From an uncultured Planctomycetia bacterium (lineage in GTDB: Bacteria > Omnitrophota > Gorgyraeia > Duberdicusellales > 4484-171): 64,000 nucleotides of DNA. The stretch lies in the NCBI GenBank assembly GCA_964489445.1, contig CAZAYU010000006.1, positions 53,518 through 117,517 of the forward strand, given 5' to 3'. Numbering within the stretch: position 1 is the stretch's first letter; every line of letters starts with the position of its first letter. The position numbers and the translations under genes are program-made. The notes beneath the pieces are model-generated. The model did no database searches. It had not been told where the DNA came from and saw only the letters and a list, made by a program, of their open reading frames with translations. This document shows positions 1-64,000 of this stretch, piece after piece.

Positions 1-912
1 CCGGGGATAAGCCGCAATCCGAGAGTCTTTACGGTAAAAATCAACAGCAGCATCCGGATTATAACGAGTAAATAATAGCGCCTCAACAGCAACGTCAGCT
101 AAAGCTTGGACAACATCAGGGGCATTCTCGTGAATTTCTTCACGGATAAAATCAAAACCGGTATTAAAAAAATACGGATAACCGGTATCTATTTTTCTCC
201 CTAATTTTTTCTGTTCAGAAAATGTTATGTGCGGATCCCAAAGAACTACTGCGTCAACACCTTTAGGTAAAAGCTGAGCATCGCGCATGCTCAAGCCGGC
301 AACCTTAAAGTCTTGACCACGAACTAAACCTTTGTGCTCAATCATAGCAGTAAGATAAAATTCTGCATACGACCCCAATGTCGTACCAATCACTGCCTGC
401 TTATCTTTCTGTTTAAGGTCTTCGGGAGATTGTATAGAAGAACGAGGTTTAACTAGCATGGCTATCTCATTATTAACACCGGTCAACGCATAAGCTTTAA
501 CCGGAGCACCTTTATCTACGGTAAGCCAAAAAGGAAAATCACCATAATGGGTAACTTGAGTTTGCCCACTCAAAAAAGCTTCAACAATCGTCGGCCCGCT
601 AAGAAAGCTTATGAATTTTACAGTAATACCTCTTTTTTCCAATAGCTTTAACTCTTTGATAATCGCATAACACGCTGAATACCCGGGAAGATCAGCAAAG
701 TAACCAATAGTTAGCGGCAGCCACCCTTTTGATTTTAGCCATTCTAACGACTCCTTACTTACTTGAGTGTACGGTAACGGCCAATTCCACTCAGTACTAT
801 CCTGTTTTGCAGGAATAGATTCAATTTGGTTGCCTTCCAATGCAGCTGTTGCTTCAACAGCATATCCGAGAATAATAGCAAAGACCAAATAAAAAATAAT
901 TCTTTTAGCCAT
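1..912 (-). CDS. ABC transporter substrate-binding protein (NitT/TauT/SsuA-NMT1 family), 5' end in window, 3' end beyond window start
   Basis: Minus-strand ORF open to the window edge with ATG at 910-912 (MAKRIIFYLVFAIILGYAVEATAAL signal peptide). The body resembles periplasmic nitrate/sulfonate/bicarbonate-binding proteins (…VIGTTLGSYAEFYL…GVDAVVLWDPH…). It is not in the ORF track because it is truncated. Confidence 0.6.
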   Translation of the reverse strand, partial: MAKRIIFYLVFAIILGYAVEATAALEGNQIESIPAKQDSTEWNWPLPYTQVSKESLEWLKSKGWLPLTIGYFADLPGYSACYAIIKELKLLEKRGITVKFISFLSGPTIVEAFLSGQTQVTHYGDFPFWLTVDKGAPVKAYALTGVNNEIAMLVKPRSSIQSPEDLKQKDKQAVIGTTLGSYAEFYLTAMIEHKGLVRGQDFKVAGLSMRDAQLLPKGVDAVVLWDPHITFSEQKKLGRKIDTGYPYFFNTGFDFIREEIHENAPDVVQALADVAVEALLFTRYNPDAAVDFYRKDSRIAAYPR

Positions 913-976
913 AGTTTGCGCTCCTCTTTATAAGTCTAGCCAAGACTCATGTTCGACACAACACATCAAACATTAC

Positions 977-2215
977 TCAAATACGATAACCAAAGCACCC
1001 TCCCTGGCAAACAGTCTTGTCGCCAAGATTGGAAGATTTATTTTTTAATTGACGCTTATAGTTACTAAAATACTTACAAGTTTTACAGTCCTCCATAAGA
1101 GGCTGCAAACATAGCTGTTCTATAGGCGCCTTAAACTGCCGATCCATTTCTTGACGGGTAGTATCAGGTGTAATCTTCTTCCCTTTAATATGAACAACAG
1201 GACAAGGATAACAAGTTAAGTCTGGATTTACGGTTATCAAATTAGCATAGTCACCATTAACGTCAAAACAATCACACCGATAATCAAATAAAAACGGAGA
1301 TATGGAATTTAGAAATTTGATTTCTTCTTTATTGAACATGCACAAGAATAAAGGCCGATAAAAGAAAAATAAAATATTATTCACATAGGCATAAGAAGAA
1401 ATATCCATAATTTGCTTAGCTAGTTTTCTCATATTCTGTCTTAATTTCTGAGGAGTTAAAGTATTCTGATTCCTGGGCAAAGCTGTACTAAAACGCAAAA
1501 CTATCTGATCGGAACACTGCTTAATCGTATCAATGAACCCTTGCCAATTATCATCTTCACACTGAATAACCCATGACGCTACTAGAGGAATACCTTTATC
1601 GAGAGCCTCTGTAATATTTCGATAGAAAATGCTTTTCTTCTCTTGCGATAAATTATTCTGAGGATAACTAAAATTTATAGACTCTATTAAACACCTATCC
1701 AGTAGAGAGCTTGTTTCACGGTTATATAAACCATTAGTAGAAAGAGAAATGCTAAGCTTGTGCCGACGGGCTATCTCCAATACACTTTTAAATTCAGGGT
1801 ATACGGTAGGCTCTCCCCCTAAAAGCCGAAAACTTTCCCATCCTTGAGACTTTGCCCAATGAGCTAAAAACTCAAAATCAGCTAAAGACATATGCTGTTT
1901 AAACTCTTCTCGAGGAATCTGCGCATAACAAAAAGAACAATTTACATTGCAATAGTAAGTTACACAAACACGCAAAATCTTCTTATGTGTTTTGCTACTT
2001 TTATTCACCTGAATGCTTCTATCCAAAAGAAGTCTTTGTTTGTAACGTATGTGTACTTTATTTAACCACAGCAGAGAAGGAAACATAAGCCTTACCAACC
2101 TAATAATAATTATACACAGCAACGAGATAACTACCTGAAAACGATAAGCAGGCAGGTTAAATAATTCTTTAATTCTCGTAAATTCTGTTTTATAGATTAT
2201 CATTGCATTACCCAA
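977..2215 (-). CDS. Radical SAM/SPASM-domain protein, membrane-anchored (family A)
   Basis: CNVNCSFC (CxxxCxxC) followed by LGGEPTVYPEF, with a Cys-rich C-terminus (CYPCPVV…CKTCKYF…VCQGGCFGYRI). There is an N-terminal hydrophobic helix. The track start is TTG; ATG 12 nt downstream at 2203 is an alternative. Confidence 0.75.
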   Translation of the reverse strand: MGNAMIIYKTEFTRIKELFNLPAYRFQVVISLLCIIIIRLVRLMFPSLLWLNKVHIRYKQRLLLDRSIQVNKSSKTHKKILRVCVTYYCNVNCSFCYAQIPREEFKQHMSLADFEFLAHWAKSQGWESFRLLGGEPTVYPEFKSVLEIARRHKLSISLSTNGLYNRETSSLLDRCLIESINFSYPQNNLSQEKKSIFYRNITEALDKGIPLVASWVIQCEDDNWQGFIDTIKQCSDQIVLRFSTALPRNQNTLTPQKLRQNMRKLAKQIMDISSYAYVNNILFFFYRPLFLCMFNKEEIKFLNSISPFLFDYRCDCFDVNGDYANLITVNPDLTCYPCPVVHIKGKKITPDTTRQEMDRQFKAPIEQLCLQPLMEDCKTCKYFSNYKRQLKNKSSNLGDKTVCQGGCFGYRI

Positions 2216-2240
2216 TAATTTTTTTCTCTAGCCTATGGCT

Positions 2241-3473
2241 TCAACGATAACCAAAACATCCGCCTTGGCAAACTGTTTTATCCGCTAAATCAAAAGATTT
2301 TTGTTTTATTTGCCTTTGATACTTAGCAAAAAAATCGCAAGTTTTACATGAATCCATTAACGGCTGCGCAGACATTGTGCTTACCACATGTTTAAAGCGA
2401 TGTTCAATGTCACTTAAGTTAACCTTCGGGCCGATTTTTACACCACCAGTACGCACAACAGGACAGGGATAGCAACTTAAATCCGGATTAACAGTCAGCC
2501 TTAGCCCAGCATAGTTATCGCCTAAATTAAGAGGACAACGAGTATAGTACACGAAGGGACTTATTGAATCTAAGTAATCAAAATCGGCGTCAGACAGCAT
2601 GCAGCGCAAAAAAGGCCGGTAAAAATGGAATGTCACATGGTTTTTAAGAGCATAATTGGCAATATCTAAGGCTTGCCTTGACATTTTTTTAAAATTCTCC
2701 CTTACGCGTTCAAAGCTAGAACATTTCTCATTATTCGGCAGAACCATGCTAAAGCGTACCACAATATTAGGCCGGTACTTACTGGCTAAATCAATCACCT
2801 GGCGCCAATCTTCTTTGTCGGGATATATAACGCACGACATAATTAATTCCGTTTCTTTATCCATAGCATTCTTAAGATTTTGATGAAAAAGTTTCTTCTC
2901 ATCCCGGTTATTTTCATCTTGAGGATAACTAAAATTTATTGACCGCACTACTTTATCACCAAGGAAAAGACTTATTTCAGAATTAAATAAACCATTAGTC
3001 GAAAGATCAATATAAAATCCTTTTTTTTCTGTCATACTTAATATGCTTTTAAATTCAGGATGCACAGTCGGTTCACCACCCAAAAACCTGATCGCTTTCC
3101 ACCCCTGGAGTTTTGCCCAATTAAGCAAAAAATCAAAATCACTCAAAACCATATGGTGTTTAAATTCTTCTTGAAAGCTCCTAGAATAACAAAAAGAACA
3201 TTCCTTATTGCAACTATAAGTAATACAAACTCGTAAAGTTTCTAAATTAGCCAGTATTTTCGGAGCCCTAATTAACTTTTGCTTGTGTCGCGCATATGCT
3301 ATCTTTAAAGGTTCTGTAGAAATTTTACATTTTCTTAATACGGAGATTAAATAAGTTATTCCCACTGACAAAATAATGCGCGAGAAAGGCACACGCCTAG
3401 ATTCAGCCATTATTTTTATGAAAATAATTTTACTTATCAAATTCTCCCAATACTTTTTAAAAATACCTTTCAT
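2241..3473 (-). CDS. Radical SAM/SPASM-domain protein, tandem paralogue of the 977..2215 gene
   Basis: CNKECSFC followed by LGGEPTVHPEF, and the same C-terminal CQGGCFGYR motif. The N-terminal TM helix and ATG start are as in the neighbour. Confidence 0.75.
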   Translation of the reverse strand: MKGIFKKYWENLISKIIFIKIMAESRRVPFSRIILSVGITYLISVLRKCKISTEPLKIAYARHKQKLIRAPKILANLETLRVCITYSCNKECSFCYSRSFQEEFKHHMVLSDFDFLLNWAKLQGWKAIRFLGGEPTVHPEFKSILSMTEKKGFYIDLSTNGLFNSEISLFLGDKVVRSINFSYPQDENNRDEKKLFHQNLKNAMDKETELIMSCVIYPDKEDWRQVIDLASKYRPNIVVRFSMVLPNNEKCSSFERVRENFKKMSRQALDIANYALKNHVTFHFYRPFLRCMLSDADFDYLDSISPFVYYTRCPLNLGDNYAGLRLTVNPDLSCYPCPVVRTGGVKIGPKVNLSDIEHRFKHVVSTMSAQPLMDSCKTCDFFAKYQRQIKQKSFDLADKTVCQGGCFGYR

Positions 3474-3562
3474 TGCTCTCTAAAAAATGAAGTGCTTAGC
3501 AAAACTTTGAACTTTCAAATTATTTACTCCTACTCTTACTGTAAAATTTTATAAAGGTAGGT

Positions 3563-4663
3563 TTAAAAAACTAACTGTACCTGAAGAGCGACTTTATTCC
3601 TAGGCTTTGAGCCGTAATTCTCTTCCGCACTGCGAATAATGTAATTTAACTTTATATTATTTAAGGTTCCTTCTTTCAAAAACCAAGTTAGACCAACAGT
3701 AACCGTTTCGATGCCTGTATTGCTAATCTCTGAGTCCTTCTCGTACCAAGCGTAACGTACCGGAATTTCAATCCAGGATAAGGGTTTAAAACCAACCATC
3801 GCATACCACCCTCGAGGTTTCTGGGTGGGAAATTGAAACCTTTCTACACCGTTTACTTCTGAAAACCCTTCGTGCAACGCCTGCAAGTACTCATAAACAA
3901 CTCTAAATTTCCCGCTATTATATGCAATATCCACACCATAAGCATGTTCCGGCAAATTTCGCTCTTCGTTCCGACCTAAATCCGAAACAACATCTACCTG
4001 AGAATATCCGTGGAATCCGGAAACACCAAGTTCTAATCCCTCTAAAGGGCTAAGCCATAGCCGGCCGGTAAAATCTTTTTTCTCGTTATCGTCAAAATGA
4101 TCCAACCCGGCTCCAGTAGTAACAGAAAAAATATACCCCCAAGGAAATTTAGTTTCCAAAAAATTGCCCCATAACCATACTCCCTTATCATAACCATAAT
4201 TACCATTTCTACCCATACTCAACCATATTCCGTCAATGACTTCCGGTCGGAGAATAAACGGAATCTTCGGTAATATTTCTGTTCCAGAGCGAGAAAATCT
4301 GTACCACGATTGTCCTACCTTGATATTAACAGCAGAATTAACTTTTAGATTAAACCAAGCATCCAAAAGAGTCGCAGGGTCATTGTAAGTCAACCTTCCC
4401 CACTCTGACAAAAACATATAATCAATCCGGGAATTTAAATTACCCCTAACCCCCAATCTTACCCTAGCTATTTTTAAATCTTCGCCATGAGTTTTTCCGG
4501 CAGTATTATCATACTGGGCCCATAAATGGGTGAACCCGAAGGCATTAATCGTAAATTCATCTTCATTTTGATCTACTTCTTCAGAAAAACAAAAATTAGT
4601 GCTCGCCAAAATAAAAACAAAAACAACAGTTAATATTAAACTTGCACCGCGTTTTAAATTCAT
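3563..4663 (-). CDS. Outer-membrane beta-barrel protein (porin-like)
   Basis: Signal peptide MNLKRGASLILTVVFVFILAS. The body has alternating hydrophobic beta-strand patterns rich in aromatic/Gly residues and ends in the typical …ALQVQLVF C-terminal Phe. Confidence 0.55.
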   Translation of the reverse strand: MNLKRGASLILTVVFVFILASTNFCFSEEVDQNEDEFTINAFGFTHLWAQYDNTAGKTHGEDLKIARVRLGVRGNLNSRIDYMFLSEWGRLTYNDPATLLDAWFNLKVNSAVNIKVGQSWYRFSRSGTEILPKIPFILRPEVIDGIWLSMGRNGNYGYDKGVWLWGNFLETKFPWGYIFSVTTGAGLDHFDDNEKKDFTGRLWLSPLEGLELGVSGFHGYSQVDVVSDLGRNEERNLPEHAYGVDIAYNSGKFRVVYEYLQALHEGFSEVNGVERFQFPTQKPRGWYAMVGFKPLSWIEIPVRYAWYEKDSEISNTGIETVTVGLTWFLKEGTLNNIKLNYIIRSAEENYGSKPRNKVALQVQLVF

Positions 4664-4710
4664 CTCACTTATTTATATTCCCAATAGATAATTACCCGAT
4701 TAACTATCAC

Positions 4711-7491
4711 TCACGAAAAACAAGAACTCTGATTGTGCCATCTAAGATTCAAGCACCCCCCCTGACAAACTCTTTGGCTAAAAAAATCCTTACTTTTTTG
4801 AGAATTCTTATCATTTAAACTATTCATAAAAAGATCATGCGCCAGGCACTCATTACATGATTCAATCAAACAATTAGAAATTAGCTGTGCTGTATTTTTC
4901 TTTAAAAAAGCATTTAACTCTTTCCTATTTTTGAATTTCAATATATTCTCGTTCTTCATAAAAACTGAATAACAAAATGAAAAACTTAAATCAGGATTTA
5001 CAGTAAGCATATACGTATACCGGCCTTTATACCCTATCGGACACCTAGTGTATGCCACATAAGGAGAAATTTCCTTAAGCTTCTTCCACTCTTTATCCGA
5101 GAACATGCACACAGGAATGGGGCGGTAGTTATAAAACGGTATCCTCAACCTTACACATTCCTTCTGAATCTGCATTATTTGACGAAAGAAATGTTGACTA
5201 TAATCAAATATATTGCACCCAAGATTTTGCTTCGATGAATCCGGCAATGCCAAACTTGTCCTCACAAACGTTGGTTTGTAATATTCTACATCGAAAAACA
5301 ATTTTCTCAAGTCTTCTTTGTCCTTACCTATTATATAAGAGAATCCAAAACTTATATTTCTTGCTTTCCACTCCTTAAGATTCCGATCAAAAAATCGCTG
5401 CTGGCTAGAATTTGCAACCTGGCGGGCATTATAATTTACAATAACATTTTCATGCCAAAAACTTTTTACATTTGAAATAATCCGGCTGGGAAAAACATTA
5501 TTTGTTGCTATTGTTATAAACATTTTATGTTTATAACACAATTTAAGCATATCACTAAAATCTGGATGAAGCGTCGGTTCTCCTCCCAAAAAAACCATTC
5601 TATTCCATTTGTTTTTCTTAGCCCAAATTAATAGGCGATAGAAATCATTTAGTGTCATATCATTTGGTATTTTTTCCTTAAAATCTCGTGCATAGCAATA
5701 TTTGCAAGATAAATTACATTTATACGTTGTGCATACTTTCAATAAGGAATCTTGCATCCGAGGCAACCAGTCAGGTTTTCTTGTGTGCACATGGTAATGT
5801 AGTTGGCTCCAAGCGTCCCTTCTTGACCATCTTTTACTCGAAAAGATTAGCAATTGATAGAAAACAGTCAAATAAGATTTAAAATAAAAAAAAGAATAAC
5901 CTAGCAATCTTCCAGATAACCATAACCTCCTGACTTTATTAATAATTCTGTGAATTATTTTCTTTTGGGAATTTATTGTAATAACGGCTATTTCAATCGT
6001 TCTTTGACGAATACGTTTAAAATTCAATTTGAATGATACAATAAATAGATACAAATGATGCCATACTGAATGCAACACCATAAACTTATACTTATCAAGA
6101 TGCCTGATTGGTTTTTTACATATTGCTTTTATGCGAATAGCTTTCATTTTCTTAACGATCTTCTTTCTTAGCTTGTCATTATTCTGACCAAATAAAAATC
6201 CAGGAACAGAGTAGTTGTTATTTTCAAACTTAAAATCATTATTAAATTTATCCTTGTATATTTCAGAAAGCGTGCTACCCGGCAAAAAGTTTGCAAACAA
6301 AAACCATGCTCTATCCAATCCTAAACTTTCCGCAAAAGATAATGTTTCATTAATCTCTGCTTCCGTTTCCCCCGGAAACCCCAAAATAAAAAAGCTATTG
6401 GTATCTATACCAATTTTCCTTGCTACTTTGACTATTTCTTTTACCTGTATTAGGTTCACAGGCTTTCCAATAAAGGTCTCAAGTATCCGTTTGTTGGCGC
6501 TTTCGATACCTAAAGTTAACTCATAGCAACCACTTTCTTTCATTAATTCCAATAATTTTTCATCCAGTGTCCAAGCTGCAACTCCGTTAGGCATATTCCA
6601 ATGTATATTAAATTTCCGTTTAATCATGCCTTCAAACAACTCCACTGTTCTTTTTTTATCTTGTGTTAGATTATCATCAATAAATTGTACTTCTCTTATC
6701 GAAAACTTTTTAATTAATTCTTCAATCTCGTTTAATACATTTTCTGTTGTCCGAACCCGGTATCTTCTTCCCCAATAATTACTTGATGAACAAAATTGGC
6801 AATCCTCTAAACAACCTCGTGAGGTTATCAAGGTTGTATTGCGTTTAGTTTTAGAAATGTGCCCGGGAGGCCTGTTGATGCTATAATATTCTTCCATTGG
6901 TATTAACTGGCGAGCAGGAAAAGAAATATCATCTAAACACCGAATAAAATTATTCTTTTTATTTACAATAATTTCTTTTCCGTTCCGCCAAGCTATTCCA
7001 TCTAAATCGTAAACCGAACGGCTTAAATTGAGCCGAGATAACAGTTCTTTGAAAGAACTTTCTCCTTCACCAAGCACAATGAAATCTATATCAGTATCCC
7101 GCATGCATTCTCGAGCAAGAAAAGTAGGATGGCTGCCGCCGATAACAGTAACAATCTCTTTATTAAGAAATTTTACCTCTTTGCAAATACTTTGAGCAGC
7201 TATGAATTGGCTTGAAAATAAGCAGCTAATACCGACTACATCCGGAGTGAATATTCTAATTTCTTCTTTAATCTTTCCCATCTTTAAACCATGACGATAA
7301 CGTTTCTCTCCTGCTAAAACTCGATGTTTAAATCCTTCAACTACACAATCTAAGATTTTTACATTAAAATCATCTTTAATCGCGCTGGCAATATAAGCTA
7401 GTCCTAGGGGAGGAGTAACAACTTCGTAACTTCCTGTCGGCAATAAGAATGGTGGAAAAATCAAAAGTACATTTTTTATTTTTTTACTCAT
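4711..7491 (-). CDS. Fusion protein: cobalamin-binding (class B) radical SAM domain + family-A SPASM radical SAM domain
   Basis: N-terminal B12-binding-like domain (…VIGGSHPTF…) then radical SAM TSRGCLEDCQFC. The C-terminal ~400 aa is paralogous to ORFs 977/2241, including the hydrophobic linker, CTTYKCNLSCKYCYA, LGGEPTLHPDF and the terminal VCQGGC. Confidence 0.75.
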   Translation of the reverse strand: MSKKIKNVLLIFPPFLLPTGSYEVVTPPLGLAYIASAIKDDFNVKILDCVVEGFKHRVLAGEKRYRHGLKMGKIKEEIRIFTPDVVGISCLFSSQFIAAQSICKEVKFLNKEIVTVIGGSHPTFLARECMRDTDIDFIVLGEGESSFKELLSRLNLSRSVYDLDGIAWRNGKEIIVNKKNNFIRCLDDISFPARQLIPMEEYYSINRPPGHISKTKRNTTLITSRGCLEDCQFCSSSNYWGRRYRVRTTENVLNEIEELIKKFSIREVQFIDDNLTQDKKRTVELFEGMIKRKFNIHWNMPNGVAAWTLDEKLLELMKESGCYELTLGIESANKRILETFIGKPVNLIQVKEIVKVARKIGIDTNSFFILGFPGETEAEINETLSFAESLGLDRAWFLFANFLPGSTLSEIYKDKFNNDFKFENNNYSVPGFLFGQNNDKLRKKIVKKMKAIRIKAICKKPIRHLDKYKFMVLHSVWHHLYLFIVSFKLNFKRIRQRTIEIAVITINSQKKIIHRIINKVRRLWLSGRLLGYSFFYFKSYLTVFYQLLIFSSKRWSRRDAWSQLHYHVHTRKPDWLPRMQDSLLKVCTTYKCNLSCKYCYARDFKEKIPNDMTLNDFYRLLIWAKKNKWNRMVFLGGEPTLHPDFSDMLKLCYKHKMFITIATNNVFPSRIISNVKSFWHENVIVNYNARQVANSSQQRFFDRNLKEWKARNISFGFSYIIGKDKEDLRKLFFDVEYYKPTFVRTSLALPDSSKQNLGCNIFDYSQHFFRQIMQIQKECVRLRIPFYNYRPIPVCMFSDKEWKKLKEISPYVAYTRCPIGYKGRYTYMLTVNPDLSFSFCYSVFMKNENILKFKNRKELNAFLKKNTAQLISNCLIESCNECLAHDLFMNSLNDKNSQKSKDFFSQRVCQGGCLNLRWHNQSSCFS

Positions 7492-7523
7492 TTAAAAATA
7501 ATTTATTACTTGGCTTGTGCCGA

Positions 7524-8768
7524 TTACCATACCTGATTCCGAGTCACATCAAATAGAGTCTCTTTCTTTCTGATTAATTCCACTTTTTTTGATGAATTTA
7601 AAAAATAAACAGCACTTCTCGGCCGAGAAAATTGATTAGCATACGGGATAGAATAAGCTCCAACACCAAAAATTACCAAGATATCCCCCCTTTCTATGCT
7701 AGGACTCCAAACATTCAGAAAAAGCTTATCGAAAGAATTAACTGACGCACTATAAATATTTACCTTCTCCATCGGGCTTTGCTTTACTTTATTCGCAATT
7801 AAAAATCCTCTATTTTTAAAAAGCGGACGGTATCCAAGATCATTCATTAAAATATCCGTATACACATTTCTTCCTTTCTTCTCAACAATTTTTCCAACCA
7901 AAATAGCACTATTACCCATTATCGACCTTCCTGGCTCAAGAGAAATATTTAGATTTAATCTTGTTTTTCTGAAATTAGCATCATAACCCCTCTCAATCGC
8001 TTTAATAAAATGCTCCAGACTTACAGGAAATTTAGAAAAAAACGGAAAAGCATGTTGTATTCCTTGGGAAGGAAATCCTCCGCCAAGATTTATTTCTCTA
8101 ATGTCAACACCCCGAACTTTGAATTGCTTGGCTAAACTAAATAGGTTTTTTAATGATTTTTGGTAATAGGCCGGCTTAACAAAAGAAAAAGTAAGATGTG
8201 CCAATAGCCCCTTAATGTCAACAAAAGAGTACTTATCGAAATTATTTAAAAGATATCTTACTTCCTGTGAACCTAGCCCATAGCTCCTTTGGCCCGTAGT
8301 TAGAAAAATATTTCTTAAATCATACGAACTTACCTGAGGATCTATACGTAAACCAATGTTAACTTTTAGCAATTGCCCTTTGGCAATCTTATTCAAACGG
8401 TTCAATTCATCTATTGAATCAATATTAATCAATTGGATATTTTTTTCTACACATTTTTTTAAGAAAGCATCGGATTTATTCGTACCGTCTACAATAATAT
8501 CAAAGTGGGGAAATTGTGCTTTTTCCGCTAAAAACATATCTAAGTCTCCAGAAACCTCAGCCCCTAAGCCCATCTTTCTTATAGTCTGGAGCACTCTTGA
8601 TTCGTAATTTGTTTTAAGGGAATAATAAATCTTAGTATTAGGTTTACTTTTCGTAAGACGAAGCAGAATGCTACAATTCTTCGTAATTATGTTTTCGGAA
8701 ATTACAAAAAATGGTGTAGCGGTTCTTTTTGAAAAATCAACAATATCCAAACCTTCGAAATAATACAT
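7524..8768 (-). CDS. PLP-dependent decarboxylase, Orn/DAP/Arg decarboxylase (fold-III, LysA-like) family
   Basis: YSLKTN (PLP-Lys motif YAxKAN-like), GGGFPS and EPGRSIMG motifs, with TIM-barrel plus beta-sandwich domain order. Confidence 0.65.
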   Translation of the reverse strand: MYYFEGLDIVDFSKRTATPFFVISENIITKNCSILLRLTKSKPNTKIYYSLKTNYESRVLQTIRKMGLGAEVSGDLDMFLAEKAQFPHFDIIVDGTNKSDAFLKKCVEKNIQLINIDSIDELNRLNKIAKGQLLKVNIGLRIDPQVSSYDLRNIFLTTGQRSYGLGSQEVRYLLNNFDKYSFVDIKGLLAHLTFSFVKPAYYQKSLKNLFSLAKQFKVRGVDIREINLGGGFPSQGIQHAFPFFSKFPVSLEHFIKAIERGYDANFRKTRLNLNISLEPGRSIMGNSAILVGKIVEKKGRNVYTDILMNDLGYRPLFKNRGFLIANKVKQSPMEKVNIYSASVNSFDKLFLNVWSPSIERGDILVIFGVGAYSIPYANQFSRPRSAVYFLNSSKKVELIRKKETLFDVTRNQVW

Positions 8769-8891
8769 TTTTTATTTTAAAACCGGCTTTCTCTTGTTGC
8801 TAAATTTCATCTAAGGTTAACTACTAAAATGCTCCCACCATGAATAAAATCCTACACTCACAATATGTTTGGCTTCGACGCTAATGTACCT

Positions 8892-9905
8892 TTAAATAGC
8901 ATTATCAATGTACCGCTTTCGAAACTGCTGATTTCTCATAACACAATCAGAAGAATCGATTACTTTATATAGTAGATGACCATTCATCTTCCGCCAAAGA
9001 ATAACTAACGAATTTTCCCGGACATTACCAAAACGAAGCGGAACAAAATTACACGGTTGAATATCACCATAAGGTGAAACATAAAACAGCTTCTTTAGAA
9101 CCGCATTGCATCGTGAATAATAACTACAGATTGCTTCCAGATGAACGTAACAAGGATCAAGAAGACCATTGATATACTTTTTTTCCTGCTGCGACAACAT
9201 CATCTCGCAACTATTTAGCCACTTTCCTCCAGGAATAGCAAAAAGCAACACCACCCCTTTCGCTTTTAATTCTCTTGCCAGCTTAATGATCGATGGTATT
9301 TCATCTTTCCTGCAGATATTTTCTTTTGAAACGCACACAGAAACAAAAACAGTAATATTTTCTTCAACACACATCGAAATTGCTTTTTTTGCTTTTTCAA
9401 ACAAGCCAATACGCTTTCGGAATTTATCGTGAATTTTCGGATATGAACTATCAATACTGATATTTATAAATGTAAGACCCCGATTTTTTAATTGCCGGAT
9501 CTTTTCCCGCGTTAATAATAACGCATTAGTGCTAACAGCAGTAATCAGCCCTTTTTTTGCCGTATACTCAACTAACTCACTTATGTCTTCCCTTAATAAC
9601 GGTTCGCCACCGGTAAAATTAACAAAATAAACACCTAATTTATAAGCTTGAAAAATCACCTTTATTACTTCTTCTGTGCTTAATTCTTTCTTGCTACTAT
9701 TCAAACTCCTTTCAATCCCGCAGTGCACACAGTCCAATTGGCATCTATCAGTAACCCCTAAAATAAGCGTATTCGGAGCACTCATCCATGGTAGATTATT
9801 CATGAGTTTACGCAATATAATATTGGTTTTTCTAAAAAAAGAGAACGGTCTCAAAAATACATCATACTGATACTTTTTTTGATTTAACCAATTAGCAATA
9901 TTCAT
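8892..9905 (-). CDS. Radical SAM protein with SPASM/twitch-like C-terminus
   Basis: GVTDRCQLDCVHCGI followed by FTGGEPLLRED, with C-terminal Cys cluster CSYYSRCNAV…PCNFVP. Confidence 0.75.
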   Translation of the reverse strand: MNIANWLNQKKYQYDVFLRPFSFFRKTNIILRKLMNNLPWMSAPNTLILGVTDRCQLDCVHCGIERSLNSSKKELSTEEVIKVIFQAYKLGVYFVNFTGGEPLLREDISELVEYTAKKGLITAVSTNALLLTREKIRQLKNRGLTFINISIDSSYPKIHDKFRKRIGLFEKAKKAISMCVEENITVFVSVCVSKENICRKDEIPSIIKLARELKAKGVVLLFAIPGGKWLNSCEMMLSQQEKKYINGLLDPCYVHLEAICSYYSRCNAVLKKLFYVSPYGDIQPCNFVPLRFGNVRENSLVILWRKMNGHLLYKVIDSSDCVMRNQQFRKRYIDNAI

Positions 9906-9967
9906 AAAATGCTATTATCCAAATTCTTCTTTAAATTTTAGAGGTAACCCGATATTATTTAAATATG

Positions 9968-10774
9968 CTAATTTTGCTTAACAGATTTTACGACAATAAA
10001 CCATCCTGTTAAGTCCTTGCTTTTTTTTTGCCTTCCCAACCACTTAAAGAACAAAACACACCTTTGAGCAATCCTGTCTACAATATCATCACTTATGAAT
10101 TTTCTTAATAAACACAATATGCTGTTAACTGGGCTAACTATATGAACAATCACTTCTACCTCCTGAATATCCAACCCGACTTCCTTAAATATTCTTCTAA
10201 TTGAATTCAAATGATAAAAACGACTCAAATATGGCTTAAATTTAAAAATCTCTTGTAACTTAAGCATTGAATAAAAATTAATGTTACTCTTATTGTTAAG
10301 AGCGATTATCATACACCCATCAGGGCTAAGTACTCGTTTTAATTCCCAGAGCGATTTTTTTAAATCATCGGAAACTACAAAATGATCCAAGGTAGAAGTA
10401 GATAGAATAAGACTGAATGCATCTTCTTTAAAAGGCAAGTTTCTTACATCAGCAGTTAAATAGCGATGCTTGAATCCTTTACCATCCATTTTATTATTTG
10501 CAATTTTGGTTATATCTTCAGAAACGTCTAAAGCAAAAATTTCCATTTCTCTGTTTTTTAAGGAAAATAACACTTGATCCGCACCAAATGCTTCCTCACA
10601 AAGATCAGTTTTAAGCAATCTTACCTGTTTTAAATTACTGCTCCATTTTTTGACTAAGCATATGAATTCGTTTGATTTATACTCTCCTAGCACGGGATAA
10701 ATACCCAGACACTTTGACTTATTCTCAGCAAGCTTATCCCAAAACTTCTTTGTACTAATTTGTTTTCCAGACAT
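9968..10774 (-). CDS. Class I SAM-dependent methyltransferase (putative)
   Basis: Divergent motif I, post-I acidic ALDVSEDI, motif II DVRNLPFKEDAFSLILS, motif III LKRVLSPDGCMIIA. Confidence 0.5.
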   Translation of the reverse strand: MSGKQISTKKFWDKLAENKSKCLGIYPVLGEYKSNEFICLVKKWSSNLKQVRLLKTDLCEEAFGADQVLFSLKNREMEIFALDVSEDITKIANNKMDGKGFKHRYLTADVRNLPFKEDAFSLILSTSTLDHFVVSDDLKKSLWELKRVLSPDGCMIIALNNKSNINFYSMLKLQEIFKFKPYLSRFYHLNSIRRIFKEVGLDIQEVEVIVHIVSPVNSILCLLRKFISDDIVDRIAQRCVLFFKWLGRQKKSKDLTGWFIVVKSVKQN

Positions 10775-10864
10775 ATCTAAAAATTACCAACATTCCTATT
10801 TATCGGCCAAAAACAATACTTGAATTGCAAAAAACATTTACTGCTGCACAACAGAGTAAGCCCC

Positions 10865-11947
10865 TCACGCACTGCAAAGTGCATTCTTTACCTTATTAAA
10901 CATTTCTCGATAGCCCTCTTTGTAGCACCCTCTAAATATTAAACAATCCACCATTTTACACCGCCGCATTTCTCTAAATGTTTGAGCTGCCCTCTCTGAT
11001 TTCCAAATATCCTTTAATGAATCGTTAGCTAGGTTACCAATGGGTTCCCGAAATAGACAAACGCGAAGATTGCCATCCTGTTTTATGAATATGTGGCTGG
11101 CAATAATTTCACAATATTTTTTCTTAAGCTGCGCCGAGAAATGATAATAAGCTTTGAGGCGCGCAAACTGTTGTCTAGAGTTAACTATTCCCTTGTTGTA
11201 TTTTTTTCTTCTTACTACCTCACTGATAACATAATCTAGTTTTTTTAAATCCTGGGGGAACAAATAATGTTCCTTGGGAAAACTGAGTTTTTCCGTACCA
11301 CCTGTCATGTTGATGAGCCCCTGAAAGGAAATCTGTATTTTATGCCTATAAGCAAAATTACAGAGATCTAAAATTTCATCTAAATTGTCATCCATAATTG
11401 TGGTATTGATTTGAATCGGAACTTTTCCTTTCAAATGGTCTATCGTCTCCATCACTTTATGGTATGTTCCCTTTATCCCCCTTAGTTTATCGTGCGTCTG
11501 AGGCTGAAAACCATCAAGAGAAATGTTTATCAATGCCGGGTTATTCTTCCTTAATTCCTTGGCTAAACTCTCGGTCATTATTGTTCCATTCGTGGTTATT
11601 AACGGGCTGATATCATTTTGTGAACAAAAATTGATTAATTCCAAAAGGTCTCCTCTACAAAACGGCTCACCTCCATAAAAACGTAAAAAATAGGGACCAA
11701 TGTAGCTTTTTATATCTAAAATAATATTCTTCCATTGCTCAGTTGAAAGTTCTTTGAAGCCAGACATTTTCCATTCCGGACACTGCTGACATTTTAAATT
11801 ACATTTTAGAGTCAACCTTAAATCTATTAAATTAGGCGGCAAATAAAGATTTTTGCCGGATAACGATGAAATTTTTCGAAAAAATTCATTTTTTAAAAAT
11901 CTTACCCCAGAATTAAAAATGATTGTTGACTTTATTCTCATACCCAT
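10865..11947 (-). CDS. Radical SAM/SPASM-domain protein
   Basis: LTLKCNLKCQQCPEW followed by FYGGEPFCRGD, with Cys-rich C-terminus (CEIIASH…CLFRE…CKMVDCLIFRGCYKEG). Confidence 0.75.
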   Translation of the reverse strand: MGMRIKSTIIFNSGVRFLKNEFFRKISSLSGKNLYLPPNLIDLRLTLKCNLKCQQCPEWKMSGFKELSTEQWKNIILDIKSYIGPYFLRFYGGEPFCRGDLLELINFCSQNDISPLITTNGTIMTESLAKELRKNNPALINISLDGFQPQTHDKLRGIKGTYHKVMETIDHLKGKVPIQINTTIMDDNLDEILDLCNFAYRHKIQISFQGLINMTGGTEKLSFPKEHYLFPQDLKKLDYVISEVVRRKKYNKGIVNSRQQFARLKAYYHFSAQLKKKYCEIIASHIFIKQDGNLRVCLFREPIGNLANDSLKDIWKSERAAQTFREMRRCKMVDCLIFRGCYKEGYREMFNKVKNALCSA

Positions 11948-12022
11948 ATAGCAATTTACTTTTAAGCTACATATTTAACAATTGAAAAAGCACAAAAAAT
12001 ATCTCAAAATACACTAGGCATA

Positions 12023-12934
12023 TTACCAAAAGGATAAAAAATTATCTTTTAACGAGTAAGTAGAGTAAAACCCCCAAAGCTCTATCCGCTTAGTGCTATA
12101 GACTCGATCTTCATTAAAAAATTTTAGCTTTCTTCCGATAAACGGAAGACCTAATAGAAATCGATTTAAGAAACCAGGAATATTTAACGGTGGACCAACA
12201 TTGAGCGCTTTGCTAAAAACATTAAAAAGCTCATAAGCCGTAAACACTTCTTTATCGGCAATAAAAAACGAACCTTTAAGAAATTCTTTTTTACTTAAAG
12301 AAAAAATCATTGCTTCAACAACATTTTTCACAAAAATCATGTGAAGTTTTCTTTTTCCGTTATCAACTAATGGTAAAATTCGATGTTTTAGGCCAAACAA
12401 TATTCGTCCTGCCATATGTGAAGCACCTTTTCCGTAGACCATGCAAGGACGGAGAATAACAGCTCTTAAACCTTTTTTGCGATATTCACAGACTTTTTTC
12501 TCGCCTTCTATTTTGGACTCACCATAAATACTTGTCGCTCGGAATGGTAAATCTTCTGTTAGCGGAATTTGAGAGTTTCCACTTACTACAGCTACCGAGC
12601 TTAAATAAACTACTCTTTCAACACCTAATCTTAAAGCCAACAAACAAATATTTTCGGTTCCCAGCACATTTACACAATAAAACGAAGAATGTTTTCTACT
12701 ATCCACACAACCCGCACAATGAAATATAACATCAATCTTATAATTCAAAACTTGGCTAAGGGTATCATTTCGGGTAATATCCGCATAGATAAGTTCTACC
12801 CCAAATTTCTTTATATTCTTTGCTTTATTAGAATTCCGTACCAAACAAAAAAGAGAATGTTTACGGCACTCAGTTAGTCTTTCTACTAAATGCCGACCAA
12901 TAAATCCGCTAGCCCCGGTAATTAAAATATTCAT
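12023..12934 (-). CDS. NAD-dependent sugar epimerase/dehydratase (extended SDR)
   Basis: N-terminal Rossmann ILITGASGFIG and catalytic YGESK (YxxxK). Confidence 0.75.
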   Translation of the reverse strand: MNILITGASGFIGRHLVERLTECRKHSLFCLVRNSNKAKNIKKFGVELIYADITRNDTLSQVLNYKIDVIFHCAGCVDSRKHSSFYCVNVLGTENICLLALRLGVERVVYLSSVAVVSGNSQIPLTEDLPFRATSIYGESKIEGEKKVCEYRKKGLRAVILRPCMVYGKGASHMAGRILFGLKHRILPLVDNGKRKLHMIFVKNVVEAMIFSLSKKEFLKGSFFIADKEVFTAYELFNVFSKALNVGPPLNIPGFLNRFLLGLPFIGRKLKFFNEDRVYSTKRIELWGFYSTYSLKDNFLSFW

Positions 12935-13043
12935 TTTGCCCTAATTTCTTTGCACTAACTAACTGCATAGACATTATTTTTATTACTCACTCAGGCAAAA
13001 CATATTTTAAAAATATATACTCCTCAAAGTACTTTTCTGCCTA

Positions 13044-14207
13044 TTAACTAATAACCAATTCGTAAACTTTTCTTGTTTTTTCAGCCTCAAATTGGGAATC
13101 AAACTTTTTTACACTGAAAAACGCATTATTCCCAAGATATTCCCTGAGTTGCTTATTACATATTAACTTGCTTATTGCACTAGCTAAGGAATCTACATCC
13201 GCAAGTTTGGTTAGCAAGCCATTTTCACCATCTTTAACTAATTCTTTTGCGCAAGAAAGATTAGTAAAAACAACCGCTTTCCCAGCAGCCATTGCTTCTA
13301 AGAGCACTAGGGGTAACCCTTCGTATAAAGATGGCAAAACAAAAATATCACAAATATTTAAAAAATCTTTTATATGCGCCGGAGCAACTGGGCCAATAAT
13401 TACCACTTTATCCTCAAGCTTTAATAATTTTATTTGGATCCTTATATTTTTTAACTCACCACAATCCGGACCAACAATAAACAGCTTTATATTACTGTGT
13501 TTGCCTTGATCAATAACTTTCTTAAAAGCATAAATAAGATATGTGATGCCTTTTCTGGGCAATATACGAATTACGGTCAATATTTTCACCTCATCACCTA
13601 GACCATGCATTCTCTTAAAGCAATCATTTAATTCTAAATTTTGATAATCTCTAACCCTAATACAATTCTCTTGGATTGTTGTCTTATTCTCAATATTCTT
13701 ATTTCGCATAATCTTCAGGATCTCTTCCTGCTGAACATTTGATGGACAAAATATCTGGCTAGCCCTTTTAATTATCCGTCTTCCCACAAAATAATCATAA
13801 AACATCTTCAAAAATTTCAAAACCGGATTTCTAAACTGATAGCCATACACTGTTAATAAAAAAGGAATCCCTGTCCTCTTTGAATACAAATAAACAATAT
13901 CTGTACTATAAGAGCCATACTCGAAGGCATGAATTAAATCAGGATTTTCTTTCTTTAAAACGGAAAAAAACTTAGGGATAATTCGGTAAATCTGTAAGGG
14001 ATTACTAGAAACCTTGAGTGAAATTGTTGGCAAAGTTAGTAATGTGTACCCTTTTAGGCTGCGTCGTTGTATTTCTTTCCCTTTCCCCCCGGCAATTACT
14101 ACTACATCATCAGTTTCTGAAAGTGCCGATGCTAGATTATGGACATGTTTCTCTCGACCACCAATAAAATCCGGATAAGCTGTGTGAGTTGTAAGCGCTA
14201 TTTTCAT
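13044..14207 (-). CDS. Glycosyltransferase family 4 (GT-B, group 1)
   Basis: C-terminal EGLPLVLLEAMAAGKAVVFT…GENGLL motif (E-x7-E). Confidence 0.75.
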   Translation of the reverse strand: MKIALTTHTAYPDFIGGREKHVHNLASALSETDDVVVIAGGKGKEIQRRSLKGYTLLTLPTISLKVSSNPLQIYRIIPKFFSVLKKENPDLIHAFEYGSYSTDIVYLYSKRTGIPFLLTVYGYQFRNPVLKFLKMFYDYFVGRRIIKRASQIFCPSNVQQEEILKIMRNKNIENKTTIQENCIRVRDYQNLELNDCFKRMHGLGDEVKILTVIRILPRKGITYLIYAFKKVIDQGKHSNIKLFIVGPDCGELKNIRIQIKLLKLEDKVVIIGPVAPAHIKDFLNICDIFVLPSLYEGLPLVLLEAMAAGKAVVFTNLSCAKELVKDGENGLLTKLADVDSLASAISKLICNKQLREYLGNNAFFSVKKFDSQFEAEKTRKVYELVIS

Positions 14208-14232
14208 AGTTATTAAAATAAATAATTTTGAC

Positions 14233-14973
14233 TTATTTTATAAACGCACTCTTAGGAAATAATGTTCGCCTTTTCAAGGCCAAGGATACCACCCGAAAAA
14301 AAGCTTCAATGATTATCCCTGAGGACATTTTGGATTTTTCCTTTTTTCTCCCGCAAAAAACAATAGGCTGCTCAATTATTATGAATCCCTTCAAAAAAGC
14401 TCTATAAACCATCTCTATTTGGAAAGCATACCCCTTAGAGAGTATCGTATTAAAATTAATGTTTTCTAGCACTTTTCTCTTTACACACTTAAAACCACTG
14501 GTTAAATCATTTAGCGGAATAGCCAGCAAAATTTTAGAAAAAATATTTGCGCTTTTGCTCAATAACACTCGACTTAATGGCCAGCCCAAAACACCCCCTC
14601 CATGAATATACCGACTACCAATAACCAAATCGTATTTTTCCATCAGAGTAACCATTTCAATAATTTTTTCCGGAGAATGAGACAAATCAGCATCAATTTG
14701 GATTATAACATCAAATCCTCTAGATAACGCATAGCCAAAACCCTCAATGTACGCAGTGCCTAATCCCTGCTGACAGTCTCTGGTAATTAAATGTAGGCTA
14801 TGATGTTTTTCCTGCAGTTTTTTAACTTTTTGATATGTTTTGTCTGGAGAATTATCATCAACAACTAAGACTGATAATTGAATATTTAAGGAGTATATTC
14901 TCTGGACAAGAAAACATATATTCTCAGCTTCATTGTACGTGGGTACAATAACTATTGTCTTTCCCGTCATCAT
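14233..14973 (-). CDS. Polyprenyl-phosphate glycosyltransferase, Dpm1/Ppm1-like GT2 (soluble form)
   Basis: IVIVPTYNEAENI, VVDDNSPDKT, IQIDADLSHSP and GSRY motifs typical of dolichyl/polyprenyl-phosphate mannose synthase. Confidence 0.75.
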   Translation of the reverse strand: MMTGKTIVIVPTYNEAENICFLVQRIYSLNIQLSVLVVDDNSPDKTYQKVKKLQEKHHSLHLITRDCQQGLGTAYIEGFGYALSRGFDVIIQIDADLSHSPEKIIEMVTLMEKYDLVIGSRYIHGGGVLGWPLSRVLLSKSANIFSKILLAIPLNDLTSGFKCVKRKVLENINFNTILSKGYAFQIEMVYRAFLKGFIIIEQPIVFCGRKKEKSKMSSGIIIEAFFRVVSLALKRRTLFPKSAFIK

Positions 14974-15031
14974 CTAACCAATCACTTTTTTTTAATAACC
15001 GACCCTTAGCGCTTATTGAGATATGGCCTAC

Positions 15032-16327
15032 CTATAAAAAACCAGAAATTTTTTTGCTTTCAATAATTACATCTTCCATTGATAAATAACGCCAGCCACC
15101 AAATCGGCCGCAGACAATAATGTTATTTTTTAAGAAAAATTGTAAAATTTTCTTCCGAGCCTCAGTATACTGTTTATCATAGATTACATATGCATACTTC
15201 AAATCATTCACGTTACAACAGCAAATTTTATTGCTGCTTTTTAGAATTCCTGTTCTTCGTAATGCTAACTCAACTTCTGATAAGATTGTTTTTTGATCAA
15301 AATCTTTTTGTCCTAGATAAGTTAGTTCAATATATAATGAGCTACTATTCTTCGGAGTTAAAGCTAAAGAAAAATTATGAAAAAATCCTACACGAAAAAA
15401 TGGTATATTCTTTTGCGGAAAATAGACCCAATGAGATTTTGGCCAAACACTGCCGGTTACCCCCAGGTTAATGTTGTACACCGAAAGCCAATTAAGTTTA
15501 TCCAGAGAAGACAATATACCCTTTGGCAATTCTTCGGTAATTCGCCCTAGCTCTGGCAATGGCATAGTAGATACGAGGGTATCAAACTTCTCTTTTCGCC
15601 CACTTTCAAACTCGATGCTCTTTCCTGTTAAATTAATCCTTGTTAACCGCTGGTTTAATTCTATTTTTTCTGTTTTTCGAGAAAATGCACCCACCAGCTC
15701 TTCTATACCTCCTTGTTTAGGATACCAAAAAAAATGGTTATACCCATAATTCTTCTGCCTGCAATCGTTAGATTGATGCTTAAAGTCATCAGGAGAAGGA
15801 ACAACAACAAACCTTTCCGCCCAGTCAGCCATGATATCCTGTAAAGGAAACCTCCAAAACTTTTGATTATAAGGAATCATGAAATATCGAGCAATCCCTG
15901 CACCAAATTTTTTATTTATCCATTCTAGTAAATTTTTTGCAGCAAACTTACTCTTCTTAGCCCGTGACACTTTCATGAAGTTAGATAGGCAATCTTGGGC
16001 GATCTTTTTAGAAAGATAGTTAAAATGCACCTGAAAAGGATAGGGAATATATTTTTTAGATACTCTCACATATGCATTTCTTTTGTGTTTAACAAGGTTT
16101 CCTCCAATTATTTTTTTCACTAAAGCTAAAATTTTTGGATTACGGAAATGTAAGATATGCCCACTATAATCAAAAATAAACCCACGCTTATGAATAGACC
16201 TACATAATCCTCCTGGCTCTTTTTCTTTTTCAAAGATATAAGCTTTTTTCCTTTTTTTATGCAGAAAATAATTTAATGATAATCCGGATAATCCTGCTCC
16301 AATAATTATATTTTTTTTCTTACTCAT
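15032..16327 (-). CDS. FAD/NAD(P)-binding oxidoreductase (amine-oxidase / UDP-galactopyranose-mutase-like fold)
   Basis: N-terminal IIIGAGLSGLSLNYFL…FEKEKEPGGL dinucleotide-binding motif. Exact function cannot be assigned from sequence alone. Confidence 0.5.
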   Translation of the reverse strand: MSKKKNIIIGAGLSGLSLNYFLHKKRKKAYIFEKEKEPGGLCRSIHKRGFIFDYSGHILHFRNPKILALVKKIIGGNLVKHKRNAYVRVSKKYIPYPFQVHFNYLSKKIAQDCLSNFMKVSRAKKSKFAAKNLLEWINKKFGAGIARYFMIPYNQKFWRFPLQDIMADWAERFVVVPSPDDFKHQSNDCRQKNYGYNHFFWYPKQGGIEELVGAFSRKTEKIELNQRLTRINLTGKSIEFESGRKEKFDTLVSTMPLPELGRITEELPKGILSSLDKLNWLSVYNINLGVTGSVWPKSHWVYFPQKNIPFFRVGFFHNFSLALTPKNSSSLYIELTYLGQKDFDQKTILSEVELALRRTGILKSSNKICCCNVNDLKYAYVIYDKQYTEARKKILQFFLKNNIIVCGRFGGWRYLSMEDVIIESKKISGFL

Positions 16328-16388
16328 TAGAAATTACCAATAATTATATTTTTTTTAAAAAGAGTGGCATAACTAAAATAGCCAGAAA

Positions 16389-17495
16389 CTATTTCTTCAA
16401 ATCTAAATGTTTTTCAATTTCTTCTAAAAAAGCGGTTAATTTGTGTAAGTTTTGGTTAACATCCTGAGAATCGCAATTGATTTGTTGTAAAGTTTGATCA
16501 ACTATCTGTGTATTGTTAATAATCTTTCCTAATAAATCAACTACTTCTAAAAACCTTTCCTTAAGTAACCCTAAATCACTAGTCGTTATCTCTTTCGCCT
16601 CTAAAAAATTATCATTCAATGATCTTAATTCACTATTAACGGTCTCATGTTTTATAGATAACTCCTGAAATAGACGAATGATCTCAAAAGAATTACCATT
16701 AATAGTTCTTACATCCTCATGGAAAAGCCCTAAAAGCTGTTTTAATTCTTCATTCTTGTTTGCAAAAACATGCAATAAATTATTTATTTCGACAAAGGCC
16801 TCTTTAAAGGACTTTAAATCAGCTTCCACAGACTCTTGGAACGCCTTATCTTGTTTAACCGTTTGGTCTAAAAAGTTGTTCGTACTCAACGATACGTCAT
16901 TTAGAGACTTTAAACCAGCTCCCACAGACTCTTGGAATATTTTGTCCTGTTCAACTGTCTGGCTTAAGGAGTTATCTACGCTTAGGGATACGTCATTTAG
17001 AGACTTTAAACCAGCTCCCACAGACTCTTGGAATATCTTATCCTGTTCAACTGTCTGGCTTAAGGAGTTATCTACGCTTAGGGATACGTCATTTAGAGAC
17101 TTTAAATTGGCTCCCACAGACTTTTGGAATATTTTGTCCTGTTCAGCTGTCTGGCTTAAGGAGTTATTTACGCTTAGGGATACGTCATTTAGAGACTTTA
17201 AACCAGCCCCCACAGACTCTTGGAATATCTTATCCTGTTTATTCATTTGATTTAAGGAGCTAACTACTATGCTTAAACTTTTCACAATTGAAACATTGTA
17301 TATTTTTATATTAAAAATAAAATCACCGATATTAGCTAAAAATCTAAACACAACAGCAACAACCGCCCCAGTTAATAAAACAACACTATACTTCTCCCAA
17401 GAGCCGGCACACCAGATTCCTCCAAGTATAGCGCCAATAAATAATGCACTCCAAGAAAAAGCTATCAACGCCCAACCTATGAATGTACGTTGCAT
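16389..17495 (-). CDS. Membrane-anchored coiled-coil repeat protein (2 N-terminal TM helices + ~5 x 32-aa tandem repeats)
   Basis: N-terminus WALIAFSWSALFIGAILGGIW… followed by repeats (E)QDKIFQESVGAGLKSLNDVSLSVDNSLSQTV, encoded by a 96-bp DNA tandem array. A further heptad-rich alpha-helical tail follows. Confidence 0.6.
   Translation of the reverse strand: MQRTFIGWALIAFSWSALFIGAILGGIWCAGSWEKYSVVLLTGAVVAVVFRFLANIGDFIFNIKIYNVSIVKSLSIVVSSLNQMNKQDKIFQESVGAGLKSLNDVSLSVNNSLSQTAEQDKIFQKSVGANLKSLNDVSLSVDNSLSQTVEQDKIFQESVGAGLKSLNDVSLSVDNSLSQTVEQDKIFQESVGAGLKSLNDVSLSTNNFLDQTVKQDKAFQESVEADLKSFKEAFVEINNLLHVFANKNEELKQLLGLFHEDVRTINGNSFEIIRLFQELSIKHETVNSELRSLNDNFLEAKEITTSDLGLLKERFLEVVDLLGKIINNTQIVDQTLQQINCDSQDVNQNLHKLTAFLEEIEKHLDLKK
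16780..17255. repeat. Tandem 96-bp repeat array (~5 copies, near-identical) inside the coiled-coil gene
   Basis: The motif gatacgtcatttagagactttaaaccagctcccacagactcttggaatat recurs at 16891, 16987, 17083 and 17179, with a degenerate copy near 16795. Confidence 0.85.
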
Positions 17496-18838
17496 ACTAC
17501 CCCCTTATTTACTAACAATTTTTTTTGTGAATCAAGCAATAAATTAAAAATGCCTGGAATTTCTGCGTTTAAGCCATTGAGCCACTTGTCAAAATTAAGC
17601 GTGAACGCTTTTATTAATCTTTGATTTACAATAGGATGCTTCTTAATAAGAAAATCCTCCCAATTATTATGTAAATCCAACATTAATAGCAACCTTTTAG
17701 AAAATAGCGATAGGCTGGTATCCCTGCCCCCTAATATATTTTCCAGTAAAATATTCAGAGTTCCGCCAATAAATACAGAATCTACTAATCTTTTTTTTAA
17801 AAGATTACCGGTTAAAAGAGCAAATACTAAAAAATTTTGAAAAAAACCAGAACGCTTATTTAATAATGTTCGTAATGAACTACTTTTTGAATCTAAATGA
17901 TAAAAAAAAGTCAAATCTACCATACTAAAGTATAAAACAGAAAAAGGGATATTTCTTATATCTTGTATTGAATTTTTTTTCTGATAAATGAACAAAAAAT
18001 CCTGGAAAAAAAGATACATGCAAAGTAAAAAATCAATATACATTAACTTTAATCTTTTATGTAAAAAGTCATCGGTCATAAATCTATTGGCTAAACCAAT
18101 ATTCTCCTTTATCTTCACCGACAATTTTTGATAATCACGATAGTACCCTTTTCCCTGATGATACATGAAATTCCAATTCCAATACGCACTAAACAAAGAA
18201 GAAAGGCTGTCCTTTTTTGTATGGTAGACTAGGGCTTCAGGCACATAGACTAAACTGTATCCCAACCTTTTAACTTTCTTTGATATATCCACATCCTCAT
18301 AGTTAGTCGCATATTTTTCATTATAGCCACCTGAGTTTAAAATACATTTTTTCCGAAAAACTGTGTTAGATCCAAATAAAAACCGAATCGAACTTGTTTT
18401 TTTCTCTCCCCACTCCTGTTTCATATGAACCGCACGCCAAGAATCAATGATGTGCTTTGTCTTTCTTTCCAGCATTCTCCCCCCCACACCCCCTACTTTT
18501 GGTGAAATAAAACTATTCATTAAATTTTCAAGCCATTTTTCATCAACTACACAATCTGCATCTACAGCTGCTATAAACTCACCATTGGAACTTTTAACTG
18601 CTGTATTTCTTACTGCCGCTAACCCTTTGTTGGTTTTGTGTTTGATTAATTTAACTGGAAATTTTAAGGCTAATTTGCTGGTTTCATCTACGGAGCCATC
18701 GTCAATAACCAATATTTCTTCTATCGGATAAGACTGTTTTAAAACCGCCTTTAGGCAACGTTCAATATACTCTGCCGCATTAAAGCATGGTATATAAACA
18801 GTAACTTTAAACTTTGCAGTATTTCTTTTTTTACTCAT
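17477..18838 (-). CDS. Glycosyltransferase family 2 with C-terminal membrane domain
   Basis: VYIPCFNAAEYI…VIDDGSVDET…AVDADC (DxD) GT-A motifs. The C-terminal ~200 aa is hydrophobic. Confidence 0.75.
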   Translation of the reverse strand: MSKKRNTAKFKVTVYIPCFNAAEYIERCLKAVLKQSYPIEEILVIDDGSVDETSKLALKFPVKLIKHKTNKGLAAVRNTAVKSSNGEFIAAVDADCVVDEKWLENLMNSFISPKVGGVGGRMLERKTKHIIDSWRAVHMKQEWGEKKTSSIRFLFGSNTVFRKKCILNSGGYNEKYATNYEDVDISKKVKRLGYSLVYVPEALVYHTKKDSLSSLFSAYWNWNFMYHQGKGYYRDYQKLSVKIKENIGLANRFMTDDFLHKRLKLMYIDFLLCMYLFFQDFLFIYQKKNSIQDIRNIPFSVLYFSMVDLTFFYHLDSKSSSLRTLLNKRSGFFQNFLVFALLTGNLLKKRLVDSVFIGGTLNILLENILGGRDTSLSLFSKRLLLMLDLHNNWEDFLIKKHPIVNQRLIKAFTLNFDKWLNGLNAEIPGIFNLLLDSQKKLLVNKGVVCNVHS

Positions 18839-20061
18839 CTCAACGTTTTGAGCTTTTCTTCTAATATTTTTTCTGTTTCGTCTAGTTCTGCCAATAAGGA
18901 ATTTATTCTTTCCTTACTAATTTCTTTATCTATCTTAAGTTGAGACATTTTGTTTCTTTTTCCCAAATAACCTTTAAATCGCCTCAATAAAGCAAATAAT
19001 GGTTCTCGACACAAAAGATAAAATCTTAATCTTTTTAACCACCTTTCGCATAGCTTAACGAAATAAACAGATAACCCATTTTTTTTAACTAATACAGCAT
19101 TAAAACTCAGCCTGCTCTTTAAGTTGTCCTGTTTAAACGATTCATCGTAGCAGCTCATCATGCAACCCACACAGCCTTTACTCTTTATTTTTTCGCGTAT
19201 CCGATTATGATGTGCAGAATCCCATAAATCAAACAACTGTCGCTCTTTAATATTACCAATAAGTTGTTTTTTATCTTTAATAACCCAGCATGGATAGATG
19301 TCCCCGTTTGAAGTTATCGGGCATGAAGCCCATAACGCACCACAAGCACTCCCATTAATAGATTGTTTGCTTAAATAGAGTGGTATCTTTTGCAAGTAAG
19401 CCTGTGGATTGGTAGCAATCCCAGTTTTTTGACAAAATATTATAATTTTTTCCATTATCTGTTTTAAAGCATGCGCTTGCTGAATAGAAATAAAAAAATC
19501 CGACTCCCGCGTTCGATCGTTCATGAATAATGCATTAAACGGCTGAAATTTTAACGTAGTAACTTTATGCTGAAGAGCTATTTCGGCAATTGTATACAAA
19601 TGCCGAAAATTATACTGAGAAACTGTTGAAGCAATTGTTGCTTCGATCTTATTCTTGTTTAGATTACATAAAGCAGAGATTGCTTTTTGGAAAGAGCCTG
19701 GCCCTCTTAATGAATCATTAACTTCTTGCGGCCCCTCTATTGAAATATTAACAACATCTGTCCCAACTTCAGCTAAAGCAAAAGCAATCTTTTCATTTAT
19801 TAAGCTTCCATTCGAAGTAATACATACTCGCATATGTTTTTTTTTAGTGAATAAAATCAAATCAAATATATCATCCCTTAATAACGGTTCGCCACCAGAA
19901 AAAACTACTGTCGGAGCGCCAATTCTAAACGCATCCTCAATAATTTGCTTGCATTGCACATTAGGAATATCCTGAGGTTTGTTTTTAGGAACTTCACACA
20001 TCTTGCAGGAGGAATTACAGCGATTAGTTATCGAAATAATAACTTCTTTTGGACTATGCAT
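18835..20061 (-). CDS. Radical SAM/SPASM protein (family B, tandem paralogue 1 of 4) with coiled-coil C-terminal tail
   Basis: SITNRCNSSCKMCEV followed by FSGGEPLLRDD. Confidence 0.8.
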   Translation of the reverse strand: MHSPKEVIISITNRCNSSCKMCEVPKNKPQDIPNVQCKQIIEDAFRIGAPTVVFSGGEPLLRDDIFDLILFTKKKHMRVCITSNGSLINEKIAFALAEVGTDVVNISIEGPQEVNDSLRGPGSFQKAISALCNLNKNKIEATIASTVSQYNFRHLYTIAEIALQHKVTTLKFQPFNALFMNDRTRESDFFISIQQAHALKQIMEKIIIFCQKTGIATNPQAYLQKIPLYLSKQSINGSACGALWASCPITSNGDIYPCWVIKDKKQLIGNIKERQLFDLWDSAHHNRIREKIKSKGCVGCMMSCYDESFKQDNLKSRLSFNAVLVKKNGLSVYFVKLCERWLKRLRFYLLCREPLFALLRRFKGYLGKRNKMSQLKIDKEISKERINSLLAELDETEKILEEKLKTLR

Positions 20062-21202
20062 AGTTCTCTATGATTTTTCGATATTCCTGTAATGCTTTTA
20101 TGGCCTTTTTAATTATTTTACTTTTATTACATCCGGAATCAGCATCCATTTTGGAGAAAAAAGTACTTATAATTTTTCCCAGAGAATCAGATTCAGGGTT
20201 AGCCCAACACGTTTGCAAACATGGTTTTTGGCAAATCTTCATTAGCGCTCTTGCTTTATCAGCCTCTTCTGTATGCAAACAGAAATCCAACCCTGCCTCA
20301 GCAATGTTACCAAAAGAAGATCCACAACTTCTTACCTCTCCGTCCGGACCAATATTAATAAACACAAAAGGATTACACTTCCACATATCACAACTTAAAG
20401 ATCCTTTAAAGTAATCTACCCATAAGTATGGATCATGCAAAAAAACTACTAAACCATTAGCCATCTGATAGCCAACAATCTTGCCTATCTGTTCCTTTAA
20501 TTTATCGATACCGCTGCCCGTAATCCAGAATGGAGCATCGGCAGAAGTGTTTTGCATGTCATTTTGAGCAACAATTACCGGATGATAAACCAAACACTCA
20601 ACACCTAGCTCTTTTACAATATCAATAATATTAAAAAGCTCCGATACATTTTCCTTCATTATGGTCGTCCATACTGAAATCTGCGGACCACTACCGATTT
20701 GCCTTTTAGCATCCACTAAATTGCTTATTGCCTTTAATGCATTATTAAAACTTCCTTTTTCCCGAATAAAATCATGAGTAAATTCTGTTGCACCATCCAA
20801 GGAAATAGCTATATTCTTTAGCCCCGAATTTACTATTCGCTTGGCTAGCGCCTTATCAATTAATGAACCATTGGAAACTATTTCTATTTTTACTTTATTC
20901 ATTACAGCATGATCGATTATCGAAAATATATCTCTTCTTAAAAAAGGTTCTCCACCTGTAAGAGTTACAACTGTATCCCATCCCCAACCAGCAATATTTT
21001 CCAACGCAGCATTAACCGTTGATTGAGGTAATTCCTGCCCCTTCAATATTTTAACAACACCACACATTTTGCAGCTATATGTGCATTTATGGCTTAAGCT
21101 AACATATACCCAGCACGGTTTAGCAAACGGATAATTTAACACTTCTGAAAAGTAATAGGCTAAATTAGCTTCAAATTGACGTAAATAACTCGAATTGGTC
21201 AT
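20054..21202 (-). CDS. Radical SAM/SPASM protein (family B, paralogue 2 of 4)
   Basis: SLSHKCTYSCKMCGV followed by LTGGEPFLRRD, with C-terminal CQKPCLQTC. Confidence 0.8.
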   Translation of the reverse strand: MTNSSYLRQFEANLAYYFSEVLNYPFAKPCWVYVSLSHKCTYSCKMCGVVKILKGQELPQSTVNAALENIAGWGWDTVVTLTGGEPFLRRDIFSIIDHAVMNKVKIEIVSNGSLIDKALAKRIVNSGLKNIAISLDGATEFTHDFIREKGSFNNALKAISNLVDAKRQIGSGPQISVWTTIMKENVSELFNIIDIVKELGVECLVYHPVIVAQNDMQNTSADAPFWITGSGIDKLKEQIGKIVGYQMANGLVVFLHDPYLWVDYFKGSLSCDMWKCNPFVFINIGPDGEVRSCGSSFGNIAEAGLDFCLHTEEADKARALMKICQKPCLQTCWANPESDSLGKIISTFFSKMDADSGCNKSKIIKKAIKALQEYRKIIENYA

Positions 21203-22297
21203 TTATTTTTTAATACAGTTAAAATTTTTTAAAAAACACAAAGTATCATTTAAAACATCTGACGGAAAATATACACAATCCTGCAAACAATGTTCCTTGC
21301 ATTTTCTAGCCTTTATCCGCATTTTCGCAGCAGAAATTGAATACCAAATTGATTTGAGACTTTTTTCTTTTAAATCACCATAAATACCCGAACAACTCCA
21401 AAGTTTCCCATCAGAAGTAATCACTATCCGTTTAATACCCTCATAGCACTTAAAAGAAGACTGGGGGCGCTTGCCTCTAAAATAAGCAGGCAAGGATTTC
21501 AATATGGCATCATCCGTATATACACAAGGATTACTATCGGTATGCTTAATCCTAATTATTTTTGGTATAATTTCTTCAAGCTGGCCAATCATTTCTAGTG
21601 ATGGCCAAAGAGGGCTATTCACTTTCTCGTACATTTTTGTATTGCTAAAAAGTAAAGGCTGAAAAACAATGATATTACATTTCTTTAATCGAGCAAACTC
21701 AACCATCGGAAGCATATCGCCAATATTACTGTTCATTATTGTAAAATTTATGCCTAATGAAGGAAAATATGAATTTTTCTTGGCTTTATAATAATTTAAT
21801 TTATCAATATTTCTTTCAGCACAAGCAAACATTCCTTCACTACGAATAAAATCATTGCACTCTTTAAGTCCATCTAAAGAAACAGTAATATGGCTTAAAG
21901 GAATTTTAATTAACCGCTGGATAATATCATCACTAAGTAGCACTCCATTAGTAATAATATCTACCATTTTAATGCCGCTGCTCTTGGCAAACTCCACCAT
22001 ATCCAATAATTTACTTTTTAAGAATGGTTCTCCGCCAGAAAAAATAAGATGCCGAACGCCTAATTGTTTTATCTGAAGAATAATATCCTTCACCTCCGCA
22101 AACGTAAGCTCATGCTCACATTCCCTATCTTCCGGATCTTTAGAAATATCACACATTTTACAATTTAAGTTGCAGCGATTGGTTAAAGAAAAATAAACAT
22201 GTTCAGGGGGAACTAGCGGAAAAGAAAGCAAACGACTAAAAGAAAATCCTATTTTTTCCTGAAGAGTAATCCACTCTTCCTTTGAATTATTTACCAT
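21203..22297 (-). CDS. Radical SAM/SPASM protein (family B, paralogue 3 of 4)
   Basis: SLTNRCNLNCKMCDI followed by FSGGEPFLKSK, with C-terminal CKEHCLQDC. Confidence 0.8.
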   Translation of the reverse strand: MVNNSKEEWITLQEKIGFSFSRLLSFPLVPPEHVYFSLTNRCNLNCKMCDISKDPEDRECEHELTFAEVKDIILQIKQLGVRHLIFSGGEPFLKSKLLDMVEFAKSSGIKMVDIITNGVLLSDDIIQRLIKIPLSHITVSLDGLKECNDFIRSEGMFACAERNIDKLNYYKAKKNSYFPSLGINFTIMNSNIGDMLPMVEFARLKKCNIIVFQPLLFSNTKMYEKVNSPLWPSLEMIGQLEEIIPKIIRIKHTDSNPCVYTDDAILKSLPAYFRGKRPQSSFKCYEGIKRIVITSDGKLWSCSGIYGDLKEKSLKSIWYSISAAKMRIKARKCKEHCLQDCVYFPSDVLNDTLCFLKNFNCIKK

Positions 22298-23330
22298 AGC
22301 TTTTAATTATTTTTACCAAATTTTCTGATTCTTGCCGAGAGTAACAACTTTGTAAACAGAAATTTTTACACTTTTCTGAATGTAACCTTAGCCTCCAAGC
22401 TGCTTTTGATTTCCAGGCTTTTTTTAGAGCAATTTCGTTGAGGTTTCCACAAACCCCATGACAAGAATAAACCAACGGTTGGCGCCTATTATAACATATA
22501 AATACAGTTTTAAAACCACCAAAGCAAACCCAATCTCTTTCCAAAACCTCTTGCTGATAATACTTGACCAACAATTTGAGCGATGGTTCTTCATAAACAG
22601 TAATATGAACAGGTTTGTATTCTTCTATTTTTAAAATTTCTTGTTTTAAGCAGTCAATGTTCTCCTTCTTCACCCAAAATTCAGGCAATTGTTTATTCAT
22701 GAAATTTGCGTTATCATTAATCAACGGCTGAAAATTAATAGAATCAACTCCTAGCTCATCAGCAAAACGCACCAAGTCAAATAATTCATTGATGTTATTA
22801 TCCATAACAGTACAAGCAATACCTATAGAAAAACAACTTACTTTCTTTTTCAAACAATTAATCCGTTTAATGTTTTTTACTATTTTTTTAAATACTCCCT
22901 CTCCGCGAAAAAAATCATTAGTTTTTTCTAATCCGTCAAGAGAAACGTGAATATGCCCGGCTTTAGCTCCAATTAAAGCGTCAACTGTCCTCTCATCAAG
23001 CAATAGACCATTAGTGGTAACAATACTTTGTAGCCTGTTCTTGTCAGCATAACGACAAAGTTCGTAAATATCTTTGCGTAACAAAGGCTCTCCGCCAGTA
23101 AATAACACTTTTTTTATTCCGTACGCTTTTGCCTCGTCGATAATATGAAAAATCTGGACAGTAGACAGCTCTTCTTCTTGAGGTAATAAATTAACAATAC
23201 TGCACATTTTACAATTTAAATTGCACCGATAAGTAAGTGAAATCTGAATAACTTCCGGAGAGACTAAGGGGTAATTAATTTTCCGAGAAAGCCAAAATAA
23301 AATATTTTTTATTAAATGTGCCCTATTCAT
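22287..23330 (-). CDS. Radical SAM/SPASM protein (family B, paralogue 4 of 4)
   Basis: SLTYRCNLNCKMCSI followed by FTGGEPLLRKD, with C-terminal CKNFCLQSC. Confidence 0.8.
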   Translation of the reverse strand: MNRAHLIKNILFWLSRKINYPLVSPEVIQISLTYRCNLNCKMCSIVNLLPQEEELSTVQIFHIIDEAKAYGIKKVLFTGGEPLLRKDIYELCRYADKNRLQSIVTTNGLLLDERTVDALIGAKAGHIHVSLDGLEKTNDFFRGEGVFKKIVKNIKRINCLKKKVSCFSIGIACTVMDNNINELFDLVRFADELGVDSINFQPLINDNANFMNKQLPEFWVKKENIDCLKQEILKIEEYKPVHITVYEEPSLKLLVKYYQQEVLERDWVCFGGFKTVFICYNRRQPLVYSCHGVCGNLNEIALKKAWKSKAAWRLRLHSEKCKNFCLQSCYSRQESENLVKIIKSYGK

Positions 23331-23349
23331 TTATTTTTAATATATTTTT

Positions 23350-23853
23350 TTAAATAAGACAATTACCAAAACCACGCGCTTCACCGTCATAGCGATTCTC
23401 TAGTACTGAAGAATAGTTTTCATTAAAACATCCAATTATCTTAGAATCAATACCGGGACCATCAAAAAATACAGTAAAAAAAGATTCTGGATTTTCCATA
23501 TAAAATATCTCCCGAACCTTATCTATATTCTCAACTGTGTAAATAGTGAATATTTTTTTGGTAAAAAAATAAACCGGAATAAGCGAAAGAGCGCTAAAAA
23601 ATACCGGTAATAACCGTAAAATAAAATCGGATTTCTTCGCAACCACCATCCAATAATGTAAAACAAAAATAAACAACGGCTGGTGGTCAAAAGACCCTAG
23701 ATTGTGGATAATGCCCTTTAAATTTTTCTGGGCAATTTCAATGAATGCCAAATCATACACCCCAAGGCTACCTCTAGTTGCGAAAAACAAACGTAACCCA
23801 AAAGCTAAAGCCATAATACTTGTAAAAATAAGCGCTACTTTGTTATTCCTCAT
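23350..23853 (-). pseudogene. Truncated N-terminal fragment of a GT-C (ArnT/PMT-like) membrane glycosyltransferase; likely gene remnant
   Basis: The first ~100 aa (…YDLAFIEIAQKNL…HQPLFIFVLHYW…) match the N-terminal loop/TM region of ArnT/PMT-family enzymes. The ORF then stops after only 167 aa, with a non-membrane tail, and abuts the next gene. Confidence 0.35.
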
Positions 23854-25537
23854 CTTTTAAATCTGGTAAACAGATAATATCTTTATAATATAAAATCTCT
23901 TGCTTCTCGGAAATATTCTCTGCTTCATGAATATTCTTCCAAGCATTTTGCGAATCACCCAAAGCATCATAAACCAAAGCCTTTCCAATATACAGCCGAT
24001 AATCTTGAGGATCTTCATCAAGATTAATTGATTTATTAAAGTACTCTAAAGACTCAGGATACATTCCTAATCGACGATATGTTTCTCCTATATAATAAAA
24101 AACCAAAGACCAATTAAAATCAACTAAATACCCTCCCAACCAATCATCATTTAATAAATTATTTTCCGTACGCTCTCTGATATTTTGGATATTCCAAAGC
24201 GCATCAGGATTCATTAAATAAACTGTTTCAAAATATTCTACCGCCCGTTCTAATATTCCACCTGGTAAACGTAAGGATTCAAAAGCCGCCCGCTTGATTG
24301 CTCCCTCTATCTCATCGCTTCGAGTCCCTCGCTTTTCTAGTGAAGGAAAATCGGAAACTACTATTGAAAAATCAGCTTGCTCATCGCTGATGTTAGCTAC
24401 TTTACTTTTTAAAAAAGTTTGAATAATAACCTTAACCGCTAAATAGTTGCACTCCCGATACCAATGGCAATTATCACTAAACTGCTCTCGGCCCAAAAGC
24501 CCCTCACTAGCCTGGCTGATGAACTCCTTCTCGATATCTGCCAGCAACACCGACTCTTCATCACAAACAGAACGAACAATCTTATTACTTTCAATACTTG
24601 CCCGGCCACTTCCGAATGACAAATCCAATGCTTTATGATAACACACCCTAGCTTTATCGTATTCTGCTAACTGTCTGTAGCAATTCGCTAATAGATATAA
24701 TCCAAAAGTATTTTCCGGATTGTTGTCCAAAAAACTATTTATAGCCCCAATCGCACCTTTATAACCTTTCTGATCAAATAAATAATGGGCTAAAAGATAC
24801 TCCTTATCTACTGGTCTTATTCCAAACGGCGCACAATCTGCAAAATTAACCGGCAAGGTACACAAAATCACCGGTATCTTTTTGTTCTTCGCTGCTTGCG
24901 TAATTAAGTGTAAATTTTTTTCATAGTCTACTAACCTTTGTTTTCTGCTGCGATATTGAGAACCGGATTCTCCAGTAAATTTAAGAAATTGTTCTTGCAA
25001 CTTCTGATAGACCCAAGATTTTTTAAATATTTTATCAAGCCGATACTTTAAAACATCAACTTTAACTACATTGTAGAATTCATTATTGCCAGAAAATACA
25101 ATAATTAAATCCGGATTGTAAGCTAATATTTCTTTTTCTACTAAATAAGCTCTATAACTATCATATGCTCCCATTGCACAAGGAACAACCTTGATATCTC
25201 CATCGGGAAGTATTCTCTTAAGCTCATTTTTAAAAAAAGGATTTCCTCCGAAATTGTGTCCGACTGAACCACCAATAATAAAAATTCGTAACTCATTCAG
25301 CGGCTTATCCATCAGAAATTCTTCAGAATTATTAAACGCCCTCTGTGGTACATAAAAAATTCCTTCTTTTCTACGCTCTTTTTTAAAAAAATCCTTATAA
25401 ATATCTATGTATTGGTATTGGAATTGGGGTAGATCCTTGTTAGATGGTGCAACACCATAACGAATAATCATTACACATTCAAAAAATACCAAAACCAGAA
25501 TTACGATAGCCATAAAAATAACTATAAATTTTTTCAT
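23843..25537 (-). CDS. Membrane-anchored SGNH-like hydrolase domain fused to C-terminal TPR repeats (putative)
   Basis: N-terminal TM helix. Blocks resemble SGNH hydrolases (FIIGGSVG, GAYDS, VFSGNNEF, DNCHW). C-terminal TPR-like helices (YLLANCYRQLAEYDKA…, IGETYRRLGMYPESLEYF…). Confidence 0.4.
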   Translation of the reverse strand: MKKFIVIFMAIVILVLVFFECVMIIRYGVAPSNKDLPQFQYQYIDIYKDFFKKERRKEGIFYVPQRAFNNSEEFLMDKPLNELRIFIIGGSVGHNFGGNPFFKNELKRILPDGDIKVVPCAMGAYDSYRAYLVEKEILAYNPDLIIVFSGNNEFYNVVKVDVLKYRLDKIFKKSWVYQKLQEQFLKFTGESGSQYRSRKQRLVDYEKNLHLITQAAKNKKIPVILCTLPVNFADCAPFGIRPVDKEYLLAHYLFDQKGYKGAIGAINSFLDNNPENTFGLYLLANCYRQLAEYDKARVCYHKALDLSFGSGRASIESNKIVRSVCDEESVLLADIEKEFISQASEGLLGREQFSDNCHWYRECNYLAVKVIIQTFLKSKVANISDEQADFSIVVSDFPSLEKRGTRSDEIEGAIKRAAFESLRLPGGILERAVEYFETVYLMNPDALWNIQNIRERTENNLLNDDWLGGYLVDFNWSLVFYYIGETYRRLGMYPESLEYFNKSINLDEDPQDYRLYIGKALVYDALGDSQNAWKNIHEAENISEKQEILYYKDIICLPDLKDEE

Positions 25538-26937
25538 TTTTGAAATGTCTTATGCGCGGGCACATCTCCAAGCGCAGAGATCAATTCGATAAACTTTTCG
25601 TAACGCTTTTTTCTAATTTCTGTTGTATGATTACCGTTCTGAGAGTGCCAATTCCTTTGATCGTCGGCAACAATTCCAAATCTTTGCTTATGTCTGAATA
25701 ATAAACTAGAAGATTTAAGGATAAAGGAATTAACCATTATATTATTCTTGAGATACATCATATTTTCAGACACAAACTCAAGCGTCTGGTTAAAATCTTT
25801 TTCCGTCTCTGTAGGAAAACCGACAATCCAATTAGTACAAACAGCAATTCCCGCTCGATATGTATCCTTTATTATTTTTTTTGCTTCTTCAATCATAAAG
25901 TTTTTATTCATTTGGCGTAAAACACGAGGTGAAGCACTTTCAATGCCATAATTCAAATAACAACAACCAGATTGTTTCATCTTCCTAAACAACTTATAAT
26001 CCATTTGCTTATCTACCGTAGCGCTAGCTCCCCACGAAATATTAATATTTTCTTTTATCAACAGATCACACAAACCTGACAATTGACTAAGATTTCCATT
26101 AATTAACAAATCATTAAACTCTAAAAATTCAATACCATTGTCTTTACGTAATCTTATTTCCGCTAAAATATTTTTTGCACTCCTATATCTATAACGCCTC
26201 CACATAAGAGTATCATCACAAAATACACACCTATTTACGCACCCTCTGCTTCCTAGAATAGGTAGTCTGTCTTTAAATTTATACTTTTCAGGGAAATCGT
26301 TAAATTCCGGGAAAGGTATTGAGTCGATATCTTCTATTAGTCTCCTTTCTCCATTATTAAACATCCGATTGTTTTCTCTAATAATAGTTCCTGGGCAACC
26401 TATAAGCGAATTCTTGCTTTCAATGCGTTGCACCACATCAATAATAGTTGATTCTCCTTCCCCAAGCACAACAACATCGATAGTTTTAACGCCCAAAAGG
26501 TTCTCTATTCCCAGCAAATAATATGAATGATCCAAGCTATAGCTTAAGTGCAAGGGCCCGCCAAAAACAATCTTTTGCTCCGGACATATACTCTTTATTT
26601 CACCAGCTAAACTAATACTTGCTGTCAAAGAAGAGCTTTGCACTGAAAAACCAATTAAATCTGGATTACTACTTAATATTCTTTGCGCCCATTTTTTAAA
26701 ATAACAACTAGGAAGTATTTTTTGCTTAATAATATGATTGTTTTCCATCCATTCAAAAACATACTGAAACTCCCAAAATTTTTTGTCCTCTTCTTTTGTT
26801 CTCGAATACAACTCTACGTTCAAATCAAAAACTGTAGCTTGGTGTTTATATCTTCTTAAAAACGCAACCAGATAAGCCAAACCTAAAGGAGGCCGATCAA
26901 TTCCAAAAGCCGGACATTGTACAAGAGTAATTTTCAT
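25534..26937 (-). CDS. Cobalamin-binding (class B) radical SAM protein
   Basis: N-terminal B12-binding-like domain (…FGGPLHLS…) then GSRGCVNRCVFCDD. The track start at 26988 is TTG; ATG (MKITLVQCP, as in paralogues) is at 26937. Confidence 0.7.
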   Translation of the reverse strand: MKITLVQCPAFGIDRPPLGLAYLVAFLRRYKHQATVFDLNVELYSRTKEEDKKFWEFQYVFEWMENNHIIKQKILPSCYFKKWAQRILSSNPDLIGFSVQSSSLTASISLAGEIKSICPEQKIVFGGPLHLSYSLDHSYYLLGIENLLGVKTIDVVVLGEGESTIIDVVQRIESKNSLIGCPGTIIRENNRMFNNGERRLIEDIDSIPFPEFNDFPEKYKFKDRLPILGSRGCVNRCVFCDDTLMWRRYRYRSAKNILAEIRLRKDNGIEFLEFNDLLINGNLSQLSGLCDLLIKENINISWGASATVDKQMDYKLFRKMKQSGCCYLNYGIESASPRVLRQMNKNFMIEEAKKIIKDTYRAGIAVCTNWIVGFPTETEKDFNQTLEFVSENMMYLKNNIMVNSFILKSSSLLFRHKQRFGIVADDQRNWHSQNGNHTTEIRKKRYEKFIELISALGDVPAHKTFQK

Positions 26938-27019
26938 TTTAATACTAACAGCTAATAAGATAGCTTTTATGAGACTATTTACTGTCAAAAATGTTTTCTA
27001 TAAACATTTTAGTAATACC

Positions 27020-27793
27020 CTACCTAGACTCAACAATTTCTTGAGATAAGTTCCGTAGCAGCACTTTAACGTGCTCAAGGCGAATGTTAATGTCCTCATT
27101 TAGCTGTTTTAACCCATTATTATTAAGAACTATTTCGCTGTTAACATTATCTAGTGTAAAAGATACACTCCTTCTCTGGGCTGCTGAATCTTCGCTTGCT
27201 GAAGACAATAAGCTACTTAATGATTGAACCGAATTATCAAGTCTATCTATCTCTTGTTTTACATTTAAAGAAGAAAGAGATTCGGGTAATAGCTGTAAGG
27301 TTTCATTAATTTTTTCAAATGCTGAAGACAGTAAGCTACTTAATGATTGAACCGAATTATCAATTTTTTCAAATTTATCTTTTAAAGTACAATCAATACG
27401 CTCTTCAAAAACATCTATCTTGGCTAGCACCTGTCTCATCTCCAAAGATAAACCACTGCTTAAAGAGTTTATCGAGTTATTCATTCCGCTTAGCTCTTTT
27501 GAAATAGCCAATATTTGAGAATAAAGGAATGAAGAAATATTAAAAAATATTTGGGATATATTTCCAAGCACCCTAACAATTGTTCCCAAAAGAATGCTTA
27601 CTAGAACAACCATCAACCCACTAAAAAATAATTTTGGATTAGTAAATCTAGCAAGCATCAAGTAACTGCCTCCTAAAAAGCCAAAGACCACAATCAGCCA
27701 AGAAAGAACCATCAAAATAACAGTGGTGGGAATATTTTTTGTCTTCACAACCATAGCATAACCTCCTTCTTTATTACATTTTTTTGTTGCCAA
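27020..27793 (-). CDS. Membrane-anchored coiled-coil protein (2 N-terminal TM helices + Ser/Leu-rich repeats)
   Basis: TM helices TTVILMVLSWLIVVFGFLGG and LMVVLVSILLGTIV. Repeated DNSVQSLSSLLSSA(F/S)E units sit 41 aa apart, matching DNA repeats at 27198 and 27321. Confidence 0.55.
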   Translation of the reverse strand: MATKKCNKEGGYAMVVKTKNIPTTVILMVLSWLIVVFGFLGGSYLMLARFTNPKLFFSGLMVVLVSILLGTIVRVLGNISQIFFNISSFLYSQILAISKELSGMNNSINSLSSGLSLEMRQVLAKIDVFEERIDCTLKDKFEKIDNSVQSLSSLLSSAFEKINETLQLLPESLSSLNVKQEIDRLDNSVQSLSSLLSSASEDSAAQRRSVSFTLDNVNSEIVLNNNGLKQLNEDINIRLEHVKVLLRNLSQEIVESR

Positions 27794-29956
27794 TCAATAA
27801 AAGACTTTTATCTTACCCGAATAATATCGGTATCTTCCTTTAGAAAAAATATTATCATCATCACTAAAACTTTTCCTGTAAATTATTCCTCTTGCCTGGA
27901 GCTGTTTATTAGTATTGTGAATCGCTAGCAAATCACTTGCTACCAATAATTTATCTGGCTCAAAAACGACTGAAGGAAAACCTTTAATGACTCTCATTAA
28001 TCTATTACGCTGGGTCTTCAACTTTCCTTGAGAAAACCTAACTAGCTCTACCCAAGAATCATTAAATTTATTAGACAACTTGGACGTTAAGCCATCAATA
28101 TCCAACAATTGATATTTATCAGACAGCATAAGATTTGTATCATAACGATCAATTTGTATTCTCTGCTCCAAAAACATACTTATTTCAATTATTAAACAAT
28201 GAGGATCGTTTAACTTGACTTTCCAAACCTGACACATCGGAAACCTAGTATATTCCCCTTTGGCAATTATAGTATCATTGACACACCTCACTTTCCATGA
28301 TGCCTGCAGAGAATCAATCCAATGGCCCAAAGAAAAAACAGAGGTATATAAGCCAAAATGTTTGGTTAATTCAACGCCATTATAAAAAATTCTCCCCTTC
28401 CCTTGGTCAAATAAAAACTCTAAAGCTCTTTTTTTTATAGATATCTTCTGCTTTTTATACCCTTCATTTGCTAATATTTTTTGTGTTATTTTTTTATTAA
28501 TATCAGACATTCCTTTGCTGTCTAAATACCCTCCCACTCGATTAGTGTAAAATTTTCTGCCACACTTTTCCCAAAAAATATCCATTCTTCTTAATCGTTC
28601 ACCGTAATTATTTGAAAGATCTTGAGTTTGCCAATCATAAATATTGTTGCTCTGTATATTATACAAGTTAAGATTATTATGAATATACGAATGCGGCTTT
28701 ATTGTAAATACTGATGAATCTAACCCGGAAATATATCTTCTGTTATTTTCAATAAAGTGCAATGTTTTTTCAAAGTCCTTAATCGTCTCGGTTGGAAAAC
28801 CAACAATCCAGTTAGTAAAGACAGCAATGCCGGAAGAATACGCATCTACAATATTTTGACGCGCAGCATCAACTGTAAATGGCTTTTTCATGCTGCGCAG
28901 AACATCATTTGATGCGCTTTCAATTCCAAAATTAAGATACTCACAGCCTGATTGTCGCATTTGCTCAAAAAGCTTTCGATTCATGTCCAGTCTTACAGAA
29001 ATACTCGCCCCCCATCTTGTAATTATATTATTTTTAATGATCAGTTTACACATTCTAAGTAAGGAATCTAAATCTGCATTGATTAACTCATCGTTAAAAT
29101 GAAAAAACTCAACCTGGTAATTATTTCGCTGCACATTCATCTCCTCAACGACAGATTCTGGACTTCTCTTACGAAAGACATAGTTAAAAAAATAAGGATC
29201 ATTACAAAATGCACAATGGTTAATGCACCCTCTACTTGTTAAAATCGGCAAAAATTTCAAATCAGTATAAGCGTTTAAGGAATAACCAGAAAAGTCCGGA
29301 TAAGGCAATTTATCTATATTCTTGCTCAAAGGGCGCACTTTATTGATTAGCAATGAATAGCCCTCTTTAGCGATTATCCCCTCGCATCCTTTTAAACTTT
29401 TTCCACTATTTACCCTTTCGACAATTTCCGGAAAGACATCCTCCCCTTCTCCCACAACGACAATGTCAATAATTCTCATAATATTCTTAATTCTCACGCC
29501 AGGGTTTATTGCACCATCAAAGATATTTACATTTTCAATAATAAATGGTCCGCCAAAAATTATTTTGGCGTTTTTACTAAACTCTTTAATTTTTTTTGCT
29601 AAAAGAACACTTACATTGACCGATGTGTTATACACTGTAAACCCTATTAAATCAGGAGTAGTATTCAAAATACTTTTAGCCCAGAGATCTAGTACCTTTC
29701 CACCCAAAAAATTAATATTTCTGATAGTACGTTCATCTTCCCATTCATGCTCAAGAGTATTCTGTGTCCAGAATGATTCAGACTTATAATCCCAATTTCT
29801 TTTTTCAATATCATTCACCTTATTGTAAAGGCTGATATTAAAATCAAACTGAAGCACATTATTTCCACGCTTTTCTAAGACTGATTTTAAGTAAGCCGGA
29901 CCTATTTGCGGCATCCGAGGATTAAACATTGGACATTGTATAAGGGCGATATTCAT
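27794..29956 (-). CDS. Cobalamin-binding (class B) radical SAM protein with C-terminal ~200-aa domain homologous to the Wzt C-terminal repeats
   Basis: MNIALIQCP B12-domain start, …FGGPFII…, and ILTSRGCINHCAFCND. The C-terminal GKGRIFYNGVELTKHFGLYTSVFSLGHWIDS…IDRYDTNLMLSDKYQ aligns to each repeat in ORF 54112..56841. The track start is GTG at 29974; ATG with a GGAG RBS is at 29956. Confidence 0.75.
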   Translation of the reverse strand: MNIALIQCPMFNPRMPQIGPAYLKSVLEKRGNNVLQFDFNISLYNKVNDIEKRNWDYKSESFWTQNTLEHEWEDERTIRNINFLGGKVLDLWAKSILNTTPDLIGFTVYNTSVNVSVLLAKKIKEFSKNAKIIFGGPFIIENVNIFDGAINPGVRIKNIMRIIDIVVVGEGEDVFPEIVERVNSGKSLKGCEGIIAKEGYSLLINKVRPLSKNIDKLPYPDFSGYSLNAYTDLKFLPILTSRGCINHCAFCNDPYFFNYVFRKRSPESVVEEMNVQRNNYQVEFFHFNDELINADLDSLLRMCKLIIKNNIITRWGASISVRLDMNRKLFEQMRQSGCEYLNFGIESASNDVLRSMKKPFTVDAARQNIVDAYSSGIAVFTNWIVGFPTETIKDFEKTLHFIENNRRYISGLDSSVFTIKPHSYIHNNLNLYNIQSNNIYDWQTQDLSNNYGERLRRMDIFWEKCGRKFYTNRVGGYLDSKGMSDINKKITQKILANEGYKKQKISIKKRALEFLFDQGKGRIFYNGVELTKHFGLYTSVFSLGHWIDSLQASWKVRCVNDTIIAKGEYTRFPMCQVWKVKLNDPHCLIIEISMFLEQRIQIDRYDTNLMLSDKYQLLDIDGLTSKLSNKFNDSWVELVRFSQGKLKTQRNRLMRVIKGFPSVVFEPDKLLVASDLLAIHNTNKQLQARGIIYRKSFSDDDNIFSKGRYRYYSGKIKVFY

Positions 29957-31647
29957 TGATGTCTCCGCTTCCACTCTTCGGCAAAATTAATATTTTCCGG
30001 CCGAACGAGCCTTGAGAATTCATAATATATAACAAACCCTTGGGCAGTTATTCTCTTTTTATGCCTGATATCATGCTCACTTAAATACTCATCCATTATA
30101 TCAATATGCCCAAACTTATGATTACCAGTAAATACATAAGCATACCTATTAGCTCTATCTACAGCCTGTTCATAATAATCATATCTCTCGCCAAAGTGGC
30201 AATCATCATATATTACATCCCCAGTACTTGAACAACTCCAAATGCCCCTGCACGATGCAATGATTTTCTCCTTGCTTTCAAAAACTAGCGGCCACTTAGC
30301 ATCATAATACGTATAGACGTAATGAATATCTTTTTCCAGTAACTCACTAATAAGCTGCCTTAGCCCCGACATCGACCAACGATCACCATTAATGTAGAAA
30401 TTTATATTTCCAAATAAACTAATTAAAATAATGCTTACAGCTAAAACAACTGAAATGATCTTACCTAGAAAATTAAACTCAAAGAGCTTTATTATAAACA
30501 AGGAAATAAAAATATAAAAAAAAGGATACAAAACCATTGCATAATGATCCCTCCACACATAATCACTACTATACTGGCTGAAAGAATAAAGAAGCGAATA
30601 GAACAGAGGAAAAACAAGTAACAACGATTCCGGATTAATTTTTTCGGGAATAACATTGTGCTTGGTTGAAGGTATGACTCCTTTTATGACATTCTTTAAA
30701 GATTCTCTATTCAACCAAATAAGAAAACAAACGGAAATAACCACCACGAAATAATATAAATAATTAATAAATGATGCGTTAAAGAAAGGAATTAATTCAA
30801 AGTTAAACGAATCAGGAATGCGATAAAAAAATAAATCCTTAATACGGATAAATCTCTCAGCAATATAAGAAGAAGTAAATAAGAACTTATCAACTTCCAG
30901 CCCCATCAACGGACTACTGTATCCACTGAAAATAGCATACAATAAAGGACTAATTCCAACAGTAAAAGATACAACAAAAATAAGAAACTGAACCCGCAAA
31001 AAAAATAACTTGTCAAAAAGATACCAATAAAACATGATAACCAAAACAAAAATAAATGCAGAAACATGATACGCAATAGCTAAGCCGGATAACACGCCTA
31101 AAATTATCCAATAGCCATACCTATCTAATGGTAGCGCCTTGCGCTTTGAATTAAAAAAAATGCTAAAAAAAACAAAAAATATTAAAATATCAAAAAACAA
31201 TATATCATGATGATTAGCCACACAGTATAAGCTATAGCGAAAATACGAAGGAATAGAAAAAATATACAGTAGACTAGTTAGTAGTGCAACCTTTCGACTA
31301 AAAAATTTATTTGTAAATGTAAATAAAATAACCAGTATTCCTATACTAAATATTAACGGAACCAGTCTCAAGGAAATTGTGGAAACACCAAACAATAAAA
31401 ATAGGGGAACCGCCATAAACGAGGACACCACGGAGCCCAACCCATAAAGATGAATATATGAAAGGTGTGCCTGCGTATTATTTCCTTCTAATATATGTTT
31501 TGCTAAAATCCCTCTTACTCCTTCCTCAGACATAACTACATTACAAGCAGAATATAAAACCAATAAACGTAATCCTACCAATGTTATTATCAACAAACTA
31601 ATAACAAAAAACTTATTCTTCAATATACCTAATTTCATTTTTACCAA
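29953..31647 (-). CDS. Polytopic membrane protein, probable GT-C fold glycosyltransferase (ArnT/PMT_2-like) with C-terminal soluble domain
   Basis: About 11 predicted TM segments. N-terminal loop motif SEEGVRGILAKHIL resembles the DE(x)R…IA…M loop of ArnT/PMT enzymes. The ATGA overlap with the upstream gene implies translational coupling. Confidence 0.45.
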   Translation of the reverse strand: MVKMKLGILKNKFFVISLLIITLVGLRLLVLYSACNVVMSEEGVRGILAKHILEGNNTQAHLSYIHLYGLGSVVSSFMAVPLFLLFGVSTISLRLVPLIFSIGILVILFTFTNKFFSRKVALLTSLLYIFSIPSYFRYSLYCVANHHDILFFDILIFFVFFSIFFNSKRKALPLDRYGYWIILGVLSGLAIAYHVSAFIFVLVIMFYWYLFDKLFFLRVQFLIFVVSFTVGISPLLYAIFSGYSSPLMGLEVDKFLFTSSYIAERFIRIKDLFFYRIPDSFNFELIPFFNASFINYLYYFVVVISVCFLIWLNRESLKNVIKGVIPSTKHNVIPEKINPESLLLVFPLFYSLLYSFSQYSSDYVWRDHYAMVLYPFFYIFISLFIIKLFEFNFLGKIISVVLAVSIILISLFGNINFYINGDRWSMSGLRQLISELLEKDIHYVYTYYDAKWPLVFESKEKIIASCRGIWSCSSTGDVIYDDCHFGERYDYYEQAVDRANRYAYVFTGNHKFGHIDIMDEYLSEHDIRHKKRITAQGFVIYYEFSRLVRPENINFAEEWKRRHQ

Positions 31648-31701
31648 GAGTAAATATAACTTTAGTGATCATCCAATATTTAATTAATACTAACACTCTT
31701 T

Positions 31702-33126
31702 TCAACTATTTTTTAAAAAACCACTTAATGCCTTGGCCCCTCGAAAAAATCGTTTAACATCAATTATACTTCTGATGGTCCTTAGATTTTGCCACCAGAT
31801 CTTTGGCGAAGAGTAATAATCCCAAAATGCTTTACGGTATAAATTTTGCATACGTTTCAAGCCAATTAGCGGATTAATAAAAACTGGATGCTCGTCTTTG
31901 AACATCGAATAGTCACTCCAATGAATATCTTCCGGTAATCCTCCAGATTCTTTACATAAGCGATATAACTCTGTCTCCGGATAAGGAAAAGGGAAATAGA
32001 ATAACGAAATCTGTGCTGCAAGTTTTTTTGCATAAAAGATAGTATTAGAAACCATGTCCTCGGTTTCACCAGGAATACACAAAATAAAATTATTAATCAC
32101 TAAGATTCCAGCTTCTTGAGTCCATTTAACCCCCTTAGTTTGTTGATTAACAGTAACCCCTTTTCTAAGAATATCCAAGGATTTCTGGTTACCAGACTCA
32201 ATTCCAAATACAATCTGCCGACAGCCAGCATTTCGCATTTGAGCAAGCAAAACAGGATCAACCTTGTCTGCACGCGTATTGCAAGACCATAACAAACCTA
32301 ACTTGGCTTGAATTATCTTGTCCATTAAGTCTAATGTATGGCCTCGGTTTATAGTAAATGTCGAGTCTTGAAAGTATACGCCTTGCGCTTTTTTTTGATA
32401 TTTTAGAATTTTTAATTCTTCAATAATCCGGCTGATACTATAGCGCCTTATCTTTTTCCCCAAAATTACTGGTGCGCAACAAAAAGCACAAGAATAAGGG
32501 CATCCTCGCTGCGTAATTAACGGATAATTAGGAAGAGCAACATACTGTGTAGGATGAGGAATATATTTTGAGATATCTAACTCTCCGTATACTCCACTCG
32601 GTAAAATATCAAGATTCTCAATAAACGGACGCATCGGATTGATAATTATTTGACTGCTATTTCGCCAAACCAAGCCTGGAACTTTTGAAAAATCTCCATT
32701 ATTCTCTATAGTGCCAACTAGATCAAGAAGAGTTACTTCTCCCTCATTTTGAACAATAAAATCACACTCTTTGCACTCCTTCATTGTTTCTTTGGGCATT
32801 ATTGATACATGTGCTCCACCAAATACAATCTTAGTTTTCGGAAAAATACTCTTATAAATTCTTGCCGCACGAAAAGAATACTCAGCTGTCGGCGTATAGA
32901 CAGGAATACCAATTAATGTATACTCTTCTTGAGGCATTTCCGCTAAAAACGCATCTTCACTGGTATCGTCAAATTGAAAATCTTTGAATGTAACGTCATA
33001 GCCCTTCTGTTCAAGGTATCGGCAAAGAGAGATTAATCCTATTGGCGGTAAAAACCCCTGTGCTTTGCGAAAATTACCCCAAACAATACTAGAAGGAAGA
33101 GAAGGCTGTAATAATAAGATCTTCAT
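31702..33126 (-). CDS. Cobalamin-binding (class B) radical SAM protein
   Basis: MKILLLQPSLP, …FGGAHVSIMPKE…, ITQRGCPYSCAFCCA. Confidence 0.75.
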   Translation of the reverse strand: MKILLLQPSLPSSIVWGNFRKAQGFLPPIGLISLCRYLEQKGYDVTFKDFQFDDTSEDAFLAEMPQEEYTLIGIPVYTPTAEYSFRAARIYKSIFPKTKIVFGGAHVSIMPKETMKECKECDFIVQNEGEVTLLDLVGTIENNGDFSKVPGLVWRNSSQIIINPMRPFIENLDILPSGVYGELDISKYIPHPTQYVALPNYPLITQRGCPYSCAFCCAPVILGKKIRRYSISRIIEELKILKYQKKAQGVYFQDSTFTINRGHTLDLMDKIIQAKLGLLWSCNTRADKVDPVLLAQMRNAGCRQIVFGIESGNQKSLDILRKGVTVNQQTKGVKWTQEAGILVINNFILCIPGETEDMVSNTIFYAKKLAAQISLFYFPFPYPETELYRLCKESGGLPEDIHWSDYSMFKDEHPVFINPLIGLKRMQNLYRKAFWDYYSSPKIWWQNLRTIRSIIDVKRFFRGAKALSGFLKNS

Positions 33127-35039
33127 CTTGAATCTTTTCCGATATTTTTTAAGGATTTTATCCAGTTTTCAAACACTACCAGCGGCCAAATTAATTGGCG
33201 ATGATTATTCTGCCCCGAAAAATGTTCGTTTAGAATCTTTTTCACATATTTATGGTCAAAAAATCCTTCTTTTTTGATTGCTTGTTCAGAAAGAGTATCC
33301 GATACAAATTCCTTAAAGTCACCTTTAATCCACTGGCCTAAAGGAATATCAAACCCCCTTTTGTTGTAAATGCGTGGAGTATTCGGCGGCCAATACTTTT
33401 TAATTGCCTTACGAAAAGTGTGCTTTAATCTCAGCCCCTTAATCTTTAATCCACTCGGAATAGAAGCAGAAAAATTAACAAGGTTGGGATTTAAATAAGG
33501 AAAACGGGATTCAACAGAATTCACAATACAAGCTCTTTCAGTCTTTCTCAAAGAACCATCGATCAAGTTAAATTTTAAATCTAAATAAAAAATTTTATCC
33601 AAATTACTTTTATAACCGGAGCAATCCACTAGATAGCTATTAACTGGGCGGAAAACATCATATCCATGCAATTTTTCCCTTAATCCTTCGTTTAGGAGTT
33701 TTTGTTTTTCAAGGTGATTATATGCCCCATACCAAATAAAATAGCCAATTGCTGGAGGATAATCAATGCCCCGTAAAAATTTTTTTGCCTTAAACTCTAA
33801 ACTCCGATAACTAGACGATATTCTCATCTTGTCAACCTTTAACTTAATAAATCTTTTAATAAATTCTGGAAATTTACGATAATGCTCGGCTAAAATATAC
33901 GCTTGATGAACCGGATAGCCACCAAATAATTCATCTCCACCATCACCAGAAAGACAAACATTTAACTTGCTGCCAATAAATTCAGCAAGTACACAGCTGG
34001 GTAAATATGAAGCATCAGCTAGTGGTTCATCTAAACTGTTTAAAATGTTAGTCAATTTGCTTTTTACTAATTGGCTAGTAACTAGAACCTTGTGGGCTTC
34101 TGTATTAAAGTAATTGCAAATTAAATCAATATCCTTTGATTCACTAAACGCAATATCGTCAAATATCGAAGAAAAAGTGCTAATCTTATCCTCATTAATC
34201 CCACTTCTTAAACAAACTAAAGAACCAGTATCTTTTCCGCCACTTAAAAAATTCCCCACCTTTCCAAAAGCGTTTATGTTGCCCTTGATTGAGCTAGTTA
34301 AACGCTTAATGATTTGCTCGCAAACCCATTCCTTGTTTTGAAAAAAATTTACATTAGGTGAAAAAGAGAAGTTCCAATACTGTGTGCTTTTAATCTTACC
34401 ATTTTCCCAATCTATTCTATAACCGGGCAAAACTTTATGTATCTTTTTTAAAATAGTTTTAGGGCCCGGCACGTATTCAAATGTAAGATATTCTGATAAA
34501 GCTTCGGTATCTATTTGCCAGTCTCGTAATCCGGGATACTCTAAAATCGGTTTTAATTCTGAACAAAAAATTAGATTTCTATTATGTGTCCCGTAATATA
34601 AAGGCTTTATCCCCATATGATCTCGAACCAAAAATAAACAACGCTTTTTTTTATCCCATAAAGCAAATGCAAAGATACCATCTAGTTTTCTTATGCCCTC
34701 TATGCCTTCGGTTTCATACAGATGAACTATCACCTCAACATCTAAGGAGCTCCGAAATTGATGATTACTCGTCTGAAGCTGTTTTCTTAATTCTCCAGCA
34801 TTATGAATAGCACCATCGCAAACCAACCGAATATTTTTGTCTTCATTACAAACAATGGTATCTGCCTGCTGAAAGCCTGTTGGCCCAAGATAACAATTGC
34901 CCAGTCCTAAATTATTTTCGACAAAAAAACCTGTACTATCTGGCCCTCGATAAACCATATCTTTGCACATGCGAATTAAAATACTCTTGTTTACTGGTTC
35001 ATTACTATTAAAATTTATGATCCCGCAAATGCCACTCAT
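33123..35039 (-). CDS. Asparagine synthetase (glutamine-hydrolysing)-like amidotransferase, AsnB family
   Basis: N-terminal class-II GATase (…ICGIINFN…LVRDHMGIKPLYYG) and synthetase-domain PP-loop LSGGKDTGSLV. Strong SD (GAGGG) before ATG. Confidence 0.8.
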   Translation of the reverse strand: MSGICGIINFNSNEPVNKSILIRMCKDMVYRGPDSTGFFVENNLGLGNCYLGPTGFQQADTIVCNEDKNIRLVCDGAIHNAGELRKQLQTSNHQFRSSLDVEVIVHLYETEGIEGIRKLDGIFAFALWDKKKRCLFLVRDHMGIKPLYYGTHNRNLIFCSELKPILEYPGLRDWQIDTEALSEYLTFEYVPGPKTILKKIHKVLPGYRIDWENGKIKSTQYWNFSFSPNVNFFQNKEWVCEQIIKRLTSSIKGNINAFGKVGNFLSGGKDTGSLVCLRSGINEDKISTFSSIFDDIAFSESKDIDLICNYFNTEAHKVLVTSQLVKSKLTNILNSLDEPLADASYLPSCVLAEFIGSKLNVCLSGDGGDELFGGYPVHQAYILAEHYRKFPEFIKRFIKLKVDKMRISSSYRSLEFKAKKFLRGIDYPPAIGYFIWYGAYNHLEKQKLLNEGLREKLHGYDVFRPVNSYLVDCSGYKSNLDKIFYLDLKFNLIDGSLRKTERACIVNSVESRFPYLNPNLVNFSASIPSGLKIKGLRLKHTFRKAIKKYWPPNTPRIYNKRGFDIPLGQWIKGDFKEFVSDTLSEQAIKKEGFFDHKYVKKILNEHFSGQNNHRQLIWPLVVFENWIKSLKNIGKDSR

Positions 35040-35048
35040 TTTCCCTCT

Positions 35049-35993
35049 CTAGCTATATTCTTTTTCAATCCTGTATATCTTTCTTTTACCCGTATGATGA
35101 TAAATACGCGCACTTATTTCCATGGAAAGTCCAATTGCAATTAATTGAAATCCCAACATAATCATCATCAGCGAAAAAATAAGATTTCCCAGATTTTCAT
35201 TTATTTGTAAATCAAAAAAATAATACCCAATTGCAACTAAACCAGCCACTAAAAACCCGATACTAAAAAACATCATACCTACAGCTCCAAAAAAATATAG
35301 AGGCCTAGTGATGTAGCTACACAGAAACTTAACAGTTACTAAATCTAAAATCACCCTGAGTGTTCGTGAAATTCCATAACTGCTTTTACCACTCTTTCTT
35401 GAAGCACTTTCTATGGCTACCTCCGCAACTTTGACCCCTTGCCAGCTAATTAACACTGGGATGAAACGATGTAACTCTCCAAATAATTCAAGATCATTTA
35501 AAACTTCTCTTTTACACACTCTTAAGGTGGTACCAAAATCATGTAAATTCACATTAAACATGAAACGGATTATTTTATTAGCAATTAACGACGGTAATCT
35601 CCTAAATAAAAAGTTATCCTTTCTTTTTCTTCGCCACCCGCTAACCATTCCATAACCTTCTTTTAGCTTTTCCAATAAACATGGTATATCTTTAGGATGA
35701 TGCTGCAAGTCTCCGTCCAACGTTGCAACAATCTTACCGCAAGAGTTATCAAACCCAGCGGCTAATGCTGCTGACTGTCCGAAATTTCTACTTAATTTAA
35801 TTACTTTTACTTTTTGATCAACAACGCAAATAGATTTAATTTGCTTGAAAGTATTGTCATTACTACCATCATCAACGAAAACAATCTCGTAACTAACTCC
35901 TTGCTTAACCAATGTCTCGCTTAATAGTGAATACAGAGTCGTAACATTATCTTGCTCATTGTAAACCGGAATTACCACTGAAATTTCGATCAT
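35049..35993 (-). CDS. Polyprenyl-phosphate glycosyltransferase, ArnC/GtrB-like GT2 with two C-terminal TM helices
   Basis: VVIPVYNEQDNV, VFVDDGSNDNT, LDGDLQHHP. The hydrophobic C-terminal pair is typical of GtrB/ArnC. Confidence 0.8.
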   Translation of the reverse strand: MIEISVVIPVYNEQDNVTTLYSLLSETLVKQGVSYEIVFVDDGSNDNTFKQIKSICVVDQKVKVIKLSRNFGQSAALAAGFDNSCGKIVATLDGDLQHHPKDIPCLLEKLKEGYGMVSGWRRKRKDNFLFRRLPSLIANKIIRFMFNVNLHDFGTTLRVCKREVLNDLELFGELHRFIPVLISWQGVKVAEVAIESASRKSGKSSYGISRTLRVILDLVTVKFLCSYITRPLYFFGAVGMMFFSIGFLVAGLVAIGYYFFDLQINENLGNLIFSLMMIMLGFQLIAIGLSMEISARIYHHTGKRKIYRIEKEYS

Positions 35994-36005
35994 ATTTTTT
36001 TTAAA

Positions 36006-36890
36006 TTAGAATTGAGAATAATTTATCAATCTCACTCCAGATGCTTTAATTATTTCTTTAGTTTTATAACTCATCAATAAACCTGTTTGATCCCAATGAT
36101 TAATAATGTTAAATTTTCTAAATTCGCGGCTACAATGCCTTAGCCCATCATGGATATACCCGGGATGACAAATTATTTCTGAGACACCTGATCTTATTTT
36201 ATGAATAACCCGCTGGAAAACCATTAGAAGCTGTTTTTTCCTCAAACGTGAAGAAACCAGATTAAAAAAATCAGGATATTTAATATTGTTTGCACTTAAA
36301 TAACCATAATTGGTTGATGACACAGAAGACAAAAATTTTTCACGGCAACTCAAAATTAATTCTTCTAAGCATTGCCCGTTCGCAAACAAATTTAAACCCT
36401 GCCGAAAGAACCTTATTCTATTAATGTCAAACTCAACAGCTAATTCAATAATAACCTTTAAAATAGAAGGAAAAATATGTAAATGTTTTTCTGTATCTAG
36501 ATGAGTAACACGGACATTTTGTTTTAACACTTTATTTATCTGCGCCCGAAATTCTTTTTTCACTTCCTTTAAATTAATATCTCCTAATAACAGCTTTACT
36601 ACATTTTGATGTACCCCTCTAAACAGCCCCTGATGATCAACCAAGCTTTTTACTTGGTCAATCGGCAAAATCGGCTGACCCCGTAAAATATTTAGATGAA
36701 CCCCAACTCCCAACCCAGAAACTTTCTCTAAGCATTCCATCGCATTCTTAAATGCTGATCCATTGGCCATAACAGAAGTGCTCGTGAGGACACCTTCCTT
36801 AAACAAATCAATCACTGACAAATTTATTCCTTCTGTTAAACCAAAATCATCAGCACTAATTATTAAATACTTTTTAATTTTCATTAACAT
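36006..36890 (-). CDS. YdjC/ChbG-family carbohydrate deacetylase
   Basis: N-terminal LIISADDFGLTEGINLSVIDLFKEGVLTSTSVMANG and VGVHLNIL, a hallmark of YdjC-like proteins. Confidence 0.75.
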   Translation of the reverse strand: MLMKIKKYLIISADDFGLTEGINLSVIDLFKEGVLTSTSVMANGSAFKNAMECLEKVSGLGVGVHLNILRGQPILPIDQVKSLVDHQGLFRGVHQNVVKLLLGDINLKEVKKEFRAQINKVLKQNVRVTHLDTEKHLHIFPSILKVIIELAVEFDINRIRFFRQGLNLFANGQCLEELILSCREKFLSSVSSTNYGYLSANNIKYPDFFNLVSSRLRKKQLLMVFQRVIHKIRSGVSEIICHPGYIHDGLRHCSREFRKFNIINHWDQTGLLMSYKTKEIIKASGVRLINYSQF

Positions 36891-36915
36891 TAATCAACAT
36901 CAAAAAATACATTTA

Positions 36916-38604
36916 TTAATTTTCTGACCTACTTGCTATAAAATCACCGATCACTAAATAATCCATCTCACTGTTTAAAAAAGTACCCACCGCATCATTA
37001 GGAGTGCAAACAATTGGTTCCCCCCGTAAGTTAAAAGATGTGTTCAACAAAATTGGAATACCGGTAAGCGTCTCAAATGCCTTGATTAACCGCCAAAATT
37101 TAGGATTTACCTGCTTAGAAACAGTCTGTACTCGTGCAGTTTTATCGACATGCATAACCCCCGGAATTAGTTCTCTCTTTTCAGCAATTACTTCTCCGGC
37201 CAACAACATAAACGGTGAATGCTGAGTGAGATTAAAATACTCACTCATTTTTTCTTCTAAAATTGCCGGCGCATACGGACGAAAAGATTCACGTTTCTTC
37301 ACTTTTTTATTTATTAGATCCTTAATCCCCGAAAACATCGGATTAGCCAAAATAGAACGATTTCCCAAGGCCCGAGGGCCGTATTCGCTTCTTCCCTGGA
37401 ACCAACCGACTATTTTATTATCTAAAATACGTTTAGCAACAAACTCTAATAGCTCATCTTCGTTAAATTCGGTAAATTTAAAATTTCTAGTTATTAAACA
37501 CCTTTTTATCTCTATCGGAGAAAACTCTGGACCAAGATAAGCAGAATCCATAATAAACTTTCGAGGACGTTTTAAGATTAGATTTTCAATACAACATGCC
37601 ACCCCTAATGCTCCTCCACTATCTCCGGCGGCCGGCTGAATATACACTTTACTAAACGGCGTATTCTCAATAATTTTATTATTAGCTACACAATTTAAAA
37701 ATACTCCTCCGGCTAAACAAAGATTATCCATTTTGGTATTTAAATAGAGACTATTTGCAATATTAATTAAAGTATCTTCTGTTACTTTTTGAAGACTTGC
37801 CGCTATATCACAATGACACTGCTTTATTCCTTCGTTAGCTTTTCTGTTTTTTCCAAAAAGATTTATAAACTGACGGCTATACATCCTTGCCCCTTTATTA
37901 AATCCAAAAAATTTTTGATTAATTCTAAAACTACCATCGGGCTTAGGCTGAATAATCTTATAGAACTTATCAAGATACCTTGGCTGACCGTAAGCAGCCA
38001 ACCCCATGACTTTTCCCTCTCCTTGATGCGCTAAAAACCCTAAATAACTTGTCACCGCAGTATAAAGTAAACCTAATGAATCAGGATAAGTAATTTCCTG
38101 AATAATTTTAATGTCATTTCCTCTGCCTATTCCACAAGTTGTAGTTGTCCACTCACCTACCCCATCCGCAGTTATTATCGCTGCTTCTTTAAACGGAGAA
38201 ACTAAGAATGCACTGGCCGCATGCGATAAATGATGTTTAACAAAAAATACTTTTTTATCAAACCCTAATTCTTTTTTCAATATTAATGGCAATACTAGCC
38301 TATCTTTAAGCCAATTTGGAATCCTTTCTAAGAAACTCCGCAGAGAGAATGGATAAGCTCGAATATGATCAATAATCACTCGTGAAAACTTTAAAAACGG
38401 TTTTTCGTAAAATCCAATATAATCTAAATCACCAAATGCTATTCCTCCGGCCTGAATACAATAGTTAATCGCATTAATCGGAAATACCTCTGAGTTTTTT
38501 ATCCGGTTAAATCTTTCTTCAGAGACAGCAGCAACCACTTTACCATCTTGTAACAAACAAGCAGCGGAGTCATGATAGTAGCAAGATATTCCCAATATAT
38601 TCAT
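36916..38604 (-). CDS. Carbamoyltransferase (NodU/CmcH/TobZ family)
   Basis: MNILGISCYYHDSAACLLQDGKVVAAVSEERFNRIK N-terminus, the signature of this family. About 560 aa, the typical length. Confidence 0.85.
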   Translation of the reverse strand: MNILGISCYYHDSAACLLQDGKVVAAVSEERFNRIKNSEVFPINAINYCIQAGGIAFGDLDYIGFYEKPFLKFSRVIIDHIRAYPFSLRSFLERIPNWLKDRLVLPLILKKELGFDKKVFFVKHHLSHAASAFLVSPFKEAAIITADGVGEWTTTTCGIGRGNDIKIIQEITYPDSLGLLYTAVTSYLGFLAHQGEGKVMGLAAYGQPRYLDKFYKIIQPKPDGSFRINQKFFGFNKGARMYSRQFINLFGKNRKANEGIKQCHCDIAASLQKVTEDTLINIANSLYLNTKMDNLCLAGGVFLNCVANNKIIENTPFSKVYIQPAAGDSGGALGVACCIENLILKRPRKFIMDSAYLGPEFSPIEIKRCLITRNFKFTEFNEDELLEFVAKRILDNKIVGWFQGRSEYGPRALGNRSILANPMFSGIKDLINKKVKKRESFRPYAPAILEEKMSEYFNLTQHSPFMLLAGEVIAEKRELIPGVMHVDKTARVQTVSKQVNPKFWRLIKAFETLTGIPILLNTSFNLRGEPIVCTPNDAVGTFLNSEMDYLVIGDFIASRSEN

Positions 38605-38613
38605 TATTGCCGA

Positions 38614-39636
38614 TTACCTTTTAGGAAAATTAGTGTTTAATTTTTTATAGATATCCTCAATGGCTTGATTATTAAAATTAATTTTCAAGCACTCTAAAGC
38701 TTCTTCACGCGTTAACATCCCCTCTCTTATCAATTTGCTCATTTCTACATGATAATGCGTATATCCATAATGTTTTAAAGACTGCTCTACTGATACAAAG
38801 TTTAACCGACAATTAGTTGAATTTTTTGGATAGCTACAAGAAGAAAGCTTCCATTTTAATTCCTTTTTTATTACGTCAGTATACACATCAGAACTAAATG
38901 GTAAAAACCAATGCGGCGATAAAATTATATACTTTTGCTTTTTCCGTGCTTTAGCCAAAACCTCTTCCATACTTCGCGGAAAATCTTTATACTTATCATT
39001 TTTAAAAACATAACTATTGATAAATTCTTTTGTAGCCTTAGCCATTGAATAAAACTCGGGTTGTTTTTGAATATAGTTAGAATGACCAGCACCCGACGAT
39101 TGTCCTTTTGTCCACCCGGCAATAACTAATGGTGTTTTGTACCGTAATGCAATATCCAAGGTAACCTGCATATACCAAATAGAGCAAACATGGCAAATAA
39201 CCGCTTTAGAATTAGTCTTAATAACCTCCGAAAACATATCCTTCATATAAACGCTTTTAAAGAACAACGAATCTACTCCTAATATTTCCACTGCATTCTC
39301 AATATTATTCAACGCGTCTTGATTTTCAAACCCATGATCAAAAGTAAATACTAACGGATTTAAACTATACCGCTTTTTTAAGTAATATAAAGCAGATATA
39401 CTATCTTTTCCACCGCTACACATCAAAAGACAATCATATTTTTGTTTACCTCTATATCGATTAACCGTCCTAATGAAATCTGTTTCTAGCAATTTTGTTT
39501 GTTTATTAGATTTGCTGTTTACTGCATACTCAACGCATATGTTACATACACCTTTGTCATTAAGCCATATGTCCGGTTTCCTTTCTGGCAGCACACACCT
39601 TATGCATTTCTTTTTTGAATAACTATTATCCATCAT
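38614..39636 (-). CDS. N-acetyl-sugar amidotransferase-like PP-loop ATP pyrophosphatase (LPS biosynthesis WbpG/PseA-like)
   Basis: N-terminal Cys4 zinc-ribbon (CIRC…CNIC) followed by PP-loop CSGGKDS. Confidence 0.6.
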   Translation of the reverse strand: MMDNSYSKKKCIRCVLPERKPDIWLNDKGVCNICVEYAVNSKSNKQTKLLETDFIRTVNRYRGKQKYDCLLMCSGGKDSISALYYLKKRYSLNPLVFTFDHGFENQDALNNIENAVEILGVDSLFFKSVYMKDMFSEVIKTNSKAVICHVCSIWYMQVTLDIALRYKTPLVIAGWTKGQSSGAGHSNYIQKQPEFYSMAKATKEFINSYVFKNDKYKDFPRSMEEVLAKARKKQKYIILSPHWFLPFSSDVYTDVIKKELKWKLSSCSYPKNSTNCRLNFVSVEQSLKHYGYTHYHVEMSKLIREGMLTREEALECLKINFNNQAIEDIYKKLNTNFPKR

Positions 39637-39718
39637 TTCAAATTTATACCTACCATATATATATTATTTTCTCTATAAATAAAAATGGTACCCTGGAATT
39701 AACTATTACAACAGACTC

Positions 39719-39880
39719 TTAAACTCCGGCGTAGATAAATGTTATCATCGCTGCAGGACCAATATAATACACTAAAAATGCTAAAAGAATAAGCACAATT
39801 AAAATTGGCGCTAAAAAATACATCTTATGCAGCCTAATCATATGAAACATCTCTTTAAGCATATATAAGATTTTTTTCAT
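39719..39880 (-). CDS. Small single-TM protein, DUF5989-like (SxtK-like)
   Basis: 53 aa, MKKILYMLKEMFHMIRLHKMYFLAPILIVLILLAFLVYYIGPAAMITFIYAGV. AGGAGG RBS 8 nt upstream of ATG. It is not in the ORF track because it is under 60 aa. The pattern (basic N-terminus, LPIL… helix, FIY C-terminus) matches DUF5989 proteins that accompany carbamoyltransferases. Confidence 0.5.
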   Translation of the reverse strand: MKKILYMLKEMFHMIRLHKMYFLAPILIVLILLAFLVYYIGPAAMITFIYAGV

Positions 39881-39889
39881 AGTATCCTC

Positions 39890-40117
39890 CTATGATTGTC
39901 TTAAGCTATTAATAGTATCGACTCCATATCCTTTTGCTTTAACCCAGGATGTATTATTTTTCTTATGTTTTTTGCGCAAAAATCGCCGACCGCAAACAAA
40001 CAAAAAGATTGTGCTAGCGCCTATGCCTAAAATATAGACAACCGTCAACAATACAGGAATCAATACCTTTTGTACTGTCTGGATATAGCTTTGAATTATT
40101 TTTTTTATTTTACTCAT
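39890..40117 (-). CDS. Small membrane protein (one TM, basic C-terminus)
   Basis: 75 aa. Its stop is 9 nt before the start of the DUF5989-like gene, so the two are tightly coupled. Confidence 0.4.
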   Translation of the reverse strand: MSKIKKIIQSYIQTVQKVLIPVLLTVVYILGIGASTIFLFVCGRRFLRKKHKKNNTSWVKAKGYGVDTINSLRQS

Positions 40118-40167
40118 AACTATTTTTCGCTATTGATTCCTTATAAGAATTATCATCTACAATCTAA

Positions 40168-41403
40168 TCAATTTTCAAAAAAATTATTCCTGACTACCAC
40201 ATCGTAAATATTTTGAGCCATGACTCCATACCCTTGAGCATTAGGATGTCCCCTGTCTTCTGATAAATATTCTTCTTTGTCTTTCCAAATTTCATTGAAT
40301 CTTTTTTCATTGTCAATGTAGGTAGCTCCATTATTTTCTGCAACTTCTTGCAAAATATAATTCATATCCTTGAAGGACCAAATATCCTCACATTTTGGAT
40401 AATTTTGGATTATTACGGGAATCTCTTTGTCTTTGCAAATATTGATCATCCTTGTAATATCCGAATTAACCCACCCTTGTAGCGTCTTCAAGTACAATAT
40501 TAAATCCTTTTCTCTTTTAATAAAATCTCTGACTATTTCACTTTCTTCTTCAAATTGCGATAAAAACTTAATATTCTCATTCCTTATTTCTGGTTTTTGA
40601 GAAAGAAAATTTGAAATAAAAAATCCTAACGGCTGATATTCATTAGGATTAATTTCTATTGCTTTCTTTGCGTATTCATACGCAATTTCATCATCATGAA
40701 GCATAAGAGCATATATTCTTGCAATTTGCCAATAAGATTCACAATACTCAGGCTCTAATTCCATTGCTATTTTATACCACCTTATCCCTTCCTCCCATTC
40801 TCCTTCATTTTCACAATTCCGTGCTTTATTCCAAGCATTATTAAACTCTTCTGATAAATGAATTTGTCTGTCTTTTTTTTGATCACTCTTAATCTGCTTT
40901 TGTATGTTTTTGGATAATAATTTTACCAATTTGTACACCTTAATCGACTGGATAGAATTATAAATTCTGGCACTTAATGTTTTCTCTTTTGTATATTTAA
41001 TATATCCTTGTGCATACCAAATATTTGCACCTCCAGCTAGAATAACTACTAAGTCCGGATTAAATTCTGCTATCCATCCATCAAATTTCGATAAAATTGA
41101 AAATGTATTGTACCCGCCTACCCCTCGGTTGATAACCTGACAATTTATCTTATTATTATCTGCATTTAACAATTTCTCTAATTGCCGGGGGTAACTTTTA
41201 TCAGAAGGAGCACCGCTACCATGAGTAAATGAATCCCCTACACATAGAATGATATAGCTATTAGCTTCTTTTTGATTGACTTTATCTCTAGCGGCATTTT
41301 TTAGACAAACATACCCTGTCAATCTCAAACCACCTTCAAGTGCTACCAAACAAACAACAATTCCTAGTAAAAAAACAATAAATTTACGTCTTAATAAAAA
41401 CAT
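40168..41403 (-). CDS. SGNH/GDSL hydrolase domain + TPR repeats, secreted/membrane-anchored (tandem duplicate copy A)
   Basis: N-terminal TM helix. Motifs CVGDSFTHGSGA (block I), GGAN (III) and DRGHPNAQGYG (V), with TPR-like C-terminal region. Confidence 0.7.
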   Translation of the reverse strand: MFLLRRKFIVFLLGIVVCLVALEGGLRLTGYVCLKNAARDKVNQKEANSYIILCVGDSFTHGSGAPSDKSYPRQLEKLLNADNNKINCQVINRGVGGYNTFSILSKFDGWIAEFNPDLVVILAGGANIWYAQGYIKYTKEKTLSARIYNSIQSIKVYKLVKLLSKNIQKQIKSDQKKDRQIHLSEEFNNAWNKARNCENEGEWEEGIRWYKIAMELEPEYCESYWQIARIYALMLHDDEIAYEYAKKAIEINPNEYQPLGFFISNFLSQKPEIRNENIKFLSQFEEESEIVRDFIKREKDLILYLKTLQGWVNSDITRMINICKDKEIPVIIQNYPKCEDIWSFKDMNYILQEVAENNGATYIDNEKRFNEIWKDKEEYLSEDRGHPNAQGYGVMAQNIYDVVVRNNFFEN

Positions 41404-42702
41404 TTATGCTGATAGTTCTAGGAATAAAATATATTCTATTAAAGGCCTGGACAAACTTTATTTTTCTAAATCGGAATTTAGCTTTTTTATATGTTTACAA
41501 ATATTTTGAGCCATGGCTCCATACCCTTGAGCATTAGGATGCCCCCTGTCTATCGATAAATATTCTTCTTTGTCTTTCCAAATTTCATTGAATCTTTTTT
41601 CATTGTCAATGTAGGTAGCTCCATTATTTTCTGCAACTTCTTGCAAAATATAATTCATATCCTTGAAGGACCAAATATCCTCACATTTTGGATAATTTTG
41701 GATTATTACGGGAATCTCTTTGTCTTTGCAAATATTGATCATCCTTGTAATATCCGAATTAACCCACCCTTGTAGCGTCTTCAAGTACAATATTAAATCC
41801 TTTTCTCTTTTAATAAAATCTCTGACTATTTCACTTTCTTCTTCAAATTGCGATAAAAACTTAATATTCTCATTCCTTATTTCTGGTTTTTGAGAAAGAA
41901 AATTTGAAATAAAAAATCCTAACGGCTGATATTCATTAGGATTAATTTCTATTGCTTTCTTTGCGTATTCATACGCAATTTCATCATCATGAAGCATAAG
42001 AGCATATATTCTTGCAATTTGCCAATAAGATTCACAATACTCAGGCTCTAATTCCATTGCTATTTTATACCACCTTATCCCTTCCTCCCATTCTCCTTCA
42101 TTTTCACAATTCCGTGCTTTATTCCAAGCATTATTAAACTCTTCTGATAAATGAATTTGTCTGTCTTTTTTTTGATCACTCTTAATCTGCTTTTGTATGT
42201 TTTTGGATAATAATTTTACCAATTTGTACACCTTAATCGACTGGATAGAATTATAAATTCTGGCACTTAATGTTTTCTCTTTTGTATATTTAATATATCC
42301 TTGTGCATACCAAATATTTGCACCTCCAGCTAGAATAACTACTAAGTCCGGATTAAATTCTGCTATCCATCCATCAAATTTCGATAAAATTGAAAATGTA
42401 TTGTACCCGCCTACCCCTCGGTTGATAACCTGACAATTTATCTTATTATTATCTGCATTTAACAATTTCTCTAATTGCCGGGGGTAACTTTTATCAGAAG
42501 GAGCACCGCTACCATGAGTAAATGAATCCCCTACACATAGAATGATATAGCTATTAGCTTCTTTTTGATTGACTTTATCTCTAGCGGCATTTTTTAGACA
42601 AACATACCCTGTCAATCTCAAACCACCTTCAAGTGCTACCAAACAAACAACAATTCCTAGTAAAAAAACAATAAATTTACGTCTTAATAAAAACATTTAT
42701 TT
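40206..42702. repeat. Direct tandem duplication: two ~1.2-kb units (40206..41408 and 41499..42702) with near-perfect identity, separated by a ~90-bp unique spacer
   Basis: Side-by-side reading shows only a few mismatches (e.g. catgactcc vs catggctcc). Identity ends at aaacatttat on one side and aaatattttgagcc on the other. Confidence 0.85.
41458..42696 (-). CDS. SGNH/GDSL hydrolase domain + TPR repeats (tandem duplicate copy B)
   Basis: The protein is identical to copy A except for the last ~30 residues. Confidence 0.7.
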   Translation of the reverse strand: MFLLRRKFIVFLLGIVVCLVALEGGLRLTGYVCLKNAARDKVNQKEANSYIILCVGDSFTHGSGAPSDKSYPRQLEKLLNADNNKINCQVINRGVGGYNTFSILSKFDGWIAEFNPDLVVILAGGANIWYAQGYIKYTKEKTLSARIYNSIQSIKVYKLVKLLSKNIQKQIKSDQKKDRQIHLSEEFNNAWNKARNCENEGEWEEGIRWYKIAMELEPEYCESYWQIARIYALMLHDDEIAYEYAKKAIEINPNEYQPLGFFISNFLSQKPEIRNENIKFLSQFEEESEIVRDFIKREKDLILYLKTLQGWVNSDITRMINICKDKEIPVIIQNYPKCEDIWSFKDMNYILQEVAENNGATYIDNEKRFNEIWKDKEEYLSIDRGHPNAQGYGAMAQNICKHIKKLNSDLEK

Positions 42703-42943
42703 TAGTAATTTTACAAACAGAATTAATTCTAATAACAATCCGAATAAAACTTACCCTGTTGATTATTTCTGCTTCTCTCCTAAAATTTAAAAAACTGACA
42801 CAGCCTTTTATACTATGCTTTAACTAACTTATAGCCTTCCATATTTAACATTAAACATCAACAATAAGTCTAACGAGAAAATATCTGCGGCACTCTTATT
42901 ATTTCCCTAATTTATTTATGCTTCTAACTAAGATAACCTAACA

Positions 42944-43549
42944 TTACTTTATTACTTCTATCTGAGCTTTGGTTTCACTGATTACTCTTTCACAATCTTT
43001 ATACTTCTTAAGAATAGTATTGAAAGTTTTTTTAGCTTTTTTTACTTTTCCTTGTTGCTGGTATACATTACCAGTTCCCAACAACGCCCAAGCACATACT
43101 TCAGGCTGATCAGAATATTTTCGCAAAACAACACTATACGCAGCTAAAGCTTCGTCAAACTTGCCCATTGATGTATATGTATCTCCTATCCCTTTTTGCC
43201 CAGCTGAACAAGCCCACAAATCGTTAGGATATTTAACTAAAGCAGCCTCGTATGCACTTAATGCTTCTTCTTGTTTTCCTATGCGCAGATAAGCATTTGC
43301 CATTCCTATTTGCGCTCTTGCACAAAATACTGAATCATTTGGATGCTCAGCTAAAATAGTTTTATAGATATCTAGAGCTTCTTGATTCTTTCCTTCATTA
43401 AAATATTCGTCAGCTTCAGACACCTTTCCCTCAACTCCGCTTGTCTGTGCTAATGACATATTCTGTTGCCCATTTTGTATCCCAAATATTACAATTGTTG
43501 CCACACACCATGAAATTAACCACAGGGAAATTTTTTTTCCTTTACACAT
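42944..43549 (-). CDS. TPR-repeat protein with N-terminal signal anchor
   Basis: Three to four TPR units (ALDIYKTILAEHPND, AYEAALVKYPND, AYSVVLRKYSDQ). The track start is TTG at 43576; ATG with a GGGAGGG RBS is at 43549 (MCKGKKISLWLISW…). Confidence 0.6.
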   Translation of the reverse strand: MCKGKKISLWLISWCVATIVIFGIQNGQQNMSLAQTSGVEGKVSEADEYFNEGKNQEALDIYKTILAEHPNDSVFCARAQIGMANAYLRIGKQEEALSAYEAALVKYPNDLWACSAGQKGIGDTYTSMGKFDEALAAYSVVLRKYSDQPEVCAWALLGTGNVYQQQGKVKKAKKTFNTILKKYKDCERVISETKAQIEVIK

Positions 43550-43717
43550 TTGTCCCTCCCAATTACATTGCTCCAAATTTTTCTAAATCCAAAACAAAAA
43601 ACCTCACTCTCGTATCTTACCACCTCCTTTTTAGTTTTTAATGATATTCTTACCTTTAATTACCAAAATACCAATACTTCATTTAAAAGACTCAAGCGCA
43701 AATATTTGCCTCCAGTA

Positions 43718-44866
43718 TCATTCTCCGGCATTAAGCATTCTTTTTTTAATCTCTTCAATTTCGTCTAAAACGCATATGCTACATTTTTTACAATTTGAAA
43801 TACAATACTCTCCAATAAATTGTTTTGTAAAATCTACAAAATCCTTGTTTTTAAAAAACTTCTTCAGAGATACAAGAGAAAAATAATTTCTCTTATAAAA
43901 TTCATCCCGCATGGAAAAACATTTAGGCATCCTTCCATCTGCCCAAATCGCAAAGGTAATCAAAGGATAATAGCAGCCTATCTTGGAATTTTTGTTAAAT
44001 AATAATTTATTCTTAACCACCGATTTATGGTCTCTGGAATCTTCGATAAAGTCTCTGTTTATTTTAAAATTATTTATGTTAGATCTTATGTGTTTATCGT
44101 AAAAAACTTTTTCTACTTCTGGGATCATCATCAAGAACTCCTCTTTTTGCTGATTAGTCAGCTGTAGCTTCAAGCAATCCTCGTGATCAATCCTTAACGG
44201 CTGTATAAAAAAGTATTCAATATCCATATCATTTAGTATCGATGCAATCTTAGGAATCTGATTATAATTTTCATTGCATAAAACAAACATTATATGCACC
44301 AAAGGGTATCTTTGTTTATACATTTTTTTATATTTAGAAATGCTCTCTAATACAGAAACTGTATTTTTATGCCTTTCCTTATTAAAATATAACTTATCTG
44401 CTACTGATTCGTTGTCTTCATTTAACGTTATATTCAACTGGCTAACAAACTTGCTTTTGACAATATTTCGTATATCCATATCAGTAAGATTGGCACCATT
44501 GGTTATTATTCTTAGAAAAGAATCGACTGCTAACATTTTTTCCAGAAAATAAAACATATTATCTTTATAAAAGAACGGCTCTCCACCACCGAACAAGTGT
44601 ATATCTTTAAAACCGACATCCTCTATATCTATTACAAGTTTATCGATATAATCTTTATTATTAAAAAAGTCCTTTTTAATGCTCACTTTAGTATGTTCCG
44701 CGCAATACTTACAACGATCATTACACTTGTTGGAAGGAAAAACAAATAAACGAACTGGATTGATACCCTGGTAAGAACTCAACTGATATAAATAGCTACT
44801 CATATAATTAGCTACTTTTTCTTCATCAAACTTAAATTTAAATTCTGATAAATTCTGCTTATTCAT
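43718..44866 (-). CDS. Radical SAM/SPASM protein
   Basis: VFPSNKCNDRCKYCAEH followed by LFGGGEPFFYKD. C-terminal Cys cluster (CYYP…CFSM…CISNCKKCSIC). Confidence 0.75.
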   Translation of the reverse strand: MNKQNLSEFKFKFDEEKVANYMSSYLYQLSSYQGINPVRLFVFPSNKCNDRCKYCAEHTKVSIKKDFFNNKDYIDKLVIDIEDVGFKDIHLFGGGEPFFYKDNMFYFLEKMLAVDSFLRIITNGANLTDMDIRNIVKSKFVSQLNITLNEDNESVADKLYFNKERHKNTVSVLESISKYKKMYKQRYPLVHIMFVLCNENYNQIPKIASILNDMDIEYFFIQPLRIDHEDCLKLQLTNQQKEEFLMMIPEVEKVFYDKHIRSNINNFKINRDFIEDSRDHKSVVKNKLLFNKNSKIGCYYPLITFAIWADGRMPKCFSMRDEFYKRNYFSLVSLKKFFKNKDFVDFTKQFIGEYCISNCKKCSICVLDEIEEIKKRMLNAGE

Positions 44867-44899
44867 AACAAATAATGTTTATCAACAAAACAAGCCATC

Positions 44900-46984
44900 C
44901 TAATCATAATGACAAAACTGCAAACAAGAATTTTTACATTGTTTAGTAATTAACCTCATTTCAGCCGCTTTTTGAGAATACCAAGCATCTTTCAAAGACA
45001 TATCATAGATATTACCACAGCTACCTTGGCAAAAAAATACTTCCGAGCTAGCTTTGCCATTCTTCCAGCAAGGTGCCGTAATAATAATACTTTTATGCCC
45101 GGCACAGCATGGTTTATCTATAGTCCTCTGTGAATAATAATCAAGTAAAAGGTCAAAACTAGGATTTGAATCGACTTTTAGATAAGAATAGCGATGCTCT
45201 TTTATTCTTTGAAAGTTATCACTTAAACATTTTAGTCCATAATTATCGGGCCATAACAAACTGTGCTTACATCCTTTTTTTGAGTATTGAGGATTAGTAT
45301 TATTAACCAGATAAGGAATAAAATTGATTGAATTTACTTTGAGAGCATCAGCTATTTGAGTTAATTTAAATAAATCATTACAATTTTTGCTGAATATTAC
45401 TGTCCCAATGCCTATAGATTTTTTTTTGTTTAATAAACGAAGATGCTTTATTGCTTCCATTGCATGGTCATAGCTACCTTTTCCCCTTATAAAGTCATTG
45501 CTTTCCTTTAATCCATCTAAGGAGAAATGAATATGGTCTATGTGCGATTTAGAAATCATTTCAACCATCTGTTTATTATAAAAACCATTTGTTGTTACTG
45601 AAATATTAAGGCCCAGGCTATTAATATAGCTGGCAATTTCAAATATTTCTGCTACTAAAAACGGCTCACCTCCACTTAACACAACAGTTTTGATATTCAT
45701 CATTCTTGCTTGTCTGGCTATATCAAATATCTTATTCTTATCTACCTTTATATTATTCTGGTTTATGTCTTTTTTTATACTGCAAATGCTACACTTTAAA
45801 TTACAAGATTCCGTAAGCGATATAATTATCATCTCTGGCGGAACAATAGGAACATTCAAAATTCGCGACATGCTGTATTTTCCATTAAGGCTTTTAGAAG
45901 CATACTGATTAAAGTTAGTTGTTTCACTACGCAACGGCCCACAACAATTACTACACGCCGGATCAATCATCTTTCCCGCTAATATTTTTTTCCGTAATGC
46001 ATTTAACGCTTTGCTATCCCATACCTTCAACAAACTATCGTCTATCTTTTCTATTTTATTCTTGATAAGCGAGCAAGGTGAAATGTATCCGTCTTCGGAA
46101 ATAACTAATGTTTTCCATAAATGGATACAATACAATTCCTTTTCATTAAAAATTGCAGACACTGTTGACGATTTTCTTTGAAAATTTTTATAAAGAGAAA
46201 TTATAAAATCAATATTGTGTTGTATCCTTGTTTCAAATCTTTTTTTTGATAAAATATCTATCAACTCTTTTTGCTGTTCATCAGAAAGAGACATGCCCCT
46301 TGCCCCTTCATGTACTTCCAGCAAAGGCATAAAATGTATCTCATCAACTCCCTGGTTAATACAATATTCCATAAATAGATCTAGATGGCCATAGTTCTCA
46401 TTAGAAATTACCGGGCAAACTCTGATTAATGTATAACTTATATGATTATTCTTTTTAGCCATTTGAATAAACTTAAAAATTTTATTTACTTTAGCAAAAC
46501 ATCCATTTACCCCACGTATCTTATCGTGAACTTTTTCTAAATGTGAATCAAGACTTATTCGTAGAATATCCCACCCAACAGCCACTAATCGTTGGGCAAT
46601 TTCGGCATTAAGAAGCAAGCCGTTAGTTATCAAAATACCCTTCATATTACAAGCCTTGATCATTTCTAAAATATCAATTAGCTGCGGATACAGAAAAGGT
46701 TCGCCTCCTCTACCTCCAATATTCCAAGCTAAAGAACCATTTCTGCTAGATTGTTCAACTAGCGAAAGCATCCTTTTTTGTGGTATTATTCCTTCAAAGC
46801 TATCAACTGTTTTTTGATCATACCCTCCACAATAAGCACAATGTGAATTACAATTGTAGGTAGGGAACCACTCAATCATCTCTGGCCCTTGTAAGTTGTA
46901 ATAGATTGATTTTGCTAACCTATCTAAAGGTGTTAAAAGTGTTTTATTTATTAGATTTTGATATTTCACCATTTCTTGTCCCAT
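44900..46984 (-). CDS. Double radical SAM protein (two tandem rSAM/SPASM modules in one polypeptide)
   Basis: Module 1 has TYNCNSHCAYCGG and GGRGGEPFLYPQ. Module 2 has ISLTESCNLKCSICSI and LSGGEPFLVAE, with C-terminal CKNSCLQFC. Confidence 0.75.
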   Translation of the reverse strand: MGQEMVKYQNLINKTLLTPLDRLAKSIYYNLQGPEMIEWFPTYNCNSHCAYCGGYDQKTVDSFEGIIPQKRMLSLVEQSSRNGSLAWNIGGRGGEPFLYPQLIDILEMIKACNMKGILITNGLLLNAEIAQRLVAVGWDILRISLDSHLEKVHDKIRGVNGCFAKVNKIFKFIQMAKKNNHISYTLIRVCPVISNENYGHLDLFMEYCINQGVDEIHFMPLLEVHEGARGMSLSDEQQKELIDILSKKRFETRIQHNIDFIISLYKNFQRKSSTVSAIFNEKELYCIHLWKTLVISEDGYISPCSLIKNKIEKIDDSLLKVWDSKALNALRKKILAGKMIDPACSNCCGPLRSETTNFNQYASKSLNGKYSMSRILNVPIVPPEMIIISLTESCNLKCSICSIKKDINQNNIKVDKNKIFDIARQARMMNIKTVVLSGGEPFLVAEIFEIASYINSLGLNISVTTNGFYNKQMVEMISKSHIDHIHFSLDGLKESNDFIRGKGSYDHAMEAIKHLRLLNKKKSIGIGTVIFSKNCNDLFKLTQIADALKVNSINFIPYLVNNTNPQYSKKGCKHSLLWPDNYGLKCLSDNFQRIKEHRYSYLKVDSNPSFDLLLDYYSQRTIDKPCCAGHKSIIITAPCWKNGKASSEVFFCQGSCGNIYDMSLKDAWYSQKAAEMRLITKQCKNSCLQFCHYD

Positions 46985-47000
46985 CTAACATCATGTCTAA

Positions 47001-49001
47001 TTAATAGTTATCTGGATTAATATGCAACCCCTGCAAACACGGTTCTTTACAATTTTTTATTCTCTCTAGTTCTTTTTGATAATCGCTTGAGTTAAAAACA
47101 TCTTTGAACCTCAATTTATATAATGGCATATTTATTTCTGTTCCACACAAATACGGCTTACCTTCAAAAGTAATATTTAATGATTCAAATCCGGTTAAGC
47201 AACGATTTGATTTTTTAAGCTTATTATCAAAATAGTCAATATATCGTTCAACAACCGAAACCGGACGAGCACTTATATCAGGGTTATTCTTTACATACTC
47301 AATAATATCCTTCAACTTATTTTTTTCCAACTCTGTTATCAAAAAATTCCCTTTAACATGGCATAGTTCATTGTTTGGAATAACTGGCTGGATGTCAACC
47401 CTTACCCCCTTATACTGTTTAAGCAACATTAAAAATGCAATATAATGCATGAAATTCTCCGGCATCAATATCGAACTTACTGTTAAAAAATTAATCCTCT
47501 GCAATTTATAATAATTATGATAAATTGCTTTAAAATTAAAAAACGACTTTTGAAAAGCGCCACTTCCACGAATAAAATCATGAGTATATTCCAGCCCATC
47601 GATTGAAAAAATTATTCCTATTTTCTTTAATTCTTCTTTTGAAAAATTATTCAAAAATTCCTCATTAAATAGAATCCCATTAGATATAATATTGACTGTA
47701 GCAATATCTGTTGCGCAAACAAATTTAATTATTTCCGGTAAATCTTTACGTAACAGCGGCTCTCCCCCACCAAATGTGATTCTTTCAATATTGCAATCAT
47801 TATTTAAATTAAGAATCAGCCTCTTCCACTCTTCCTTAGTAATTTCATCTTGGATATCAAATTTACCCTTACCAGTAGTGCACATAATGCATTTAAGATT
47901 ACAGCGATTAGTAATCGCAATATAAAACTCTGTGATATTGAACTCCTTTCTATCCATTATTACTTTCTTGCTGCTACTTTCTTCGTCTAAGCAACGTTTT
48001 AGCTCTTGATTAATTGCTTTAATTGGACTACAACAGCTATCCCAGCAAAGAGTGCTATCGTAATAGTGCTTATATTGTTCGATTAGTTTATAGTAAATAT
48101 CACCTAAGTCCTCATCGTAAACATTAAATGGTGTTTTTTGAGGATCACCGTTACACTTTAATACTTGCCCCTGACAATCAATTAAAATTTTATATAAGTA
48201 GAAAAAACATTTATTTTTTGCAATACTTGATATTTCCGAATTAATTTTTTGGATATCAGCGCAAGATTCATTGTCTAACCATTCTGCTCGGTTAAAATTA
48301 ACAGGAGTATCCATATTTTTTAATCTATATTTAAAATCTATTATCTGTTTGTCTGCAGGCAATAGCTCATTAAACTTTTGTGTCATTTTGACTAATTTGA
48401 TTAAAGTTACATTCTTTATTCTATAAAGCTCTGATTTTAAAAAATAATTTTCCACGTTATCATAGTTAATATTTGTCACTACCATATTAAGATTTAAATT
48501 AAGAGTTGGATTATTTTTAACGGTAAATTCTAAGAACCCTATTATTCTCTGTAAATAATCATCACCACCACAAGCCGGTTTTAATTTATACTGAATAGCT
48601 GGAACAAATGAATCTAAAGATATAGTCACTACATCCCAACCTATTTTTTTTATAAATTGCGCAAATTCTAAATCAAGTTTGCTACCGTTAGTCAATAAAG
48701 TACCAATGAGTTTTCTCTTTTTAATCTCTTCCATTAAAAATTTAATATCCTCGACTATTGTTGGTTCGCCAATTAAAGATGTTAACGAAATTTCCTGAGT
48801 TCCCATCTTTTTTGCAGCATTAAGAATTTTTATTAAAACATCTCTGGATAAATATTTATGCTCATTATGTTTTACACTTCCGGAGCAATACAAACAATTT
48901 AGATTACAAAAATTATTAATAACTAAATCAATGCAATAAGGTCCTTTTTCCACGCCTTTCAACCTTTTCTTAAACCAAGAATAAAACTCTTTTGAAATCA
49001 T
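47001..49001 (-). CDS. Double radical SAM protein (two tandem rSAM/SPASM modules)
   Basis: Module 1 has VINNFCNLNCLYCSGS. Module 2 has IAITNRCNLKCIMCTT and FGGGEPLLRKD, with C-terminal CKEPCLQG. Confidence 0.75.
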   Translation of the reverse strand: MISKEFYSWFKKRLKGVEKGPYCIDLVINNFCNLNCLYCSGSVKHNEHKYLSRDVLIKILNAAKKMGTQEISLTSLIGEPTIVEDIKFLMEEIKKRKLIGTLLTNGSKLDLEFAQFIKKIGWDVVTISLDSFVPAIQYKLKPACGGDDYLQRIIGFLEFTVKNNPTLNLNLNMVVTNINYDNVENYFLKSELYRIKNVTLIKLVKMTQKFNELLPADKQIIDFKYRLKNMDTPVNFNRAEWLDNESCADIQKINSEISSIAKNKCFFYLYKILIDCQGQVLKCNGDPQKTPFNVYDEDLGDIYYKLIEQYKHYYDSTLCWDSCCSPIKAINQELKRCLDEESSSKKVIMDRKEFNITEFYIAITNRCNLKCIMCTTGKGKFDIQDEITKEEWKRLILNLNNDCNIERITFGGGEPLLRKDLPEIIKFVCATDIATVNIISNGILFNEEFLNNFSKEELKKIGIIFSIDGLEYTHDFIRGSGAFQKSFFNFKAIYHNYYKLQRINFLTVSSILMPENFMHYIAFLMLLKQYKGVRVDIQPVIPNNELCHVKGNFLITELEKNKLKDIIEYVKNNPDISARPVSVVERYIDYFDNKLKKSNRCLTGFESLNITFEGKPYLCGTEINMPLYKLRFKDVFNSSDYQKELERIKNCKEPCLQGLHINPDNY

Positions 49002-49095
49002 TGATTAAATATTGAAAATATCAGATTTAAGGTAAATTTATAAATACAATAATAAGTTACAACAGCCACTCAATCACCAACAAAACCTTTATCAA

Positions 49096-52071
49096 TCAAT
49101 TACAAAGCACTTTAATTGCTTCCCTGATTCTTTCCTTTTGGCTATGCGCCTTTGAAGGAGAAAAAAAAGCATATCCGTCAGCTTTTGTTAAATAATTTAA
49201 AAGCAACCGTAAGTCATTGATTAAATATTGTTTTCCGCCACCAAGGCAATTGATTTTCAAATTATTGCTAGATCTTAATAATACTTCCATATTTTCGATT
49301 ATCAGAGAATAACTATTATTCATTAATTCCTGTAACGGTAACATCGGATACAATGATACATATTTTTCTAAGAAACGTAATTCTTGAAATATCAAAAATA
49401 AATTTCTTTTGCTACACAGCCGGCTGTGTATCTCTTCTGCCGAATCGGAAGACGGCCGTATAGAACAAAATTGAACACAATTATTTCGACAGTTTCTTAT
49501 TGTGTTTCTGAAATGTTCGGCATCTTTTGAAAACCATACAGTATCCCAAGAATCCTTGTCACCCTCTCCAAAATGCTGTAATTTTCTATCATTTGGCCCA
49601 TTACACACAAAGCATAATTTCTTTCCCACAAGTATTGCACGAGTAAAGCCAGCATAACATTTATCTACATATACAGCTTTTGAAAAATAAGTATATATTT
49701 TTTCACAAGGAATTTCTACATGTATTGGCATCCGTTTCTTTTTTTCTTCAATCTTTCTTAAAGCATCATCTAAATCCGGAAGTCGCTGTTCAGGTATCCA
49801 AAATTCGCTGCTTCTCATTCCTTTTAAGTCAGTATTGCACACGTAAGGTTGGACACAAATGCCACAAAGATCATACTCAAGACAAAAGTCTAGCATATCA
49901 TACATAGTATCAAGCGTTTGGTTCATTAAAATAGATAGAGTATTTACCCGCGGAAAAATCTTTTTTCTCCTTTTTTTCTCTACATTAATATAATTAATCG
50001 CTTCTATTGCTTGTTCAAAAACTCCTTCACCCCGCAATGAATTATGAATATCAGCATTTGGTGAATCTATAGAAATACCTAAGGTATCAAGCTCTACGTC
50101 TATCAATCTATCTATAATCTTTCTGCTTAAAATTGTTCCGTTAGTGTTAAGATGGACTATTATTCCAGGATAATAATCTTTTACATATTTTACAAGATTA
50201 AATATGTCTGGCCGCATTAATGCTTCTCCGCCAGTAAAATATACTTGCTTGAGATTACCTAGCTTATACACATCATCAATGCTCTTTTTAACATAAAACA
50301 TATCTAGTTCATCTTCGTTAGCATTCCAAACTCCGCACATTTTACAACGCAAATTACATTTTGTAGTAAGCAACAATTGATACATAAACGGCCCCACTAA
50401 AGGTTTATTTAGATAAAGCGAAAAATTATACAGATAATCTTCCTGAATATTTTTAAGAAAATCTAATTGTCCCTTGTCATCTTCTATTGAATAATTAAAG
50501 ATATTTACATCTTCCTCTAACATCAAACAACCTTTTGCCGAATCAATCTTGCTATCAATAATTTTGTCCTTTACTCCGTTATCGTTAGCATCTTTAGCTT
50601 TTATATAATAGGCTAAGGCTTGCTTGTGCTCATTATTCTCAATGCGCTTATCTCCTAGAAATAGATAATATTCAGATGGAGAGTAAAAACTATCTTCTTC
50701 CCGGCCAATATAATTATTGCAAAATTCTAGAATCTCTATTCTCTTTTGTAATGTATTCTCCCCATCTCTAGAGTGCCATCGCACAGAATTAAAATTATCT
50801 TCAAGCTCAATGCCAAAATCTCTTCTATTTTCATAGATATACGTTCCTTTAGCTATTACTAATAAATGAAAAAGAACCTTACCAATAAATCGTCTGTTAC
50901 GCTTAATAAATTCTGCTGTAAGGATAATATCCACATCTTCTTCTCCGGGAAGCCCTATTATCAACGTAACATCTGCTGTTATTCCTGCTGTATGAGTATT
51001 CTGTAGCACCAACTCTACCAATTCAGGCGTAAAACGTTTACCAATAGTCTTTAATGTTTTCGGGCTTAAACTTTCTAATCCGTAAGTAATGTGTGAGCAA
51101 CCTGCCATTTTCATTTTACTTAATAGATCTAAATTCATTTCTTCTCGTATACTAGCCTGCCCTCCCCAGTTAAGCTTTATTTTACTATCAACCAAACGAT
51201 CACAAAGACCATTCAATACTTTTAAATCTCCATTAATAAGAGAATCATTTAAAAATAGTGAACTAATACAAGGATGCTTATTGATTTGGTACATAATTTC
51301 ATCAAATATATTTCCTGCACTCCGTGTCCTGTATTTTTTCCAGTTTCTTGACTCACTGCAGAATATACATTTATTAATGCAGCCTCTACTAGTTGATATT
51401 GCTAACTTATGACTGTGAAACTCATCTAAATGATATTTATCAAAATTAAAATCAGAATAATCAGCAAAAGGCAATTCATCTAAATTCTCTATTAATTCTT
51501 CTTCCGGACAGCTTATGATATCATTGTTAATGTCTCGAAAAGCTATTCCATTTAAACCGCTAACCTTACCACATCTTTCTACTATAGCTACTATCTGAGG
51601 AAGAACTTTTTCTCCTTCAAGATAACAAATAGCATCTACAAACTGATTAGTATGTAATAAAGATGCCCCCATCTCAGACTTAGTACAATGCGGTCCGCCA
51701 AAAATAATAATTTTATCGCTATTCTCCTCTTTAACCCTCCGAGCTATTTCTTCAGAAAAAAGACGATTTAATCCCGTAATGGTAAACCCGATTGTTTTAT
51801 AACCAATACTAATAATTGACTTTACACATTCTTCTATAAACTCCCCGTATAAATTGATTATTTTTTTAACAAAATCATCATTATACCAATCTGTGGGCCT
51901 ATCATATAAGGAGTTTTTCCTCAGCCCAACTAAATAATTATAAAATTCAATATTAAAATCTAAGCATTTTACCTTATAGCCTTCTGCCTGGCATGCTGCC
52001 TTAAGCAAGGCTAGACTATAGGGTGGTGAATGTATCGACCAACAAGGAGCTTGAACAATGACCAGGCTCAT
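49096..52071 (-). CDS. Fusion protein: cobalamin-binding (class B) radical SAM + family-B SPASM radical SAM + ~120-aa C-terminal tail
   Basis: MSLVIVQAPCW, …FGGPHCTKSE…, STSRGCINKCIFCSE. The second module has LLTTKCNLRCKMCGV and FTGGEALMRPD, with CRNNCVQFC. Confidence 0.75.
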   Translation of the reverse strand: MSLVIVQAPCWSIHSPPYSLALLKAACQAEGYKVKCLDFNIEFYNYLVGLRKNSLYDRPTDWYNDDFVKKIINLYGEFIEECVKSIISIGYKTIGFTITGLNRLFSEEIARRVKEENSDKIIIFGGPHCTKSEMGASLLHTNQFVDAICYLEGEKVLPQIVAIVERCGKVSGLNGIAFRDINNDIISCPEEELIENLDELPFADYSDFNFDKYHLDEFHSHKLAISTSRGCINKCIFCSESRNWKKYRTRSAGNIFDEIMYQINKHPCISSLFLNDSLINGDLKVLNGLCDRLVDSKIKLNWGGQASIREEMNLDLLSKMKMAGCSHITYGLESLSPKTLKTIGKRFTPELVELVLQNTHTAGITADVTLIIGLPGEEDVDIILTAEFIKRNRRFIGKVLFHLLVIAKGTYIYENRRDFGIELEDNFNSVRWHSRDGENTLQKRIEILEFCNNYIGREEDSFYSPSEYYLFLGDKRIENNEHKQALAYYIKAKDANDNGVKDKIIDSKIDSAKGCLMLEEDVNIFNYSIEDDKGQLDFLKNIQEDYLYNFSLYLNKPLVGPFMYQLLLTTKCNLRCKMCGVWNANEDELDMFYVKKSIDDVYKLGNLKQVYFTGGEALMRPDIFNLVKYVKDYYPGIIVHLNTNGTILSRKIIDRLIDVELDTLGISIDSPNADIHNSLRGEGVFEQAIEAINYINVEKKRRKKIFPRVNTLSILMNQTLDTMYDMLDFCLEYDLCGICVQPYVCNTDLKGMRSSEFWIPEQRLPDLDDALRKIEEKKKRMPIHVEIPCEKIYTYFSKAVYVDKCYAGFTRAILVGKKLCFVCNGPNDRKLQHFGEGDKDSWDTVWFSKDAEHFRNTIRNCRNNCVQFCSIRPSSDSAEEIHSRLCSKRNLFLIFQELRFLEKYVSLYPMLPLQELMNNSYSLIIENMEVLLRSSNNLKINCLGGGKQYLINDLRLLLNYLTKADGYAFFSPSKAHSQKERIREAIKVLCN

Positions 52072-52201
52072 AATCCTTTCTTATTATTACTCAATAAATA
52101 AAAATTCATTTATCTGTTATCAAAAGGAAACTAACTAAATTCAATAGCTTTTTTAACATTTTTAAAAAATAACCCATGCAAAGCAACGCAAGGAATATTA
52201 G

Positions 52202-53203
52202 TTATACATCGTCACAGAAGCATGGTAACAAACATGGCCATGCGCATCTTTTTACCTGATTTCTTGCCTGAATTATTTCCTTGCTCATAAGGACATCTTT
52301 TAATAACGTGTTTTTTAAACTTCCATACACAGAAAAACACGTTCGACATTTTCCATCATTAGCCACCAGAATTGTTCTGTCCGCAGACAAACATTTAGCA
52401 TTTTCCGGCAATAATCTGTTGCAGTAATAGTCTCTCATTAACAACAAGTTGGTAATTGAATTCTTTATAAAATCCGGTTTTTCTTTTTTTAACTCTATCA
52501 GTTTACTTAAGGAATCATCCAGTATATTTAGCCGATCTTTAAGAACCCAAAATTCAGATTTCTTTCGTTCATTCATCCTTAGATTATTGGGAAGCAGCGC
52601 TTGAAATTGTAATGAATCTGCACCTAAAGATTCAACAAAAGCAGCAATGTCCGCTAATTCTTCTAAATTATGATTCAAAATTATAGTAATTACGTTAAAT
52701 TTTACCTGCGAATTACTTTTCTTCAAGCAAGAAAGAACACCAAGCCCTTCTACTGTTTTCTTCCAAGCATTATCATAGTTGCGGATATAATTATGGGTAT
52801 CTGCTTTTAATGAGTCTAAAGAAAAGACCAACGAAATAGTATTATCCAGGATATAGGGCTCTAATCTGTTAATATTTTCCGCAATCATTATCCCATTTGT
52901 CAAAACACCTAAATTTTTAATATTTATATTTCTTGCGTAATCAAATATTTCATATATATCTTTTCTTATTAGTGGCTCACCTCCAGAAAGAGCAATTTCA
53001 TTTATCCCCAGTTTTTTAGCTTGATCAAGCACCCGCTGGACATGATAAATATCTATATCTTTTTCGGAAATACCAGTTTTCCATATATCACAAATACGAC
53101 ACTTTAGATTGCAGGAATGTGTAATATCTAAGATGATAAGCCGAGGCAGATAAAGATTATTAACTTTGTTTAACATTGCCAGACTGAATTCGGAAATATT
53201 CAT
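52202..53203 (-). CDS. Radical SAM/SPASM protein (family B)
   Basis: DITHSCNLKCRICDI followed by LSGGEPLIRKD, with C-terminal CAWPCLLPC. The track start (53242) is TTG and overlaps the upstream GT2; ATG (MNISEF) is at 53203. Confidence 0.7.
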   Translation of the reverse strand: MNISEFSLAMLNKVNNLYLPRLIILDITHSCNLKCRICDIWKTGISEKDIDIYHVQRVLDQAKKLGINEIALSGGEPLIRKDIYEIFDYARNINIKNLGVLTNGIMIAENINRLEPYILDNTISLVFSLDSLKADTHNYIRNYDNAWKKTVEGLGVLSCLKKSNSQVKFNVITIILNHNLEELADIAAFVESLGADSLQFQALLPNNLRMNERKKSEFWVLKDRLNILDDSLSKLIELKKEKPDFIKNSITNLLLMRDYYCNRLLPENAKCLSADRTILVANDGKCRTCFSVYGSLKNTLLKDVLMSKEIIQARNQVKRCAWPCLLPCFCDDV

Positions 53204-54107
53204 GAATATTTCCAAAAATATAAAAAATTTTATGAAGAGCAAAATAAATATAAACAGTTATTCGTCGAGCCCCTGTCCCCTTACTCTGATGTTTAAGAAA
53301 TTGTTTACCTAATATACAGCTAAATCGTGGAATTTTAATAAGATTGCCTAATGTCGATAGCCAAAAAGAACTTCTTCCTATTTTTAGTTCTTTTAATAAA
53401 ACATGACTATTGTTTTTATATTTTGTTAATAGGTTACCTCTTCCGTAAATATAAGCTTGTTCAAGAAAGCTTATGAATGTATCCTCGCGATAATGAATAA
53501 CTCTTATTTTTTTATCCCAGATAAATCTATGGCCATCCTTGAACAGACGCCAAAAAAAATCTAAATCTTCGCCTCCCGGCAAAGGAAAATCTTTATCAAA
53601 TTTATATTTCTCAAAAATTTCTCTCTTAAGAGAAACATTGCAAGTAGGAAAAAATATTATTTCTTCTTTGCCATCAATATTGGTATTAATACTACACGTA
53701 CTTAAGAATTGACTAACCAATACAGCAATCTTAGGCGATCGAGAATAAGTACCTCCACCTACAGCCGAGACATCGGGGTTATCCTTATGTATTTTAACCA
53801 TCAATTCCACCCAATTTTTCTCAGCAACACAATCATCATCAGTGAATAAAACTATTTTTCCTTGGGCAGCTTCTACTCCTAAATTTCTTGCTACAGCTGG
53901 ACCCCTAGAAAGTTGAGAAACATAAACTAAATTACCAAAGTTAAATTTTATTTGAAAAATTAACTTCTTTATCTCTTTATTTGCTCGATCATCAACAACT
54001 ATAACCTCAAACTTATTTAGAGGATAGTTCTGCTTAGCTAAAGAACTCAAGCAATCAATTAATTTTTTCTTTCTGCCACACGTAGGTACTACTACCGAAA
54101 CTTCCAT
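53160..54107 (-). CDS. Glycosyltransferase family 2
   Basis: VVVPTCGRKKKLIDCL…VIVVDD…LFTDDDC GT-A motifs. Confidence 0.75.
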   Translation of the reverse strand: MEVSVVVPTCGRKKKLIDCLSSLAKQNYPLNKFEVIVVDDRANKEIKKLIFQIKFNFGNLVYVSQLSRGPAVARNLGVEAAQGKIVLFTDDDCVAEKNWVELMVKIHKDNPDVSAVGGGTYSRSPKIAVLVSQFLSTCSINTNIDGKEEIIFFPTCNVSLKREIFEKYKFDKDFPLPGGEDLDFFWRLFKDGHRFIWDKKIRVIHYREDTFISFLEQAYIYGRGNLLTKYKNNSHVLLKELKIGRSSFWLSTLGNLIKIPRFSCILGKQFLKHQSKGTGARRITVYIYFALHKIFYIFGNIHEYFRIQSGNVKQS

Positions 54108-54111
54108 TTTT

Positions 54112-56841
54112 TTACTCTCCGTTAACCATTATTTCACCTTTTGAATATATATACTCTCCAGGCATTAAACTAATCGGAACATCATCTAAATATTGTAAAA
54201 CTCTACCACGAAAATTAAGATCTGTGTTTACTATGTTAAGCTTGTCCTGCTGACTTCTAAAAAAGGGGGTAAATATTATTTCGGGAAAATAACTTTCCTT
54301 TTTTCTAATCCTCTTTACCCCAGCATAGAACTTATTATCCTCCGACAAACAACATGAAGAAATAACTCCCCAATCATCGTCAACATTTCCATCAAAAAGA
54401 GGAAATGTCCCTTCATTTTTATTGAATGCCCATTGTTTATATTCTTCAGAAAGCATAATATTTGTCTGCTGGCGATCAATTCCAATTTCTTTATTAACTC
54501 TCATTTTAATTGAAAACGCAATAACACCCTCCCGTACTAATCTTAAATTCCAATATTGTTCTATTGGCAAATGCATCCATCTGCCAATAGAATTAATTTC
54601 GGAATCATTACCCTGAACACTCCATACAGCATGCGTACAAGAATCGTACCATCTGCCTTGCGACCGCAAAGAGGTATAAAAACCAAGCTGCTTTGTTAAT
54701 TTTTTATCATTCCAAAATATTTCTCCTCTCCCATTTGTTAAATTATACTTTAATTTTTTTTTCGCCACCATCCAAGAATCATTGGTAGTATTTTGTTGTT
54801 TAGCGTCATATTTTAAGGAAATTCTTACCTCAAAACACCTATGCCTACCTTGCGCAAACTTTCTTTTATCCTCCGGTTCAACACTTTGGATAGACAATAC
54901 TCTTGTCCGGCAAGACATAGCTGAATTAAAAATTTTAGCAAAATTATGCGGTTTTTTAGAGAAATCTAATAAAATATCCGGCAAATGTTTATCTAAACTA
55001 GACAAAATAATACTTTCATCGGGAATACATCTTTGCAACATATCCTCTTCGCGCTCTGAAAAAATATCCGAAAATGCACCCTTACCATACTTACTAAAAT
55101 AATATTTGTATCTTTCTGATAACTCAATCCTGATAAACTTTTCCTCAATCTCTAATTCATCTTTTATCTCGATATCTAAAGTAAAAATAAAATAATCTTC
55201 ACTAATAATTTCTATTTCCCAGATACAAATAACAGGTAAATACGCACTCTCACACCTGGCAATTATTTTTTTATTGCCTTCTTTTTTTATCTCCCAGAAA
55301 CTAGATTCAAAATTATACACCCGGCCTGCACAACGTAAAAAAAAGCTTACACAATTACCTTTGACTAAAGATAAATCATTAAAGAACGGAATGACTTTCC
55401 CATTATTAAATGTTAACCTTAACCTCTCTTGTGATATTGTTGTTTCGTCTTGAATATTCTTAAGATAAGCAGGCACATCTTTGATTCCAATAATGATTTT
55501 TCCGCTAAAAAATGTTAACCGTTTCCCTTTATTTTTAGAATAATTTTGTACATTCGCTATTTGAAATTGCAAAATTCGCGAGGAAATGAAACAATCTGAA
55601 TTTAATATTTGCCCATAGACAGGTAAAGCAGATAATGATTGTTCAACAATAAAAGAAGGCATACTCTCAGCAAGGCTATTCTCGGTTATTACTCCGATAC
55701 ATCTTCTAGAAATATTATCTTCCAATAAAGGCATCCATTGGTTATTACCTTCAATTATGGAGGGAAAATTATCTTTTTCGCCTAGAGAAGTAAACCATTG
55801 CTGATATTTATCAACTAAAATAAAATCAACACATCCCTGTTCAATTTCCATCATTTGTTCACTCTCAATCCCAATATCTATCTTTATCTCGCCGGAATCC
55901 ATCAATTCTATTTTCCAAACAACAATAAGCTCTATTTGATATATCCGCCCCTTAGCTGTAATCCGCTTATCACTTTCTTCTTCAATCTCCCAGTAGGCTT
56001 GAAAAGAATTGTACCGTTTATCTCGCGTAAAGAAATTAATATGTATTCCGGAAGAATTAGTAATAGGCTGATCGGCCCAATTAATAAATAAGCGGCCATT
56101 ATTAAATACAATACTTAAATTATCTTTTTTTAGGATCCCGACACCCTCCTTTGCCCCGACTACTTGTGTATAAAGAGCGATGGTCTTTTTCACCTCAGAA
56201 TCCTTAATGAGCCTACCCTCTTTAAGCAAAATAGCTCTCTTGCAAAGCCTCTGCAGCATCCCCATTTCATGGGTAACGTAAACAATTGTTGCACCTTTTT
56301 CTCTGATTTCAAATATTTTCTTTATGCATTTTTTTTGAAAAGACTCATCTCCCACCGCTAAAGTATCATCGATTAATAATATTTCCGGATCCAGACAAAT
56401 AGCAATCGAAAACGCCAAACGGACAAACATTCCTTGAGAGTAATACTTAACCGGAGCATTAATAAATTTCCCAATTGCGGCAAAATTTTCAATATCTTCG
56501 TATTTCTGATCAATTTCCTGTCGTGTAAATCCAAAAAAAGTGCTGTTTAAGAAAATATTATCTTTTCCGCTTAATTCCTGCTGAAAACCAGCTCCCAAAT
56601 CTAAAAGCCCGGTTACTCTCCCAGAAACACTCACCTCGCCTCGATCAGGGACGAGTATTCCGGCAATTAACTTTAAAATAGTAGATTTTCCTGCCCCGTT
56701 TTCTCCGATTATTCCCAGACTTTGCCCCTTCTCAACATCAAATGTTATATCCTTTAATGCCCAAAAATTATCCCAAGAAAGTTTACCATCAATAATAAAC
56801 TTTATTCGAAATATTTCCCAAACATCTTTAAACGTGATCAT
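54112..56841 (-). CDS. wzt: ABC transporter ATP-binding protein, Wzt/TagH-like, with ~650-aa C-terminal extension built from three tandem ~200-aa domains
   Basis: Walker A GENGAGKST, signature YSQGMF, Walker B ILLIDD, H-loop THE. Three repeats follow (…FNNGRLFINW…, …FNNGKVIPFF…, …GRGEIFWNDKKL…). Confidence 0.75.
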   Translation of the reverse strand: MITFKDVWEIFRIKFIIDGKLSWDNFWALKDITFDVEKGQSLGIIGENGAGKSTILKLIAGILVPDRGEVSVSGRVTGLLDLGAGFQQELSGKDNIFLNSTFFGFTRQEIDQKYEDIENFAAIGKFINAPVKYYSQGMFVRLAFSIAICLDPEILLIDDTLAVGDESFQKKCIKKIFEIREKGATIVYVTHEMGMLQRLCKRAILLKEGRLIKDSEVKKTIALYTQVVGAKEGVGILKKDNLSIVFNNGRLFINWADQPITNSSGIHINFFTRDKRYNSFQAYWEIEEESDKRITAKGRIYQIELIVVWKIELMDSGEIKIDIGIESEQMMEIEQGCVDFILVDKYQQWFTSLGEKDNFPSIIEGNNQWMPLLEDNISRRCIGVITENSLAESMPSFIVEQSLSALPVYGQILNSDCFISSRILQFQIANVQNYSKNKGKRLTFFSGKIIIGIKDVPAYLKNIQDETTISQERLRLTFNNGKVIPFFNDLSLVKGNCVSFFLRCAGRVYNFESSFWEIKKEGNKKIIARCESAYLPVICIWEIEIISEDYFIFTLDIEIKDELEIEEKFIRIELSERYKYYFSKYGKGAFSDIFSEREEDMLQRCIPDESIILSSLDKHLPDILLDFSKKPHNFAKIFNSAMSCRTRVLSIQSVEPEDKRKFAQGRHRCFEVRISLKYDAKQQNTTNDSWMVAKKKLKYNLTNGRGEIFWNDKKLTKQLGFYTSLRSQGRWYDSCTHAVWSVQGNDSEINSIGRWMHLPIEQYWNLRLVREGVIAFSIKMRVNKEIGIDRQQTNIMLSEEYKQWAFNKNEGTFPLFDGNVDDDWGVISSCCLSEDNKFYAGVKRIRKKESYFPEIIFTPFFRSQQDKLNIVNTDLNFRGRVLQYLDDVPISLMPGEYIYSKGEIMVNGE

Positions 56842-56847
56842 ACTATT

Positions 56848-57642
56848 TTACAATTTTTTAAATAATTCCTTCTCAAAATACGAAAAAACTTTAAATCCAA
56901 GAATTAAACTGACAATAGCCCACAAGAATGTACCTGCAAATATAGAAATGCTAGGCAAATTTCCATTAAAAATAACATCACGATAATATTGAATATAGCA
57001 ACTCATAGGATTTATACTTATTACCCACCTAAGCTGTTCGGGAAGCATCTCCGAAGAATAGAATATCGGAGTTATCCAGAACCAAAGCATAAGCATAACC
57101 CCTAGAAAATGTGTTATGTCACGATAAACTACATTAAGAACAGAAAGCATAAGCGAAATACCGCAAATAAACAAAAAATGCAAAAATAAAACGATAAACA
57201 AAAAAGGGACCAAACTAATTATTTTAAAATTAAAAAATAAAAATACAAAATATAGTGTGCAAAACCCAGCAATAAATTCCAAAAAATTTGCCAGAACAAC
57301 AGATATCGGAAATATTTCTTTAGGTATATTGAACTGTTGCAAAAGCCCTCGCTGATTTATAATCGACCCTGCAGCATCAAACAGAGAACTAGAAAAAAAC
57401 ATCCAAGGGATAATACCAGCAAGAACGAAAAGAGGAAAATTTTTGATTTCCGCCTTAAAAATAAAAGTGAACACAAAAGTTATTACAAGCATTAATAATA
57501 AAGGATTAACTACTGCCCAAAATACCCCTAAAAAGGCATTCGAATATTTTGCCTTCACCCTAGAAAAGGCAATTTTCCATAAATTGCCACGATAAGAATA
57601 TATTTTAGTTATTCTTTCCCTTAACATAATACTAAAACGCAT
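56848..57642 (-). CDS. wzm: ABC-2 type transporter permease (Wzm-like)
   Basis: 264 aa, six hydrophobic segments. It sits immediately upstream of the Wzt-like ATPase, separated by 6 nt. Confidence 0.7.
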   Translation of the reverse strand: MRFSIMLRERITKIYSYRGNLWKIAFSRVKAKYSNAFLGVFWAVVNPLLLMLVITFVFTFIFKAEIKNFPLFVLAGIIPWMFFSSSLFDAAGSIINQRGLLQQFNIPKEIFPISVVLANFLEFIAGFCTLYFVFLFFNFKIISLVPFLFIVLFLHFLFICGISLMLSVLNVVYRDITHFLGVMLMLWFWITPIFYSSEMLPEQLRWVISINPMSCYIQYYRDVIFNGNLPSISIFAGTFLWAIVSLILGFKVFSYFEKELFKKL

Positions 57643-57714
57643 ATTTTAACATAAACCACTTTATGCTTCAATATTTTCCGCCACATAAACAAAACCCAGT
57701 CTCATGTATCATCA

Positions 57715-58851
57715 TTATCGCATCAATTCAGAAATATTGTCTGCAATTATACTGTAAAGTTTATCGCCCGCTAAATTTAAGGAATATTTTTTACGCACAA
57801 CCTCTAATCCGTTTATTCCAATGGTTTTGGCCAGGTTACGATCAGAAATCATTAATTCCATATTAGATAAAAATTCTTCTTTATTATAACTTAACAACCC
57901 GGAATATCCACTTTGAATTATAAAATTTGCCTCACCTACCGCAGAAGCAATTACCGGTTTCCCTTTTGCCATATATTCAAACAACTTGACTGGACTCTTG
58001 GATAGATTAAATTTTGTTGTATCGAATAATGGCACAAGGCCTACATCAACTTCATCTAAATACTCAGAAATATTTTCTGGTTTTATCCATCTTTGATAAA
58101 CTATGCCGTTACATCTATATTTTTCAATCATCATTGCTAATTGCCCATCGAAAGTGCCCTCCCCGGCAATAAATAATTTAATAAACGGATACTTCCGGTA
58201 AAGCACCAAAAAACAATCAATAATAAATTTTATATAATCTAATATTTCGATCCTATTTAACGTTCCGTGCCATGAAAATACCATCTTTTTCTTCTCTTCA
58301 GCAGAAAAAGATGGATAAAACTCCTTAATATCTACCCCACTAGGTAGATAATAAACCTTTTTATTTTGCTTCGACAAATAATCTTTAAGGTAATTGCTCG
58401 CAGCAATACAGCAAATACTTTCGGAAGCTAATTTCCTTGTTAAATATTCAGCTTTGGAGCGTGGAAACACCCCAAAATAGTTACTGATATCCTCTCGTGC
58501 CTCCCAGTCATCCATATCAAAAATAAACGGAATTTTTTTTATTTTCGATAAAATCCATACTGGAATCGTATGATAATTGAAACGATTTATTATAAATATA
58601 GGATTGTTAGCCTTTTTTAAAAGGAATTTATACCCCTTAAATGCATAGATTATCTTTTCCAGCAATGTAAAGTTAGCGTCTTCTCCCCCTGATTTTGCTC
58701 CTAAATTTTCCACGAAAGACACTACAGAAGAACGAAAGCCTTTTTCGTTAAGCTGTTCAGAAAATCCCCATGAACGTGCTCTTGCTCCTGGATCTTTACG
58801 ACCTTCCCTAGTTATAAAAATAAAATTTTTATCCAATAATATCTTGCTCAT
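57715..58851 (-). CDS. Glycosyltransferase family 4 (GT-B)
   Basis: C-terminal …FIAGEGTFDGQ…GKPVIASAVGEANFIIQSGYSGLL motif. Confidence 0.7.
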   Translation of the reverse strand: MSKILLDKNFIFITREGRKDPGARARSWGFSEQLNEKGFRSSVVSFVENLGAKSGGEDANFTLLEKIIYAFKGYKFLLKKANNPIFIINRFNYHTIPVWILSKIKKIPFIFDMDDWEAREDISNYFGVFPRSKAEYLTRKLASESICCIAASNYLKDYLSKQNKKVYYLPSGVDIKEFYPSFSAEEKKKMVFSWHGTLNRIEILDYIKFIIDCFLVLYRKYPFIKLFIAGEGTFDGQLAMMIEKYRCNGIVYQRWIKPENISEYLDEVDVGLVPLFDTTKFNLSKSPVKLFEYMAKGKPVIASAVGEANFIIQSGYSGLLSYNKEEFLSNMELMISDRNLAKTIGINGLEVVRKKYSLNLAGDKLYSIIADNISELMR

Positions 58852-59019
58852 AAATTCTATACTTGTTCATTAAATTCACTCTGGCACCTTGAAACAGCAC
58901 AAACTAAATACACCTGTCAACGATTCCCTCATCCAAGAAAAAATCAATTATAATACGAACACCAAAGCAATCATCACCAAAAAAATAACAAATTAGACAA
59001 TCCTATCGATTAATTCAAT

Positions 59020-59041
59020 ATTGCAAAATATATTTTTTGCA
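59020..59041. promoter_or_regulatory. Perfect 8-bp inverted repeat TTGCAAAA-N6-TTTTGCAA in the largest intergenic gap; candidate operator/promoter element
   Basis: Read directly from sequence at 59020..59041. It lies in the 349-bp non-coding gap between the aminotransferase and GT4 genes. Confidence 0.25.
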
Positions 59042-59199
59042 AGATTTTAAAAAATACTGCATATTTATTAAACACACAGCATTATCGCCAGCCACTTCTC
59101 TTCGCCTTATTAATACCTAGTTTTATCATATTTCACTGCCTTAATCAGCAGCTCAAACTCAATAAATATTCTACCACTATAGAAAAGCTACCACTAAAC

Positions 59200-60243
59200 C
59201 TAAATTACCTTTTTAATCGTGTCTACTACATGCTTAATCTGTTTCCCAGTAAGCAATGGATATATCGGTACTGATACTGCTGAACGCATAATATATTCTG
59301 TATTAGGAAAATTTTTTGCTGATAAATTTAAATATCTATGCAATGGGTGAGGTTTTACTGGTTGCTTTACCTTTACTCCTTTTTTATAACATTTCTTCAT
59401 AAAAGAATAGATATCTTTGTTTATCCTGATCATATATCTTTGATATATGTCTATACTTTCTGGACAACCTTTTAGTAATTGCATATCGCAATCAGCAAAA
59501 GCCATATTGTAAATGTTTGCCACTAACTTTCTTTTTCTTATAAACTCGCCCAATCTTGATAATTGCACCCTGCCCACTGCAGCTTGAAGATTTGTCATCC
59601 GATACGTATATTTTATTTTAAACTCCGAAGAATCAGGCTCCTTGAGCTTCTTTAATCTGTTTAATAAGTAATTAGAATTCGACAATACCATTCCTCCTTC
59701 ACCAGTAGTTATATATTTGGTCCCTTCAAAAGAAAATATAGACAAATCGCCCCAACTGCCCACCTTTCTATTTTTATATTCTGCTCCTATCGAGTGAGCA
59801 CAATCTTCAATAATATAAACTCCTAATTCCTTAAATTCATCAATCTTCGCGGGACACCCGTACATATGAGGAATAATTATAGCTTTTGTTCTTCTAGTAA
59901 TCTTTTTTTCGGCTTCACGCGAAGACATATTGTAGTCTTCTACGCTAACATCACATAATACTGGTTTTGCTCTAGAATATAGTACAGAATTTAATAGTGA
60001 ACGACACGCATAGCTTGGAATTATAATTTCGTCGCCACTATTAATATCCAGACACATCAACGCTAAATGCAATGCCAACGTTCCCGTGCAAGTAGCTACA
60101 CCACCTTTACTATTTATATACTGTGCGAGTTCTTTTTCAAATTTACTTACAATTTTGCCCTCAGCAAGATAATTAGTCTTCATAGTAGCACTAATAGCTT
60201 TTTGCTCTTGTCTCCCCATTGTTGGCTTAGAATGTTCAATCAT
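59200..60243 (-). CDS. DegT/DnrJ/EryC1/StrS-family PLP-dependent sugar aminotransferase
   Basis: N-terminal …SKFEKELAQYINSKGGVATCTGTLALHLAL… and the PLP-lysine region SIFSFEGTKYITTGEGGMV. Confidence 0.8.
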   Translation of the reverse strand: MIEHSKPTMGRQEQKAISATMKTNYLAEGKIVSKFEKELAQYINSKGGVATCTGTLALHLALMCLDINSGDEIIIPSYACRSLLNSVLYSRAKPVLCDVSVEDYNMSSREAEKKITRRTKAIIIPHMYGCPAKIDEFKELGVYIIEDCAHSIGAEYKNRKVGSWGDLSIFSFEGTKYITTGEGGMVLSNSNYLLNRLKKLKEPDSSEFKIKYTYRMTNLQAAVGRVQLSRLGEFIRKRKLVANIYNMAFADCDMQLLKGCPESIDIYQRYMIRINKDIYSFMKKCYKKGVKVKQPVKPHPLHRYLNLSAKNFPNTEYIMRSAVSVPIYPLLTGKQIKHVVDTIKKVI

Positions 60244-60274
60244 GCTTTAATCTTTTTTCATGTCGACTTTATTT

Positions 60275-61270
60275 TCACTTTGTCGCTATCGGTATTTTTT
60301 GCTTAAATGAAAATAGACTTTTTCTAAATATATATATAAAACCACCTACAATGCTAGTACATACGAGCGAAGTAAGGACCAACACAGATACAGCAAGCGC
60401 TTTTTCTGAAGATATGTAAGGTCCTAAAAAATACACTAACGCTCCTTCTCTTATTCCTAAGCCATTCAATGAAGGCAATAATGTCACAAAAAATACTATT
60501 GGAACTACCAAAAAAAATACACCGATTCTAACATCAAAAACATGTAGCGCTTTTGCGAATATATATATTGCAAATATGTACAAAATCTGGACTATAGCTG
60601 ATAAAAACAAACCCCAGAGAAGAATCATCTTATGACTTAAATACATATTGAAAAAGACAAATTCATTTATTAAGTTTTTACACCAAAGTCTATTTCTAAA
60701 GGGCTTAAGTATCAGCATAAGATACTTAGTTGTGTTTTTATGCAAAAGTATCCAAATAAATGCCATGCCCATTAAAAAAGCACTGTACACAAGCACAACA
60801 ATTAATCTGTTTGATATTTGATGACCAAAAAAAACTACTATAACAACAGGAATAATTATAAATGATATTACATAGAGTATTCTATCCATGAATACTCCGG
60901 CGAATAAACCTTTCTTCTCTCTATGTGTTTTCCCCATACAAGAAACTTTTAAAATATCCTCCCCTAAAGAAGTTATTGGAAAATTACTAAAAAAATACCC
61001 CATAAATGTAAAGAAAATAGATTCTTTTAGACTCATCCTTATATTTTGCACAGATATAATTTTTTTAAGCCTTAATGCTAGGAAATATGTAGCACCAACA
61101 ATTAAAAAAAATCCAAGAATTACAAACTTTCTGTCAGCATTCACAACCGTATTAAACATTATTGATAACTTATTACGCATAATCCAACAAAGTAGCGATA
61201 TCAAAGATACACTGATAAATGCTTTCAATGTAATTAAAATTTTATTTTTCATAAACAACAACATGAACAA
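60275..61270 (-). CDS. Flippase-like domain membrane protein (UPF0104 / LPG-synthase-TM-like)
   Basis: About 8 TM helices and a C-terminal LLPSLNGLGIREGAL motif (PxxxGGxGxxE) characteristic of this family. It sits next to a Dpm1-like GT2. Confidence 0.55.
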   Translation of the reverse strand: MFMLLFMKNKILITLKAFISVSLISLLCWIMRNKLSIMFNTVVNADRKFVILGFFLIVGATYFLALRLKKIISVQNIRMSLKESIFFTFMGYFFSNFPITSLGEDILKVSCMGKTHREKKGLFAGVFMDRILYVISFIIIPVVIVVFFGHQISNRLIVVLVYSAFLMGMAFIWILLHKNTTKYLMLILKPFRNRLWCKNLINEFVFFNMYLSHKMILLWGLFLSAIVQILYIFAIYIFAKALHVFDVRIGVFFLVVPIVFFVTLLPSLNGLGIREGALVYFLGPYISSEKALAVSVLVLTSLVCTSIVGGFIYIFRKSLFSFKQKIPIATK

Positions 61271-61416
61271 AATCGATTTCGGGATTAATCATATTTTTGT
61301 AAATTTTTTGAGTTTTACTTTTGAGAAAACTTTTATTTTTCATAGGAAGATAGGTTTGCTTTAATGCTAAAGTCTAGCCTTGCAATGTGTTTTATTGTCA
61401 CTTATTCGTTTTTCAA

Positions 61417-62160
61417 CTACACTATTTGAAGAATATCATATTCTGCTTCCTTAAAATAAAGGGATACGCCAAACTTTAGACAAATATCATTTATTTTAAG
61501 AATTATTGCATCCTTAATCACCTTACAAAAACGCATTGGGCTCCCATATTTTGAAAAACCATGATTTCTTATCCGATGAGAAACAATAACTTCCCCAATT
61601 AATAAGTTATTGTTTTTAGCTAAAACGGGAATAAACCGGTGCCCCCCGTTGAATATTACAATACCCTTAATAGACCTATTTTTATAAGCTCTAAGCGTAG
61701 TGCTAAAATCATGCACGCCTAGATTAAACATGACGCGACCTAATTTATTTGCTAAAACAGAAGGCATCCTCCTGAATAATATATTATCAGAGCGTACTTT
61801 TCTGTAGCCGCAAACCAAATCATAACCTTTATCTATTTCCTTAAGCAATGATGGAATATCTTTAGGGTCATGTTGAAGATCCCCGTCCATAGATACAATT
61901 AAATCCCCTATAGCATGCTTAAATCCTGCCAATAATGCTGAACTTAACCCAAAATTTTTTACAAAAGTTATGAGCCTCACAACATTGTCTTTTTTTATAA
62001 GTTCAATAATTTTCTCTTCTGTTGAATCTACGCTTCCATCATTAATAAATATAATTTCATAAGTCTTATTCAAAAATCCTAATACACTCTTAAGCTCTTT
62101 ATAAAGAGTATTTATTGATAACTCTTCATTGTAAACAGGAATAATAATACTTAAATCCAT
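61417..62160 (-). CDS. Polyprenyl-phosphate glycosyltransferase-like GT2 (ArnC/Dpm1 family) lacking C-terminal TM helices
   Basis: IIIPVYNEELSI, IFINDGSVDST, MDGDLQHDP. It is a paralogue of ORF 35049..35993 but is 247 aa and has no membrane anchor. Confidence 0.75.
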   Translation of the reverse strand: MDLSIIIPVYNEELSINTLYKELKSVLGFLNKTYEIIFINDGSVDSTEEKIIELIKKDNVVRLITFVKNFGLSSALLAGFKHAIGDLIVSMDGDLQHDPKDIPSLLKEIDKGYDLVCGYRKVRSDNILFRRMPSVLANKLGRVMFNLGVHDFSTTLRAYKNRSIKGIVIFNGGHRFIPVLAKNNNLLIGEVIVSHRIRNHGFSKYGSPMRFCKVIKDAIILKINDICLKFGVSLYFKEAEYDILQIV

Positions 62161-62279
62161 ATCATTCTACTTGGTTATTTTAGATTTCTGTAGGATATCA
62201 AAGTAATATTATTTTTCTTAGCTATATTACTCATTGCAAAATTCATTAAAAAATTATAGTCTTTAATTCCAAATTTTTT

Positions 62280-62759
62280 AACATTGAAATGTCCCAATCA
62301 CTTGGATAATCACTTGTTTCCAAGGATGGACTATCAATTCAATTGTACCATCTTTAATACTGTTGATAGAATAAATAAATTGTTTCTCTCTGTATACTTT
62401 TTTAGAATGAAAGCAACAAATAAAGTCCGGATGTATCAAATTAGATAATTCTACTAATTTTTATTTATCTGTGACCAACCAATAACCCTCTTGAAATAAT
62501 TAAAAGCTTTACACATTACACTCTTTGGCCAAAACATAAACTTATTAGCATATCGAATCCTCTTTATACCAAAACGCTTAGCAAGCCTTATTAATACATC
62601 TAATATCAAAGTTAGCTGGTGAAGATGCTTTTCCGTATCTAAATGTGTTATAGTTATCCCTCTATCCGATACCTTTTTAATCTGTGCATATCCCTCTTTA
62701 TAGAGATCATCCGCATTTATGATAAGTTTGTCATTATTAATTCTTGATTTTATAACACC
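62280..62759 (-). pseudogene. Decayed YdjC-family deacetylase paralogue (internal deletion + in-frame stop, no start codon)
   Basis: Minus-strand translation gives DKLIINADDLYKEG fused directly to ITHLDTEKHLHQLTLILDVL…KRIRY (compare intact ORF 36006..36890: LIISADDFGLTEG … VTHLDTEKHLHIFPSILKVI…NRIRF). A stop follows near 62455, and after it a further region …IELIVHPW… matches the YdjC C-terminus. Confidence 0.45.
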
Positions 62760-64000
62760 TTAGCTCAGCCCCATTATAAGAAGCATACATAGAATAAATT
62801 AGATTATAGTATTTATTTAAATATGAATAAAATGATTCAGAAAAAACACCTGGCCAATCAGGTGACATTATCAGCCAAACATTTCGATTTTGATTAACTA
62901 TCGGAAGTGCTTTATCTCTATTGATAAAATCTTTAACTTTAAAAAGATCAACTCCGATAAATAAATTATTATTTATTTTAAATTCCTTTACAGACCTTTT
63001 ATTTATAACCTTACCGGTAACATCTATATTCTTAAGAGAATCTTGTTCATTATAATTAAAGTAATAAAAGAATGCGGGCATTTGATCTGTTGGAATAAAA
63101 ATAACTGCGTCTGCAGGCTTTATATTCTTTCGCAAATATAAACCTATCTCCCTCCAAGATAGCCTATTTTTGCTTAAATTATAGTAATTATAAAGAGCAA
63201 AAGACATCAAGAACATTATAATACAAACAATAAGAATCATTAATCTTTTACTTCTCAATAGAGATACTCCATATGCAATAATCAAATAATACGCCGGTAG
63301 AGATATTATGGTATGTCTTAACAAATAAAAGGAAACATAAAAGACACTTGAAAGATATGGTATTATAACTGGAATCAGTAGCCACAAAAGCAAAAAGAAT
63401 AACCTACCTCTAATACTGTTGACACCACCCTTAATATCCTTTATTTTTTTAAAATATAAGGGCTTTAGCGCTATTATAAAAATTACAGCAAACAAAACAT
63501 TTAGTATTCTTGGAACTATCAATTTTTTGTTTACAATAACAAAGCCATCTTGTCCGTGAGCCTGTATTGGCCCGCCATAATTAAATGTTTCGATTACTGG
63601 AAATAAATAACTAGGAGTCAACCTCTGGTTAAACCGAATAAAAGTATGGCTTCCAACTGTAGCTAAACAGATTCCTATTAATACGGCTAAAAAAATAAAT
63701 ATTATTGCCCACCACTTTAACCATTTTTTTAATCTTTTTCTGCTTAAGCTAAAAAAAGCAAATATATGCTGAACCGGAATTAAATACAAAGTCATCGGAT
63801 GTGAATAAATTAGTATTATAGTAACAAAAGTATACGCTATGTAATCACGTTTTCTGTCAAACTTTAAAAGTCTAATAAAATAAAACATATTGATAATTGC
63901 CAAAAATATTACAAATGTATAATTACGCACTTCTTGAGACCAATAAATATGAAATGGTGACAATGCCAAAAGAAAAGCTGCCCACAATGCTACCTTTTTA
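62737..64000 (-). CDS. GT-C fold membrane glycosyltransferase (ArnT/PMT, GT39/83-like), N-terminus beyond window end
   Basis: …LALSPFHIYWSQEVRNYTFVIF… resembles the ArnT/PMT conserved region, and many TM helices follow. The reading frame is open to position 64000. The track start is a TTG, not necessarily the true start. Confidence 0.6.
   Translation of the reverse strand, partial: KKVALWAAFLLALSPFHIYWSQEVRNYTFVIFLAIINMFYFIRLLKFDRKRDYIAYTFVTIILIYSHPMTLYLIPVQHIFAFFSLSRKRLKKWLKWWAIIFIFLAVLIGICLATVGSHTFIRFNQRLTPSYLFPVIETFNYGGPIQAHGQDGFVIVNKKLIVPRILNVLFAVIFIIALKPLYFKKIKDIKGGVNSIRGRLFFLLLWLLIPVIIPYLSSVFYVSFYLLRHTIISLPAYYLIIAYGVSLLRSKRLMILIVCIIMFLMSFALYNYYNLSKNRLSWREIGLYLRKNIKPADAVIFIPTDQMPAFFYYFNYNEQDSLKNIDVTGKVINKRSVKEFKINNNLFIGVDLFKVKDFINRDKALPIVNQNRNVWLIMSPDWPGVFSESFYSYLNKYYNLIYSMYASYNGAELRCYKIKN

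Follow-up and report, generated by a model that had tools for sequence, protein, structure and literature searches.

A conserved Omnitrophota cassette of radical SAM enzymes, glycosyltransferases and a Wzm/Wzt exporter, found in an expanded version

What could so many radical SAM (rSAM) enzymes be acting on when they are encoded side by side with genes for glycan assembly? This question is raised by the stretch of 64,000 nucleotides analysed here (the window), for which the original prediction was an exceptional, one-off island where all 17 rSAM genes would serve a surface glycan. Our results support this only in part, since the link to a glycan was upheld and uniqueness, the membership of all 17 genes in one island and cobalamin dependence beyond domain inference were not. 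Coordinates of the features are collected in Table 1.

The radical SAM array

The 17 predicted rSAM ORFs could all be located at their expected positions on the minus strand in the ORF list of the window. All of their proteins are above the gathering threshold for Pfam Radical_SAM (PF04055), with 21 PF04055 stretches (two each in 4711, 44900, 47001 and 49096), confirming both counts. They belong to an array of 46 genes sharing a single strand, 93% coding, with tiny or overlapping gaps that, as had been claimed, contain no precursor-like ORFs. The array does lie in the range first proposed, 977-53242, but the feature is larger and extends beyond both window ends to comprise at least 22 rSAM genes in ~85 kb, with three further B12-rSAM genes upstream of position 64000 and two downstream of position 1.

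The motif CxxxCxxC was found in every one of the 17 proteins (22 occurrences vs 0.33 +/- 0.57 expected from 1000 within-protein shuffles), but the literal GGEP that had been reported along with it is present in only 13 genes and 14 of the 21 domains, missing from 25534, 27794, 31702, both domains of 49096 and the N-terminal domains of 4711 and 47001. Most C-termini had been described as SPASM-like; they are Cys-rich, but Pfam SPASM is above threshold only in 8892, 10865, 18835, 21203 and 44900 and weak in 20054, the remaining ones being uncalled by Pfam. Five B12-binding domains are indeed there, with PF02310 above threshold in 4711, 25534, 31702 and 49096 and slightly below it in 27794 (30.2 bits vs 32.1). 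That these enzymes depend on cobalamin, also part of the original prediction, would follow only from the presence of a Rossmann-type domain; such a domain is found as well in AprD4, which is nearest to 31702 among solved structures and does not bind cobalamin. None of the 17 rSAMs reached the NCBIfam curated cut-off for any family. Because no characterised family is attained, the C-methylation, epimerisation and C-C crosslinks suggested for them are to be read as analogies.

Table 1 Features of the window. Bits are Pfam scores unless another source is given
Position	Strand	Feature	Evidence and remarks
1..912	-	NMT1/OpuAC-type periplasmic binding protein, 3' part	Start of ABC importer
977..3473	-	Group A rSAMs 2241 and 977	Helical N-terminal extension, Cys-rich C-terminus
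3563..4663	-	Outer-membrane porin, O/P type	Porin_O_P 45.5 bits; same position in L048
4711..7491	-	B12-binding-type rSAM fused to group A rSAM (4711), 926 aa	First gene of module
7524..8768	-	PLP-dependent Orn/DAP-type decarboxylase	
8892..11947	-	rSAM-SPASM (10865), class I SAM methyltransferase (9968), rSAM-SPASM (8892)	
in 12023..16327	-	GT4 (13044), NAD-dependent sugar epimerase/dehydratase (12023)	
in 12023..16327	-	Flavoprotein, UDP-galactopyranose-mutase/amine-oxidase type (15032), GT2 (14233)	
16389..17495	-	Core membrane-hairpin and variable coiled-coil protein (16389)	96-bp x 4.5 tandem repeat
17477..18838	-	Core GT2 with C-terminal extension, 453 aa	GT2 109 bits; orthologues in nearly all loci
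18835..20061	-	Core tandem rSAM 4, SPASM (18835)	39-57% identity orthologues
20054..21202	-	Core tandem rSAM 3 (20054)	53-68% identity orthologues
21203..22297	-	Core tandem rSAM 2, SPASM (21203)	Orthologue always adjoins 22287 orthologue
22287..23330	-	Core tandem rSAM 1 (22287)	PF04055 82.4 bits; best-conserved member; 7 conserved C-terminal Cys
23350..25537	-	TPR protein (23843), 167-aa membrane protein (23350)	23350 relatives in L019, L022
25534..26988	-	B12-binding-type rSAM (25534)	PF02310 38.2, PF04055 71.7 bits
27020..27793	-	Membrane-anchored coiled-coil protein	Paralogue of 16389
27794..29974	-	B12-binding-type rSAM (residues 1-460) with galactose-mutarotase-like domain (residues 509-726) (27794)	
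29953..31647	-	GT-C-like membrane protein (29953)	Weak PMT_2, 23.8 bits vs gathering 26.1
31702..33126	-	B12-binding-type rSAM, HpnJ-like and AprD4-like (31702)	PF02310 74.5, PF04055 78.9 bits; NCBIfam HpnJ 208.6 bits vs 577.6 cut-off; AprD4 6fd2 E = 1.2e-24
33123..35039	-	AsnB-type glutamine amidotransferase, EPS-associated type	Asn_synthase 203 bits; NCBIfam XrtA/PEP-CTERM amidotransferase 430 bits
in 35049..39636	-	YdjC/HpnK-like deacetylase (36006), ArnC-like polyprenyl-phosphate sugar GT2 (35049)	Sugar-tailoring block
in 35049..39636	-	WbuX-like amidotransferase (38614), NodU/TobZ-type carbamoyltransferase (36916)	Sugar-tailoring block
39719..40117	-	Membrane mini-proteins, 75 aa and 53 aa (DUF5989)	Accompany WbuX and carbamoyltransferase
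40168..42696	-	GDSL/SGNH-TPR gene pair, near-identical	Lipase_GDSL_2
43718..44866	-	rSAM with C-terminal CxxxCxxC-containing Cys cluster, accessory	PF04055 64 bits; 40-53% orthologues
44900..46984	-	Double rSAM (rSAM-SPASM and rSAM), 694 aa, accessory	Two PF04055; SPASM 38.4 bits
47001..49001	-	Double rSAM, 666 aa, accessory	Two PF04055; 47-63% orthologues in L026, L028, L042
49096..52071	-	B12-binding-type rSAM fused to second rSAM, 991 aa, accessory	Two PF04055; PF02310 33.9 bits; 55-58% orthologues in L028, L042
52202..53242	-	Core rSAM, Cys-rich C-terminus, C-terminal half of ancestral GT2-rSAM fusion	PF04055 73.6 bits
53160..54107	-	Core GT2, N-terminal half of ancestral GT2-rSAM fusion, here split	Glycos_transf_2 90.9 bits
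54112..56841	-	Wzt, core	ABC ATPase (residues 1-225), then three ~220-aa galactose-mutarotase-like domains
56848..57642	-	Wzm, ABC-2 permease of glycan exporter, conserved core	ABC2_membrane 51 bits
in 57715..63987	-	GT4 (57715), DegT/PseC/ArnB-like aminotransferase (59200), LPG_synthase_TM (60275)	Upstream glycan genes
in 57715..63987	-	ArnC-like GT2 (61417), GT-C-like (62737)	Upstream glycan genes; PMT_2 of 62737 below gathering

A cassette conserved in Omnitrophota

Instead of a one-off island, the array is an expanded copy of a conserved, previously undescribed Omnitrophota cassette. Syntenic versions occur in ~30 genomes at species level (21 with an Omnitrophota label), and some are denser than the window, with 15 rSAM genes in 21 kb. 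The order of the core is (flavoprotein) - Wzm - Wzt with three carbohydrate-binding-type domains - GT2-rSAM - (B12-rSAM) - four tandem rSAMs - GT2 - membrane coiled-coil protein - B12-rSAM - GT2. The tandem rSAMs have orthologues of 39-68% identity across 30 related loci, always with a GT2 as neighbour and usually with Wzm/Wzt, and 22287 has 1276 homologues, the top ones 55-69% identical. One of the cassettes (L050) is headed by a Glycos_transf_4 initiating enzyme of the WecA type; initiating transferase, O-antigen ligase and polymer acceptor are all absent from the window.

Normally, a GT2 and the first core rSAM form one fusion protein (~634 aa), which in the window is split. This GT2-rSAM is one ORF of ~630-644 aa in 16 loci, in agreement with an independent gene call in L050. 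The GT2 of the window aligns with residues 1-310 of a 634-aa fusion (L016, frame 1), and the closest library representatives of 52202 are mostly 597-643 aa long, the rSAM occupying their C-terminal half.

Orthologues of Wzm, 38-49% identical, are located directly upstream of Wzt in seven loci. Wzt has its repeats at residues 233-454, 465-679 and 688-909, and every orthologue keeps the triplet; no canonical Wzt_C module could be detected in the protein. The C-terminal domain of 27794 is homologous to these repeats (blastp E = 5e-22 to repeat 3; HMM E = 2e-57), a fusion of rSAM and carbohydrate-binding-type domain that is documented in this lineage only. The domains of both proteins are predicted to be of carbohydrate-binding type with a galactose-mutarotase-like fold, according to a model obtained from a 4-sequence alignment (pLDDT 74.6, one disordered loop).

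The product of the cassette

The rSAMs are tied to a glycan, as originally proposed, by the GT2-rSAM fusion, the carbohydrate-binding-type domain common to Wzt and 27794, the WecA-type start of the related locus and the synteny with Wzm/Wzt and GT2 in ~30 genomes. We favour, as probable although far from assured, that the window contains an expanded Omnitrophota cassette for an ABC-transporter-dependent envelope glycan or glycoconjugate, the sugars of which would be remodelled by the rSAMs in the cytoplasm before export. Assembly would take place on the cytoplasmic side of the membrane, with polyprenyl phosphate as the carrier, because oxygen-sensitive and reductant-dependent rSAMs can work in no other compartment. 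The GT2-rSAM would first add a sugar and then modify it by radical chemistry, and the tandem SPASM/twitch-like and B12-type rSAMs could introduce further C-H-based changes (methylation, oxidation, epimerisation, decarboxylation or ring rearrangement). The finished modified chain might be recognised by the three galactose-mutarotase-like domains of Wzt and exported by Wzt and Wzm. Side-branch sugars would be made on polyprenyl phosphate by the ArnC-like GT2s, trimmed by the YdjC deacetylase, perhaps rearranged by the HpnJ-like 31702 and then added outside the membrane by the GT-C-like enzymes, and the conventional tailoring genes may be the source of carbamoyl, amidino, amide, methyl and acyl groups. 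The interleaved GT-C genes of the original prediction (29953 and 62737) rest on PMT_2 scores below gathering.

Radical SAM enzymes that methylate, cyclise or cross-link lipids are known (Tes/GDGT-MAS, Mss, Hbs, HpnR/HpnP and ladderane-type B12-rSAMs). The product could be a glycolipid or a modified membrane or carrier lipid, with most rSAMs acting on the lipid part, the glycosyltransferases adding only the head group and the ABC-2 pump moving the lipid. We consider this unlikely. There are weak NCBIfam/PDB matches to Tes/GDGT-MAS, HpnH, HpnJ, HpnR and a ladderane lipid B12-rSAM, but they are far under cut-off (e.g. Tes 28-84 bits vs 450). The flavoprotein 15032 is distantly akin to the phytoene-desaturase/HpnE type, and 31702 and 36006 have as their best named matches HpnJ and HpnK, enzymes whose substrate is a lipid-linked sugar; however, no gene for lipid synthesis (prenyl synthase, cyclase, acyltransferase) was found in the window or the core, and the fusion partners are a glycosyltransferase and a carbohydrate-binding-type fold, with no lipid-binding domains. 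Homologues of Mss and Hbs exist in some Omnitrophota, but Mss has been reported from only 15 of 267 MAGs of the phylum.

SPASM-type rSAMs are typical RiPP maturases, and the array might act on a ribosomal peptide or protein, glycosylated by the glycosyltransferases and exported by the ABC-2 pump. The substrate could be the membrane coiled-coil protein, whose conserved C-terminal motif (NCDxxD...HLDLKK) includes a C-D-x-x-D resembling the CX3D thioether sites of ranthipeptides. Both protein and Cys-Asp motif are kept in nearly all loci, but L042, with its 12 rSAM genes, lacks the motif Cys, and a single motif would be too little work for 7-22 enzymes. TIGR03975 and ApyD give the best scores of three B12-rSAMs, the group A model is nearest SuiB, CteB and SkfB, and peptide-modifying enzymes are among the closest, although distant, solved structures. 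The core GT2 (17477) has its best NCBIfam matches with the mycofactocin glycosyltransferase MftF and with PgaC, both below cut-off. Every RiPP-family score is at most half its cut-off, including that of the RiPP C-methyltransferase subfamily, the best of three B12-type rSAMs (approximately half). Neither a precursor peptide family nor a conserved intergenic short ORF was found in the 30 loci and the window, a leader peptidase was not seen, and the rSAMs gave no PqqD/RRE match, the core ones having only ~35 residues ahead of the cluster motif, too few for an RRE at the N-terminus, and the extension of the group A rSAMs being purely helical. All this makes a peptide substrate improbable.

We give similarly little credence to a diffusible pseudo-oligosaccharide or nucleoside-type secondary metabolite (aminoglycoside-like) with DrrAB-like ABC-2 export and no structural envelope polymer. 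Where several rSAMs are known to act on sugars, the pathways are those of aminoglycosides and nucleosides (GenK, GenD1, BtrN, AprD4, BlsE), the nearest solved relatives are AprD4 and BlsE, and a TobZ/NodU-type carbamoyltransferase, DegT aminotransferase, deacetylase and PLP decarboxylase are present. But the ArnC-like polyprenyl-phosphate GT2s, the GT-C-like membrane proteins, the WecA-type initiator of L050 and the 900-aa Wzt with its three domains of carbohydrate-binding type are hallmarks of a lipid-linked polymer, 2-deoxy-scyllo-inosose synthase or a comparable scaffold enzyme is absent, and synteny conserved in many species of one phylum is unusual for secondary metabolites. Finally, it is very hard to believe that paralogues with a housekeeping role (cofactor maturation, as by MoaA, NirJ, AhbD or PqqE) or a defence role (viperin-like antiviral enzymes) merely happen to be located beside glycan genes. 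MoaA, NirJ/AhbD, a tungsten-cofactor maturase and pVip are among the best NCBIfam/PADLOC names, but all of these scores are far under the curated cut-off (e.g. 40-130 vs 231-325 for MoaA and up to 117, summed over two domains, vs 180 for viperin), in matches limited to the part common to rSAMs in general (positions 1-175 of ~260 in the pVip profile). None of the 17 is a housekeeping equivalog in NCBIfam, the partner genes of those pathways are absent, and synteny with and fusion to GT2 are conserved.

The porin/importer module and accessory genes

Contrary to what had been proposed, the glycan island does not include all 17 rSAM genes. Three of them, 977, 2241 and 4711 with four domains in total, are part of a distinct conserved module in which group A rSAMs and B12-rSAMs are combined with a porin and an ABC importer. 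It covers 977-8768 and runs on past position 1, where the importer is interleaved with two more B12-rSAMs. Elsewhere the companions of the 977/2241/4711 module are a NitT/TauT-type ABC importer and a channel of the outer membrane, not glycosyltransferases. The 4711 fusion is unique to this lineage. One homologue of its N-terminal half is a nucleotidyltransferase fusion beside STT3 genes and another adjoins Wzy/Wzz/flippase genes, and one homologue of its B12-rSAM half has a non-glycan context.

The non-rSAM genes of the locus are standard polysaccharide genes. The membrane mini-proteins are kept only where the carbamoyltransferase occurs (two loci). The GDSL/SGNH-TPR pair, probably involved in O-acyl transfer or acting as esterases, is a tandem duplication detected as a direct repeat with 1293 nt spacing and 98-100% identity.

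Radical SAM genes of the array and their glycan neighbours

The window is 93% coding with a G+C content of ~33%, and its array holds 46 ORFs of at least 150 aa, all on the minus strand and separated by small gaps or overlaps; GC skew is negative throughout and every gene of the window lies on that strand. Scans of the window detected no tRNA and no promoter or terminator signal above shuffles. No Rfam family matched in the window either, so the demand for these cofactors is not accompanied by a cobalamin or SAM riboswitch. The original prediction counted 17 radical SAM (rSAM) genes with 21 domains, and the HMM check bore this out: each of the 17 carries CxxxCxxC and matches PF04055 above the gathering threshold (21 domains at 45-131 bits, cut-off 29.5), four of them (4711, 44900, 47001 and 49096) with two Radical_SAM stretches. 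Altogether 22 CxxxCxxC motifs were found versus 0.33 +/- 0.57 expected from within-protein shuffles. The GGEP motif ascribed to all the genes is present literally in 13 of the 17. SPASM-like C-termini, said to mark most of the proteins, could be identified with Pfam SPASM (PF13186) above threshold in five (8892, 10865, 18835, 21203 and 44900) and weakly in 20054, while 22287 has seven conserved C-terminal Cys with non-canonical spacing and no PF13186 match. Four of the five proposed B12-binding-type N-termini exceed the PF02310 cut-off of 32.1 ahead of the rSAM core (4711, 76.1; 31702, 74.5; 25534, 38.2; 49096, 33.9). The fifth, 27794, lies marginally below it at 30.2 bits and is matched by NCBIfam B12-rSAM families at 1e-41. 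From these N-terminal domains the five are predicted to belong to class B (cobalamin-dependent); in AprD4, the solved protein nearest to 31702, a Rossmann-like domain is present but cobalamin is not bound.

An all-against-all comparison indicated that the rSAMs are old paralogues, with identities of 44% at most, which rules out recent duplication as the origin of the array. Group A comprises 977, 2241 and the C-terminal half of 4711; the B12-type group, the N-terminal halves of 4711 and 49096 together with 25534, 27794 and 31702; every other rSAM belongs to a SPASM/twitch-like group. The families compared, at NCBIfam curated cut-offs, included HpnJ, HpnH, PhpK/Sden_1168, BchE, MoaA, NirJ/AhbD, PqqE, MftC, BlsE, Tes, anSME, viperin, PapB and others. 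None of the 17 rSAMs reached an equivalog cut-off, the best score ratios being 281.8/575 for the N-terminal half of 4711 against Sden_1168 and 208.6/577.6 for 31702 against HpnJ. The closest solved structures, AprD4, QCMT (9CCB) and TokK for the B12 type and BlsE, GDGT-MAS, MoaA and viperin for the remaining rSAMs, are all distant, and therefore no specific reaction can be assigned by homology. A pVip viperin identity was rejected: the PADLOC matches span profile positions 1-175 of ~260, that is, the generic rSAM core, and the NCBIfam family viperin_w_prok scored no higher than 116.6 bits with two domains added together, versus a cut-off of 180.

The glycan-gene neighbourhood was largely as described, with the reservation that both GT-C calls rest on sub-threshold PMT_2 matches. 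Five GT2 and two GT4 glycosyltransferases surround the rSAMs, along with tailoring genes for a DegT aminotransferase, a NAD-dependent epimerase/dehydratase, a WbuX-like amidotransferase, a NodU/TobZ-type carbamoyltransferase, a YdjC deacetylase, an AsnB-type amidotransferase, two GDSL proteins and a SAM methyltransferase. The adjacent Wzm (ABC2_membrane) and Wzt (ABC_tran) genes lie within the glycosyltransferase operon and are kept in related loci. Wzt lacks the Wzt_C domain (PF14524), having no Pfam match past residue 161, and carries instead three galactose-mutarotase-like domains recognized by fold search, the only informative method, since a profile of the repeat domain matched no PDB sequence. 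A metagenome search with a single-domain query found no further fusions of this carbohydrate-binding type. Neither the window nor its fetched flanks contain a polyprenyl-phosphate initiating transferase; a Glycos_transf_4 (WecA/MraY-type) gene heads the related cassette at the start of L050, a 234-kb contig. Homologues of the N-terminal half of 4711 differ in context: one, fused to a nucleotidyltransferase, adjoins two STT3 genes, a second adjoins Wzy, Wzz and flippase genes, and a third is isolated. The copies of a GDSL/SGNH-TPR tandem duplication differ only near the C-terminus, so that the duplication is recent.

Positions of features in the window and, where named, in related loci
Feature	Position	Strand	Remark
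Wzm	56848	-	glycan-gene neighbour
Wzt, 909 aa	54112	-	glycan-gene neighbour
GT2 53160 and rSAM 52202	52202-54107	-	overlap of 83 nt
GDSL/SGNH-TPR tandem duplication	40168-42696	-	spacing 1293 nt, 98-100% identity
Membrane mini-proteins, 75 aa and 53 aa	39719-40117	-	upstream of WbuX-like gene and carbamoyltransferase; 53-aa protein with weak DUF5989 match
Paralogue of coiled-coil protein 16389	27020-27793		
Coiled-coil protein 16389	16389-17495	-	membrane hairpin and coiled coil
Tandem repeat in 16389	16810-17239		96 bp x 4.5
rSAM 4711, 926 aa	4711-7491	-	fusion of B12-type and group A rSAM
Left-hand module	1-8768; L007 11271-20911		group A rSAMs, B12-rSAMs, O/P-type porin, NitT/TauT-type ABC importer; rSAM genes interleaved
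Protein between Wzt and GT2-rSAM gene, ~716-722 aa	L036 4500-6650; L050 5957-8125		partial Glyco_hydro_44 match; absent from window

A conserved cassette with a GT2-rSAM fusion

The sequence of the window recurs in metagenomes, on several contigs that are up to 111-122 kb long. Past position 64000 these carry three further B12-rSAM genes, a GT2, a WbqC protein and a GT-C-like gene. On the far side of position 1 the operon runs on with genes for an NMT1/OpuAC-type binding protein, a B12-rSAM, two permeases, an ATPase and a further B12-rSAM; next come another ABC-2 pair and pyruvate:ferredoxin oxidoreductase, in that order. With the flanking rSAM genes of both sides the island has at least 22 rSAM genes in ~85 kb.

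The family of 22287, one of four core tandem rSAMs, gave 1276 matches, the best ~100 at 48-69% identity, and a pattern scan of GTDB species representatives with the alignment of this family yielded 30 true loci. Most are labelled Candidatus Omnitrophota (21, including Ca. Undivivens industriae), the others Planctomycetia or Planctomycetales (six), only "bacterium" (two) and Paceibacterota (one). Their syntenic core reads (flavoprotein) - Wzm - Wzt - (GH44-like protein) - GT2-rSAM - (B12-rSAM) - orthologues of 22287, 21203, 20054 and 18835 - orthologue of GT2 17477 - membrane coiled-coil protein - B12-rSAM - GT2. Minimal cassettes (L031, L035-L038) have seven or eight rSAM genes, and expanded ones extra orthologues of 49096, 47001, 44900 and 43718; rSAM density reaches 15 genes in 21 kb in L028 and 11 genes in 13 kb in L050, with 12 genes in L042. 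The island had been presented as exceptional in its rSAM density. The neighbourhood comparison showed that it is not singular: as the same cassette is found in 30 loci, the window is a large member of a conserved family. Judged by this similarity, the DNA probably comes from an Omnitrophota bacterium; its best match among the GTDB representatives is 64%.

The cassette was found on contigs assigned to Patescibacteria/CPR, L045 (a Paceibacterota MAG) and L050 (Patescibacteria group bacterium), by either horizontal transfer or mis-assignment; if the placement is true, the product would be no LPS O-antigen in those hosts. In the minimal cassettes a GH44-like protein lies between Wzt and the GT2-rSAM gene (see table).

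In L036 (6628-8532) the counterparts of GT2 53160 and rSAM 52202 form one 634-aa protein with Pfam GT2, Radical_SAM and SPASM domains. This single ORF is present in 16 loci, and an independent gene call for L050 agrees. The closest relatives of 52202 among 1.84 billion representatives are mostly proteins of 597-643 aa whose rSAM occupies the C-terminal half. In the window the gene is split by one frame change, which lies in A/T-rich sequence close to the junction, and the split appears genuine since independent assemblies give identical two gene calls. Many other relatives of 52202 are 1000-1500 aa long and contain between two and four rSAM stretches (P0306, P0310, P0384 and others), indicating that multi-rSAM fusion proteins are common in that family. 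The GT2-rSAM fusion and the 22287 family provide a concrete marker for loci of this kind; genome-mining tools would probably label them, wrongly, as RiPP clusters.

Candidate substrates of the radical enzymes

The gene context resembles ABC-dependent O-antigen and capsule systems (E. coli O9a and Klebsiella O-antigens: WecA, glycosyltransferases, WbdD, Wzm/Wzt). Shared with them are Wzm and Wzt adjoining cytoplasmic glycosyltransferases and a carbohydrate-binding-type C-terminal extension on Wzt; a WecA-family initiator is present at the head of the related locus L050. However, the O9a/Klebsiella Wzt has a single ~150-aa Wzt_C jelly-roll, whereas here there are three ~220-aa galactose-mutarotase-like domains, and the operon contains 7 to >20 rSAMs, one fused to a GT2. 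The window also lacks a WbdD-type kinase/methyltransferase terminator and a WaaL ligase. The coiled-coil protein 16389 has orthologues after the core GT2 in nearly all loci, with lengths from 112 to 385 aa and a conserved C-terminal NCD(S/T)xD...F(F/L)ExIExHLDLKK. This variable length is reminiscent of the WbdD molecular ruler, and the protein could be a chain-length ruler or a scaffold.

Weak matches to Tes, HpnH/J/R and ladderane-type enzymes hint at modification of a lipid, but genes for lipid synthesis are absent. The HpnH/HpnI/HpnJ/HpnK pathway to bacteriohopanetetrol cyclitol ether attaches an N-acetylhexosamine to the lipid, deacetylates it and then rearranges it radically, and shares with the window a B12-type rSAM (31702, best named match HpnJ), a YdjC deacetylase (36006, best match HpnK) and a GT2. 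At equivalog level an HpnI/J/K module was nevertheless rejected, with 208.6 vs 577.6 for HpnJ, 149 vs 232.6 for HpnK and no HpnI match, the GT2 35049 being ArnC/PgfS-like and not HpnI-like. No squalene-hopene cyclase or other hopanoid gene is present, so the lipid would be polyprenyl phosphate.

For a RiPP-like route there are hints too: the classes of enzyme, and a C-D-x-x-D motif conserved at the C-terminal end of the coiled-coil protein. Like rSAM/SPASM RiPP clusters (ranthipeptides/PapB, sactipeptides, SCIFF, PoyC-type C-methyltransferases), the cassette combines multiple SPASM- and B12-type rSAMs with an ABC exporter in one operon. Unlike them, it has no precursor peptide, RRE or protease, and its rSAMs are fused to a GT2 or a carbohydrate-binding-type domain. 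The original prediction of no precursor-like ORFs in the gaps of the window held, and across the 30 loci no conserved intergenic small ORF was found besides membrane mini-proteins and the coiled-coil protein. Apparent conserved small peptides were out-of-frame shadows within rSAM genes that vanished when the search was limited to intergenic ORFs. No PqqD Pfam match was obtained on the rSAMs of the window. The core rSAMs have only 15-55 residues ahead of the cluster motif, which leaves no room for an RRE, and the model of the group A N-terminus consists of three helices and lacks the beta-sheet that a PqqD-like element has. A ranthipeptide-like CX3D site on the coiled-coil protein was discarded, its Cys not being universal and missing in L042. 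The two membrane mini-proteins are not RiPP precursors; the pair is found again in L023 and the 53-aa protein in L018, each time with the carbamoyltransferase.

An aminoglycoside-like metabolite fits in part. Precedents for rSAM action on sugars (GenK, GenD1, Fom3, BtrN, AprD4, NeoN and BlsE) come from aminoglycosides and nucleoside antibiotics, and such a product would match the tailoring genes; AprD4 and BlsE are the closest solved relatives of 31702 and the SPASM group, a likeness limited to the rSAM core (E = 1e-11 to 1e-24). It is, however, at odds with the polyprenyl-linked machinery, the triple-domain Wzt and the conservation in many species, and those pathways employ one to three rSAMs on small soluble molecules while here many are found in a polymer-export operon. 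Housekeeping or defence rSAMs are excluded by the scores, which reach no named-equivalog cut-off, and by the conserved glycan synteny.

Proposed polymer and the left-hand module

Gene order, fusions and domain folds were observed as such, and where functions go beyond domain content and synteny we infer them. The polymer would be built on a polyprenyl carrier at the cytoplasmic face, which agrees with an ABC-transporter-dependent route; no other compartment permits rSAM function. The GT2-rSAM enzyme may couple sugar transfer to radical modification, and the tandem SPASM/twitch-like and B12-type enzymes would add further modifications. The finished chain would be read by the three mutarotase-like domains of Wzt, and a fourth copy of the domain, on rSAM 27794, could dock that enzyme on the same polymer. 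C-methylation, epimerisation, oxidation and ring contraction are candidate reactions by analogy. The block from 35049 to 29953 (ArnC-like GT2, YdjC deacetylase, AsnB amidotransferase, HpnJ-like rSAM 31702, GT-C-like protein) looks like a polyprenyl-phosphate sugar branch in which a lipid-linked amino sugar might be deacetylated and then radically rearranged, by a logic parallel to that of HpnK and HpnJ. Arn-type decoration (ArnB/ArnC/ArnD/ArnT; GtrABC) shares a DegT aminotransferase (59200), ArnC-like GT2s (61417 and 35049), a deacylase acting after transfer to lipid (ArnD, to which YdjC 36006 is analogous) and GT-C-like proteins (62737 and 29953). Unlike in that system, all scores are below equivalog cut-offs and rSAM 31702 and an amidotransferase are inserted.

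We consider it possible, but short of probable, that Omnitrophota (perhaps with neighbouring ultra-small lineages) export a phylum-typical envelope polymer with sugars rewritten by 7 to >20 rSAMs, that it involves a bifunctional GT2-rSAM enzyme and a transporter reading its product through three mutarotase-like domains, and that the porin/importer/rSAM module is a second radical pathway. If true, this would be a new class of radical-tailored polysaccharide, with sugar chemistries (C-methyl, carbocyclic, deoxy or C-C-linked) unseen in any glycan so far. The kind of export pathway is already known; its new elements are a conserved assembly line of rSAMs embedded in it, the bifunctional GT2-rSAM enzyme and a Wzt with a triple mutarotase-like domain. 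Omnitrophota are widespread, almost uncultured, very small and possibly host-dependent bacteria with an essentially undescribed envelope, and the cassette would point to an unusual surface polymer in them. To our knowledge, rSAM carbohydrate chemistry comes from a handful of antibiotic pathways and hopanoid side chains, none of it from polysaccharide assembly. No account of such a cassette came up in full-text literature searches that paired rSAM with Wzm/Wzt, O-antigen, capsule, Omnitrophota or Velamenicoccus, and a 2026 review of B12-dependent rSAM enzymes nowhere mentions polysaccharides or glycans. The cassette is of high interest for specialists in radical enzymes and glycobiology; with its conservation across a phylum and its rSAMs fused to a glycosyltransferase and to the carbohydrate-binding-type domain of the transporter, it would supply enzymologists with a large coherent set of new sugar-modifying radical enzymes in a defined pathway context.

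The left-hand module is a separate conserved module. Its group A rSAMs are rare, with 45 homologues from Omnitrophica and Elusimicrobia. In two unrelated contigs, L047 (an Elusimicrobia contig) and L048, they are again accompanied by B12-rSAMs, an outer-membrane channel protein, NMT1/OpuAC/phosphonate-type binding proteins, permeases and ATPases, exactly the arrangement of the left end of the window; the L049 homologue lacks such context. Three of the 17 genes (four domains) belong to this module, which makes their role in glycan tailoring doubtful. Among them, 4711 has its own exact sequence as the only full-length relative among 5.8 billion clustered proteins. The best score of its N-terminal half was to a P-methyltransferase family, at half the cut-off of that family, and this half is 40-47% identical to stand-alone enzymes of ~510 aa.

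Follow-up and report, generated by a model that had tools for sequence, protein, structure and literature searches.

The 64,000-nucleotide stretch of DNA analysed here (the window) encodes three paralogues of one radical SAM (rSAM) family, which we call family A, all on the minus strand, and one of these is fused behind a class-B (B12-binding) rSAM enzyme. The best overall explanation, to which we assign a probability of about 0.55, is that the trio is part of a tailoring cassette and performs consecutive chemistry on a non-peptide metabolite.

Three paralogues of a rare radical SAM family

The two standalone copies are A1 (977..2215, minus strand), with 412 aa from a TTG start (408 aa in the public gene call), and A2 (2241..3473, minus strand), with 410 aa (389 aa in the public gene call, which takes an internal Met as start). 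A1 carries CNVNCSFC, LGGEPTVYPEF and, at its terminus, VCQGGCFGYRI, while the corresponding motifs of A2 are CNKECSFC, LGGEPTVHPEF and a terminal VCQGGCFGYR. Pairwise BLASTP gives 44% identity across 386 aa (E 7e-124), and the first-pass annotation, which had called the pair paralogues, is thus borne out, with all of these motifs in place. It had also recognised a third member in the C-terminal ~400 aa of the 926-aa protein encoded at 4711..7491 (minus strand). This region is indeed homologous to A1 and A2 over residues ~509-924, with 30% identity to A1 (fusion aa 578-917, E 3e-46) and 34% to A2 (aa 563-917, E 8e-57), and it contains VCTTYKCNLSCKYCYA at aa 586-601 and VCQGGC at aa 908-913. A profile HMM made from 25 members of the family gives 529 bits for A2, 522 for A1 and 514 for the fusion, of which it matches residues 509-924, whereas all other rSAM proteins of the window stay at or below 82 bits, the score of the runner-up. 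A1 and A2 belong to subfamily I, and the fused copy to subfamily II.

Each copy consists of an all-helical N-extension of ~85 aa, an rSAM core with CX3CX2C and GGE motifs, and a divergent SPASM-like C-terminal domain. In A1 the CX3CX2C motif lies at aa 89-96 and the auxiliary conserved cysteines at positions 292, 314, 338, 377, 380, 403 and 407. These seven are 94-100% conserved among 34 full-length family-A members, a number that would suffice for two auxiliary [4Fe-4S] clusters. The AF2 model of A2 (pLDDT 84.3, pTM 0.86) shows three N-terminal helices followed by the rSAM core and the Cys-rich C-terminal domain, and its nearest solved folds are the SPASM/twitch enzymes SuiB, anSMEcpe (TM 0.54/0.59), BlsE, PqqE and SkfB, and also CteB; Foldseek probability is 1.0, with TM ~0.5-0.6, for anSMEcpe, SuiB and BlsE. 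The earlier designation of these proteins as SPASM enzymes therefore stands as regards the conserved cysteines, the order of domains and the fold, but not as regards the Pfam SPASM model (PF13186), which gives no match to them even at E<=10. The stretch TVNPDLSxYPC resembles the SPASM hairpin motif, but the Gly of the SPASM GX4C motif is substituted (PDLSxYPC) and the cysteines are spaced CX2C, ~22 residues, CX3C instead of the canonical CX2CX5CX3C. The helical N-extension and the CQGGC C-terminus are peculiar to family A in this comparison.

Family A is a rare, uncharacterised rSAM family. When 1.84 billion representatives were searched exhaustively with the family profile, ~27 full-profile clusters came up, from Omnitrophota/Elusimicrobiota MAGs, and among NCBIfam and Pfam families none beyond the generic Radical_SAM reaches its cut-off for family A or its nearest outgroup relatives.

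The N-terminal extension

The first-pass annotation took the N-terminal helix for a membrane anchor. The hydrophobic segments of A1 and A2 comprise just 13-14 residues free of D/E/K/R, and across the family the helix holds conserved Arg/Asp/Lys residues, with longest D/E/K/R-free runs of 6-18 residues and Kyte-Doolittle maxima of 0.1 to 2.4. In the fusion, the segment ahead of the second CX3CX2C motif reaches at best 1.04, and no TM-like stretch separates the two rSAM cores, as no 19-residue window there exceeds 1.2. What had been described as a hydrophobic linker is the normal basic tail of the B12 enzyme, followed by the normal helical N-extension of family A. Judging from these sequences, family-A proteins probably lack a TM-helix anchor and are soluble or, at most, peripheral to the membrane. 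Since the anchor is unsupported, the proposal that a membrane tether points to a lipid-linked substrate (polyprenyl-P-sugar or glycolipid) loses its premise, which leaves the idea weakly supported.

A class-B radical SAM enzyme fused to a family-A protein

In the 926-aa protein, as read from its sequence, a complete class-B rSAM enzyme of ~500 aa is joined head to tail to a complete family-A protein. The N-module (5998..7491, minus strand; aa 1-498) has a B12-binding domain at aa 21-150 (Pfam, 76.1 bits; cut-off 32.1) and a Pfam Radical_SAM core at aa 222-387, with CX3CX2C at aa 227-234. Residues 3-498 of the fusion align to residues 2-501 of a standalone 501-aa homologue, including the basic, amphipathic C-tail found in standalone homologues of ~500 aa, in agreement with the earlier claim that the class-B enzyme is complete. 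The C-module (4711..5967, minus strand; aa 509-926) keeps the ~85-aa helical N-extension, a CX3CX2C motif at aa 592-599, all seven auxiliary cysteines and the tail VCQGGCLNLRWHNQSSCFS.

The N-module shares its B12-binding domain, rSAM core and usual length with class-B rSAM methyltransferases (Sden_1168/PhpK P-methyltransferases, TokK, BchE/HpnJ-like), to which the fusion adds a whole second rSAM enzyme at the C-terminus. Of the NCBIfam models, Sden_1168 matches the N-module best (E 1e-83), but the module lies outside that family (281.8 bits against a cut-off of 575); among solved structures it is closest in sequence to 9ccb, AprD4 (6fd2) and TokK. The module is P0048-like and 46% identical to its closest relatives, which are standalone proteins of ~510 aa, while the B12-rSAMs adjoining family A at other loci are 27-31% identical and of a different subfamily. 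The fusion, taken as a "Rosetta stone", therefore joins enzyme classes, not orthologues.

The fusion is unique among the ~27 family clusters, being the sole family-A member longer than ~440 aa in the profile search, and a second whole rSAM enzyme at the C-terminus was not seen in the best 120 of 196 B12-rSAM relatives. The recovered copies are all DNA-identical; they thus stand for one clonal population and provide no evolutionary evidence that selection keeps the fused state. These observations would suit an artefact or a decaying, functionally meaningless gene, in which an error of sequencing or assembly, or a very recent mutation, joined two adjacent genes, but we consider this hardly probable at all. 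Fifteen contigs, drawn from several samples and assembled by three pipelines (Logan, JGI and ENA/MEGAHIT), carry the identical, uninterrupted ORF, and 5 of them are 100% DNA-identical to the window. This makes a one-off read-through unlikely and supports the original reading of a real fusion. The junction has no long homopolymer run, and the catalytic motifs and conserved cysteines of both modules are all intact. The window also encodes three further double-rSAM proteins, one of them a second B12-rSAM::rSAM, and long multi-enzyme fusion proteins with rSAM domains have been reported to be frequent in Omnitrophota (10.64898/2026.06.07.730766).

A conserved gene cassette

The predicted genes around the trio form a conserved tailoring cassette, which comprises a GT4 glycosyltransferase, two canonical SPASM rSAMs, a methyltransferase and/or a PLP decarboxylase, one or more B12-rSAMs, two to three family-A genes, an anion-porin-like barrel and an SsuA-type ABC importer. 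In the window, all on the minus strand, these are the 5' part of a periplasmic substrate-binding protein of SsuA/NMT1 type, with a signal peptide (1..912, extending past the window edge); a Porin_O_P-like outer-membrane barrel of 366 aa (3563..4663); a PLP-dependent decarboxylase of the Orn/DAP/Arg decarboxylase fold directly upstream of the fusion (7524..8768; 198 bits with the lysA model, below its cut-off of 297.9); two canonical rSAM/SPASM enzymes of 337 aa (8892..9905) and 360 aa (10865..11947); a class-I SAM methyltransferase of 268 aa (9968..10774); and a GT4 glycosyltransferase of 387 aa (13044..14207). Intergenic gaps from 977 to 14207 are merely 25-124 bp. The wider window contains a Wzm/Wzt-like ABC exporter, GT2/GT4/PMT_2 glycosyltransferases, DegT and an epimerase.

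The syntenic locus L014 has in common with the window the GT4 (49% identical), both SPASM rSAMs (43% for the 337-aa enzyme, 45% for the 360-aa enzyme), the porin in the same position (56%) and the substrate-binding protein of an ABC importer (68%), whose subunits best match sulfonate/taurine/nitrate-class models. It has in addition two standalone family A-II genes, two standalone B12-rSAMs and a CapK-like adenylating enzyme. In L017 the order is GT4 (54% identical), B12-rSAM, methyltransferase (43% identical) and, directly downstream, family A-II; in L023 it is B12-rSAM, family A-II, B12-rSAM and PLP decarboxylase, the last being 26% identical to that of the window and two genes from family A. 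L015 has tandem family A-II and A-I genes, and in L008, L011 and L016 family A directly adjoins a B12-rSAM. No glycosyltransferase is found in the flanks of L008, L011, L013 or L023.

Family A is standalone wherever it occurs outside the window, usually with a B12-rSAM within two genes (8 of 12 standalone genes at eight other loci, by our count). These neighbourhoods back the link between the B12-dependent and the family-A step that had been drawn from the fusion, and make a functional coupling of its two halves plausible. rSAM genes are so dense at these loci that chance would be expected to yield some family-A/B12-rSAM adjacency.

Possible functions

An imported anionic compound (organosulfonate, sulfate ester or phosphonate) could be the substrate, taken up by the porin and the SsuA-type importer and processed by O2-independent C-H/C-S/C-P chemistry of the rSAM and B12-rSAM enzymes for assimilation or salvage. 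The conserved barrel and binding protein and the importer class in L014 agree with this, as do the MetA-like outer-membrane barrel, two sulfonate/taurine/nitrate-type importers and sulfatase of L008, the two sulfatases and anSME-like maturase of L011, and the match of the N-module to the Sden_1168 P-methyltransferase model. We nevertheless regard it as unlikely, because all transporter and P-methyltransferase scores fall below curated cut-offs, we recognised neither a PEP mutase nor a C-P lyase nor a desulfonation enzyme, and the GT4, methyltransferase, decarboxylase and surrounding glycan genes appear biosynthetic. We know of no earlier case in which a SPASM rSAM takes part in the catabolism of sulfonates or phosphonates. 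Family A and the B12-rSAMs might instead cross-link and C-methylate a ribosomal precursor peptide, in a proteusin-like manner. SuiB, SkfB, CteB and PqqE are among the nearest solved folds, several B12-rSAMs of the window best match the RiPP C-methyltransferase models TIGR03975 and ApyD, and small or Cys-rich ORFs occur in L007 and L008. However, these model scores are all below cut-off, we recognised neither a leader peptidase nor a C39-type exporter, and the conserved partners are a GT4, a porin and an importer. The N-extension is formed by helices only, lacking an RRE-type beta-sheet in the A2 model, and the short intergenic gaps leave no space for a precursor gene; both argue against a peptide substrate, and we consider RiPP maturation very unlikely.

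Lipid-tail tailoring is suggested by analogy with archaeal GMGT lipid biosynthesis: the helical N-terminal "cap" of family A would bind hydrophobic chains and forge C-C links or rings in a membrane lipid or glycolipid. The B12-rSAM would add methyl groups to those chains, with the fusion linking the two reactions. In the cited descriptions (PMC11186832, PMC11214058), Gms exceeds 420 aa, has an all-helix N-terminal domain, rSAM core, bridging region and SPASM domain with two auxiliary clusters, has SuiB as its nearest solved structure, as does family A, and both works with and is gene-clustered with the B12-rSAM methylase Gmm. Family A thus resembles Gms, as described there, in layout, size and gene clustering; its N-extension is amphipathic and partly hydrophobic, and L008 has AMP-binding::B12-rSAM fusions besides the CapK-like enzyme of L014. 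But the NCBIfam Tes model gives only ~28 bits for A1 and A2 (cut-off 450), neither the cassette nor the window showed a recognisable acyltransferase, ACP, Tes or Mss gene, and the N-extension has three helices against six in Gms. The cited passages describe no fusion of Gms with Gmm. Gms/Gmm are archaeal, whereas family A comes from other taxa, with no tetraether or membrane-spanning-lipid genes recognised nearby, and we consider this analogy quite unlikely to hold.

In the preferred reading, consecutive tailoring of a non-peptide metabolite, each rSAM domain would cleave SAM reductively, and the resulting 5'-deoxyadenosyl radical would abstract an unactivated hydrogen. The B12 module would then donate a methyl group from methylcobalamin, and the family-A module, with its auxiliary clusters, would act on the same metabolite to complete its oxidation, epimerisation or C-C/C-X coupling. 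The fusion would secure 1:1 stoichiometry and hand-over between both steps, a role that FbiC has for CofG and CofH. FbiC (FO synthase) likewise unites in one polypeptide two complete, consecutive rSAM enzymes that are separate elsewhere and serve one pathway intermediate, and this fusion is widespread in bacteria (PMC11917521), whereas we found ours in one clonal population. FbiC lacks both a B12-binding and a SPASM-like domain, and its domain families are unrelated to those here. The glycan-type context, with a GT4 orthologue bordering the cassette in two further lineages, is compatible with a sugar or glycoconjugate substrate, and our tentative guess, inferred only, is that the substrate is a sugar-containing intermediate from the surface-glycan-type pathway that the rest of the window encodes. 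The sugar reading leaves the importer and porin of the cassette unexplained; the conservation of both suits uptake better than biosynthesis.

Three copies of a rare radical SAM family

The reading frames at 977–2215 (A1, 412 aa), 2241–3473 (A2, 410 aa) and 4711–7491 (the fusion, 926 aa), all on the minus strand, were recovered in the translations of the window together with the motifs that the first-pass annotation had quoted for them. A1 and A2 are radical SAM (rSAM) proteins of one family, here called family A, and the fusion joins a B12-rSAM to a further family-A copy, A3. By pairwise BLASTP, A1 and A2 are 44% identical across 386 aa (E = 7e-124), and the fusion aligns with A1 over its residues 578–917 (30%, E = 3e-46) and with A2 over residues 563–917 (34%, E = 8e-57). 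When a family-A HMM built from 25 members was run on the rSAM proteins of the window, A2, A1 and the fusion scored 529, 522 and 514 bits, and the best remaining protein 82 bits. The whole profile, N-terminal extension included, is covered by residues 509–924 of the fusion. These identities and HMM scores bear out the proposed homology of the three domains: A1, A2 and the C-terminal half of the fusion are paralogues of a bounded, rare family. All three reach the Pfam Radical_SAM cut-off of 29.5 bits (PF04055; A1 48.2, A2 45.4, fusion 129.7 bits over two stretches), with CX3CX2C motifs at residue 89 of A1, 88 of A2, and 227 and 592 of the fusion. A GGEPT motif is found in the family-A copies.

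Searching 5.8 billion clusters by word index gave 46 matches, all of 250–450 aa, and their named sources are Omnitrophica/Omnitrophota and Elusimicrobia/Elusimicrobiota MAGs. When 1.84 billion representatives were searched exhaustively with the HMMER profile, about 27 proteins matched it over its whole length with at least 273 bits; scores then drop to those of a wider group that covers only profile positions ~75–380. Standalone and fused versions were compared in this set, as the first reading had proposed, and the fusion is both the top full-profile match and the only such member to exceed ~440 aa. Of 185,579 species-representative genomes, just two MAGs, one from Elusimicrobiota and one from Omnitrophota, have matches of at least 30% identity. 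The neighbour-joining tree separates two subfamilies, A-I with A1 and A2, and A-II with the fused copy. A1 groups more closely with P0012 and P0010, two other proteins of the tree, than with A2, and the A1/A2 duplication is hence old. NCBIfam cut-offs are reached by neither family A, the N-terminal half of the fusion nor the outgroup relatives. The broader relatives that match only the core of the profile carry varied fusions (proteins P0199, P0207, P0205, P0275 and P0223), with partners that include a second rSAM/SPASM enzyme, Peptidase_MA_2, HEAT repeats, a GT9 heptosyltransferase and an HPr-kinase-like domain.

Architecture and authenticity of the fusion

The N-terminal half of the fusion has a B12-binding domain at residues 21–150 (PF02310, 76.1 bits against a cut-off of 32.1), followed by the first rSAM core (PF04055) at residues 222–387. 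Its closest relatives, among the best 120 of 196 listed, are standalone B12-rSAMs of ~500–524 aa with at most 47% identity, and residues 3–498 match residues 2–501 of a 501-aa homologue end to end. This half is thus a full-length class-B (cobalamin-binding) rSAM, with N-terminal B12-binding domain and then rSAM core. Pfam, the end-to-end alignment and the family HMM agree with the original description of a third family-A copy behind a complete class-B enzyme; one complete family-A copy is fused to one complete class-B rSAM. Since the B12-rSAM alignment extends to residue 498 and the family-A profile starts at 509, there is no dedicated linker. The "hydrophobic linker" described previously is the usual basic amphipathic C-terminal tail of this B12-rSAM family, in which Kyte-Doolittle maxima are 0.2–1.4, followed by the usual N-terminal extension of family A. 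The best NCBIfam match of the N-terminal half is the Sden_1168 P-methyltransferase model (NF038361), at 281.8 bits under a cut-off of 575; the PhpK P-methyltransferase model (TIGR04479) gives 123.8 bits, under its cut-off of 600.

Logan, JGI and ENA assemblies of several samples encode the identical 926-aa product on 15 contigs, and the five contigs that were compared match the window at 100% identity over 6–9 kb. This recurrence across three assembly sources argues against a one-off assembly read-through of two genes, a reservation raised in the first-pass annotation, and an artefactual reading frame is in our judgement extremely improbable. The compared copies are identical in DNA and therefore represent a single clonal population, without variation for a selection test. 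The junction has an AGGAGG..ATG and stops, all out of frame, which were considered as a relic ribosome-binding site and stop codon and were given no weight, because such signals are expected in AT-rich DNA.

When the full-length fusion was aligned with family A using MAFFT, the family-A rSAM cores were misplaced onto the rSAM core of the N-terminal half, so that C227, C231 and C234 appeared "invariant" and identity to the C-terminal half fell to ~20%. Such an alignment would mislead an AF2 model of the full-length fusion.

A SPASM-like domain and an amphipathic helix

The canonical seven-cysteine SPASM motif is CX9-15GX4C ... CX2CX5CX3C ... C. Family A has seven cysteines beyond CX3CX2C, conserved at 94–100% and kept in all three window copies (292, 314, 338, 377, 380, 403 and 407 in A1), with spacings that depart from the canonical motif (C314-X23-C338; C377-X2-C380-X22-C403-X3-C407). 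The Pfam SPASM domain (PF13186) gave no match to full-length A1, A2 or the fusion at E ≤ 0.01, nor, with the threshold relaxed to E ≤ 10, to the last ~160 aa of any copy, while it does match the canonical SPASM rSAMs at 8892, 10865, 18835 and 21203 of the same window. For both reasons we call the domain SPASM-like. The AF2 model of A2 (pLDDT 84.3, pTM 0.86) has three helices at the N-terminus, followed by the rSAM core and a C-terminal domain. The solved folds nearest to it by Foldseek are SuiB, anSMEcpe, BlsE, PqqE, SkfB and CteB, with E values of 3e-9 to 1e-6 and TM scores of ~0.5–0.6 for the first four. As modelled, the family-A protein as a whole is thus predicted to have a SPASM/twitch-like fold.

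Family A had been described as membrane-anchored, which does not agree with the hydropathy of the family. The Kyte-Doolittle 19-mer maximum is 2.43 in A1, 1.78 in A2 and only 1.04 in the fused copy, and ranges from 0.1 to 2.4 among the relatives. The aligned N-terminal helix carries conserved Arg/Asp/Lys, and its longest run free of D/E/K/R is 6–18 residues (13–14 in A1 and A2). By these two measures, no hydrophobic span of at least ~19 residues is conserved across the family, so a transmembrane anchor is not characteristic of family A. Peripheral membrane association through the amphipathic helix is possible.

Conserved partners of family A

The JGI metagenome contig L014 is syntenic with the window, and has orthologues of its GT4 glycosyltransferase (49% identical), of both canonical SPASM rSAMs (45% and 43%) and of its Porin_O_P barrel (56%). 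At positions 1–912 (minus strand) the window holds the 5' part of an SsuA/NMT1-type substrate-binding protein gene with a signal peptide, which runs off the window edge. Its product is 68% identical to the substrate-binding protein that L014 has in the corresponding position, part of a NitT/TauT-class ABC importer, which makes the importer a conserved member of an otherwise biosynthetic-looking cassette. L014 contains in addition two standalone A-II genes, two standalone B12-rSAMs, a CapK-like ligase and the complete importer.

Three related loci are found in one Elusimicrobiota MAG: L017 has GT4 (54%), a B12-rSAM, an MTase (43%) and an A-II gene; L023 has a B12-rSAM, an A-II gene, another B12-rSAM and a PLP decarboxylase; and L015 has A-II and A-I genes in tandem. 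Family A directly adjoins a B12-rSAM in three further loci (L008, L011 and L016), and for 8 of 12 standalone family-A genes a B12-rSAM lies at most two genes away. Family A is thus conservedly co-located with B12-rSAMs and a specific partner set. These neighbouring B12-rSAMs are just 27–31% identical to the N-terminal half of the fusion. That half has its nearest standalone relatives in other surroundings, namely arrays of B12-rSAM paralogues accompanied by an alpha/beta hydrolase, YfhO, PMT_2 and TPR proteins.

In Elusimicrobia bacterium GWA2_61_42 (L008/L009), two fusions of ~1,050 aa (1206–4343 and 6113–9316), each joining an AMP-binding (adenylating) domain to a B12-rSAM, adjoin a family-A gene, so that unusual rSAM fusions recur in cassettes of this type. 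The flanks of the family-A loci examined contain no nif-like gene, and a relation to the Nif-paralogue rSAM clusters of Elusimicrobia (10.1101/765248) was set aside. A link to the selenocysteine-assisted organometallic (SAO) system was also rejected: SaoP/SaoA are the best NCBIfam models for the importer, below cut-off, and the SAO source preprint places these subunits in the general nitrate/sulfonate/taurine ABC group, so there is no specific link.

An rSAM array within a surface-glycan-type cluster

Between 977 and 53242 the window has 21 CX3CX2C motifs in 17 proteins, and none of its rSAM proteins reaches an NCBIfam cut-off. Three further proteins, all on the minus strand, contain two rSAM stretches: an rSAM/SPASM::rSAM of 694 aa (44900–46984), an rSAM::rSAM of 666 aa (47001–49001) and a 991-aa protein with a B12-binding domain (49096–52071), a second B12-rSAM::rSAM whose C-terminal half is not family A. 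The neighbouring protein at 43718–44866 (minus) has a second CX3CX2C at residue 355.

The rSAM genes are interleaved with those for GT2, GT4 and PMT_2 glycosyltransferases, DegT, an epimerase, AsnB, YdjC, a carbamoyltransferase, GDSL proteins and a Wzm/Wzt-like ABC exporter. The exporter set at 53160–62160 comprises a 264-aa ABC-2 permease and an ABC ATPase that is unusually long at 909 aa and has its ATPase domain at the N-terminus. It is grouped with GT2, GT4, a DegT aminotransferase and an LPG_synthase_TM protein. The exporter and the glycosyltransferases place the rSAM array inside a surface-glycan-type cluster. Such an extreme rSAM density in an envelope-glycan-type cluster belongs here to an uncultured, PVC-related lineage.

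Proposed chemistry

Auxiliary-cluster and B12-dependent rSAM enzymes perform some of the most difficult C–H functionalisations in biology, and to our knowledge most families of both have no known substrate. SPASM-type rSAMs, class-B rSAMs and rSAM–rSAM fusions such as FbiC are already known; no description of family A, of the cassette or of this particular fusion was found in the family libraries and literature searched. In the mechanism that we propose, each rSAM domain would generate a 5'-deoxyadenosyl radical, the B12 module would methylate the substrate, and the family-A module would act on the same non-peptide intermediate in a redox or coupling step that draws on two auxiliary clusters. 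The fusion would couple consecutive steps, as FbiC, the precedent for an rSAM–rSAM fusion, does by joining CofG and CofH (PMC11917521). As a natural covalent fusion, it nominates a specific pair of B12-rSAM and SPASM-like enzymes as consecutive.

With the array lying among glycosyltransferases and an exporter, we favour a sugar-containing intermediate as the substrate, with a probability of roughly 0.35. The cassette also keeps its importer, which would suit an imported anionic compound, a substrate that we hold to be unlikely. Modification of a lipid tail would be analogous to Gms/Gmm (PMC11186832, PMC11214058), and we consider it quite unlikely. The first-pass annotation had pointed to a lipid-linked substrate on the premise of a membrane tether, which fails on hydropathy and conserved charges. 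A peptide is very unlikely: the N-terminal extension of family A is predicted to form three helices without strands, and hence to lack an RRE/PqqD-like domain, and between 977 and 14207 there is no ORF-sized gap for a precursor gene.

Extending the sugar reading to the whole window, its ~20 rSAM domains and four or five double-rSAM fusions might form a radical "assembly line" tailoring a polyprenyl- or nucleotide-linked surface glycan or glycolipid ahead of its export by the Wzm/Wzt-type system, with family A and its fused B12 partner as a dedicated two-step module. Many C-methylations, epimerisations and C–C/C–X couplings would then precede export. We found no described precedent for a bacterial envelope polymer with radical tailoring on such a scale, and hold this extension to be speculative and rather unlikely.

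The family-A trio with its fusion is a genuine lead, clearly delimited and amenable to experiment. A sharply bounded, very rare family with conserved partners makes a defined cassette open to heterologous expression. If the product of this cassette were identified, several "dark" rSAM families would gain a function together, and anaerobic chemistry of glycans, lipids or metabolites that is new might come to light in Omnitrophota/Elusimicrobiota.

Other features of the window

No tRNA, riboswitch or other Rfam family was found in the 64-kb window. All ORFs of at least 150 aa with a Pfam match are on the minus strand; on the plus strand there are just two shadow ORFs, both unannotated. Every 2-kb bin has a negative GC skew, and GC content ranges from 28 to 38%. 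A 368-aa protein with a hydrophobic N-terminus (16389–17495) contains an array of 4.5 tandem units of 96 bp (32 aa) at 16810–17239, with 88% matching, and a 257-aa protein between two B12-rSAM genes (27020–27793) has a similar layout of a TM segment plus Ser/Leu-rich repeats; neither has a meaningful Pfam match. Two tandem GDSL/SGNH-hydrolase paralogues of 411 and 412 aa (40168–41403 and 41458–42696), with identical domain coordinates, adjoin a TPR protein and the carbamoyltransferase/YdjC/AsnB block.

Follow-up and report, generated by a model that had tools for sequence, protein, structure and literature searches.

Gene X, in the 64,000-nucleotide stretch of DNA analyzed here (the window), encodes a 368-residue protein identical to P0001 in the NCBI/JGI collections. 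From its ATG start, the protein passes through two N-terminal transmembrane (TM) helices, a tandem array of 32-residue units, and a 123-residue helical tail (Table 1). X is the last of a conserved four-gene core composed of a radical SAM gene, a radical SAM/SPASM gene, a GT2 gene with a C-terminal extension (GT2-long), and then X itself, whose start is overlapped by 19 nt by the GT2-long stop. This module sits in very large, radical-SAM-rich glycan loci, mostly in metagenome-assembled genomes (MAGs) of Omnitrophota, which are uncultivated, very small bacteria. A literature search for the module in Omnitrophota returned nothing relevant.

Table 1. Features of the X locus, in window coordinates
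Feature	Position	Strand	Basis and remarks
Gene X, 368 aa	16389..17495	minus	ORF list and sequence; subject of this report
Shine-Dalgarno AAGGGGG	17500..17506	minus	Read from the sequence; 4 nt before the X ATG, within the 3' end of the GT2 gene
X TM helix 1 (~residues 6-28)	17412..17480	minus	Hydropathy, AlphaFold2 helix 5-28, alignments
X TM helix 2 (~residues 36-50)	17346..17390	minus	Hydropathy, AlphaFold2
X post-TM2 motif R-F-L-A-N-I-G-D-F-I-F-N-I	17307..17345	minus	Alignments A2 and A6, K/R distribution
X tandem array, five 32-aa (96-bp) units, residues 86-245	16761..17240	minus	Tandem Repeats Finder, unit-by-unit comparison
66-bp exact repeat, copy 1	17041..17106	minus	Unit comparison
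66-bp exact repeat, copy 2	16945..17010	minus	Unit comparison
X non-repetitive helical stalk, residues 246-335	16491..16760	minus	Periodicity 3.52, z = 10; AlphaFold2 pLDDT 70-89
X C-terminal helix, residues 336-368, LQQINCDSQDVNQNLHKLTAFLEEIEKHLDLKK-COOH	16392..16490	minus	Conservation in 82 members; family-defining
GT2-long, 453 aa	17477..18838	minus	Pfam, NCBIfam, ortholog alignment, synteny, reverse test
Radical SAM/SPASM protein, 408 aa	18835..20061	minus	Pfam; conserved module member
Radical SAM protein, 382 aa	20054..21202	minus	Pfam, synteny; most conserved in the module, 54-67% identity
Two further radical SAM(/SPASM) genes, 364 and 347 aa	21203..23330	minus	Pfam; upstream in about half of the loci
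Divergent X paralogue, 244-257 aa (P0086)	27020..27793	minus	Alignments, tblastn
Wzt, 909 aa	54112-56841	same as X	In window
Wzm	56848-57642	same as X	In window

Hydropathy analysis of X identified two hydrophobic segments, at residues 9-27 (Kyte-Doolittle 2.0) and 38-56 (Kyte-Doolittle 2.3). In family alignments, Ser14 of TM helix 1 is invariant and Trp15 near-invariant, as are, invariantly, Arg51, Asn55, and Phe61 of the motif that follows TM helix 2, which is probably a membrane-proximal cytoplasmic helix. No proline occurs in the 283 residues beyond the anchor region, and hydrophobic residues there recur with a heptad-like period of 3.52-3.56 residues. In the tail, this periodicity has a z-score of 10 and was reached by none of 2,000 shuffled sequences; in the repeat array, it was reached by 40 of 2,000, and a period-2 peak within the repeats was not significant. 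AlphaFold2, run with a 59-sequence family alignment, returned an all-helical model (mean pLDDT 78) with helices at residues 5-28, 33-144, and 155-367 and a low-confidence break at 145-154; as a monomer model with a low pTM of 0.28, it is silent on the oligomeric state and on whether the helices extend or fold into a hairpin. The architecture proposed in an earlier sequence-only reading, namely two TM helices followed by repeats and then heptad-like helical sequence, is thus recovered by hydropathy, repeat detection, and periodicity, and the protein is helical rather than a β-solenoid. Pfam and NCBIfam searches yielded no enzymatic domain, the whole protein consisting of TM segments and helix. 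A near-threshold Pfam match to MYRF_ICA was judged spurious (23.5 versus 24.1 bits, with no single stretch passing), as were matches to Baculo_PEP_C and DUF1664, which reflect generic helical composition. In the PDB, sequence-profile and Foldseek searches found nothing beyond weak matches of a generic kind, to coiled coils or chemoreceptors. No meaningful match emerged from PHROGs or PADLOC, and hence no link to phage or defense.

Tandem Repeats Finder reported, at 16810-17239, a period of 96 with 4.5 copies, 88% matches, and a score of 632; in the protein register, the first unit begins at residue 86. DNA identity is 90-96% among units 1-3, ~80% for unit 4, and ~60% for unit 5, and the longest exact repeat is 66 bp at an offset of 96. 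The earlier count of about five near-identical repeats was therefore slightly generous, in that three units are near-identical and the last two are decaying. The non-repetitive stalk that follows is common to the closest relatives of X (P0004, P0006, P0009, and P0011).

Retrieval of more distant homologues was complicated by the repeats. When the query of a word-indexed search was the full protein, or later a 29-sequence alignment, the repeats dominated the candidate list and nothing outside the same strain came back, whereas a repeat-free alignment of short members succeeded. Long repeat-region matches to unrelated repeat proteins (P0003, P0010, P0031, P0037, P0058, P0064, P0072, and P0077) were dropped. 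An exhaustive HMMER search gave 84 matches, of which ~75 are small proteins matched at the N-terminal anchor as well as over the final 35-45 residues. X belongs to a previously undescribed, uncharacterized family of at least 86 members, mostly from Omnitrophota MAGs, for which neither Pfam nor NCBIfam holds a model. Some members have been automatically annotated by JGI as methyl-accepting chemotaxis proteins.

Family members share a common plan: a two-TM anchor with an invariant Arg after TM helix 2, a hypervariable helical spacer, and a near-invariant 31-residue C terminus. The N terminus reads M-[KQ]-R-T-x-x-G-W ahead of the TM hairpin (MQRTFIGW...FSWS in X), and the motif x-L-A-N-I-G-x-F-x-F-N, with the invariant Arg directly after TM helix 2, appears in X as R51-FLANIGDFIFNI. 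The C-terminal consensus is QINCDSKDINQNIxxIxxFFEQIERHLDLKK; the corresponding residues of X (QINCDSQDVNQNLHKLTAFLEEIEKHLDLKK, ending HLDLKK) are up to 76% identical to those of relatives. Across 82 members ranging from 46 to 368 aa in total length, these 31 positions are 75-100% conserved (C in 78, D in 78, F in 82, I in 81, and two L positions each in 82), and the protein always ends exactly at LDLKK. In X numbering, S14, R51, F356, I360, and K367 are invariant in the alignments, and C341, D342, D345, L364, and L366 are near-invariant. The C-terminal helix is amphipathic with a full heptad hydrophobic pattern, and some members carry the motif in two or three copies.

The spacer is the variable element. 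Internal tandem repeats occur in 39 of the 86 members, built from unrelated units of 6-40 aa; long members such as L023 (385 aa or more) and L085 (465 aa) have repeats of their own. Many members, with a total length of 112-130 aa, are almost spacer-free, which means that the core function does not depend on a long stalk. Spacer length changes quickly, largely through independent in-frame tandem duplications, and the 32-residue array of X, which is among the longest members, is one such recent expansion. A 336-residue allele of X lacks exactly one 96-bp unit, between the two copies of the 66-bp exact repeat, and the contigs bearing the two alleles are otherwise identical over 21 kb. This makes the suggested recent expansion or contraction plausible. 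Counting this allele, one-unit spacer differences between otherwise identical contigs were found in two cases, which may reflect real copy-number variability or an effect of the assemblers.

An unlikely account of these data is that the array is a neutral, slippage-prone linker and the difference between four and five copies an assembly artifact. Across the family, spacer sequence and length are unconstrained, ranging from nearly absent to over 350 aa. In each of the two same-strain comparisons, ENA MEGAHIT k141 contigs supplied the shorter allele, and JGI or NCBI assemblies the longer one. Given that the flanks are 99.9-100% identical, a single population, or even a single set of reads, may underlie these data sets. 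Against an artifact, collapse of the array, for which a check had been recommended, would not be expected, since neither of the exact repeats (66 and 91 bp) is as long as k = 141 or a typical read. Several independent contigs represent each allele (five for the short; two plus the window for the long), and a 29-residue spacer indel between two loci whose neighboring GT2 DNA is 95% identical cannot be an artifact. As for neutrality, all changes are in frame and preserve the helical periodicity.

Beyond the protein itself, we examined the genes that accompany X. GT2-long combines an N-terminal GT-A domain (residues 13-222) with a conserved C-terminal extension of ~230 aa that is unique to this partner GT2, whose length across loci is 425-453 aa. 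In all 17 family loci with upstream sequence, a GT2-long ortholog (39-51% identity over the full length) ends between -41 and +26 nt from the X start. A reverse test, which required at least 300 nt of downstream sequence and scored the X N-terminal domain, found that domain directly downstream in 44 of 44 metagenomic loci encoding a full-length GT2 extension; the C-terminal motif was also seen in all 22 GT2 loci with at least 1,300 nt downstream. Conversely, 11 GT2s without the extension, in which similarity stops near residue 285, all lacked a neighboring X. Co-occurrence of X with the GT2 extension is strict, and their genes are adjacent or overlapping. In 16 of 19 loci, the gene immediately preceding GT2-long encodes an ortholog of the 408-residue SPASM protein (38-51% identity).

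GT2-long has a single weak hydrophobic segment (Kyte-Doolittle 1.65), which contains conserved Asp, His, and Lys residues. Its best curated match is MftF, at 136 bits versus a cut-off of 280, followed by PgaC_IcaA at 99.6 bits, well below cut-off; a PDB profile search matched the GT-A half only. SunS and ThuS ranked far down the list and aligned with the catalytic domain alone, so no specific relationship to S-glycosyltransferases can be claimed.

The window also encodes a divergent paralogue of X with the same two-TM anchor, the same motif after TM helix 2 (RVLGNISQIFFNI), and helical repeats; by tblastn, its N-terminal part matches X genes in L010, L011, L016, and L021. Its C-terminal motif is degenerate, and it is preceded by a B12-radical-SAM gene rather than a GT2; a search beside it for a second copy of the GT2 extension found none. 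With neither a GT2 partner nor a proper C-terminal motif, the paralogue implies that the anchor can serve other contexts.

The invariable placement of the family directly after one particular GT2 points to membrane tethering of that enzyme as its most likely role. In the specific form that we tentatively favor, as a real but unsettled possibility, X would be a cytoplasm-facing tether whose invariant tip docks the adjacent GT2, making it the membrane-anchoring partner subunit of the four-gene module. GT2-long, which has no convincing TM segment of its own, would be held at the membrane through X, its C-terminal extension docking on the tip helix, possibly together with the radical-SAM partners. 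The spacer would then act as a coiled-coil-like stalk that sets the distance of the docked enzyme from the membrane. By the positive-inside rule and the expected workplace of the partner enzymes, both the N terminus and the helical domain would face the cytoplasm. Family means for K+R are 2.35 for the N-terminal tail and 1.76 for the 15 residues that follow TM helix 2, against 1.0 for the loop between the two helices. It is most improbable that X is instead a periplasmic polysaccharide co-polymerase of the Wzz kind or a surface-exposed variable coiled coil. X is, to be sure, a membrane protein with a putative coiled coil and a hypervariable region in a glycan locus. Co-polymerases, however, place a periplasmic coiled-coil domain between TM1 and TM2, whereas both TM helices of X are N-terminal, about 6-10 residues apart, with no C-terminal TM segment and no Pfam match to the Wzz domain (PF02706). 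The K/R distribution favors an N-in/C-in topology. A cytoplasmic location is also indicated by the single conserved Cys and by partners that work there, namely a nucleotide-sugar GT2 and Fe-S enzymes, and the periplasm is too narrow for an extended helix of ~300 residues.

Strict co-occurrence with the GT2 fits an enzyme-substrate relationship as well as it fits docking. X could be the substrate, its invariant C-terminal peptide modified by the adjacent radical SAM/SPASM enzymes or glycosylated by the GT2; examples would be a Cys-to-Asp thioether at C-X3-D (CDSKD), S-glycosylation, or mycofactocin-like glycosylation. We regard this as improbable, although several observations agree with it. 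Most characterized SPASM enzymes mature peptides or proteins, and the SPASM protein here scores against sactipeptide, ranthipeptide, and mycofactocin maturase models, albeit below every cut-off. MftF, the best curated match of GT2-long, is the glycosyltransferase of the RiPP-like mycofactocin system. The near-invariant C-X3-D of X is the motif cross-linked by PapB (PMC9413430). C-D-S-[KRQ]-D is present in 77-78 of the 82 members, and motif presence is not evidence of modification. The fixed LDLKK terminus likewise suits a modified peptide, and members with two or three copies of the C-terminal motif resemble multi-core precursors. Against a substrate role, the conserved core of 10 annotated loci encodes no RRE/PqqD domain, peptidase, or dedicated exporter, and the radical-SAM cores begin too early (residues 9 and 35) for an N-terminal recognition domain to fit ahead of them. 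The 31-residue motif keeps a full heptad pattern and looks structural; 4 of 82 members, and L085 as well, lack its Cys, yet the module persists (e.g., L014 and L085). We know of no precedent for a two-TM anchor on a RiPP precursor.

A further possibility concerns export of the glycan. The sequence-only reading placed X within a Wzm/Wzt locus and proposed a chain-length ruler analogous to WbdD. Both transporter genes are indeed in the window and on the same strand as X, but they lie 37 kb away with several intergenic gaps between, and of 19 related loci only 1 has a Wzm homologue no more than 10 kb from X; the conserved genetic setting of X is instead the upstream GT2 and two radical-SAM genes. 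X has no homology to WbdD, WbbB, or any other known ruler and no catalytic head. The idea survives only in modified form, in which a GT2 docked in trans at the stalk tip would act as the chain terminator. That enzyme would reach only lipid-linked chains grown as long as the stalk, repeat number would thereby set the modal glycan length, and Wzm/Wzt would export capped chains only. ABC-transporter ruler systems are marked by two features, an extended coiled-coil protein and an additional C-terminal module on Wzt (PMC11231755). The window Wzt has a C-terminal extension of ~680 aa containing internal repeat modules, and the spacer length of X is highly evolvable. The extension, however, matches neither Pfam Wzt_C nor any PDB sequence, and neither resource identified it as a carbohydrate-binding module. 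Together with the distance to Wzm/Wzt, the lack of a catalytic domain in X, and the many nearly spacer-free members, this leaves a chain-length ruler for an ABC-transporter-dependent glycan a doubtful proposition. Measurement of glycan length by stalk distance is best treated as a sub-hypothesis of the tether model, with a ruler acting in trans from two polypeptides. A lineage-specific ruler of this two-part kind, mostly in Omnitrophota, seems similarly doubtful: a membrane-anchored stalk would hold the GT2, perhaps with its radical-SAM partners, on its tip at a distance retuned over short evolutionary times by in-frame repeat slippage, and surface-glycan chain length or capping would then be rapidly evolvable and possibly variable within populations.

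In Omnitrophota, loci dense in radical-SAM and glycosyltransferase genes take up tens of kilobases of the genome. The four-gene core and the X family provide an entry point in the form of a candidate interaction, a conserved peptide, and stalks that vary naturally in length, some nearly absent and others longer than 350 residues. Should the stalk set enzyme distance, this would be the first ruler-type device made of separate modular parts and tuned by repeat slippage; otherwise, the family keeps its value as a marker for the biosynthetic module.

Comparison with known systems places X in context. PgaD and IcaD are small two-TM partners encoded directly after the GT2 synthases PgaC and IcaA, which are polytopic, processive enzymes whose TM helices pack with the partner. 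X likewise begins with two TM helices in a small protein and lies immediately downstream of a GT2 of ~440 aa, but GT2-long lacks an N-terminal TM segment, with its GT-A domain starting at residue 13 and only one weak hydrophobic segment, and PgaD and IcaD have neither a long cytoplasmic stalk nor a conserved C-terminal helix. No homology was detected, and a PgaD/IcaD-type partnership was rejected on the grounds that the partner GT2 is not polytopic. Methyl-accepting chemotaxis proteins share a long helical domain after two TM segments, cytoplasmic in them and probably so in X, and chemoreceptors are the top Foldseek and PDB-profile matches of X, at E-values of 2.6 and 0.003 that are not significant; X has no MCPsignal Pfam match, no periplasmic sensor between the TM helices, where the loop is about 6-14 aa, and a different genomic context. 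The mycofactocin and ranthipeptide systems (MftC/MftF and PapB/PapA) resemble the module in pairing a radical SAM/SPASM gene with an MftF-like GT2, and X resembles the PapB substrate in its conserved C-terminal peptide with C-X3-D. Model scores are nevertheless far below cut-offs, the module lacks an RRE/chaperone, a peptidase, and a short precursor, and X differs from such precursors in being a two-TM membrane protein whose motif keeps its heptad pattern. WbdD (Escherichia coli O9a; Klebsiella pneumoniae O3 and O5) and WbbB (K. pneumoniae O12) are the coiled-coil rulers of O-antigen assembly by the ABC-transporter-dependent route. They have a membrane-associated end and an extended coiled coil whose length matters functionally and whose distal end bears the functional element, a plan that X may share; the loci of both contain Wzm and a Wzt to which a C-terminal module has been added (PMC11231755), and the window Wzt likewise has a C-terminal extension. 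The stalk between the membrane region and the putative functional end of X is predicted to be all-helical, with a period of 3.52-3.56 residues. In the known rulers, the terminating enzyme (a kinase, methyltransferase, or GT) is on the same polypeptide (PMC11231755), which binds the membrane through a C-terminal amphipathic helix. X instead has an N-terminal two-TM hairpin, no enzyme domain, and a conserved tip of only 31 residues, with no match in sequence or fold. Any enzyme must therefore dock on X in trans, and the conserved genetic link of X is to the GT2 and radical-SAM enzymes rather than to Wzm/Wzt.

The sequence-only reading had described a membrane-anchored protein built from near-identical repeats. 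This description is confirmed for the protein designated X, whose ORF, 96-bp array, and two hydrophobic segments are all present. AAGGGGG precedes the ATG of X, as read from the sequence, and the start of X shares 19 nt with the end of the upstream gene. Tandem Repeats Finder placed the array at 16810-17239 (period 96 bp, 4.5 copies, 88% matches, score 632). In DNA, units 1-3 share 90-96% identity with one another, with unit 4 at ~80% and unit 5 at ~60%; the longest exact repeat within the gene is 66 bp, at an offset of 96. Two segments of the protein, residues 9-27 and 38-56, are strongly hydrophobic. The first unit starts at residue 86, and proline is absent from the 283 residues that begin there. 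The hydrophobic pattern has its strongest period at 3.56 in the repeats (32 residues per 9 turns) and at 3.52 in the tail; the tail signal (z = 10) was reached in 0/2000 shuffles, and the repeat signal was exceeded in 40/2000 unit-preserving shuffles. The repeats also show a peak at period 2, which was not significant (154/2000 shuffles). AlphaFold2 without an alignment returned an all-helical model of low confidence (pLDDT 55), while a 59-sequence family alignment raised the pLDDT to 78, with helices at 5-28, 33-144, and 155-367 and a low-confidence break at residues 145-154. The models gave helices rather than the beta-solenoid that would have refuted the sequence-only reading; an oligomeric coiled coil is putative.

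Genes of the window and of the conserved module discussed in the text
Feature	Coordinates	Strand	Length	Remark
X ORF	16389..17495	minus	368 aa	ATG start
GT2-long	17477..18838	minus	453 aa	directly upstream of X
X paralogue	27020-27793	minus	244-257 aa	same anchor as X, degenerate C-terminal motif
Wzt	54112-56841	minus	909 aa	
Wzm	56848-57642			in window
Radical SAM of module			~382 aa	54-67% identity to window protein
Radical SAM/SPASM of module			~400 aa	38-51% identity to window protein
GT2 of module			423-454 aa	39-51% identity over full length

Word-indexed searches with the full protein retrieved the same strain only. When 1.84 billion representatives were searched exhaustively with HMMER, 84 matches emerged, a handful of which, all long, were set aside as unrelated repeat proteins with similarity confined to the repeat region of X. 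The others are small proteins (110-320 aa) similar to X at both ends, and X is therefore a family member rather than an orphan. Alignments and a C-terminal conservation table (82 members) define a common plan of anchor, variable helical stalk, and invariant tip. The N-terminus reads M-[KQ]-R-T-P-T-G-W and leads into a two-TM hairpin whose TM1 carries an invariant Ser and a near-invariant Trp; an invariant Arg is then followed by x-L-A-N-I-G-x-F-L-F-N. The stalk, or spacer, is conserved in neither sequence nor length. The near-invariant C-terminus is Q-I-N-C-D-S-K-D-I-N-Q-N-I-x-x-I-x-x-F-F-E-Q-I-E-R-H-L-D-L-K-K-COOH, with Cys and Asp each in 78/82, Ile in 81/82, and Phe and two Leu each in 82/82. 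Most named records are Candidatus Omnitrophota MAGs; a few bear the label Patescibacteria or Planctomycetia. Pfam, NCBIfam, PHROGs, and PADLOC offer no model for the family, and source names are "hypothetical protein" or generic automatic ones.

The 86 members in hand range from 46 to 368 aa (median near 160), and loci fetched later include longer ones (L023, at least 385 aa; L085, 465 aa). Internal tandem repeats occur in 39 of the 86, with periods of 6, 7, 11, 14, 18, 22, and 25-40 residues. As the units are unrelated, the spacer has expanded by tandem duplication many times independently, and the 32-aa array of X is one instance. A single unit-like stretch was recognized by eye in the homologue P0023 (SIGEGTSAVNKNLLVIENSLS versus SVGAGLKSLNDVSLSVDNSLS of X). 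In the longest member seen (L085:738-2135), spacer repeats of ~36-52 aa are rich in S/N/L/K, the C-terminal motif (INSDSNNTNQN) is without its Cys and one Asp, and the protein ends in LDLRRR. L023 contains at least five 48-aa units. In the genome collection, runs of N fall exactly in the tandem-repeat spacers of L013, L020, and L023, so true repeat numbers are unreadable there. The window also encodes a divergent paralogue of X with the two-TM hairpin, a RVLGNISQIFFNI motif, and the internal repeat IDNSVQSLSSLLSSA[FS]E; the gene upstream of it encodes a 726-aa B12-radical-SAM protein, not a GT2.

Stalk length changes rapidly and in frame. Only one other close homologue emerged, P0002 (336 aa), which corresponds to X minus exactly one unit; its DNA shows a clean 96-bp deletion between two 66-bp exact repeats and no substitution in the gene, and the flanks of the two alleles are otherwise identical over 21 kb. 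The short form comes from five ENA MEGAHIT k141 contigs and the long form from two JGI contigs plus the window. Likewise, L025 (ENA, k141) is one 22-aa unit shorter than L061 and L062 (JGI); flanking identity is 99.9-100%, and the longest exact repeat measures 91 bp. Because both shorter alleles derive from the same assembly type, an assembler effect may lie behind them, although the exact repeats (66 and 91 bp) are shorter than k = 141. Independent of this caveat, the GT2 genes of L027 and L051 have 3' halves 95% identical in DNA, while their X proteins (143 versus 114 aa) differ by a 29-aa spacer indel with both ends conserved. Rapid spacer-length evolution in the family is real. That the array is a functionally neutral linker prone to slippage, whether or not an assembly artefact contributes, is possible though on the unlikely side, and is compatible with the tethering role proposed below.

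The family is obligately paired with GT2-long, the glycosyltransferase encoded directly upstream of X. Across ten annotated and ten genome loci, the common order is radical SAM, radical SAM/SPASM, GT2, X, often followed 3' by a B12-radical-SAM gene and two short GT2 genes. Of 19 non-redundant loci, 17 contain a GT2 ortholog, and in the two exceptions the sequence reaches <300 bp upstream; 16 contain the SPASM gene and 15 the 382-aa radical SAM. Window genes downstream of X are not conserved. X begins before the GT2 stop or within 26 nt of it, typically with a 4-nt overlap. GT2-long comprises a GT-A domain (13-222) and a conserved ~230-aa extension with its own motifs. Pfam, NCBIfam, and PDB sequences gave no match to this extension, nor does the rest of the window encode a paralogue of it. 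When metagenome contigs were scanned with a GT2-long profile, the X N-domain lay directly 3' in 44/44 full-length-type loci with at least 300 nt downstream, and the C-terminal motif was also present in 22/22 with at least 1300 nt. In contrast, X was downstream of 0/11 related GT2s that are similar only up to about residue 285; X thus co-occurs strictly with the distal extension. In three related loci (L024-L026), genes for a FIST-domain protein, a histidine kinase, and a GGDEF response regulator lie ~3.5-9 kb downstream of X on the opposite strand and may connect the cluster to c-di-GMP regulation as one unit. Some versions of the cluster (L010/L011 and L027) also have genes for sulfatase, PAPS-reductase-like, TauE, and peptidase U32 proteins, which suggests a sulfated glycan or product in those lineages.

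We tentatively favor, at somewhat under even chances, a role for X as a membrane tether or adaptor of GT2-long. The extension of GT2-long would dock on the invariant amphipathic tip helix, radical-SAM partners possibly dock there too, and the stalk would set the distance from the membrane. The tip is conserved both at hydrophobic heptad positions and on a polar face (N-C-D-S-K-D-x-N-Q-N). GT2-long has no N-terminal TM, and its sole hydrophobic segment is weak (KD 1.65) with conserved Asp, His, and Lys, leaving X as the only clear membrane anchor of the pair. Mean K+R counts in 68 members are 2.35 for the N-tail (~10 residues), 1.0 for the loop (~11 residues), and 1.76 for the 15 residues that follow TM2. 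Under the positive-inside rule, such a distribution favors an N-in/C-in topology and would place the stalk in the cytoplasm, where nucleotide-sugar GT2 and Fe-S enzymes must work; a periplasmic, Wzz-like X is accordingly very unlikely.

The main alternative to tethering, that X is itself a substrate, appears improbable. X carries a C-X3-D motif of the kind cross-linked by the SPASM enzyme PapB (PMC9413430), and some family members have multiple C-terminal motifs. Among curated models, GT2-long matches MftF of the mycofactocin system best, although its 136 bits fall short of the cut-off (280). However, a recognition element, a peptidase, and an exporter are all missing from the module core, the motif retains a structural heptad pattern, and the Cys is dispensable in some loci that retain the module.

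The 64-kb window is a single, very large glycan-type locus (GC ~33%) with all genes on the minus strand. It encodes GT2, GT4, and GT-C/PMT_2 transferases and sugar-modifying enzymes (aminotransferase, epimerase, carbamoyltransferase, YdjC, asparagine-synthase-like, GDSL, and methyltransferase); a Porin_O_P protein suggests a diderm organism. The density of radical-SAM domains is extreme, with 21 on 17 ORFs spanning 977-53242, many with B12-binding or SPASM domains; four ORFs (4711-7491, 44900-46984, 47001-49001, and 49096-52071) carry two each. A tandem GDSL-lipase/TPR pair (40168-41403 and 41458-42696; 411 and 412 aa) is 99% identical (397/399), a very recent duplication or possibly one introduced by assembly.

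This setting bears on a chain-length ruler, a special case of the tether. In ABC-transporter-dependent systems, a coiled coil with a distal terminating enzyme and an extra C-terminal Wzt module mark chain-length control (PMC11231755). The window Wzt extends ~680 aa past its ABC domain, with at least two homologous ~110-aa modules (28% identity, pairwise E = 4e-15), and might contain a multi-module carbohydrate-binding region; by analogy, docking of a GT2 on the X tip would mimic the known geometry in two polypeptides. Yet the extension matches neither Pfam Wzt_C nor any PDB sequence and is not identifiable as a carbohydrate-binding module, X lacks homology to the rulers WbdD and WbbB, the stalk is almost absent in many members, and Wzm/Wzt linkage within 10 kb is not conserved (a Wzm homologue in 1/19 loci). 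A ruler likewise appears improbable. The sequence-only reading described the object correctly and made a plausible guess at its functional class; the conserved partner and family context lay beyond what sequence alone could give.

Neither Pfam, NCBIfam, nor the literature searched describes the X family, the GT2-long extension, or the four-gene core. The best-supported function of X is akin to that of the tethers and rulers known from glycan assembly. X differs from these in construction: its two-TM anchor lies at the N-terminus, it has no enzyme domain, and its invariant tip would receive a partner in trans.
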